From Saccostrea echinata (taxonomy: Eukaryota), in NCBI RefSeq assembly GCF_033153115.1, contig NW_026889774.1:20894001-20958000 (forward strand): 64,000 nucleotides of DNA. The letters run 5' to 3'. A program made the translations under genes and the position numbers. Under the pieces are notes generated by a model that was not told the DNA's origin, made no database searches, and worked only from the letters and a program-made list of their open reading frames with translations. Positions within the stretch are counted from its first letter, which is position 1. The number at the start of each line of letters is the position of its first letter. Positions 1-64,000 of this stretch are shown piece after piece.

Positions 1-12799: not shown

Positions 12800-15700
12800 C
12801 TATCTATACCAAATGATGTATTCAGGATATGACTGATTCCTGTCATAAACAACAAATTCTCGTTGTGGGAAGTTAGCCACTACACTGTCATATGTTTCTT
12901 GATGAGTTGTGCAAATATTCGAGAGACATATTTTACATGGGGGTCTTCTGAATTGTCCTACTGACCCAGTCATGTACACATCCCCAAGACACATTCTGAT
13001 AAGAAACATGGGGCGTTCTCCCTTCTGGTTTGGTCCTAATATATAAATAGATTATTCTTTACATGGCAGAATTTAATTGAGCACAGCACGTAAACGTCTA
13101 TAACCTTCTAATCATGTATATGCTTATCATGTAGTTTAATACATAAATTTCAATAATTTTCAATATTTTTAAAAACTGAAATGGGAGAGAAATTATCTAT
13201 ACTACCTGAATATGCATGGGACTTTACTGCCACCTCTGCTCCATAAACACCACTACCAAGCAGTCCATTATTTGCCAGTCTACTGTCTAAGCCTTGTGAA
13301 CATATCACATCTACAAGCTGGGCCTTTGTTGCGTGGAAAAAGTAATAATCATTAATTTCTGGGTATGTATGTCGAGTTAAAGAAGGGTCTAAAGTCTTCA
13401 TTACTTTTACAGAGCCTGTCGAGTTCTTCATTTTTTCGAGGGGAACAAAGTTACCTTCAACACTTGCTTTGCGAAATAATCTTTGGCATTCGTCGCCATA
13501 TTTTTGATAGAGACTCACGTTCTCTATTCGCTTTATGCTTACTATTCTTACAGTACCTAGTGTGCTTTTTAGAGTAGCGCCTATTGAATTGAAAGTCAGT
13601 TGGTCTACGGTTTCTAAAGAGTGGACATTTGTTCTAACATCCAAATTCCAGTCTTTCAATTTTTTTGTGTTTGTGTATTTCGTCCAGTATTTTGGTGTCC
13701 TCATGTCTTCCCTGTACTTCCAAGCTAACCAGGCTTTTGTTCCACGCGGTGGCTCATGGTATTGAGAAGACTGTCCGCTCGGTACTGGGTGACCGACAGC
13801 ACTCACTAAAGGGAAATAAAGTTAAGTAAACGTAATACTCCTTTATTTGAAGTATGAACGGAATGCTAACAATTTGAACTATTTTGTCGAAATTCTTTTA
13901 ATCCAGAAAATGATTTTAAGAGAATCATTCTTTTTATTTAAATCTACCTTTTTTCCCAGGACTAGACAATTCATCTTTATATGCCTGCAAAGATGGTTAT
14001 ATTGAGAAGATGTGACCTCACATATAAGCCTAAGAGCTTTTTAACATTCATATACGTAATTCAAATGAGTATATACAGTAACGTATTAGATTAGGAAACT
14101 GTAATCTAACCCACCTTCTCTAATTGTTTCAAGTCTGGACTACCACCGTACAATACGATTCGTACTTCAGAAATGCTATATTTGGCTGAAAACTTTCGAA
14201 TTGCCGCCACAGTGCAAGCAGCTGCTACGTCCAACGGGAACTTCAGCTGTCCTGTACCGAGTGCTGGAAACGCTATGGACTTGTGTCCATGGGAATTGGC
14301 CGTTTTTAGACAATTATAAACAAATTCCTCCAATATCTGAAAGTGTCAAATTTAGTTCAGTTCCATTCAAAACCTTGAATATTCAATTTTCAAAAACGTA
14401 CCATTAGAAATTAACACTTACAATATCTGGTTGGGTTGTATTGCCAGTAGCTTTAGCATACCACGACAACAAGGCGCCATGAAAAACTTCGGAACATTTC
14501 AAATTGTAACCCTTGGTAACAGCAATAAAACCGAAAGCAATGTTATTTTTAGGACATTTTTGATGAAGCTCTTGTACGAGGTTTGGTCCAGCAGCAGAGA
14601 CCAGAGCAGAGGAAGACGCAGAGTTCATGTTGAGATCTTGTCCGATGGCATTGACAACAGCACTAACCTGGTAATGTAAGTCTTGCAGTTAGAACATAGT
14701 ACTTCGTGTATTTAAGCCACATTTTTATTTATTCCACATGAAATGAATTTCTGAGTTCTCTAATATTACTGCAGGGAAACTATCTATGTTCTTCATAGTT
14801 TTACAGTGTATGCTCTTGTATAGAAATGGATAATTTCCTAGATTTTACATTACACAAATTCTGATATATTTAGAAATTACAGTCATACTATATTTATAGC
14901 AACAGATTAAAAAGGCTTACATTTTGATCTGGCAAACTTCCTACTATAACATTCACAGAAATTTTGCCAATATTTTTGCTAAATTTTGTACGCGACATTC
15001 CAGTGGACGAAGCTGCTGATGTTGCTTGGGAAGTCGAACCTGTGGGAATAAAGAAATATACGCTAGTATGTATTAATAAAGCATAAAAGACCAAAAAATG
15101 AATGTTTAGGATTCTAGACGAACATACCTGAAGCACTTTGACCAATTCCAAGTTCATTTAAAAGCTCCTATAAGAAGTCATAAATTAAATAGAAAATTAA
15201 ACCCCCTTTTTTAAATTAAAAAAAAAGTATTAGAATTGCTAGAATACAACAGGGATAACTTCAGCAATTTATTCAAAATTTATTTTAAAAAAAGATAAAA
15301 ATTTCTACATACAGATTGGACTAATGAAGAATCTTGGCTTCCTTTAAAAATCACAATGCTGACGTCTGTAAGACTAGATTGTGGATGATTACGGCTGAAC
15401 TTCTGGATACTCTGTACCATAACTTTAATCGCATTTTTTGTAGGATATCCCAAAGCCCCAATACCAAGCGTTGGAAATGCTATCGATCTTATCGAGTTAA
15501 AGTTCGCCGTTTCCAGACAGCCGGTTACAAACTGTTCCAAACACTAGAAAAGATATCATTGTTGTGTTAGCCAATTATGAAATAAAATTAAAAAAGGCAT
15601 GTTGGCACCACGTGCTCAGCATTCGAATTCTATTTTTCGAGAAACAAATGAACAGAAGAATGTAATATCAGAGTATGAACAAACTCCAGAAGGATCAGGC

Positions 15701-18700
15701 GAGGGTGTTCCCCATTTTGGCAAAGTGCCATGGAAGACATATTTGCATGACAGATTGTATCCATTAGTAATGACTAATCCACCAAAATTTATTCCTTTTG
15801 ACGCTACGTTGTTGAGTTCTGTCTGCAGTCCAGGCCCTGCATCATTCAGTAAAACCCGTGAAAGAGCACCGGTGCTGAGGTTCAAGTCTTTTGGAGCACA
15901 ATGAGCCAAGACATCAGCCTAAAATAATGCACATTTATTTAATTACCTTGGTAAATCTCACTTCTACAACACATAGTAATGAGCTATATAATATGTATAT
16001 GTACATATATTTATCTTTGCTTTTAGGCTCTTAAATCAATGTCGCATCCAAATAATATTTTGGACATGAGTGTACATGTCCTCAAAAAAGTTTGAAGATG
16101 CCATTTAATTTTTAATTTTTAATTAGGCTCCTTAACTACTAGTAATGTCGCATCCAAATAATTTTCTGGCCATGAGTGCACATGTTCTCAAAACAGTTTG
16201 AAGATGACATTTGATTTTCTTAAATCTGTGCTAAAATTTACGCTGTTCAGCTCATACATGTTTATAAAAGCAAGCAAGTTCAATGTGAAATTCAACGTCA
16301 TTAAAATACTCACGCTTTCCTTGTTTAGAGCACCGAGAACTACTTTAATATTTACAGACCCGAGTCTGACACTATTTCCAGAATGTCTGGAAACCTTGGA
16401 AGCACTGCCTTGTTTATGATCTGAAAATAAAAGATAAACATAATTTTCTGAGAAATAAAATATACTATATTAGGAAAAATAAAATGGAGACAGATTTTCA
16501 ACTTACTCTGGTTTGATGTAGATGACGAATACTTTCCTGCTGCGTTTAGGAAGTCCTTGACAATAAAATGTATATAAAATATAACAGTGAAAATGAAAGG
16601 CAAAGTTTATAACATTCAATTTTTATTTTTTCTTATTACAGCCTTTGGATCTTAAAACATGCCTTAGTTTCTGAGCCCTGGTCAAGTTGGGGACAGAAAT
16701 AAAACGTAAACATCCATATGAAATACATGTATACAAACTTTAAGAGTATCCGTCAAACAAATAAATTTCCTTCTTACGAAAATAAAACAATACACTATAA
16801 AGTTATTTGCAAACATATTGACAGGTGCATTTCTATAAACTGTTTTTTTTTTTTCAAAATTAGATCCTGGATCTCACACTGTAGTGATGATCTGATTATA
16901 AAAATGGTGATAATTTTAGATCTTTTTAATCTTTCACATTTCCTTGTTTGGTATTAGGAGAAAGACAATGGATTGTTTCCTAAATGTTTTGACATCCATG
17001 TTATGTCTAAATTTGGATTTCTTCTGATCATCGTATGTGAATTAGTAAAATAAGACTTCAAATGAGTCACAATTTTTATGTATTATTCATAAATCCAAGC
17101 ATATTACAGATTTGTTTTGTAATCGAGAAAATTTAACATCTTACAATAAGAACAAGGCAATAATCTATACCTGGAAAGTGCTGCTTTCTTGTGAGTATAT
17201 TACAATGGACACAGATGTTATTGTTCGTGATGTGCACTCTTTGATGCATTCCAACATTATTTCAGCAACTCTTGGAGAGGGATAGGACAGGTACCCGGTC
17301 CCTATCGGTGGGAAGGCGATGGACCTGTAACCGTCAGCATCAGCCTGATCTAGACATTCTGTCACTAAGTCTGCTAAGATCTGTGAACATGAGCAAATCT
17401 TAGTTGAATCGGACATAAGGTAACAGGCTTCATTGATAGAGGGAAGGACACTCTAACTCTTTAAATGTGCTCAATGGAACTTAAACTCGTATAGAAAGCA
17501 CCAACAAATGAAATGCTTTTTGCTGAATTATTCACTACTCGACCCAGAATCCTGAAATTGGAAGACTCCTTATAAATTAATGAATTTGTAATGTTAATTA
17601 ATACCTGTTCGTCTTTTTTAGATGAATATTTTGCCAGAACTCCATGATATATTGCCTTACAGGCGAGATTTCCTCCTGTTGTGACAGCTATTTCCCCTGT
17701 TGATAACGTGCCAGGATAGTTCTGACGACACTCTCTCTGAATGCCCCTCCCTGCTGCAGATAGGAGGGAACTGGACGCTCTCCCTTGACTCAGATCAAGA
17801 CTAGGATTTGCACTGTGAACTATTACGTCAACCTAAATTAAAAAAGAAACCATCAAAATAAAATATGGAGATAACGAACAGTATTCAAGCTCAAAGTCCA
17901 TTTAAACAATACAAATCGGGAACAGAGCAAAAAAAAAATAAAATAAAATAAATTCAAAGGTGGGATCGGGTGCCATTGAGGAGTGAGCATCCTCTACAGA
18001 CCGGTCACACCCGCCGTGAGCTCCTTGTCATGATCGGGAAATAACGAAAAAAATCCGTCGACAATTCAGTAAAATCCGTCGACAATTCAGTGTGTAAATA
18101 ATGGCCTAACAATTAGTATGAAAAACGTCAGTCAGCATTTGTTAATGAAAGGTTGTAATTGCTGACAAGGTCATTGTATCGACCATAAAACTTGCGAAAT
18201 GATGACTTCAAACGAGACTGTTGATATCCTGTTTGTTAGTCAATAGTTTGCCCCGTTTCAGAAATTCTTCATACGTAGAGCATGCTCTTGCGTATCGAAT
18301 CAACTGGGAGATAAAACCCCCATAAGCGGGTGATAAGGGTATATTGCATAGGTGCTACATAGGTAAGGGAAGTTGACGATTGAAAAATTAAAGTTATCAC
18401 GTTTATCATAAAGCTTGGTTGTAGGTTACCATTAAAGTCTTTTTATAGTAAAATATCCAAATATGAAACAGATGTGTCAGACTTTGTGATATTTTTTTAT
18501 TTCAAGCTCCGTGGGATATATTGAGTCGACATATGAATGAAAGTAACTATTGTTAATTGATAATATGTCGTCGATATATCTAAATGTCGCGTTGAAGGCC
18601 ACAGCAAGTGTTTTATTCTCCTCATGTAGAATTTTTTGAATCAATTCTGTTTCATCTGAACACAAAATGGTTTGCTAATAGGGGGGCGCAATTGGTACCC

Positions 18701-21304
18701 TTGGGTATTCCAACAGATTGTTGGAAGACCTGATTTTCATATATATTTATATACATATATTTCTGATATTGTCAATCAGAAACTCAAACTTCTTTTTAAT
18801 ATCAACTTTAGAGTAATTCTGTGTACAATCAGAATGTTTTTTAGCAAAATAATTTTGCAGATGACCAATGACAAGGTACATGTGAGTATATTTACGAGTT
18901 CTATTTTTATTGAAAACGCAGCTGTTAATGATGTCAAAAAGCCTAGACTTTAATTTATCGTGGGGAATGGTTGTATAAAGTGTTGAAAAGTCGTATGTTT
19001 TGATGTTATTGATTTTGTTAAAATTTTACTAAAAGTTCCTTGAAGTTTTTAAGTATCCACATCTGATTTACACCACTTCTCGAATATACTGTTGTACAGT
19101 ACTCCTAAAGTTTCTCCTTCACTGCTAGAAATATTTTAGTGACGAGTAAAGAAAGAGGCTTGTTAGAACATTTACTTGAACCCGTTATGTATCTTTGTTT
19201 GTAAGGATATTTATGAAGTTTTGGAATCCAGTATAGGTATGGGTATGTTAATTCAAATTCATTTTGATTGTTTGGAATATTAAAAATATTTAAAACTGAC
19301 GTATGGTTTTGAAGAATTTCCTCCTTAGAAAGGGAGCTATGGGTATAAATTGGATTACCACTTGCAGAATTTAATCCTAGTTCCTCTAAAATTCAATTCT
19401 AATAATGAGCCTTACAAACAAAGACAATGCTATTACTGCTTTGTCAGCGGGGACCGGTACATACTGATCGTGTAATCTATCTACATGTAATTCTAGTTTC
19501 ACTTCTGCATTGTCGAAGACATAAGTATAGATGTTTTCATGTAAAGCTTATACGGTACCAATTTTGATGCACCAGATGCGCATTTCGACAAATTATGTCT
19601 ATTCAGCGATGCTCATAACGAAACATTTGAAATCCGAAATATTTATACTGCGCGATTTCAACACCCATCTGATACATTTAATTCATTCTGACAAAGTGTC
19701 AAGTCTTCTTATTCATATTTGGCCCATCGTCTGGCGTAATCTTCTATAGAATTCATAATATTTATGAAATTATGACGCCAGGTGGAAGATCGGGGTTCCC
19801 TAAACTTTGGCCCTCTTATAATAAGTGATTTAAGGTCCTCATTATTAACTATATTTACGTCACCAGTAATGACGTGTCCAGCAGGACTATAGTTGCAGGG
19901 TGAAGAAGAACATGAGCACGATGGAGGTTTATGTTTCAGATGCTCGATATCTAGGCACTGTAGAGTTTTTTTATCATCAAAAAGTTTGGGAGCAATTGTC
20001 GATGTATATTTGTAAGAAATACATAGTGTGGACTTCAAATTGAAATATGGTGGAATACAAGACTGGACCTTTGTGTGATTAAGAATATTACTCATATTAA
20101 CTGCGTCAATTCCTTTGTTGGCATCTTGAAGTTTAAAGAACAAACGGGTTTTTTGAGCAGTATTTTCGGTAGCAGTAGTGAATCAAAAGAGACATCGTGT
20201 TTAATAGGTCAGACCGATGTCCATGACTACGCTTATGTCTCTGTGTACTGTTAAAATGTCCCATCATATTCATATTGCTACACTATGGGCTTGAAAGATT
20301 CCCATCACTATCGACAATGTCATTGCTACCATATGGAGAGGCCGTGCCTAGTTTTCTAATACAGTATTCTTCTCGGTGTCTACGGAAAGGTGTACTCAGT
20401 GGTGGGCTAGTATGATGGTAAATCTTTTCTAGAATTCTAGCTTTCATTAGCAAAATAGAATTATCAGGTAAATTAAAATGCTTGTATAGAAAAGTTAAAA
20501 TAATCTTTCATGCTATTTCTTCGAATTTTGAAGAATCCAATCATTCCTTTCCTTACCTGTTGTCTGGTAATATCTCCTCCAACAATATCGACTGTAATAT
20601 TACCAATCTGGAAACCCGACTTGACTTGAAAACTTGATCCTCGGGAACTGTGTTTGGGTAAATAAGTGGCCCCTACCAACTCGTCGGAATCGTCAGTAGA
20701 TTCTACGGAGAGAATACACTTATTGCACATAGAAGAAGAATAAAGCAGCACAATGTCATATTGCTCTAGATCAAAACAGGTCTCTTCATTAGTAAGGAGA
20801 ACGTTTACTTTTAGCTTTCATCTTAAATTTTTTAAATAGAATTATCCCAAAAGTTTCATTTAAGGATACATAACGCAAACAAAAAAAATGACGCATGGGT
20901 TGATATATACATATATTTTCTGACTGGTTTTGAATAGAAATGACATAAGTAATAAATCCCTAAAATATAAAGAAACCGTACGTTTTCTTTGCTGATTAAA
21001 TATGCGAGTCTGTTTTGCTTTCTATGTAATTCTATATAAAATTCTGGGCACATTTTTAACATTGTCTTAACAAAATCTTACAAAATCCTCCCACTTTACC
21101 TGGCAAACATTAATCAAATCACCTATTTGAATATAAATCTATGAGGAAAATCGCTGATTTTTGATAAAAGTTTACTTGTGTTATTTATCCTTAAAGCAAC
21201 GAAACTATTTTCTTACCTTCTTCATCAGATTCTGAGGATTCTGAGGATTCCGACAACGAAGAATCAGAATCGTCCAGTAACCTGCGATTTCTGTAACCAG
21301 CCAT
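12800..21304 (-). CDS. Macro-PARP paralog A: acidic N-terminus, 3 macrodomains and ART/PARP catalytic domain, ~930 aa
   Basis: 15 GT-AG exons in frame: 21217-21304, 20557-20702, 17605-17832, 17171-17380, 16507-16555, 16314-16420, 15685-15918, 15313-15543, 15128-15167, 14921-15039, 14422-14667, 14115-14336, 13948-13984, 13206-13805, 12800-13035 (2793 nt). Macro motifs VDVIV..., SIAFPxxGTG; catalytic motifs YFFHAT, GVYGAE..KSHAY, EFVVYD...YPEY. Confidence 0.9.
16038..16220. repeat. Direct duplication with ~106-bp spacing in an intron of paralog A
   Basis: AATGTCGCATCCAAATAAT...CATGAGTG...AGTTTGAAGATG at 16038 and 16144. Confidence 0.75.
17860..20150 (-). mobile_element. Degenerate Penelope-like retroelement (Naiad-type RT) in intron 2 of paralog A
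   Basis: Frameshifted RT fragments: CSC...GHVITGD (CxC linker), YLYWIPKLHKYPYKQRY, TFRYIDD, GVLSPS/LIRYARACS-like C-terminus. The ORF ends after the RT with no C-terminal GIY-YIG. Confidence 0.85.
19569..19612 (-). ncRNA. Type I hammerhead ribozyme motif with a core mutation
   Basis: Minus strand reads GCAUCG-CUGAAUA-GACA UAAUU UGUC-GAAA-UGCGCA-UC-UGGUGC: stem I, stem II, palindromic stem III. The core is CUGAAUA rather than CUGANGA. Confidence 0.65.
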
Positions 21305-22454
21305 CTTAACTTTCTATGCGTGTCAAATAATTACAGCAATTTTACATAACAATAGGATAAAATTGCATATATTTATAATCTTTTATAATAGAGGAATTTT
21401 TATAATTCTTTGGTATCCTTCCTCATATATTTTACTATTTTTATTCAATTCTGGATTTTCTTCCTCGAGCATCTCGTGGAACCAGGAAGTTGTTTCAAGT
21501 ATTGAAGAGGCTGATTGATAAAAATATATCTGATTATTGTATTAAAATTAATTTTGTTATAATTGTATTTTCATAATAAACCTTGTGTTTTTGCCCAAGA
21601 TCTTTATTCATCTGATACAAAAATACACATTACCTATGATATATTATTTTATATTACTTTACGACTTTGCTGTACTATCAAAGCAGCAAAATTAAAAGTG
21701 CATGAATAGGAAAAATAAAGCTATATGCAACTAAGAGATAAGTAATGTTATATTTCAATTATATTATCAGAATCTTTTGAATCAGGTCCCAGGTCAGCCA
21801 CACACAATATAGTATTATAAGCGATGCCGTTCTCTGCATTATTTGCTACTAGTATTTTTTGATATCTATGATTATCTTTAGTAACATAGCTTATTTCCGG
21901 TAGGTCAAATTCAGTTATAAGTCACTGCTTCTTTCTAGACAGTGTACGTTTTGAAAATATTTTACACCATAGATTAAATTCAGGAACTGACAAAAGATAC
22001 TGTGAATTCACTAATTTTTGAGGTGTATAATCTTCCTTGTTTTGGGTATGATGAGAACGACGAATGTATGACCCCCACAAGGTGTTAAAATTATATGTAT
22101 ATATATTATATTATATATCTTATTTATTGTTTTTGCTGATAAATGCCAGCAAAATATTTTGCACAAACTTCAGTGAAAATCTGTTTTAAAACTGGTCCAA
22201 GTAAAATGTAGTGGAATGGACCCCGCATAAATTGCATAAATTGGAAGCAAAGTATAAGTATTATAATATATGATTGATACGTTACCACTCATGCATGCCA
22301 AATTTAAAAAGAACACACACACACACACAATTATTTTCAATTCATTTAATATCCTTCAAATTACAAGGTACTTTTTCCTGACCTTTAAATCGCATTTCTC
22401 CAGTGAAGTTAAAGGTAAAAAATAATCCTTTTACCCCCATGCATATGTCGTTCA

Positions 22455-25400
22455 TCAGATATACCAAATAAGAAATTCGGGATAAGACTGATTTCTGTCA
22501 TAAACCACGAACTCGCGATCGGAAAATGCTCCACCATTGGCCACTACACTGTCATACATCTCTTGATGACTTGTACACTGAGCATTACTGCATTTTTTGC
22601 ACGGGGCCCTCCTAAAGTTAGTGTCTACATTTGTCAAAAAGACATCTCCGAGGCACATCCTGACCAAGAACATGGGTCTTTCACCTTTGCTATTCGTTCC
22701 TATGAACAAAACAAAATATTTCTGTGTAAAACATACCGATATACTCATTGTATAACTCTACAAGTCATCATGTCTCCCATAGCAATTAATTCGTTGTTTG
22801 TCTTTCTTGTCATAAACGAAAGTTAACTTCTAGAATGCTGTTTTATTATTCTGAATCACCAATAGTAGTATATTTACTATAATTTTGTTCGCCTGTCGAA
22901 CCAGGCATCAAAGATTAAGATGTGCATAGTTTTAATAAAATCACAATTTAAAAAATAAAATAAGATATTTTGTATGTTCAATTAAATTTTCATACCTTAA
23001 GAATATTTTAGGAATGACTCTCATTCTTGCCAAGTTACTCGAGTATTACCTGGTTTGGGCCAGTTTACATGTCTGTAGCAACGATTTCAAAAGTGGGAGG
23101 GGGGCAACTTCCCCCTCCCCCCAAAAATGAAAAAAAAAACTAAACTGACCAAAAGGGGGGGGGGCAACTTCCCTAAATTATCTGCAAAGAAAAAACGAAA
23201 AAAAAAAAAACAAGCATTCTGAGAGTATTGCATTAGCAATACTAGTCCTCTACCGGCAAGTGCAATCTGGTTCCCGTTAAAAATTGAAAATGCCATATTT
23301 CGGTCAAAAATCAATAAAGTGGAATGAAATGCAAACTTGATCTATAACTCATCAAGGTAAAGTCACATACCAAAAATCAGCTCAATATTTGCAAGCGTTT
23401 AGAAAAAAAGTGCGGAAAAGCAAGTGGGACACACTGACAGACAGACAGAGGGTCAGACAGACAGACAGACAGACGGACGGACAGACTAAGAGGAAACGTA
23501 TAGTCCCCTTCGGTTTCACCGGTAGGGGACTAAAAAGCAAATTTACTGTTCAAATCCTGAAATTTGCCTGTGCTTGACCTATCAACATCAAAAAGTTGGG
23601 GGGGGGGGGGACTAGCATCTAAAATACTACCATAGCAAAATCTATACTCAGAAAAAAGTGGGGGGAGCCCACTGGCCCCCCACCCCGCGTTCTACGGGCC
23701 TGGTTTACGTTTTACGCGAAGCATGGGGGATGGAAACATGCAGATTTTAACCTCTACACAAAAGCTAGGCTGTTATATAAAGACAACATGTAGTAGAGGT
23801 ACTTTTATTAAGAATTATAAAAGTTGAAATGATTTTAAATGAAATAAAATAAATATTAAATATAAATTAAATAAACTAAATAAACTATTAAATATGTTAT
23901 AAATGCATAAATGATAAGTTTTCTATTAAAGTTTCATTCTGTTCATTCTTTACTAACATGGGTATTTAGTGACATAGATATACACCCCTTTGGATCCACA
24001 CCTGTACATATACTTTTACATGACCACACATATCTATTGGTCAGATTTTGAAACGGATAGATTTCATTGGTTGAAAGTTTAGTCTTTGTGGGGTACTGAG
24101 TTTTATTCAGAATTAGCTCAAGGTTTAGAATGGAGAAGACATAGTTATATAGCTGCTGACTTTATTTATTCAAAGACCTAAGACAGTTCCTGAAAATGTA
24201 AGTTTTACCCTTTTTTATGCCTTAAGATATGTTTTCCATAATTTATGTGAAATAGGTGGAAAACATAATATTTCACTTTTAAATGTTAACATATTGAATT
24301 ATCTGTCTGTATAATCAGATGTAGATAAATCTGATGGAGTTTTCTTATTAATTAATTTGTATATATACCTAGAAATATTTTTATGTGAATATTTTGATAA
24401 TCAAACTAATTTGAATATCTATTTATTATGAGAAAGGTATTTGTAAAGAACAAATCCTGATTATTTTATTTATTGTACATAGGTAACACCATAAGTAAAG
24501 AATTAAATTATTGCTTTGGAGAAAGTTCAATTCCATAAATTGGTATGTCTATCTGTATATATATTTTTTATGATTTGTACAGAAACATAAAAGAAAGATA
24601 ACTCTTCACAAGACTGTTAAGAGTAATTATGTTGTAAGAGTTAACTCCCTTATATAGAATTTCTCTATTTTATCATATCGAGTGAAATTTATAAATATGA
24701 TAAATAATTGTTAAAGGGAAGACAGATAATTTGTTATATTTTTATGATCAGAATATTAGATAATTGATATATTGTTTGTACATATTTTTATGACGCAATT
24801 TGTATATTGCAGGACATATCCATTTTCCATTATTCCATATATTCCATTAGTTCCATTTTCCATTATCCATTTATCATCAACTAGACATGTCACCATAATA
24901 AAATGTAAAATTTAAAAAAGCTACAAGTGTGTTTTCCATCATTGCCGGGAATACCCGCTACAAACATACAATGTACCTGTGTAACCGTGAGACTTTGATG
25001 CCATTTCTGCTCCATAGACTCCGACACCAAGCCGTCCGCCCCCTAGCCTACTATCTAGCCCCTGTTCACAGATCAAATTCACAGCATTTGGTTTCGTACC
25101 GTGGAAAAAGAAATACTCGTTTATTTCTGGATAAGTGTGCTTCGTTAAGGATTGGTCAAGATACTTCATTACCCTCACCGGGCCCAGCGAGTTCTGTACT
25201 TTATCCAAAGGAGTAAAATTCCCTGCCATACTAGCTTTGCGAAATAATCTCTGGCATTCATCGCCGTACTTTTGGAACAAACCAACATTTTCAAGCCGTT
25301 GTATACTGACAATCGTTTTGACTTGTACAGATTTTTTAAGGGCATTGCTTATGGAACTTTTGGTAACTTGATCCACCTTTTCAAAAGAGCTACCCCCCAA

Positions 25401-28400
25401 ATTCCAATGTTTTAGTTTTTTGGTGTCGGTGTATTTTGTCCAATATTTCGGCGTCCTGAGATCTTCCCTGTACTTCCATGCCAACCAGGCTTCTGTGCCT
25501 CGCTTTGGTTCGCTGTATTGAGAAAAGTGTTCGACAGAAGCTGATTTTCCTGCTTTGCTCACTAAAAAACACAATATATGAAAATCCAAGTAAATGTAAT
25601 TTATTGTAAGTTTTATTCACAATTTAACCTAAACACAATTCTTTGCATGAATATGGTAACTCTAAATGCACTTATTTTCATGGGACCCAACTTTTCACGA
25701 GGTTTGAAAAACAAATATTGATTTCATTTCGTGGTAAGTTGGTAGACATGACACTGTAGATTAAAATTTTAACCTTTCATGGAAGACATGTATTCGTGAT
25801 TTTCTTTATACCATGAAAACAACGAGAATTAATGCTCATGAAAATAAATGCTTTCACAGTTTATTCTTTCATTACAAAGCTTCGATGGTGAAAGAGACAT
25901 TGAAAAAAAAATCCTCTACCTCTGTGTCCAGGAGTGGTCATTTCATCCTTAAAGGCCTGCGAAGAGATAATGTCATAAAGCTATATATTTTTTCAAGATA
26001 ACATTTCCATCTTTATATTTGAGAGAGTTAAAATGTGTTTGTTGTTTTTGTATGAAAAAGGAAGTCATGATAGTATAAAACCTTCTTAAGCTGATTCAAG
26101 TCTGGACTCCCACTATACAGTAAAATTCGTATTTCGGAAATGCTATATTTGGCTGAAAACTTTTTAATTCCTGCGACAGTACAAGCAGCAGCCACATCTG
26201 GTGGGAACTTTAACTGTCCTGTTCCTAATGCTGGAAACGCAATGGACTTGTGTCCACGTGAATTGGCCGTTTTCAGACATTTATAGACGAACTCTTCTAG
26301 GACCTATAATATGTTTAAGGAGAAGTTAATCTTTGAAAATCCTGAACCCTTAAAGACATATTTTAAGAAGAACTTACAATATCTGGTTGGTGTTTACTGC
26401 CTGTTGTTTTTGAGCTCCATGAAGATAAGGCACCATGAAATACTTCTTTACAATTTAAGTTGTAACCCTTAGTAACAGCAACAAATCCAAAAGGAATTTT
26501 ACCAAGACATGTCTGATGAAGCTCTTGCATGAGATTTGGTCCAGCAGCAGACACTAGGGCGGAGGACAAGGCGGAATCCATGCTGAGGTCCTGCCCAATG
26601 CTATTGACGACAACATCTACCTGGTATTTATATATCGGTCATTAAATACAAAAATTAACCAATATATTTTTGCTTATGATTCCTGTACAGTTCTCCGAAT
26701 AGGAAAATGATCAACATCGTGTAAAATTCTTTTGTTTCATAAGTGCTCTTGACTATCGCAAAAACTTGTCTTAAGTATTGTAGCATTGCCACATTGAGAA
26801 GTCTTACATTTTGATCTTGAAGACTACCAACTGAGACATTCACATTGATTCCGCCAATATTATTACTAAAGTTTGAGATCGAAATTCCAGGCGAAGCTTT
26901 AGATCCTCGCTTTTTATTGGAACTCAAGCCTGAAAAAATTTGAAAACGTGTTTTGGAATGTTGAAAAGAGTTATATTAATTTTTTTTTGTTTGAAAGAAA
27001 GTTTTGACAACATGAAAAAAGAATCTTTACCTAAATGTTTCATATAAAGAGTTCAGAACTCGTATTATTCTGAAAAGAAATGAACCCTAAAACTGTGACC
27101 ATTTCCGAGCTTATTTTACAATTATTATTTTTAAAAAACTTACTCAGTTTTGAGGTTGATGACGAATATCTCATAGCTGCGTTTAAAAAGTCCTTTAAAA
27201 GAAATATACGGGAAATGATTCAATCCAGACAAAGTATTGATAGCAATTTTTATTTTAAATAATATATAATTTCTTAACTTTTATAAGGATGTAAATACGG
27301 ATGATCACGTGATCATATTATATAAAGCCCAAAGGATTTTATGGTAGATTTGATCACTTGCCAGTCCGTATTCACATCACGATAAATGTTTAAAAGTTAT
27401 TCCTTACATTACTTATTTACTTATTCTGCAAGAAAGACAGTAACAGAAATATGGCTGAAACGAAGCAAAGTAAAAAATATCCAAAATCCATTATTTTCTT
27501 ATGGATCGAACGAACAATTTCATTTTTATATAAAAAGTGTCTTATGAAAAACAACTGCGCTACAAGCCATAAATTGAATTCCGTAACTGTTAAATACAAA
27601 TACACTGTCAAAATTTCCATTCGACATATCTATAATACCGAAATTGTCAAACTTTAACCATTCTATATAACCATATGGACAGTTTTTTGTGTCTCTTAGA
27701 CCATCCTGGAAGCTTTAAATAATGGAAATTTATATATATATATATATATAAAAGGTATTTTTTTTTTACTTTTCATTTTCTCAAAAAAAATTGATGTATG
27801 AATGCATAATTTGATTTTGATTCAAAATAGATCAAGAAGGGAAAAAGATAAAAAAGATCATGAGGGGAAAATAAGGTAAAAAATGTTAAGACAAAATTTA
27901 GAGAAAAAAATAACTAACTGATAATAAGTCTTTCATAATGTAACATTAACCAGTATTGTTGAAACATTCGTTAGCGATTACCTGAAAACAACTACTTTCT
28001 TGTGAGTATATAACAATGGACACAGATGTTACTGTTCGTGAAGTGCAGTCTTCAATACATTCCAACATTATTTCAGCAACTCTTGCTGGATTGTATGACA
28101 GGTTCCCAGTCCCAATCGGTGGGAAGGCAATAGACCTGTAACCGTCAGCATCAGCCTGATCCAGACATTCTGTCACCAAGTCTGCTAAAATCTGAAAAAA
28201 AATTCCAATCAAAAGTCTCATTTTTATATCAACAAAACCTTTTCTTTGAGTCCAAAATTGAGCTTCTTCAACTGTTTAATATATTTGCATGGAAATTTTA
28301 TCTGTTTTCCTTACAACCCTTATTTTTATTGTTGACAAATATCTCATTTGTACCCTTATTTCCTCTGTATTTCTTGGAAGAAAAATGTTTTGAAAAAATA

Positions 28401-30709
28401 GCCCAAGGCAAATGTTTAAATAGCCCCAGGGATCTTGAAAACAATTCGACTTGCAGGAAATTCTAAGCAAGATTCGTTGTTCAGATAACTCAGTTATATA
28501 TTTATTAACCCCAAGAGGTAAATACATTTGAAGAATATTTCATAATTTTAATATTGGGGAATTGTCATGCTTTTTTTTTTTGGGGGGGGGGGGACAAATA
28601 TAGTAATTTTGAAAAATAGTAGCGATATATATTTATTACTTGGACATGACACAGAAGTGACAAATATCTCATTTGTACACTCAGTTTTTCTGTATTTCTT
28701 GCAGGAAAAAAGTTTTGAAAAAATAGCCCAAGACAAAGGAACAGAGATCTTGAAAACGGTTTGACTTGCAGGAAATTCTTAGCCCAATTCGTTGTACACA
28801 TAAATCAATTATACATTTAATAACACCAAAAGATTATTACATATTCCAATTTGATAAACATTTCATAATTTTAATATTTGGGAATATTGTCTTCTTTTTT
28901 TTTTAATTATGGACAAATATAGTCATTTTGAAAAATAGTAGCGATATATTTGTTGCTGGGACATGACATAGAAGTGATAAATATCGTATTTGAAACCTTG
29001 GTTCCTCCGTATTTCTTGCAAGAAAATGTTTTGAAAAACAATGTTCAACATATGCTATTACTAAGAAAAAATTACTTTAATGAGTGGTGGTAATTTAAAA
29101 GTTTTAATTCGTAAAATTGTTCATCTTATTCTGGCAAGCACTGCATTCAAATTTTCAAAAAACAATGCACATTGATTATAATTTGATGCCGCTTCAAAAA
29201 GTATTTAAAAATGCTATTGAGAGAAATGAAGACAAAAACCAATATACGGATTTTATCATACAATTTCATAACATTTAAAAAAAAAAATAAATGTTGGGAT
29301 TTTTTTTGGGATAAACTAGGATGTCTTGTGTTATGAATATTCATTTTTTTTACTCACATAAAGAGTAAGAAACACCACAAAAGGCAATCATGTAATTTTG
29401 CTCATTAATTCACCTAATACCCACAGAAATCATGGGTCCAACTTTTAAATAAAAAAAAAGAACCATAATGATACCCGTTCGTCTTTCTTAGATGAATATT
29501 TGGTCAGAACTCCATGATATATAGCCTTACAGGCGAGGTTTCCCCCTGTTGTGACAGCTATTTCTCCTGGATCTAACCTTTCAGGATAGTTCTGACGACA
29601 CTCTCTCTGAATGCCCCTCCCTGCCGCGGCTAGGAGGGAACTCGAAGCTCTCCCTTGGCTCAGATCGAGACGAGGATTTGTACCGTTGACTATTACGTCA
29701 ACCTTAATCGAATGATTATAAGCAATCAAGACAAACATTTCAGTCTTTTGTAATGTTATATAATTATATGTTATATAATTATATAATGCATATGATTCTA
29801 CTCCAGTTATAATTAGAAAAAAAAGATATTCCGTCTAATTTTTTTCTCAGATTTTCTGAACACTTGCTGACATGTTTTTATGTAAATGAAGGAATCATCC
29901 ATATTCCATGACGTAAGAAGCAGAACTTATATTTCATCAACATTTCTTCACATGCTACTTTATTAACTTTATTAATGAAATGTGAAGATCAAATAAACAC
30001 AAACATTCAGTTTCTTAAAGATCGATTAATTTTGGACATAAATCCATATGACAAGGTTACTGAAACCTTTATTTATTAATTTATCTGTTAGATTATTTCT
30101 TACTTTTTGTCTGGTAATTTCCCCTCCAACAACAGTAACCGTTGCATTACCAATCTGATAACCTGACTTGGCCTTAAAACCTGAACCCCGAGGCCTGTGT
30201 TTGGGTAAATACGTGGCCCCTCTTAGATCCTCCTCTGAATCCTCAGATGATTCTGAAAGAAAGTGAAATAAAGTTTTTAAAAACAATTTTATTTTGAAAT
30301 AAAAATCTTAACTTTTGTATGATTTAAAAAGATCCGTATAAAAAATTTTCACAGTATAAATTTGAAACGGATGCCTTGAAGCCACAATTGATAATATTTA
30401 TCTGAGTCGGCTCACTTTTACCAAATTTGAAACCCTGCCGCATAATGTCAGTCATAAAATTTGACAAAATTAAGCACTGTAAAGAATTTTTTTTTCTTGT
30501 ACACGGAATCTCCAAGATTTTACTAAGCTTGTATGTCACTTAAAAACACTAAACATATACTTTTTCACGTCCAAGTGCACGTTACTATAATCATTGCTTG
30601 CTAACCTACCTTCGTCGTCGACACTCTCGGAATCAGAGGTTTCAGACGACGAGGAATCCGAATCATCAAACAATCTACGAGATCTGTATCTGTATCTGTA
30701 GCTAGCCAT
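22455..30709 (-). CDS. Macro-PARP paralog B: acidic N-terminus, 2 macrodomains (M1, M3) and catalytic domain, ~729 aa
   Basis: 11 exons in frame: 30610-30709, 30104-30252, 29475-29702, 27982-28191, 27144-27192, 26808-26929, 26378-26620, 26082-26303, 25920-25956, 24977-25561, 22455-22699 (2190 nt). FFHGT / GVYGAEMASKSHGY / DREFVVYD. Confidence 0.92.
23209..23533 (+). mobile_element. Short HINE/Helentron-like element; related copy at ~45748-46020
   Basis: AACAAGCATTCTGAGAGTAT..AGCAATACTAGTCC start, (GACA)n tract, 3' hairpin TAGTCCCCTTCGGTTTCACCGGTAGGGGACTA. Confidence 0.7.
28300..29040. repeat. Imperfect ~320-bp tandem repeat (2-3 units) in an intron of paralog B
   Basis: GACAAATATCTCATTTGTAC at ~28333 and ~28659, with a variant at ~28976; TTTTGAAAAATAGTAGCGATATAT at ~28607 and ~28926. 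Confidence 0.7.
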
Positions 30710-30931
30710 TTTGACTTTTTAGATATTTTAGCTGGGGACAACAAATGGAAATCACACGTCAAAATAGCATATTCCTACTCTAGTTCAACATTTACATACT
30801 GTATCCTTCCTTGTCTGTCTCAAAACATTTCCCTTCGACTTTCTCTTACGCAAAGTGGCATTTCTTCCGTGATTATGCAATGGACTAGGAAGAAAGAAAG
30901 TGCATTAGGAACTTGGATTAAAATAGTATTC

Positions 30932-30935
<4 letters not shown>

Positions 30936-31015
<80 letters not shown>
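30936..31015. repeat. (TA)n microsatellite
   Basis: Pure AT run of ~80 bp. Confidence 0.98.
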
Positions 31016-31019
<4 letters not shown>

Positions 31020-31022
<3 letters not shown>

Positions 31023-31174
31023 CAAAAATAGTAGGTTCCATCCGTTCCACCGAGTGTCAAATTTCTAATTTTCACCATTTTTATGTAATATTTATATTAT
31101 ATTACATAAAAATGGTGAAAAAAAAAAAGAAATTTGACACTCAGTGGAACAGGTGGAACCAACTATTTTCGTAA
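31020..31174. mobile_element. Small foldback MITE next to (TA)n
   Basis: TTACAAAAATAGTAGGTTCCATCCGTTCCACCGAGTGTCAAATTTCT / AGAAATTTGACACTCAGTGGAACAGGTGGAACCAACTATTTTCGTAA inverted arms. Confidence 0.7.
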
Positions 31175-32865
31175 CTCTCTATCTCTCTCTTTGTAATTCT
31201 ATATATGCACAATTCTGTTATAAAAAAAAAGCTCTTGAATAATCATGATTCTTGAAAAAAAATTTATTTATTTATTTATTTTTTTCCCTCCCATTTTGAA
31301 CAGTATAATATATTATATTGGTTCCACCAGGAATAAAGTAGATATGATTTCCTTACTTTCCTGTTTTCCTCACTGGCTTCTATATTGAAAAAAACGAACG
31401 CATCAACACTTATTGCATTTTTCGAAGTATTGACTGAAAAAGGCAATAATTGTTTTATTTGTGATTTTATGATTGAATGAAACAACCACATTTAGCAAAC
31501 CACAATATTTTCTTGGTTGTTTAAATTTTTTGACCTCCTAGCAAAACGCAATGAGAAAAGGAATGGTGAAAATAAACATACACTGTAATCAATTGTATTA
31601 ATTTGGAAATTTTTAATCGATTTTAAAATAGATGTCAGGCATTAAGCATTGAAGTGGAGAGGGGATGAAAAATCGACAAGTGACTTGAAAAAAATCTCTG
31701 ACAAACCAAAATAATTAAAGAGGAGGAATCTCCAAAGTCCAAAATCTTATTTGGGGCTTGGTGTGAGGATGAGGGTTAGTGTCCATGGAAATATGAGGTA
31801 ATTGACTATCGAATGTTATGTTCACCTGAGTGAAAGACGGATGCAGGTGAAATAACCTGTGTATCAATTTAGAAGTTCTTAGTCTTTTTTCAGTCAAATG
31901 ATTTTAGTCCAATGTAGGAAAAATAAGTTCTTTTATTCACCTGGAAGGTCACGTGCAGATGAAAATAACATAGGTTTTTTCTGCAATGTTGGAATCAGCC
32001 GATCAGAAAGCTGGGAATAATTTAATCATATAATAAAATTAATTTTCTTTGATTTGTCTGAGTTCTGAGTCTTGATTTAAGCTATTTCCTGTTGCCTACA
32101 TGTATGGTCCAAAACTTTGCACTTTTGCTCCCAGACCTGGTTTTTAGATTCGAATTTTAGCAGAAATGCATTGACAATCCTTGCTTGACTCTGATAAGAT
32201 ATGAAGACCAGAATAACAGCTATATTACAGGGCAGGGTGTTCCACATTTTCATTTATTGGATTTTTATAACTTAAAATCTAAATGTAGACATCTTAATGA
32301 ATTTGAACTGCTCTATTTTCTTTCTATTGAAATATACTGACATTATGACAGAATTTTTAGATTTAACACTTTAAATTGCCTGAAAAAAGAGGACAAGAAC
32401 TTTTTTCAACCTGACGATACAATCCAGATCAAACACCCATCCCTGTACATTAAGTTTTATTTTCAACATACAAATGAGAATTTTAGGCTGTAAAATATAA
32501 TAAAATGAATCTATCCTACAAACTGCTTAGATATATCAGGTACGTTTTCTATCGATGATATGTCATTAACACATCAAAATGAGGTGAATTAAAATTAATT
32601 AATGTATTTTTCTGGAGAAAGTAATAGAGACTGGCATATTTGTTTTGTCTTTCAAGATCAAGACAAATTTGTCATATAAACAGACTACTTTTCAAATGCA
32701 GTGAATGATAAAGATGTCCAGTCTTGACCTTTTTGCTCTTGCACTTTGAACGTTATGCTGATCTTAGCTCATAAAAGCAACGATGGTTAAACCTTTGATT
32801 TTTACATCATAAAGTTGATTGAAAAAATTTCGTATGGCTTTGACAATCACTTAGCTTCATAGTAA

Positions 32866-33325
32866 CAACATAGTCTTTGTTTGTAAGGCTCATTATTTTA
32901 ATTGTATTTTAGAGGAACTAGGATTTAATTCTGCGGGTGGAAATCCAAATTATACCCATACCTCCCTTATTAAAAAGGAAATTCTTCAAAATCATGTGTC
33001 CGTTTTAGATAATTTTAATATTCCCAACAATCAAAATGAATTTGAATTACGATACCTTTACTGGATTCCTAAACTTCATAAAAATCCTTACAAACAAAGA
33101 TACATAGCGGGTTCCAGTAAATGTTCTACCAAGCCTCTTTCTTTACTCGTCACTAAAATATTTACTGTAATGAAGGAGAAACTTAAGGAGTACTGTTCAA
33201 CAGTATATTCAAGAAGTGGTGTAAATCAGATGTGGATACTTAAAAACTCCAAAGAACGATTTCCTCAAAATATAGAGGTCGAAAGAACTTTCGAGATTGA
33301 ATACTGTTCGTTATCTTCATATTTC
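32866..33325 (+). mobile_element. Internally deleted Naiad-type retroelement fragment
   Basis: YLYWIPKLHKNPYKQRYIAGSSKCSTKPLS...SGVNQMWILKNSKE is followed closely by the element 3'-end motif (GAATACTGTTCGTTATCTTCATATTT), also seen inverted at ~17862 and ~54630. Confidence 0.85.
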
Positions 33326-33356
33326 ATTGAGCTGGCTGATCCAACAGCTATTTTAA

Positions 33357-33656
33357 GTTTTTTGTTTGTTTGTTGTTTAACGTCCCCTTGAGAATTTTTC
33401 ACTCATTTTGGAAACGCCAGCACCTACCGGTGTAGGGCTGCAAATTTTTATCTATACTCCGCACTCAGAGACATCTAGCAGTGAGGAATCTTTTTCGCGC
33501 CAGCACCTATTGCGACACGGGACCTCGGTTTAGACGGTCTCATCCAAAGGACCGGTCTCCACGTCCCGCAGTGGATTCAAACCCGCGACGTAAGGATCAA
33601 CTACTTACATCGGGAGTCTAGAGCAAACGCTCTAACCACTGCGTCACGCAGGCGAC
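33357..33656 (-). mobile_element. tRNA-derived SINE, full length; fragments at ~62305-62360 and ~63690-63800
   Basis: Minus strand: A-box-like TGACGCAGTGG, B-box-like GGTTTGAATCC, body TTTGGATGAGACCGTCTAAACCGAGGTCCC and (AAAC)n tail. Imperfect TSD TATTTTAAGTT / TATTTTTAGTT. Confidence 0.85.
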
Positions 33657-33659
33657 GGT

Positions 33660-36232
33660 ATTTTTAGTTATCCCCTCCCAGTGAAGGAAAAGCAATGGTT
33701 ATCAATTTTTCAAGGGTCTAAAATAGTGATAGATTTATAAATGATAAATAAATTATTAAACATATAGGTAAAAAAAAATCCACACAATTAAGGAAAAGCC
33801 ACTTATGATCTACATTAAAGAAGGGTCGGGTTGGTGAGTTTCCCATACTGGCAAGGCTCCGTGGTATACAATCTTGAAAAGAAGTCCATAACCAATGTTG
33901 ACTGCAAAGTCTCCGTACTCTATGTCATTTGCATACTTTCTATTCAATTCCTGTTGCTTTTCCTGTCCAGCTACTCTCAGGAGAACATCAGACAACACTC
34001 TGTCGGTGAGTTGTTAGCTTTTCGGTCCGTTATATACCAATACATCTGCCTTTTAAATTTTTGAATCATTTTAACCATGATGATTTGTTTTTTTTTTTTT
34101 GGTATATTTCGGATGTTGGATTAAAGAATTATTTTATTACACAAAGATCAAGGGTCCCTCATTTCAAGAAGATGAAAAACATACTTTATTTCAGGAGGTT
34201 TACACTATCATTAACATAGATTAAAGTTTACCTGAGTATCTTGCAGGGCGTCAACTTTTTTATATTGACATTTATTGTTCCTGGAGTTCTTGTGATTATC
34301 ATTTCGTTAACCTTGTCATTGGAAGGAATTATTTGGAATCCCAGCTTTCTGATTTGAGATTGCCAAATTAAGGTTGTACAATACAATATTTTAAAAGAAA
34401 AATACTTGTACAATTTCAAATACCGTTGATACGAGGGGTTATCTAAAAGTTCGTGGACTAGCGCCATAAAATTCAAACCGCTTTAAGTACATCAATGAAT
34501 TTGAAAATACACGGATTTTAGTTAGCATCATCTTTTCTATCTATAGAATAAACCACAAATCATAAGTTTTATTTTTTTTAATAAATTGGTAATGTCTTTG
34601 TAAGCAATGGTACGTCCAGGATGCGCAACCTCGAACATTCTTTTTTCGACGTGAGTGTAACTGAGAAAAACTCTTTTGATATGAGCATGTGTCACCCAAA
34701 AATCCCCTTAATTCAGGCATGTGGTGGGAAACAATTATTCCGTAAAATGTGCAATTTTTCCTCATTCATTGAGTTCTATGAAATTTTATTGTAAATTTTA
34801 TATGGAGTAAAAACTTTTGTTGTTTTATGTTTCTTATAAATTTTGAGAGCACAGACTACATAGTACTAATTTTATCGCCTCAGTCCATGAACTTTTTGAT
34901 AACCCCTCGTACTAGCATATGAAATTTTTTTTTATCAAAGTTTTATGAGTGTATGATTTCATAACCTACCTTTTATCGAATTTTTTTTTTTTAGAAAAAA
35001 TGGCTCAAATGGCTCAAAAGAAAGTTATTTTATGGACGAACTATTTCTGAAAGGTAAAAAAACGATCGCAAATTCCACTATCACATTTTTTTGGTAAACA
35101 TTTAATGGTTTCTTTAAAAAAATATCTAAGAAGTAAACTGCTTTTGGAACATTATGACTTAATTACAAAACATTCAGCGTTTTATAAAATTTGATGTAAA
35201 TTCCTTCAAATAAATTACATTAAAGAGATAGCGATCTTTCTCGAAGATAACAACGAAGACCTCCTGCAGTAATTGTGGTGTGGTGTTCTTTATACAAGTG
35301 AACATGATTTCTGCTACTCTTTGGGCCGGGAATTCAAGCTTCCTGCACCAAACGCGGGAAAAGCGGTCGTCTGATCACCATCTGATTCTGCCTTATCCAG
35401 TGAGGCATTTATAAGGTTTTTCAAAGCCTAGAAGTATACTAGCATGGTTGTAGTTACTTTGGAAGTACTGTTTATCAAAGAAGACTGCATAACACTGGTT
35501 GGTCCATACTTAGGTTGGTTAGCAAACCCAATGATTTCCATTCAATATTAAGTTTTTCAAAACCCATTTCACTTGATACTCACAAATCTTTACAGTTTGA
35601 AAACATATCTGCAACCAAGATATTGAAAACCTTTTTACCTGATAAACACCAAAGGTAATTCTCTCATTTTAAGGTCAATTGATCTGATTTTACTTAATTT
35701 TGGCAATGTACCTAGTCGATATCAAATATTAAAACAATATTAAAAGAAATGTTAGCTTGATAAATAGAGTAACAATGAAAAATACTTGTCTACTCTAGTT
35801 TTCAGGTCATTGATAGATAATTAGCAAACATTATACATAATTTGGATAGGCAAATGTCAGATGGTCAAAGGTCAAGATGTTTCTTGATATTCTACATGTA
35901 TTTTGCTGTGAATTTATAAAGTATATCTGTTCAAAGTTCTAAATTTCTAAATACATCTTTTGGAATACAATAGTTCACGGTGATCGGTTTATGTAAATTA
36001 TACCTGTTTATCCTGACCAGAAGAGTATTTTGAGAGGGCTCCATGGTAAATAGCCTGACAAGATAATTGTCCACCAGTGGTAATGGCAATTTCACCGTCC
36101 TGTACTCCATTTGGATATTTCTGTTGACATTCCATCTGAATTCCAGAACCAGCAGCACTTAACAGAGCCTAAGAGGCACGACCTTTACTCAGATCAAGGT
36201 TAGAGCCATTGCTATTCACAATAACATCAAGC
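33660..36232 (-). pseudogene. Macro-PARP pseudogene: macro 1 and part of macro 2, no catalytic exons found
   Basis: Exon ~36004-36232 LDVIVNSNGSNLDLSKGRAS*ALLSAAG (TAG). Exon ~35219-35427 has a 1-nt frameshift after AFPAFGAG. Linker exon ~34231-34330. Exon ~33815-34048 ADVLVYNGPKS*QL (TAA). Remnant IAFPSLG at ~33680 is cut by the SINE. Confidence 0.85.
34432..34909. mobile_element. Mariner-type MITE
   Basis: TA-CGAGGGGTTATCTAAAAGTTCGTGGACT ... AGTCCATGAACTTTTTGATAACCCCTCG-TA. Confidence 0.88.
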
Positions 36233-37541
36233 TTAATTTTACAAAGAAATAATAATCTTAAGAATAATCTGAGATATACCTGTAGATTCATCTGCTCAAA
36301 TCGATAAGATTAACAATAATCATTTAAGAAGGGTGTTTATATTTCAGTTAATATTATATTTATTGAAGGTACATGTAGTTGGTGGTAACATTCTACAACA
36401 ACAAAATATGGCTATCCATCTATTCACACTTGAAGACTTTTTTGAGTTACAAAATTTGTATCATTATTACTTTAAGTGGCAAAAAATTCTTAAACTCTAT
36501 CAATGAATGTAAGCATCTTTTCTATGAATACGTACAAGCATTGTTAGGATTCCAGTAGGTATTAGTGTTAATGTATGAATGAAGATCGCCACAATACGAC
36601 CGAAGTCGTGTTAATTCTTCAGAAAACTACTGAGTAAAAATCAAAGTTGGATGTAGCCTTCACTTTATCCTACGATACCGTACAATATTATATAAGAAGA
36701 TTATTTTCGTAATTTTCATTGGCTGAAAGGATGTCACGTGATATTCGTCCTTTTGTTATATTGACGCGAAAGCGCGTCCGCTGAATATGATATCGCACGA
36801 CTCACCGTAGAAAGTGACGTCATAATAAAATAAGCATGTGTTTACCATGTGACGTAATGAAGCCAAGTCTGTTCAGCTAGAATTAAAGATTATTCACTTT
36901 AAGTGACTATATAACTATTATGAACTTCAGTGAACGGTCAATATTATGAAGTACATAATTGTATAATACATGTATTTAAAATTCAATTTCAAATATTTTT
37001 GAAGATTTTAGTTCATTAAAAGTAATCGAAATAAGTTTTTTAAAAAAGCTGTGAAATTTATGAGAACATATGATTATTTCATATCTAATGTATTTCCACA
37101 CACCCTCGAACAGCTTTACACACACATTAGAAGACACGATCTGATTATGCATGATTTATTTTATTGCACACGGCAGCAGATTTTCAATATAAAGAAGAGT
37201 CGAAAAGTTGCCTTTCTAAGCATATGACAATAAGGAAGATATGTATATTCCACTTCACATTGAAATAAATAATGCAAAGATTATTTAACACACGTTGAAC
37301 TACTGTAAAATGACAAACACGTGATAAACAGTATGAAACTCTTTAAGAGAGAGAGAGAAAAGGGGGGTAATAATATAATATATATGAGTTAAATTTTAAA
37401 GATAAAGCAGAAGTGAAATACAATGATATGAATTTGATATATCAAGTTTATAGTGTCAATACTTTATATTCTGATGACCACTAGTATACTAAACTTCTTT
37501 AAAATATTATTTCTTATAAGAAATTTCCGTCCATTGCTTCT

Positions 37542-51438: not shown

Positions 51439-53797
51439 CGAGGGTTGATTAAAAAATTCGTGGAATTTCTTTCGAAAATTTTATCGTGATTGATAAAAGC
51501 AAACAATAGGCATACTAGGGGTGATCAAAAAGTTCGCAAACTATCTCTATATTTACAAAACCACAATTCAGATCAGAATGAAATTTGGCACACATATAGT
51601 CATACACATGTTCTATAAATAACATATGTTAAATAATGTCTTGCTCCGTGTTTGTGACGCCACAATGTGAAAATGACGTCAATATGTATGTCACTTGTGA
51701 CAAAAAATGGTTGACTCAGTCGTACTCGAGCAACGAACGGCTGTAAAGTTTAACGTATATCTTGGAAATTCCTTTGCAGTAGAATATGATAATTTGTACA
51801 AGGTTTTATGAAGACAAAAGACTTACCAGAAGTTCAATCATTAATTGGATTGATTGTTTAAGTAAAGACAGGGATACGGTTAAAAATGATGTTTGTTCTG
51901 TTGCCCAGCGAAAGCAAGCCAGGGAAAAGATGTGTCCTTAGTTGAGTAATTTGTTATGATACATCGTCAAGTAACAATTAGAAAAATGATTGTATCTCTT
52001 AACAATAATATAATTATTAAAGCTCTAAAATATCGTTTACTTTAGACTTTAAACATATGAGATATGATGAAAAGAAGGCGCCCATACTTTATCCACATTG
52101 GATAAATGACTCTCCCGAGACAGAGGACTCGGGTTTTGATGGGTCACCATACTAATTGTGGGAAGGGATATCCTTATCCACCCATCCTATCGCCGAGATT
52201 TGGCCATTTCTGACAGATGGACTGTTTTCGTTATAAAAAATAACTTGCATGGTAAGAAATATATGACTCGGACAAATCTTTTAGCTTCTCTGAACAGACT
52301 GCTTTAGAGCATGTCACGTGACTGCCTGGATCACGTGATTCGCGCATGGGAAGAACAATGGCAGATGTGCATTAAGAACATACGCAACGTAGGTTGAACT
52401 TTATTGTCTTTTTCCTTTGAGTTGAAGAGTTCCAATACTTAAAGGAACTGTGTGCTACATTTTAATGTCTATATATGCTGTTGTACACTTCTTCTAAAAC
52501 AAGTTTGAATAAACAAAACATCTAGAATAAATTTTTAGTAATTTTTGTATATTTTTCTTTGAATTATACAAGAATTTTCGTCAATTGATATCTTTTCAAA
52601 ACCCCTGGTAATACATGCTGATTTTTTGTCTACGAACATCTGATGGCACTATAATCTTAAATTAAGAATATCTTGAAAAACTATCAGTAGGTAAGGTACA
52701 TTGCGTATGTCCTTAAAATCGGAGAGGACTACTTTAAAAAAAATTATAATAAACACTGAAACTTCATTTTATTTTTTTTAAAGAAGTAATTCAATTAGTT
52801 CGCGAATTTTTTGATCACCCCTCGTATTTATAAAATAGAGTTATTATGCAACAATACTGGAAAATTTCACCACGTTCCTATTACCAATAAGTTCACACCA
52901 GCTTTCTAAACATTTACAGTTGTAAAATTCGGGGGAGTCTTCCGACGTAACGTCAAGTTAGGTATGTCACGTCACGTTATAGGAGCATCTCACCCTCACT
53001 TCCAAATCGATTAAGAAATTCTACAGAACACTGCCTTTTTTCTCCAAATCTTTTCTCAAGAAAAGCCTGGGTATCCTCTCTTACCTACTTCATAATTCAT
53101 TCATTTTTTAAAATACTCTCCGTCTTTCCATATGAAGTTTCGATTTTAGTAGCAATTTCAAGCACAGTACGTTGGCGGTCCACGTCCATTAACGCTTAAT
53201 TTGTCTACGAGGTAAAAATGACCTTCCAAAAGGCTTCCAAAGCTTTATTCAACATTCATGGAAGTTCTATTTTCCTTACATTTCTCACGATACTGGAAAA
53301 CCAGTTGCTTACTGCATTTTTGTCTAGCCTGTATCCGTAGTATATATACGTTTAGATTAGAGTGTTCCCGAGATTTTCACAAAACTTATAACTTGACCGA
53401 ATTTCGACGTTGTCTAACAATGTCACGATGAACAACAAATCATCAACTGATAAACTAAATATCCAGTAAAATCAGTAAAACTCGCACAAATGTTTATAAA
53501 AGGTCAAGCAATCGTAATAATGACATCATTTTCGTTTTATATGCCACTTACCGCGATTTTTTTCACTTAAAGTATTAAGAATTGAAATGATAATGAACGA
53601 GTAAATGTCTCCCCCGCATTTTCAAACATCCGTTTCTATGGTAACAGCCAAAGTGTTTCTATCATCAATATTTAAAATATTTTTGATTAAAAAAAAATTC
53701 AACAAGTATATATATTATCATTTGTAATTTGCAATCACTATCACTAATAAATAAATAAAATATGAAGAAATTCCACGAGCATTTGGATCAACCCTCG
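51439..53797 (-). mobile_element. Decayed mariner element (outer)
   Basis: TA-CGAGGGTTGATTAAAAAATTCGTGGAATTT ... AAATTCCACGAGCATTTGGATCAACCCTCG-TA; minus-strand remnant LMDVDRQRTVLEIA resembles the mariner HTH region. Confidence 0.8.
51515..52824 (+). mobile_element. Decayed mariner element nested in the outer one
   Basis: TA-CTAGGGGTGATCAAAAAGTTCGCAAACT ... AGTTCGCGAATTTTTTGATCACCCCTCG-TA; remnant HPSYRRDLAISD resembles HPPYSPDLAPxD. Confidence 0.82.
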
Positions 53798-53809
53798 TAT
53801 TATACATTT

Positions 53810-54600
53810 ATTGCATGAGGGAAATATGAAGATTTATTCAGCCAAAAAAAAATCATATTCCCCGAGGGCTTTGATATTTCTTGGCTGAATAAATCTTCAT
53901 GTTTCACGAACATTCATGCAATAAATTCATGCAAAAAATTAATTATCATAACGAAACAAGCAAAAACTTTAAAAATAAAAACAAACTTTCAAATTCGGCA
54001 CCGCTCTTAATTTAGGGTAATGTTACTGAAACAATTTACAGAAGTCCATCAGCAATTTTGTGATGTGAACCAGGCTATTGTGACGTCTACTACTCTCGTG
54101 AGTTTTCGTTCAACGAACGATAACTATTGCTGGAAACTGCTCTAGGTCTCCGAAGAGGTTAAATAATGAAAATCATGACGACACCAGGGAAATATGAAGC
54201 TTTATGGCCCGAGGGCTTCGCCCGAGGGAAATATGATATTTCTTGGCAGACTAAATCTTCATGTTTCCCGTGCATTTATGCAATAAATTGTTTATTATAC
54301 CGAAACAAGCAAAACCTTTAAAAATAAACGTAAACTTTCAAATTCGGCACCGCTCTTAAATTCACTTTCAATTTTAACGTAAAGTTACTGAAACAATTTA
54401 CAGAAGTCCTTGGACACATAACACTCCGATGAAACAAGCAGCAATTTTGTGACGTGAACTAGGCTACTCTCGGGAGGTCTCGTTCAACAAACGATAACTA
54501 TTGCCGGAAAATGCACTAGGTCTCCGAAGAGGTTGAATACGATGAAAAGCAAATTCAGACAGGGAAATATGAAGTTTTATGGCCCTGTCACGTGATAATC
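53810..54600. repeat. Tandemly duplicated palindrome-bearing repeat (Crypton-like), ~2 units of ~360 bp
   Basis: Hairpin ATGAAGATTTATTCAGCCAA / TTGGCTGAATAAATCTTCAT. Block CGAAACAAGCAAAA..TTCAAATTCGGCACCGCTCTTAA occurs at ~53952 and ~54301. Confidence 0.6.
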
Positions 54601-54627
54601 TAGAACCAATCAGTTGTATAGAATGAC

Positions 54628-55230
54628 ATATATGGAGATAACGAATAGTATTCAAGCTCAAATGTCCCACGGACCTCCAAACATCAGAGGTGGGATCAGG
54701 TGCCATGGAGGGGTGAGCATCCCCTGCTGACCTGTCACACCCGTCGCGTGCTCCTTGTCATGATCGGGAAATAGCGGAAAAATCCGTCGACAATTCAGTG
54801 TGTAAATAATGGCCTAACAATTAGTATGAAAAACGTCAGTCAGCATTTGACTCAATGATAAATTGTATTTACTGACAAGGTCATTGTATCGACCATAGAA
54901 CTCACGAAATGAAGACTTTAAACGAGGCAGCTGATATTCTTGTTTCATCAACTTGTTTGTCAATAATTTACCTCGTTTTAGAAATTGTACATACGTAGAG
55001 CATGCTCTCGCGTATCGAATCAACTGAGAGACATATACCCAGTATACAGTTGATGAAGGTATATTGGTGCATAAGTAAGAGAAGTTGACGATTGAAACGT
55101 TAAAGTCATCACGTTTATCATAATGCTTGGTTGTTAGATTACCATTAACGTCTTTTTCAAGTAAAATATCCAAATATGAAACAGATGTGTCAGACTCTGC
55201 GGTATCTTTTATCTCAAGCTCACCAGGATA
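54628..55230 (-). mobile_element. 3' fragment of a Naiad-type retroelement
   Basis: ORF ...LTTKHYDKRDDFNVSIVNF...SQLIRYARACS...VFHTNC* plus the same 3' tail as 17860-18100. Confidence 0.88.
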
Positions 55231-55563
55231 TAATTATAATGAGATATAATATTCATTTTCATTGCACACACGATTAATTTTCAAATCCATAAATGTAAAA
55301 AAAAATCTATCAATATGTACAGAATAAATTTTAAAAAAAAATAACTTTTAAAAATTGAAAAAAAAAATGCCGTAATAATTTAACATACAGTGAAATAACA
55401 ACAGCAAAAGAGCAATCACACAACAAAATGTTCATAGTCAATATGAAATATTATCACTTCTAAAGTTTTGAACATCAAAATATTACATATATATGTAAGC
55501 TGTGCGTGTGTGTGTTTACACATTAGCACAGACTTCATCAATCTTAACACACAGAAGCATATT

Positions 55564-58500
55564 TTAACAACTGTACCAAATTAGATATTCAGGATAAGAC
55601 TGATTCCTATCATAAACAACAAACTCTCGATCCGAAAAGGCTCCACCATTGGCCACTACACTGTCATGAATTTCCTTGTGAATTAAACATACAGGGTTCG
55701 TACATATTTTGCATGGTGGCCTCTTATAATTTCTTTCTGCCTTGGTCAGATAAATATCACCAAGACTCATTCGCACCAAAAACATAGGATAACGATTTTG
55801 ATTATCACATCCTAAATGAAAGAAAAATAGTTCATAACAGATATCAATAAATGATAATAAAGCTTCTTTATACCCTTAGTGTCATTTTTTTTACTGACTA
55901 CAGTATTACACTAAATATGTATTAAATATTATTTCAAATACAAAAGGTAAATTTAACGTTTTTCTTGCAATGCTTACATAAAATAAAAGACCAAAAGACC
56001 AGTAAAGTGATCATTACCTGCATATTTATGTGATTTAGAGGCTACCTCAGCACCGTACACTCCTGCCCCAAGTCTTCCACTCGCTGCAAGCCTACTGTCC
56101 AATCCTTGACTGCATATGATGTCTACGTTTTCAGGCCTTGTACCATGGAAAAAATAGTACTCGTTAATTTCGGAGTGAGTATGTTTTGTCATGGATGAAT
56201 CCAATGAACCCATTACTTGCACAGGCCCAAGTGACTGTGGAATTTTATCTAATGTCGTGAAATTTCCTTCCACGCTTGCTTTTCGAAATAGCCTTTGACA
56301 TTCTTCACCATACTTAAGAAGCAATTCGACATTTTCTAGTCTCTGAATACTGATAATATGTGCATTTCCTAATGTTTTACTTAAAGCACTTGCAATGGAT
56401 CTGCGCGTTATCTGGTCAATAGTTTCTAAATGGAACGTTCCCGATTTTTGCAGCAGATTCCAAGACTTAAGGTTTAAATCGGCCGTAAATTTGGTCCAGT
56501 ATGGTGGTGTTCTGAGTGCTTCTCGATATTTGTAATCAAGGTAAGCTCTTGTTCCTCGTTGTGGAACAGAATGTAAGTCCCAAAGTCTAATTGGAGCTGA
56601 TCGGAAAACAGTTTGTTTACCTTTAATAGTATATAAATAAATGATAATAATGAAGTAAAAATGATTGCTAATTCCTTGCTATATTTGTCCTATATGTTTA
56701 ATATAACAAGTAGATTAAAATATTTTCATTAATACTTACTTGAGGAATTGACCTGGTTTATTGCGTCCTTAAATGCCTATCAATAATAAATAAAAGTAAC
56801 TATTAAATTAATCAAATGATGAATATCAGTATGGTGTTGATTAAATAAATGTAACACAAATGATCCTTTATACAATGTAGAAAATACAGCTAACTATTAA
56901 CCTCTTTCCATACAGGATTGAAAACTTACCATTTCTAGTTTAGGTAAATCACAACTCCCCCTATACAGTACAACTCGTACATCTGAGATACTCTGTTTCT
57001 GTCGTTGCTTAGAAAACTTTTCTATAGACGATACTATGGTAGAAGCTGCCATATCTGCAGGAATCTTATGAAATCCAGTCCCAAGGGCAGGAAAGGCTAT
57101 GGACGTGTAGCCACTTTTATTTGCTTTTTCCAGACAAAGCAAGACAAAGTCCTCTAAAAACTATAATACATATTGACTATCCCAGAGAACATAATTAAGC
57201 CCTTAATGCCGAATTTATTGGGAATATAAATGAATTTAGTAATGATATTGTTTTTGTTTGTTGATTGGATTTTGAGTTTAGATTTACTTGGAAATCAGCA
57301 TTCAACCTCCAAGTAGCTTTACTTACCTCATGAGGAAGTTTGTAACATGCAGTAGGTATTGAGTATCCTGGTATTAAAACACCGTGATACAATTTGTGGC
57401 ACTTAAGATTGTGACCATTTGATACAGCAATGTCTTTATAATTAATTCCGTTGGGGTAATTTTGAGTAAGTTCAATTTTTAGTCGATGCCCAGCAGCCGC
57501 CATTATGGCAGCAGATGCCCCTTGTGTCATCTCGAGATCGTGAGCAACGCTATTGACAATGACATCAACCTGTTAAAGGAATCACAGTACATGTTTATCA
57601 AATCTTACGAAATAATTCAGCAGTTTCTCCGGAGGGAATGTTTCCGTTTCGGATCGATACTGTTGCAAACAATATGGTAATTAATGTACGTTTTATTTAC
57701 AGTATCATTGAATTGTCACCTTTTCTTCAGCTATACTCCCAACCAGTACTCTGAAACTGATGTCTCCAACTTGACCAGAACATAAAAGTCGGGAAACAGA
57801 GTTCGGAGCTAAAATATAACAAAACATGCAAAGTTTACAACAAACATGTATTTATCGTAATTGATGTCGGAAGACCAAATACAGTTTTAGTACTCTAAAG
57901 TCATATACAAATAAAATTAAATAAATTTATATCATGTGTTAATAAATGGAACTTTGCATAATCCAACAAAAAAATTGCGTCGGAAAAAATAAGTGGAAGA
58001 AAATTACTAAAATAATATCGATCAATCACATAGGTATTTGAATTTTTCTACAATGAATTTTCAAACCTATGGCGATTTCGGCCCCAAGATATCCTCGTCC
58101 TTCGCCTAATTCGGTCTTAAATACCTGAAATATAAAACATGTTCTATTTGTTTTGAAACATTTGTTATTTGTATGTCATTATTTATCTTTAAGGTACCAG
58201 AGAGGTGAGAAAAATAGAATGCATTAAATTATTTGAGAGATTTAGAGATATTATCGATATTTTTTTTAAAATCAGAAATATTTTTCTATTGTTACATGAA
58301 TGTAGGATTAAACGAAATTCATACGAATGCTACTTCGTAAAATTCAAACATTTTTGATTTTTGGGTAAATGCATTTTGTTTTTTATTCGAGGAAATTATA
58401 TGTAAATACTCAGCATACCGAAAGAAGTTACATAATTTTATGGAGACTCAAAGTATGCAAACATCCTTTAGTATGTATGTTATTTTCTAAGCACGTATGC

Positions 58501-60235
58501 GCAGATTCGACGCCATGGCATTCACAGGTACTGGAAGTTGCAACCACGTATTCAAATCGCAAATTTTATAATTTTCACTTAGCTTTTCAGTGGTTTTAAA
58601 ATTTGTTTATATAGTTTTTTGCCGGCATAGTAGAAATCATTGCACAGACCTTGCTTGACTATGATACAGTGCTGGAATTAATTAGGAGGACTTCTAAACT
58701 AAAAAGCAATTCTATGATTATGTAAGCTTGTGAAACTTCAGTTAAATGTTAAGAAGTAAAGGTACATTTACTTTGCCTATTCCATATACTGATACTTTTC
58801 AATTGAAAAATAACAGAAATAGATGTTAGAACACTTACATTTTGAACATACGGCCAGTCACTGCTTCCTTCATACACCACAATGACAATTCGCCAGATAT
58901 TCGTACGAGAATTTTTGGTGCTAAAGTCTCGTATTGTTTTAACCATCAATTTTGCTGATTGATCAACAGGATAATGTAAAGAACCAATTCCGAGTGTTGG
59001 AAAAGCAATGGAGAGTACAAAATGACTGTTTGCTGTTTCGAGGCACTTTATCATAAATTTCTCTAATATCTACAAATACCACATTATCATCAAGATCAAT
59101 TAAATCAAAGCAACTAACTGTAAAAAGGGTCCATAAAGAAATAAATTTCACTGTATAAATCTAAAATTTAAATGTATTTATTGCTATTTTTATTATTCTA
59201 ATAGTGGAATACTGTAATTTATCCCTTGAGCAAAAGTGATATTTTTGCAAGTGATATTTTAACTATTTTCACTATGGCAAAATATAAAAATCGCGGCAAA
59301 ACTCGAGATGTTATAAAGAAAATACTCCTGTAGAAAGCAAGCTGAGAAAATAAATCATCCTGGTCGAAGATCCTAAAATTAAGAACTTTCTCCAAATGGT
59401 TGCTAAATTCCATGTTAACAATTTTTAATCTTTCAATCGCTTAGCTATGATGTCTCACAACCGCTCAGCTATGACAGCACTGCATACGACACTGCATTAT
59501 GAAAAGTCAGTGACAAAAGGAAATAAAGAATTAATAATAAACATAAAATCTAATAAATTGTAATTATATATGGAATTTATTTCATTCGTGAGACAGGATT
59601 TTTTAAATATTTTCATTCGTATTTCGCACTCAAGAAAATATTTTAAAAAATCCTGTCCAACTCTTAACATAGATATATTCAAGATAGAGAGAAACAATTA
59701 TGATTTTAAAGTTACTGAAGATGGATCGGGTTGACTGGTTCCCCAGTGGGGCAGGGCCCCGTGGTACACAAATTCGCAATGAAGTTGATGACCCTTACTG
59801 ACTGCAATGTCTCCGTATTCAATGCCATTAGAATATTTCTGGTTTAATTCATCTTGCATTTCTCTTCCTGCAACTCTCAACAGTGCTTCAGACATTCTTC
59901 CATTGCTGAGTTGCAAGTTTTTTGGTCCACTACACACTAACACATCTGCCTGCATCACAAATCAAATTATTTTCATGTCTTGTCATTTCTTTCATATCTG
60001 ATTGATGTTCTTACAATAAACATTGAAAGCTTTGAAATTGTTTTAATTTAAGATAATGGTTTATTTATTTCAGGTTTCTTTGATCCACTAAGATTAAGAT
60101 TTTTATGTATCCTTAAGTGAACTTATACAGAACGCCCACAATACGACTTTCCCAATTTTAGCACTATTTTGTGTCACTTTTTTTCTTCGGCACAGTTGAT
60201 TGAACATGGTGCTCTCATGATGCTTTAAATATACT
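55564..60235 (-). CDS. Macro-PARP paralog D: 2 macrodomains (M2, M3) and catalytic domain; 5' end unresolved or degenerate
   Basis: Exons 55564-55810, ~56018-56596, ~56740-56776, ~56930-57160, ~57327-57569, ~57719-57808, ~58067-58124, ~58840-59069, ~59715-59948; linker exon at ~60110-60235 has no clear in-frame donor. FFHGT / GVYGAEVASKSHKY / DREFVVYD. Confidence 0.8.
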
Positions 60236-63200
60236 AGAAGGTAAAAAAGCCTTTCAATATTGGAATTAAAAAGGAATATATGAAGGTTCTGACAACGCTG
60301 TGAACCAAAATTGAATATAACCGTTTTAACTTTCAATTTCAATTTTATGCAGATAAGAAAAAAAGCTGATCGATATGCAAGGTGTTATTTTTACAGTATG
60401 AAAATAACAAAACTGTTATTTTTCACTGTGTGTAAATAACCTCCTGGCCAAAACTATTTTCTGTCATTCACAAAAAGTGCTTTAAGAAATGCTAACTAAA
60501 GATAGCAAAAGAGAATAAATCAACCCAACACTTATTCAAAAAGTCAAAGTTTTTCCAAACTGTTCAATTCCGTTTTACGATTTTCAATCTCTCAACCGTT
60601 TAGCTTTGAAGTCATGGCCAACGTTACTTTGTTACGAATAGACGGTTAATAAATAGGCAAAAGGAACAAATGGGAAAAAAAACAAATAAAATGCAATAAA
60701 CAGAAAATTCAATGTTTTATCATTAGTTATGGCATTTATTTCACTCATAAGACAGAAAACTATCACAAAACTATTTTATGACTAAGATCTATCGTAAGAT
60801 TGCACCATAGCTGTTTCACAAAACTCTCATATCTTATGAAAATCTTAAGATCTATTTTAATCTTAAGACAACTAGATACCTGTCTTAAGTCTAAAGTGAA
60901 CATGGCGACAGTATATCTTTTAGCTTAAAAGCGATTGATTTTTAGAAGAGAACGGTTTCTAGAGATAGAACAATCTTTTGGACTATATCAGGCTAGCCGG
61001 AACAATGACTACACCCCTCCCCCTTTCCACCTAATAATTTTGCCAATAAATACTATATAAGATAGACACAAAATGTACCTACTTTATGGTTGTGCCCCCA
61101 ATATATTTTTCCAAGGCATTTTTATTTGCTTGTGCCCCCGCCCAACTGAAATTACCTCCCCTCCCAGAACTTTCCTCTTTCGGCCATGTATACATGTATG
61201 TAAGATCTAGATATCATATATAACTTCATTCAAAATTATTTAATTTTGAATTCATCATATTTTCATTATATTATAATATTTTCTATGACCAAGCATCGCT
61301 ACTCATGCGATTTTGAAAATGGCTAAAGCAATTCCAGATACATGACGTTGATTTATTGATATGTTAAGTAAATACATATTGAATACATACAAATACGAAA
61401 TATATACATTTTTATGGTTTGGACAAGTCCCGCCTATAAAAGTAAACAAAATCAAACTTTGGTGTAGCCACCCTGCTTTTGGAAGACGTTTTACATCAAT
61501 TTATTTTGCTACATTGTGGTGAATTTTTTAAAGAAACTGAACATGTCTTTCAGTCTTACAAAATTAGATGAAAATCAAATAGTTTAAGTTACTGAGGTAC
61601 CCCTCTTAATCTGCCGGAATGTTTATGAAAACTCAATTTAATTACTGCTGTACCATATGAGCTACGTATTTTCTTCATAGCATTTGAAACTGTTAAATTC
61701 TGATTGGAAATTGTTCTTTCGTTTCTCTAATTCGTCTGTTAGTGCTGTTATTTCGTTGCAGTAGGTCAGCGTTTCAGAGACACTCTTCATAGATTTTTAT
61801 GAACGAACCAGGGGGATTTTGAACACAAGTTGCCGTTTCAGCTGAATTTATTGGAAAACCATTCATTATTTGCAAAGGCATAAATTCAAAAGTGGATTTA
61901 ATTAAAAGTTGTATCGCATACATTTTGTCAGGATATATATTATTTTCTGAGCAAAAAGACATTTAAGCAAATTTTATTCAATACTTTTTGTAACGAAATT
62001 TATTCAAATAAGCTTTTCTAACCCCCACACCCATCCCCCACCCCCAAAGTACATCGAAGCTGATGCAATAAAATGGGGTTTTTTTTCTGAGAGTATTACT
62101 GCAACATAAAAAATATTTGAGAGACACTATTATTTGAGTATTTTTTAGAAAATGAAAGGGAGACAACTTAACTTCCTTGCAAACAATTTTCTTTTTAATT
62201 TCCTTGTTGCATTAAAGCATGGAATTTGTCATAAGACTTGTCTTGTCCAGGTTTTTTTTTGGTACATGTAAATCTTCAATCGTACTTTGCACTTTTTTTA
62301 CGTCCCTACGAGATGTTTTCACTTATTTGAGACGCCACTAATTGCCGGTGGAAGGCTGCCAGGAAAAAGTCGCTTTTGATTTGGATTTGGTGGGAATCTG
62401 GGCGAACTAGAAAATTAAAAATTTCAATGATGCGACACATATTATTTTCAGCATTCTATTGAAGATTCGGGTCTTTGTGACATATGAAATAGAAATACTT
62501 TCCCGATTTTGTTTTGATTTGCATAAATATGCCTTGAAATATGGCTAGATGAGTCATTTTGTACAAACTATTATGTTTTTACACACATCTTTCTATAGCT
62601 TTGCTACCTCTGGGTTCTAGCTCAACGATTTTAAAAGGTCATTTGTGTGCATTTTTACCCAAAGAAACGGCCAAACGTAAAAAAAAAAAATAGAGAGAAA
62701 ACCCAGAACTATAAAAATTACCTTTTTTTTTTTTTAAAAAAAACAACTCATTGTTTAAAATGTATGTAGCGATGATAGCAAGTGGTATACATGAACATGT
62801 ATGTTAGCTGTCCATGACAGTAAGGAATTGATAAGTTTCATTTAGTTCGATCCTCGCTAGAATTTGAAATAAAGTTAAATTTTGATTCAGATGCTCCGAG
62901 ATCAAAAGCAATTCTTCCGACTCACTGAAATTTTAATACATTTGCATTAAACTATATCTTATTACATGATAGCTGTTATTAATTCTGTGTAATGTTACAT
63001 ATGTTTTGGTAACTGTTAAGATGAACAGTCTTAAATATTACATTTTTGACAAGGTAGTTCAAGTTTTATAGTTAATCTTATTAAATAAGGAAAATCATCA
63101 AATCTCAAATATATTTTCAGGAAAACGAGAATAAAAGTACAGCTATTCATTTTCTGATTGAAAATTGATCAAAAAGTGTGTTTTAGGATAAAAATATAGG

Positions 63201-63894
63201 TATTCAGACATTCAGAGGAAATTGTTTGTTTTTTTTTTTTTTGAAATACTAAATGGTATTTTAGTTCTTCTATTTACTTCAATTTGTGTGATACATAATG
63301 TAGAAAGCTTGTACAATAATTGCAAGACATCGGAGATCACTTTTAATTTCTTAACATGCGAAGAAGCATTGGTATGTGTGGATAAAGGAAATTCGATTTC
63401 TTTTAAAATGATTTTATATTTGTACTTTTATGGGGTACAAATGTCAATTTTTTACAAGACAGTTTCTAAGACTTCAAAGAACCTTGCAACATAATGAGTT
63501 GCATGAAATGAAAATTGTTGCATGAAAAGATTTTAATTTCAATATTCAATTTGAAACTTTTTAAATAATAATTTTAAGAGTTATCATTCCTGACTGAAGA
63601 GCGGATATCCTTAAATTATGAATGATTCGTACACGTGATTCCTGCAGATTACACGCCAAACACGCATCTTCTTAAAACAAGTACACGGCATTATGCCATT
63701 AGACAGTGAGAGAGATTTCTCGTGCCAACACCTACTGCGACACGGAACCTCGTTTTATACCGTCTCATCCGAAGGTCTCCCGCAGTGGGGATCGACTCCT
63801 TACTAGGCGATTCTAGATGGAAAAACTTTTATCAAGGTACCAAGCAGGTGTCTACGGAAGCCCAATAGTGCAAACCAAAAAAATAAGAAACAAA

Positions 63895-64000
63895 AAAAAC
63901 GAAATTATTATATAAAGAAAACGAAATTATTAAATAAAAAACGAAATTATTAAATAAAAAAACGGAATTATTAAATAAGGAAAACGAAATTACTAAATAA
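63895..64000. repeat. ~20-bp minisatellite, runs off the window
   Basis: AAAAACGAAATTATTAAATA repeated ~5 times. Confidence 0.9.

What the first reader, a model, noticed from the sequence alone, without database searches (positions are those of the whole stretch)
12800..60235. Tandem family of macrodomain-PARPs with a tankyrase-like H-Y-E catalytic domain: a candidate reader-plus-polymerase ADP-ribose system
Seen: all four genes join PARP14/15-like macrodomains to a catalytic domain reading H(G/A)T...GLDSRL...G(V/I)YGAExAxKSHxY...EFVVYDRxQSYPE. Established: vertebrate macro-PARPs lack the third triad glutamate (PARP14/15 H-Y-L, mono-ART; PARP9 degenerate), while H-Y-E plus 'YFAENSSKSNQY' and '[15 protein letters not shown]' is the tankyrase pattern. 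Inference: this is not a simple PARP14 ortholog but a chimera of ADP-ribose-binding modules and a possibly poly(ADP-ribose)-competent domain. It has expanded in tandem as immune or stress genes often do, and could feed forward by binding its own product.
Basis: partly seen in the sequence, partly recalled or inferred. Interest (0 to 1): 0.85.

Follow-up and report, generated by a model that had tools for sequence, protein, structure and literature searches.

The report
Glutamate-retaining macro-PARP gene array in oyster
An oyster chromosome carries a tandem row of expressed genes that join ADP-ribose-binding macrodomains to a PARP enzyme domain that still has the catalytic glutamate lost by all vertebrate relatives; they belong to a large, apparently undescribed mollusc/brachiopod/annelid lineage that is separate from the oyster's true PARP14 genes.

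Summary
Four intact minus-strand genes (A-D; at least six in the full array, plus one decayed relic) each encode 2-3 macrodomains and a PARP catalytic domain with H-Y-E. The window is Saccostrea echinata; gene C is NCBI's 'PARP15-like' XP_061184932.1, and RNA-derived contigs from two studies show it spliced as modelled.

The Glu aligns with the TNKS2 catalytic Glu and with the PARP15 Leu. It is a family trait: 162 of 168 relatives are H-Y-E, and all named ones are molluscs, a brachiopod or an annelid.

The genes are not PARP14 orthologs. The same genome has true PARP14-type genes (RRM-macro-WWE-ART, H-Y-I/M) on other contigs, and an exclusive H-Y-E + PARP14-type clade is rejected (AU p 0.019).

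The 'tankyrase chimera' reading is not favoured. The ML tree joins the family to classical clade 3 (93/98), and long members carry PARP14-specific RRM/KH domains. It is not excluded either: AU p 0.25, the family profile scores best on TNKS2, and the structural fit to tankyrase and PARP15 is close to a tie.

The best reading is a stem-like clade 3 macro-PARP lineage that kept the ancestral active site and gained a Cys3-His knuckle. Poly- versus mono-ADP-ribosylation cannot be decided in silico.

The parts
12800..20730 (-). Gene A: three macrodomains + H-Y-E PARP domain (H-A-T variant). Exon-like frames: 20476-20817 (5'), 17464-17832/17168-17452, 15619-15918/15283-15543, 14407-14688/14109-14345 (macro half a / half b pairs), 13204-13755 (catalytic N half), 12803-13036 (catalytic C half).
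   Evidence: Paralog blastp map; Pfam; collinear tblastn against P0155/P0175; residues H 13333-13335, Y 13243-13245, E 12857-12859. The start codon is inferred (ATG at 20730).
22455..30307 (-). Gene B: two macrodomains + H-Y-E PARP domain. It is the ortholog of S. cucullata 'PARP15-like' P0155 (93% identity in the catalytic core).
   Evidence: H 25101-25103, Y 25014-25016, E 22512-22514, Cys knuckle 22566-22601. The 5' end is inferred.
33813..36309 (-). Decayed macrodomain relic of a further array member: an in-frame stop at 36169-36171 inside the conserved macro motif, and a frameshifted second half at 35177-35427.
37542..45056 (-). Gene C = XP_061184932.1 'PARP15-like' (P0001, 676 aa): two macrodomains + H-Y-E PARP domain. 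Exons: 44967-45056, 42681-42920, 42255-42488, 42003-42057, 40954-41389, 40608-40837, 39033-39068 (micro-exon), 38187-38762, 37542-37789.
   Evidence: tblastn of P0001 at 93-100% identity; spliced contigs in 4 runs from 2 studies, with every joint GT..AG on the minus strand; AF2 model pLDDT 89.9; H 38314-38316, Y 38224-38226, E 37602-37604.
55564..60207 (-). Gene D: two macrodomains + H-Y-E PARP domain. Exon-like frames: 59701-59961/58752-59069, 57198-57572/56900-57160, 56016-56567, 55567-55812.
   Evidence: H 56145-56147, Y 56055-56057, E 55624-55626. The start codon is inferred (ATG at 60207).
37656..37691 (-). C-x2-C-x4-C-x2-H knuckle in the loop about 20 residues before the catalytic Glu, shown here for gene C. 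The equivalents are 12902-12937 (A), 22566-22601 (B) and 55678-55713 (D).
   Evidence: Invariant in the four paralogs. The three Cys are kept in 152-165 of 172 family members and the fourth ligand is His in 71 of 167. It is an insertion relative to TNKS2 and PARP15. Model confidence there is 89-92. Zinc binding is inferred.
38659..38673 (-). Conserved 'PxYWT' element at the N-terminal edge of the catalytic domain (gene C). Equivalents: 13681-13695, 25437-25451, 56493-56507.
   Evidence: P and W are nearly invariant in the family. The structural alignment to PARP15 covers this element, whereas most tankyrase alignments start after it.

Best explanation
The window holds four members of a tandem array of at least six expressed macro-PARP genes in Saccostrea echinata. 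They belong to a large lineage found in Mollusca, Brachiopoda and Annelida. The lineage is distinct from the true PARP14 orthologs of the same genome, although it shares a PARP14-like ancestry.

Its catalytic domain kept the ancestral PARP active site: His-Tyr-Glu plus the 'SKS' lysine. The classical clade 3 PARPs (PARP7, 9-15) replaced the Glu on their stem branch. The lineage lost or never had the WWE domain, and it gained a Cys3-His/x knuckle in the loop before the Glu.

Inferred mechanism: the enzyme binds NAD+ through H, Y and the Ser/Tyr of the nicotinamide pocket, and the Glu polarises the ribose, so catalysis would not depend on an acidic acceptor as it does in PARP10/14. The PARP14-macro2/3-like macrodomains dock the enzyme on ADP-ribosylated targets. 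The knuckle shapes acceptor choice.

The likely biological setting is innate immunity or stress, given the repeated tandem duplication and long-term retention of copies. Whether the product is mono- or poly-ADP-ribose is open.
For: Shown:
- Domains and triad.
- Expression and splicing of gene C.
- Family-wide conservation: 162 of 168 H-Y-E, Lys 250 of 258.
- All named members are lophotrochozoan.
- True PARP14-type loci with RRM, macro, WWE and a non-Glu ART lie on C47, C16 and C6. No WWE or RRM exon lies in the C25 or C56 H-Y-E arrays.
- ML tree: H-Y-E family + classical clade 3 at 93/98, excluding the oyster tankyrase; classical clade 3 is monophyletic (100/99) on a long stem.
- AU test rejects H-Y-E + PARP14-type (p 0.019).
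- Long members carry RRM_PARP14_3, KH_PARP14_2 or KH_PARP14_8.
- Macrodomains score best on PARP14 macro2, PARP9 macro2 and PARP14 macro3.
- Catalytic fold: PARP15 Z 22.5 and PARP12 Foldseek E 4e-14.
- Paralogs are 60-77% identical and have closer orthologs in S. cucullata, so the copies are old and retained.
- 'PARP14'-annotated oyster genes respond to OsHV-1 and to Vibrio (PMC12803857, PMC9162580; lineage not specified).
Against: - The position relative to tankyrase is not settled: H-Y-E + TNKS is only 7 lnL units worse (AU p 0.25).
- The family profile scores highest on TNKS2, and a catalytic-only member fits tankyrase slightly better than PARP15 (Z 22.6 vs 21.4).
- In the careful tree the classical clade 3 nests inside the family instead of beside it, which may be a long-branch effect.
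- The tree has 211 columns, one tankyrase, and no vertebrate sequences, which I could not obtain.
- No activity, zinc-binding or induction data exist for these genes. RNA evidence covers gene C only.
- Gene A has H-A-T.
Confidence: 0.68

Rival explanations
1. Domain chimera: a tankyrase-derived (clade 4) catalytic domain was joined to PARP14-like macrodomains in a lophotrochozoan ancestor, giving a reader-plus-polymerase enzyme.
For: The family profile scores best on TNKS2 (97.5 bits vs 77 for PARP15 and 66 for PARP14). It shares the H-Y-E and 'AExSxKSxQY' pattern. The catalytic-only model fits TNKS1/2 at Z 22.6, rmsd 1.6-1.8 A. The AU test does not reject TNKS + family (p 0.25). NCBI names P0112 'tankyrase-like'.
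Against: The ML tree prefers clade 3 (93/98). Foldseek on the gene C model ranks PARP12 and PARP15 first, with no tankyrase in the top 50. The tankyrase zinc segment is missing and the family's knuckle sits elsewhere. The N-terminal PxYW element aligns with PARP15 but not with most tankyrase chains. The shared features are ancestral states also present in PARP1/2, so they do not show kinship. Protist kinase-PARPs share the family signature, which points to an old domain type.
Confidence: 0.15
2. Ordinary PARP14/15 orthologs, as the database names say, in which Leu/Ile reverted to Glu.
For: NCBI names them 'PARP15-like' or 'PARP14-like'. The macrodomains are PARP14-like. The catalytic fold matches PARP15 at Z 22.5 and 30% identity.
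Against: True PARP14-type genes with WWE and RRM exist elsewhere in the genome and are far closer to human PARP14/15 (102 vs about 25 bits for the last exon). An exclusive clade with them is rejected (AU p 0.019). The family has no WWE domain. Glu, the SKS lysine and the knuckle are conserved across three phyla, so this is not a recent reversion.
Confidence: 0.07
3. The triad is intact but the enzymes are strict mono-ADP-ribosyltransferases like PARP3 and PARP4, or they modify nucleic acids. On this view the Glu has no bearing on polymer formation, and the 'polymerase' idea fails while the rest stands.
For: From established knowledge, H-Y-E is necessary but not sufficient for polymer formation (PARP3, PARP4). 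The acceptor loop is remodelled by the Cys knuckle. The closest structural relatives include the mono-ARTs PARP12 and PARP15.
Against: Nothing in the sequence excludes chain elongation. The SKS lysine and the Glu are both kept, as in PARP1 and tankyrase.
Confidence: 0.55

Closest known systems
PARP14 / PARP15 / PARP9 (vertebrate macro-PARPs, clade 3)
   Same: Tandem macrodomains of the PARP14 macro2/3 type come before a C-terminal ART domain of the same fold (Z 22.5 to PARP15). Long family members have PARP14-type RRM and KH domains. Tandem duplication is typical of the group, and so is a probable immune role.
   Different: The triad is H-Y-E, not H-Y-L (PARP14/15) or Q-Y-T (PARP9). The SKS lysine is kept. 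There is no WWE domain. A Cys3-His knuckle sits in the acceptor loop. The catalytic domain is split by a phase-1 intron. The lineage is separate from the oyster's own PARP14-type genes.
Tankyrase 1/2 (clade 4)
   Same: H-Y-E triad and the 'GxGxYxAExSxKSxQY' and 'E(Y/F)V(I/V)Y..Q.YPEY(L/V)I.Y' motifs. No helical regulatory domain. Highest profile score (97.5 bits) and a structural fit of Z 22.6.
   Different: No ankyrin repeats or SAM domain. The tankyrase zinc site (C-x2-H-x4-C-x2-C after SKSNQY) is absent. The zinc-like knuckle is at another position. The tree favours clade 3.
PARP12 (clade 3, H-Y-I)
   Same: Second-best profile score (87.5 bits) and the best Foldseek match to the catalytic domain (E 4e-14, TM 0.81).
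   Different: PARP12 has CCCH fingers and WWE domains, no macrodomains and no Glu. The oyster's PARP12-like genes form a separate single-exon array on contig C30.
Tetrahymena clade 3-like PARP Q22F17 and protist kinase-PARP fusions
   Same: Clade 3-like catalytic domains that keep the Glu (Citarelli 2010). The kinase-PARPs found here share the 'FREFVVYD..CYPEYLIEY' signature.
   Different: They have other N-terminal domains (kinase, ankyrin) and no macrodomains, and their relationship to the family is unresolved (basal polytomy).

Membership tests
PARP superfamily (diphtheria-toxin-like ART, H-Y-E class) | PARP catalytic fold with His, Tyr and Glu at the NAD+ site | tested here: met
   Pfam PF00644. 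H/Y/E align with TNKS2. AF2 models have pLDDT 90-93 and reach Z 22 to PARP15 and tankyrase.
Macro-PARP (PARP9/14/15 architecture) | One or more macrodomains N-terminal to the ART domain in a single polypeptide | tested here: met
   P0001 (gene C) has two Macro domains plus PARP. Spliced contigs join the macro exons to the catalytic exons. The best macro matches are PARP14 macro2 and PARP9 macro2.
PARP14 orthologs | WWE domain immediately before the ART domain | tested here: not met
   No WWE hit in the exons or in P0001. Genome-wide WWE exons lie at the PARP14-type loci on C47, C16 and C6, and none lies in the C25 array.
PARP14 orthologs | Catalytic domain groups with PARP14/15-type domains | tested here: not met
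   AU test rejects an exclusive clade with the oyster PARP14-type (p 0.019). The last exon scores 25 bits to PARP15, against 102 bits for the oyster PARP14-type exon.
PARP14 orthologs | Triad H-Y-(L/I/M), the mono-ART signature | tested here: not met
   All four genes, and 162 of 168 relatives, have Glu.
Clade 3 PARPs in the broad sense | Catalytic domain is monophyletic with PARP7/9-15-type domains, excluding clades 1 and 4 | tested here: inconclusive
   The ML tree supports it at 93/98, but the alternative with tankyrase is not rejected (p 0.25). No vertebrate sequences were in the tree.
Tankyrases (clade 4) | Ankyrin repeat clusters + SAM + ART with the tankyrase zinc motif | tested here: not met
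   No Ank or SAM in Pfam scans of P0001 and relatives. The zinc segment is an insertion in TNKS2 that the family lacks. The oyster's real tankyrase is on C47:9.03 Mb.
Poly(ADP-ribose)-forming PARPs | Chain elongation activity | not testable with these tools
   Only the necessary residues (Glu, SKS Lys) can be read from sequence. PARP3 and PARP4 show that these are not sufficient (established knowledge).

The most novel reading that the evidence does not exclude
Lophotrochozoans possess a third kind of PAR-forming enzyme besides PARP1/2 and tankyrase: macrodomain-guided polymerases that read ADP-ribose marks and extend or amplify them. These would have expanded in tandem as antiviral effectors, with a zinc knuckle that sets acceptor specificity. 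[quoted passage not shown]
Probability: 0.2. Interest if true: 0.85.

Novelty: new variant of a known kind. Interest (0 to 1): 0.66.

Why it matters
The textbook picture says that every animal clade 3 PARP, including all macro-PARPs, lost the catalytic Glu and is a mono-ART or inactive. Citarelli 2010 lists a single Tetrahymena exception, and a 2026 PARP14 review repeats the point.

Here a family of hundreds of genes across three animal phyla keeps the full H-Y-E site next to macrodomains, and it coexists with classical PARP14 orthologs in one genome. That has three consequences:
- It gives a natural experiment on what the Glu does in a macro-PARP context: mono vs poly, acceptor chemistry, and independence from substrate-assisted catalysis.
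- It bears on how and when mono-ART activity arose in clade 3.
- It flags that the 'PARP14/15-like' labels used in oyster immune transcriptomics lump together two or three different enzyme lineages.

Tried and rejected
1. Three word-indexed homology searches did not return any vertebrate PARP or tankyrase: P0001 catalytic region, P0115 catalytic region at E<=10, and the Lingula P0228 macro/KH region. The last returned only itself. The tree therefore uses the oyster's own tankyrase, PARP14-type, PARP12-type, PARP1 and PARP2-like genes as anchors. Their identity was checked against PDB sequences.

2. The protein atlas returned only generic PARP clusters.

3. The VIA second look on the 676-residue model was swamped by macrodomain hits, so I folded a catalytic-only family member instead.

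4. I considered and rejected 'invertebrate PARP14 simply retains Glu', because non-Glu PARP14-type genes with the full architecture exist in the same genome.

5. I considered and rejected pseudogenes for A-D. All conserved exons are open and collinear, and gene C is spliced in RNA-derived contigs. Only the 33.8-36.3 kb relic is decayed.

6. Joined (spliced) models of genes A, B and D were not sent to any search or folding tool. They were searched exon by exon by reference, and joined only inside local scripts, with X at each junction, for the alignment and tree. The full-length database protein P0001 stood in for gene C.

Full report
**What is there.** The window is AT-rich eukaryotic DNA (GC about 0.32). 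It lies at C25:20,894,001-20,958,000 of a 923-Mb assembly. All-against-all comparison of open frames shows four paralogous exon series. Each has pairs of 'macro half a / half b' exons, then a roughly 185-residue exon carrying the N-terminal half of the PARP domain, then a roughly 80-residue last exon carrying the C-terminal half. Pfam confirms Macro (PF01661) and PARP (PF00644). Gene A has three macrodomains; B, C and D have two. Stop codons are at 12800, 22455, 37542 and 55564.

**Identity of the genes.** A profile of the four catalytic exons, searched against 1.84 billion representative proteins, gave 978 hits. The best, P0001, is XP_061184932.1, 'protein mono-ADP-ribosyltransferase PARP15-like [Saccostrea echinata]'. 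Its exons map to gene C at 93-100% identity between 45056 and 37545. NCBI's 1675-residue model LOC133192948 (P0175) maps downstream of the window. It fuses two further array members, genes E and F. With extra PARP and Macro exon hits at C25:20.979-21.000 Mb, the array has at least six genes. A decayed relic lies between B and C, with an in-frame stop at 36169-36171 and a frameshift. S. cucullata has three 'PARP15-like' paralogs on one 145-kb contig. Array paralogs are 60-77% identical in the catalytic core, while the cross-species pairs are 82-93% identical. The duplications are therefore old and the copies have been retained.

**Expression.** Contigs from four public runs in two studies were laid on 37500-43400. 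They skip exactly the predicted introns. All joints are CT..AC on the + strand, which is GT..AG on the minus strand. They include the 397-nt intron that splits the catalytic domain (37789|38187) and a 36-nt micro-exon at 39033-39068. The runs are only guessed to be RNA, but spliced contigs can only come from transcripts. Gene C is therefore transcribed and spliced as modelled. Genes A, B and D were not tested.

**The triad.** Phmmer aligns the last exon to PARP15 with the window's Glu opposite the PARP15 triad Leu. The family profile aligns 'lfHGT', 'GkGiYaAEkstKsdqY' and 'fREFvvYdknQvYPEYvItY' to TNKS2 'LFHGS', 'GAGIYFAENSSKSNQY' and '[20 protein letters not shown]'. By established numbering these positions correspond to PARP1 H862, Y896 and E988. 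Exact codons are given. Gene A reads H-A-T instead of H-G-T.

Across 168 family members that cover all three positions, 162 are H-Y-E, 4 are Y-Y-E, one is Y-Y-Q, and one outlier is H-Y-V. The 'SKS' lysine is kept in 250 of 258. All four paralogs also have C-x2-C-x4-C-x2-H about 20 residues before the Glu. The three Cys are kept in 152-165 of 172 relatives, and the fourth ligand is His in 71 of 167. This segment is an insertion relative to TNKS2 and PARP15. Conversely, the tankyrase zinc segment is an insertion that the family lacks.

**What the family is related to: similarity.** The macrodomain part of a 20-sequence family profile scores best on PARP14 macro1-2 (227 bits), then PARP14 macro2 (146), PARP9 macro2 (126), PARP14 macro3 (115) and PARP15 macro2 (107), with PARP14 macro1 at 85 (domain labels). 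A catalytic-only profile scores:
- TNKS2 97.5 bits
- PARP12 87.5
- TNKS1 86
- PARP15 77
- PARP14 66
- PARP13 52.5
- PARP10 51
- PARP1 43

**What the family is related to: structure.** The AF2 model of P0001 (pLDDT 89.9) gives PARP12 (E 4e-14, TM 0.81) and PARP15 (E 2.5e-13, TM 0.81) as the best catalytic matches by Foldseek, with no tankyrase in the top 50. By VIA-align, PARP15 scores Z 22.5, rmsd 2.3 A, 189 residues, 30% identity over model residues 431-676. A model of the natural catalytic-only member P0112 (pLDDT 92.6) fits TNKS1/2 at Z 22.6, rmsd 1.6-1.8 A, about 190 residues. It fits PARP15 at Z 21.4, rmsd 2.7 A, 195 residues. The PARP15 alignment reaches further N-terminal, over the conserved PxxW element. 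Structurally the domain sits between the two clades.

**The oyster's own PARP repertoire.** Searching the genome with PF00644, PF01661, PF02825 and PF23085 and reading the exons shows these groups:
- **(i) H-Y-E two-exon domains next to macro exons.** They lie on C25 (this array, plus 7.95 and 12.88 Mb) and on C56 (8.20-8.53 and 11.77 Mb).
- **(ii) A macro-less array of single-exon H-Y-I domains on C30.** These are PARP12-like (123 bits to PARP12, 87 to PARP14, no tankyrase hit).
- **(iii) PARP14-type loci on C47, C16 and C6.** They have the order RRM_PARP14_3, macro, WWE, ART and read 'GVYFAVNASYSA...NP(G/S/V)(I/M)F(V/I)IF(N/H)D(T/S)QAYP'. One last exon scores 102 bits to PARP15 and 101 to PARP14.
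- **(iv) A canonical tankyrase on C47:9.03 Mb,** with its own zinc motif.
- **(v) PARP1, PARP2-like and PARP3-like genes.**

No WWE or PARP14-RRM exon lies in the H-Y-E arrays. The oyster therefore has true PARP14 orthologs without Glu, and the window's genes are a different lineage.

**Phylogeny.** I assembled catalytic cores locally, with X at each exon junction, for the window genes and the oyster comparators. I added database family members, including Lingula, and protist kinase-PARP fusions that share the family signature. The careful ML tree has 57 rows and 211 columns, uses LG+C20+F+G4 by PMSF, and is rooted on PARP1 and PARP2-like. It unites the H-Y-E family with classical clade 3 at 93/98, apart from tankyrase and the protist group. 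Classical clade 3 is monophyletic (100/99) on a long stem of 1.36. It falls beside the family in the quick tree and inside it in the careful tree.

AU tests:
- Family + tankyrase: delta lnL 7.0, p 0.246.
- Family monophyly: delta lnL 6.3, p 0.247.
- Family + PARP14-type exclusive clade: delta lnL 38.6, p 0.019.

Affinity to clade 3 is favoured but not proven.

**Whole-protein ancestry.** Long family members carry PARP14-specific domains. Argopecten P0125 and Mya P0083 have RRM_PARP14_3, and P0125 also has a weak KH_PARP14_2 match. Lingula P0228 has RRM_PARP14_3 twice, Macro, KH_PARP14_8 and an H-Y-E PARP domain. Many others list PF23085. This favours an old duplication of a PARP14-like gene over a fusion of macrodomains with a tankyrase domain. 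All named members are molluscs, a brachiopod (Lingula) or an annelid (Dimorphilus).

**Literature.**
- Perina 2014 (PMC4245714) already describes frequent tandem duplication of PARP14-like genes in invertebrates.
- Citarelli 2010 (PMC2964712) states that in clade 3 only Tetrahymena Q22F17 keeps the Glu.
- Delgado-Rodriguez 2023 (PMC10221186) treats oyster macro-PARPs as PARP14-like and does not discuss the ART triad.
- A 2026 PARP14 review (PMC13224862) does not mention Glu-bearing macro-PARPs.

I found no description of this lineage in the searchable library. This is absence of evidence, not proof. 'PARP14'-annotated oyster genes appear among the antiviral effector genes differentially expressed during OsHV-1 infection and among genes induced by Vibrio plus low salinity (PMC12803857, PMC9162580), but the lineage is not specified.

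**Mechanism: inferred, not shown.** With Glu present, catalysis should not need substrate-assisted activation by an acidic acceptor, as has been proposed for PARP10/14. Other acceptors, or chain elongation, therefore become possible. PARP3 and PARP4 show that H-Y-E alone does not make a polymerase. The macro2/3-like macrodomains probably bind ADP-ribosylated targets. The Cys knuckle in the acceptor loop probably binds zinc and shapes acceptor choice; model confidence there is 89-92.

**Verdict.** 'Not a simple PARP14 ortholog' is supported. 'Tankyrase chimera' is disfavoured but not excluded. Polymerase activity and feed-forward binding remain open. This is a new variant of a known kind, of real interest to ADP-ribosylation and invertebrate-immunity specialists.

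Noticed in passing
window 33813-36309 (-): Decayed macrodomain exons lie between genes B and C. There is an in-frame stop at 36169-36171 inside the conserved macro motif, and the second half (35177-35427) is frameshifted. This is a pseudogene relic of another array member.
   Followed up: partly
C25:20,978,500-21,000,000 (window-relative 84.5-106 kb; loci L038, L042, L039): Two more array genes (E and F) lie downstream of the window. NCBI's 1675-aa model LOC133192948 (P0175) joins them into one read-through protein with two catalytic domains.
   Followed up: partly
window 8190-9200: A tandem satellite of about 165-bp units, with copies 80-98% identical when translated.
   Followed up: no
window 19108-19392 (-) and 32855-33388 (+): Two copies of an ORF fragment, 81% identical at the protein level and in opposite orientation. 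It is probably a transposable-element remnant, one copy in a gene A intron and one beyond gene B.
   Followed up: no
window 17905-18442 and 54467-55233: A repeated segment (52-83% identity at the protein level in several frames) lies upstream of gene A's first macro exon and just downstream of gene D's stop codon. Its nature is unknown.
   Followed up: no
window 41440-42030: RNA-contig depth rises to 300 here, with many loose ends, inside a gene C intron. A repeated, transcribed element sits there.
   Followed up: no
window 13333-13335 and 12857-12880 (gene A): Gene A reads H-A-T instead of H-G-T, and it lacks three residues (NGG) just before the catalytic Glu. Its activity may differ from that of B, C and D.
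   Followed up: no
G000 C56:8.20-8.53 Mb and C56:11.77 Mb: A second tandem array of H-Y-E macro-PARPs with a variant signature ('GMYLAE ... EFVTYHHYQNYPEYLI').
   Followed up: partly
G000 C30:21.19-21.36 Mb: A tandem array of five single-exon PARP12-like H-Y-I catalytic domains with no macrodomain exons nearby.
   Followed up: partly
G000 C54:61.09-61.60, C47:13.14-13.40, C6:14.49-14.74, C76:1.33-1.57 Mb: Large clusters of macrodomain genes with long single exons and no PARP domain nearby. These are macro-only expansions.
   Followed up: no
G000 C2:16.87-18.84 Mb: About 25 WWE-domain exon hits lie in a 2-Mb stretch, so a large WWE-containing gene expansion sits there.
   Followed up: no
proteins P0244-P0251 (metagenome/Logan): Protein-kinase + PARP fusions (one also with ankyrin repeats), apparently from microbial eukaryotes. 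They share the family's 'FREFVVYD..CYPEYLIEY' signature and H-Y-E.
   Followed up: partly
protein P0082 (1154 aa): A protein with up to seven PARP-like stretches and an H-Y-V triad ('QVFMTYDNDKAYPAYLITY' occurs twice). It is an unusual multi-ART architecture.
   Followed up: no

What the first reader, a model, noticed from the sequence alone, without database searches (positions are those of the whole stretch)
22563..22602. Conserved C-x2-C-x4-C-x2-H putative zinc module inside the catalytic domain, placed differently from the tankyrase zinc site
Seen in all four paralogs after RR/KR/VR-(P/A)P: A CKICLSNICTTH (~12902-12937), B CKKCSNAQCTSH, C CKKCNNSVCTVH (~37657-37692), D CKICTNPVCLIH (~55679-55714). 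The four ligands and their spacing are invariant while intervening residues vary freely. Established: the tankyrase catalytic Zn motif is C-x2-H-x4-C-x2-C and lies before the 'LLFCRVTLG' strand. Here the motif follows that strand and the ligand order is reversed, suggesting an independent metal-binding insert near the acceptor site.
Basis: partly seen in the sequence, partly recalled or inferred. Interest (0 to 1): 0.7.

Follow-up and report, generated by a model that had tools for sequence, protein, structure and literature searches.

The report
New zinc loop in invertebrate PARPs
Four neighbouring oyster genes for ADP-ribose-transferring enzymes carry a three-cysteine, one-histidine loop that is kept from sponge to lancelet and likely binds zinc, at a different place from the only zinc site described so far inside this enzyme domain.

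Summary
The motif is real: C-x2-C-x4-C-x2-H lies in the last exon of four tandem macrodomain-PARP genes (minus strand), and gene B is spliced in transcript-type assemblies. It marks a whole subfamily of H-Y-E macro-PARPs in molluscs, brachiopods, annelids, lancelet and a sponge. All 69 complete relatives retrieved without using the motif carry it; 0 of 9 conventional clade-3 PARPs of the same genome do. Three Cys are fixed, the fourth ligand switches His/Cys at least 9 times on the tree, spacers vary fast, and one Pacific-oyster copy lost all four ligands together. That is the pattern of a single tetrahedral metal site, most likely Zn (about 0.8; not measured, geometry not seen). Three corrections: spacing is not invariant family-wide; CCCH is not the reverse of tankyrase's CHCC; and the loop is not the acceptor loop but the beta6-beta7 loop, which in tankyrase-2 and PARP15 touches the D-loop and forms the activating head-to-head interface. 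Best reading: a convergent structural zinc loop bracing that regulatory surface. Ten literature searches found no description. Verdict: new variant of a known kind, interest 0.5.

The parts
22566..22601 (-). Paralog B motif CKKCSNAQCTSH (C-x2-C-x4-C-x2-H), predicted Zn loop in beta6-beta7
12902..12937 (-). Paralog A motif CKICLSNICTTH
37656..37691 (-). Paralog C motif CKKCNNSVCTVH
55678..55713 (-). Paralog D motif CKICTNPVCLIH
22602..22613 (-). RRAP anchor; its last Pro is the counterpart of TNKS2 P1120 and of the PPP in PARP15
   Evidence: Pro 161 of 161
22455..22699 (-). Last coding exon of gene B (MFLVRMCLG strand, motif, YDSVV, catalytic Glu codon 22512-22514, YPEF, stop)
   Evidence: covered by contigs in 4 of 4 laid runs
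22700..24976 (-). GT-AG intron of gene B that splits the catalytic domain
   Evidence: loose ends match the upstream exon; splice contexts
24977..25562 (-). Penultimate exon of gene B: N-terminal half of the ART domain with catalytic His (25101-25103), D-loop GLDSRL and Tyr (25014-25016)
22455..30253 (-). Gene B: acidic N-terminus, two macrodomains, ART domain (5' end a little beyond 30253)
   Evidence: exon map of P0002 residues 34-729; ortholog P0004 has 2 Macro + PARP
12800..20766 (-). Gene A: macrodomains plus ART domain (H-A-T variant); last exon 12800-13035
37542..45056 (-). Gene C (= NCBI model P0010): macrodomains plus ART domain; last exon 37542-37789
55564..59958 (-). Gene D, mapped part: macrodomain exons plus ART domain; last exon 55564-55811
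   Evidence: a D-type transcript piece in 3 of 4 laid runs (checked)

Best explanation
The motif is a conserved three-Cys-plus-His/Cys loop in the beta6-beta7 loop of an invertebrate macrodomain-PARP subfamily, and it likely binds one zinc ion as a short structural loop that likely arose independently of the tankyrase zinc site. Shown: position between the PP and DSV anchors, ligand conservation, His/Cys exchange, joint loss, H-Y-E triad, splicing of gene B. Inferred: the metal is Zn2+ and non-catalytic; the folded loop braces the end of beta6-beta7 where, in tankyrase-2 and PARP15, this loop packs on the D-loop and forms the head-to-head contact that switches catalysis on; so it would hold or tune the NAD+-site D-loop and display fast-changing spacer residues on that surface. 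The macrodomains would read ADP-ribose marks and the ART domain would add more, probably in innate immunity (weakest step).
For: Three Cys invariant in 16 of 16 aligned own-genome copies and 159, 156, 159 of 161 family domains, with no other fully conserved Cys or His besides the catalytic His: one site, not a cross-brace finger. Fourth ligand His in 162 and Cys in 49 of 228, at least 9 switches on a tree built without the loop (FastTree only). In 43 disjoint close pairs ligands differ at 1 of 172 positions, spacers at 101 of 382 (26%), the whole domain at 13%. All four ligands are lost together in the Magallana gigas copy and in P0152, nested among the window's paralogs. Motif-blind search: 69 of 69 complete hits carry it. 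Controls: 0 of 9 conventional clade-3 PARP loci of this genome. AlphaFold2 model of relative P0011: mean pLDDT 93.2, 95-97 over the loop blocks, no regular secondary structure there; fold matches PARP15 (Z 23.1, rmsd 2.5, 195 aligned) and tankyrase (Z 21.4, rmsd 1.8, 175 aligned). Same 12-residue 2-4-2 span as the tankyrase 'short zinc-binding loop' (PMC8941426). Loop role in TNKS2 and PARP15: PMC9712121, PMC12572374.
Against: No metal measured and no ligand geometry seen: the tools return no coordinates. A confident AlphaFold loop is not proof of a metal. The loop is dispensable in at least one lineage that keeps H-Y-E, so it is not needed for the fold. The interface salt-bridge positions of TNKS2 (E1046/R1143) and PARP15 (R576/D665) are variable here (positions 624, 716, 717), and the conserved D-loop Arg and PP also occur in conventional clade-3 PARPs, so nothing specific shows that these enzymes dimerise. 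HMMER did not align the TNKS2 loop in register; that mapping rests on anchor motifs and on the PARP15 alignment (E 0.03). A few members lack a clear second or fourth ligand (P0180, P0181, P0217; L016 and L017 have the His six residues on). The model is of a relative (64% identical over the last exon), not of gene B.
Confidence: 0.62

Rival explanations
1. It binds zinc but only as an outward-facing knob for binding a partner or target (protein, RNA or ADP-ribose chain), with no effect on the D-loop or catalysis.
For: Spacers vary twice as fast as the domain average on a fixed ligand scaffold; basic residues are common around it (RRxPCKK); the loop can be lost while H-Y-E is kept.
Against: It emerges exactly where the partner D-loop contacts beta6-beta7 in TNKS2; other surface loops vary nearly as fast (21-23%), so the variability is not special; near-universal retention across very different domain architectures suits an intrinsic role.
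Confidence: 0.18
2. The site binds another metal or cluster (Cu, Cd, mononuclear Fe or 2Fe-2S with three Cys and one His) or works as a redox or metal-sensing switch that turns the enzyme on or off.
For: Three Cys plus His also ligate 2Fe-2S in CDGSH proteins, and oysters accumulate Zn, Cu and Cd (both recalled, no call); oxidative removal of zinc was done for TNKS2 (abstract passage).
Against: Free His/Cys exchange and flexible spacing within 8-14 residues fit mononuclear tetrahedral Zn best; no Fe-S family was hit in Pfam.
Confidence: 0.12
3. No metal: the cysteines form a disulfide or are kept for packing.
For: Only the three Cys are strictly fixed; the fourth position floats.
Against: An odd number of Cys with an exchangeable His/Cys, joint loss of all four, and a protein that by homology is intracellular argue against disulfides.
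Confidence: 0.06
4. The motif is the tankyrase zinc loop moved to another place by a rearrangement, so homologous rather than convergent.
For: Identical 2-4-2 spacing; tankyrases are the best sequence match of the ART domain among solved structures (108.8 bits, PARP12 89.1, PARP15 73.6).
Against: Different ligand order and different loop; flanks of the motif are those of the clade-3 PP...YDS loop; 2-4-2-H is a minority spacing (47 of 228).
Confidence: 0.04

Closest known systems
Tankyrase (TNKS1/2, clade 4) catalytic-domain zinc loop
   Same: Short four-ligand loop inside the ART domain; 12 residues with 2-4-2 spacing in the window's copies; H-Y-E triad; best sequence match of the ART domain in the PDB; tight core superposition (rmsd 1.7-1.8).
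   Different: Ligand order C-C-C-[H/C] versus C-H-C-C; beta6-beta7 loop versus the loop attached to the G-loop; no ankyrin or SAM domains; the tankyrase site itself is absent.
PARP14/PARP15 macro-PARPs (clade 3)
   Same: Tandem macrodomains closest to PARP14/PARP9; C-terminal ART with best structural match PARP15; longer members have PARP14-type RRM and KH domains; tandem duplication as described for invertebrate PARP14-like genes (PMC4245714).
   Different: Catalytic Glu kept where clade 3 has I/L/V/M (PMC2964712); no WWE hit; Cys/His loop where PARP15 has KNPHNPTDL; R576/D665 salt bridge not conserved.
Zinc knuckle (zf-CCHC, C-x2-C-x4-H-x4-C) and B-box half-sites (patterns recalled, no call)
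   Same: The family variant C-x2-C-x4-C-x4-H (42 of 228) has knuckle spacing with the last two ligands swapped; C-x2-C-x4-C-x2-H also resembles part of B-box 1.
   Different: No Pfam zinc-finger hit on this loop; no second set of conserved ligands as a B-box needs.

Membership tests
ARTD/PARP catalytic domain (PF00644) | Profile match and PARP fold | tested here: met
   Pfam over cut-off for spliced models; Foldseek and VIA-align matches
ARTD/PARP catalytic domain (PF00644) | NAD+-binding His and Tyr plus third triad residue | tested here: met
   H-Y-E in all four window genes; Glu in all 69 complete motif-blind hits. The 162/161/162 of 162 is partly circular because the filter asked for H and E/D/Q.
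ARTD/PARP catalytic domain (PF00644) | ADP-ribosyltransferase activity (mono or poly) | not testable with these tools
   needs an assay
Tankyrase (clade 4) | Ankyrin repeats and SAM domain | tested here: not met
   Only Macro and PARP in Pfam for the window's gene models
Tankyrase (clade 4) | C-x2-H-x4-C-x2-C zinc loop before the LLFCRVTLG strand | tested here: not met
   That stretch has no conserved Cys or His
Tankyrase (clade 4) | H-Y-E triad | tested here: met
Clade 3 macro-PARPs (PARP14/15) | Macrodomains N-terminal to a C-terminal ART | tested here: met
Clade 3 macro-PARPs (PARP14/15) | Aliphatic residue in place of the catalytic Glu | tested here: not met
   Glu here; criterion from PMC2964712
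Clade 3 macro-PARPs (PARP14/15) | Grouping with PARP14/15 in an ART-domain tree | not tested
   The trees held family members only; sequence score favours tankyrase, structure score favours PARP15
Clade 3 macro-PARPs (PARP14/15) | PARP15-type dimer with Arg/Asp salt bridge | tested here: inconclusive
   Salt-bridge positions variable; no complex model obtained
Short zinc-binding loop (structural class) | Four Cys/His ligands within a short span, conserved together | tested here: met
Short zinc-binding loop (structural class) | Tetrahedral geometry and bound Zn | not testable with these tools
   Model coordinates are not returned; loop pLDDT 95-97 only

The most novel reading that the evidence does not exclude
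These genes belong to an undescribed, sponge-to-lancelet PARP subfamily that joins ADP-ribose-reading macrodomains to a glutamate-bearing, tankyrase-like catalytic domain able to make poly(ADP-ribose), and whose second, independently evolved zinc loop replaces or gates the head-to-head dimer switch of tankyrase and PARP15, making the enzyme self-activating or zinc/redox-controlled in invertebrate immunity.
Probability: 0.2. Interest if true: 0.75.

Novelty: new variant of a known kind. Interest (0 to 1): 0.5.

Why it matters
A 2022 paper states that no ARTD other than tankyrase is known to bind zinc in the catalytic domain (PMC8941426, passage), and clade-3 macro-PARPs are described as having lost the catalytic glutamate (PMC2964712). 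This subfamily would break both rules, and databases label its members simply PARP14/15-like mono-transferases. Because the loop sits on the surface that switches on tankyrase-2 and PARP15, and nature supplies a copy that lost it (Magallana gigas XP_011436474.3), it offers a direct test of how beta6-beta7 ordering controls ART activity and of what separates mono- from poly-ADP-ribosylation. It also gives a diagnostic motif for a large, tandemly expanded gene family in farmed bivalves.

Tried and rejected
Complex prediction of a two-copy ART domain with zinc was not available, so dimerisation is open. Single-sequence AlphaFold of the loop-less P0013 was useless (mean pLDDT 36.6). The wide structural search was not obtained; the Foldseek and second-look searches only return PARP folds and say nothing on the loop. 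No RNA holder is listed as RNA on record; the runs laid are 'RNA?' guesses, and the evidence for splicing is the exon-exon junction itself. No earlier scan notes were found. NCBIfam added only macrodomain hits. Ten unnamed distant hits could not be assigned to taxa. No vertebrate, insect or nematode name appeared among named hits, but lists are capped and most representatives are unnamed, so loss in those groups is not shown. HIV gp120 rows (E about 0.5) are chance. B-box, PBZ, CCCH-finger and heme CxxCH readings were considered from memory and rejected on spacing, lack of Pfam hits and lack of further conserved ligands. The oyster tankyrase was not identified among the 18 of 30 PF00644 loci inspected, so no tree with tankyrase was built.

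Full report
Observation. A six-frame scan finds four and only four C-x2-C-x4-C-x2-H matches in the 64 kb, all on the minus strand, at 12902-12937, 22566-22601, 37656-37691 and 55678-55713. Each lies in the last exon of a gene whose upstream exons are macrodomains and whose last two exons are the two halves of a PARP catalytic domain. The 80-residue last exon of B is 100% identical to an NCBI model labelled Saccostrea echinata (P0002); that model fuses genes B and A, and P0010 is gene C. Contigs from 4 of 4 laid runs (at most 3 samples, 2 studies; RNA status is a guess by the tool) cover the B exon, stop at its 5' edge and continue with the 3' end of the previous exon, so the 2.3 kb GT-AG intron is spliced out; they also run past B's stop codon. 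Five base differences in those contigs leave the four ligands untouched.

Family. The own genome has 18 matches to the exon on three contigs. Sixteen were aligned (L012 and L015, near-copies of L011 and L014, were left out): the three Cys are invariant and the His floats; 16 of 18 have it within four residues of the third Cys, L016 and L017 six residues on. Database searches gave 13, 396 (120 listed) and 1,465 (150 listed) hits. Of the 243 proteins then held, 232 passed my extraction filter and gave 228 unique C-terminal segments: 162 C-C-C-H and 49 C-C-C-C in strict form, 9 in looser spacing, 8 unmatched, of which 3 lack all ligands; shuffles match 1.4% of the time. Of the 11 dropped proteins, 9 carry the motif and 2 (P0125, P0220) are conventional PARPs without Glu or motif. 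Because those searches used the motif, I repeated the search with the N-terminal part of the domain only: 76 hits, 7 truncated, and all 69 complete ones carry the motif (67 strict, one of them read by eye, and 2 loose) and the Glu. In the own genome 17 of 19 matches to the penultimate exon sit beside a motif exon, and the other two are conventional PARPs. Nine conventional clade-3 loci of the same genome have the same PP...D[SC]C loop with no Cys cluster and no Glu. Named carriers: many bivalves and gastropods, Lingula, Owenia, Helobdella, Lamellibrachia, Branchiostoma and the sponge Corticium. Architectures include PARP14-like RRM-KH-macro-ART, and fusions with caspase, SPRY and zf-CCHC domains.

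Why a metal site. The three Cys are present in 159, 156 and 159 of 161 domains and no other Cys or His except the catalytic His is fully conserved. The fourth ligand switches between His and Cys at least 9 times on a FastTree tree built without the loop (one search gave 11 with a cruder pattern). In 43 disjoint close pairs the ligands differ at 1 of 172 positions and the spacers at 101 of 382, against 13% for the whole domain; two other surface loops differ at 21% and 23%. In Magallana gigas the closest match to gene A has the loop NKTNSSKGGGTQQDL with all four ligands gone and H-Y-E intact, confirmed in named NCBI records and nested among the window's paralogs in the tree. His/Cys exchange with joint retention or joint loss is, from general knowledge of zinc sites, what a single tetrahedral Zn site shows and what disulfides do not. 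AlphaFold2 on relative P0011 with 91 sequences gave mean pLDDT 93.2 and 95-97 across the loop, as coil; geometry could not be read. I put Zn binding at about 0.8.

Where it sits. HMMER aligns RRAP-[motif]-YDSV with PARP15 TPPP-KNPHNPTDL-FDSV. TNKS2 has AHSPP-G-HHSV here (HMMER's gap placement differs, so this mapping rests on the anchors). [quoted passage not shown] For PARP15, beta6-beta7 engages the dimer interface and the D-loop, and beta7-beta8 is the acceptor loop (PMC12572374, passages). So the motif emerges right after the P1120 counterpart, on the donor-site and head side, not in the acceptor loop, which here is typically 7 residues (110 of 159). The tankyrase zinc loop is C-H-C-C, 12 residues, attached to the G-loop near the acceptor site, and was said to be the only such site in ARTDs (PMC8941426, passages; a Naegleria tankyrase-like domain has the same site, bioRxiv 10.1101/2022.04.24.489311, passages).

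How it most likely works. Shown: an H-Y-E ART domain with PARP fold, macrodomains closest to PARP14/PARP9, and a conserved ligand loop in beta6-beta7. Inferred: one structural Zn pre-orders the end of that loop, bracing or tuning the D-loop over the NAD+ site and reshaping the surface used for head-to-head activation, with variable spacers exposed. Against a conserved dimer: the salt-bridge positions vary, and the conserved Arg and PP are general clade-3/4 features. Whether the enzyme makes chains is open; H-Y-E alone does not decide it (PARP3 and PARP4 are counter-examples, recalled). The immune role is an inference from tandem expansion and from PARP14-like architecture (PMC13224862, passages; PMC4245714, passages and section 3.1.5).

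Placement and novelty. Sequence profile scores favour tankyrase (108.8 bits; PARP12 89.1; PARP15 73.6), structure scores slightly favour PARP15 (Z 23.1 versus 21.4), architecture is PARP14/15-like. It fails defining tests for both tankyrases and clade-3 macro-PARPs, so I file it as an unnamed subfamily between them. Ten full-text searches showed no paper on this motif or subfamily; I saw listings and abstracts for most hits and passages of eight papers (also PMC2964712, and PMC10450202). The library lacks most subscription papers and I read no supplements; alignments in the supplements of the PARP evolution papers could include members without comment.

Verdict. Observation confirmed; interpretation partly supported, with position and order corrected. 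New variant of a known kind; interest 0.5.

Noticed in passing
window 33819-36234 (-): A fifth, decayed copy between genes C and B: three macrodomain exons with in-frame stops and a frameshift, and no PARP exons found.
   Followed up: partly
window 13327-13335 (-): Gene A has H-A-T in place of H-G-T at the catalytic His (4 of 162 domains have Ala); in TNKS2 a G1032W change at this Gly inactivates, so A may differ in activity.
   Followed up: no
window 37542-37789 (-): Gene C reads D-C-E-F where 161 of 162 domains have R-E-F before the catalytic Glu.
   Followed up: no
window 12800-30253 (-): NCBI model P0002 fuses genes B and A (and P0003 fuses the next two copies beyond the window); contigs run through B's stop into a 3' untranslated stretch, so the fusions look like annotation artefacts.
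   Followed up: partly
window 25450-25560 and equivalents; P0011 residues 48-80 and 143-170: The subfamily has its own additions outside the PARP core: an RGT...KY helix before the P-x-Y-W start and an insert of about 40 residues before NE[YH]xxFHGT; only about 195 of 250 residues align to PARP15.
   Followed up: no
window 19709-20182 (-), 32855-33391 (+), 54814-55233 (-): Open frames that read like retroelement fragments (my recall; no Pfam hit) between the genes; one lies next to the decayed copy.
   Followed up: no
P0238 (Lingula), P0233 (Corticium), P0182 (Bulinus): The same ART domain is fused to a caspase domain, a P-loop NTPase-like region and a SPRY domain, all typical of immune or cell-death proteins.
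   Followed up: partly
G000:C25:20978530-20978763 and 20992155-20992382 (L002, L006): Two more copies continue the tandem array beyond the window's end, making six intact ART domains.
   Followed up: partly
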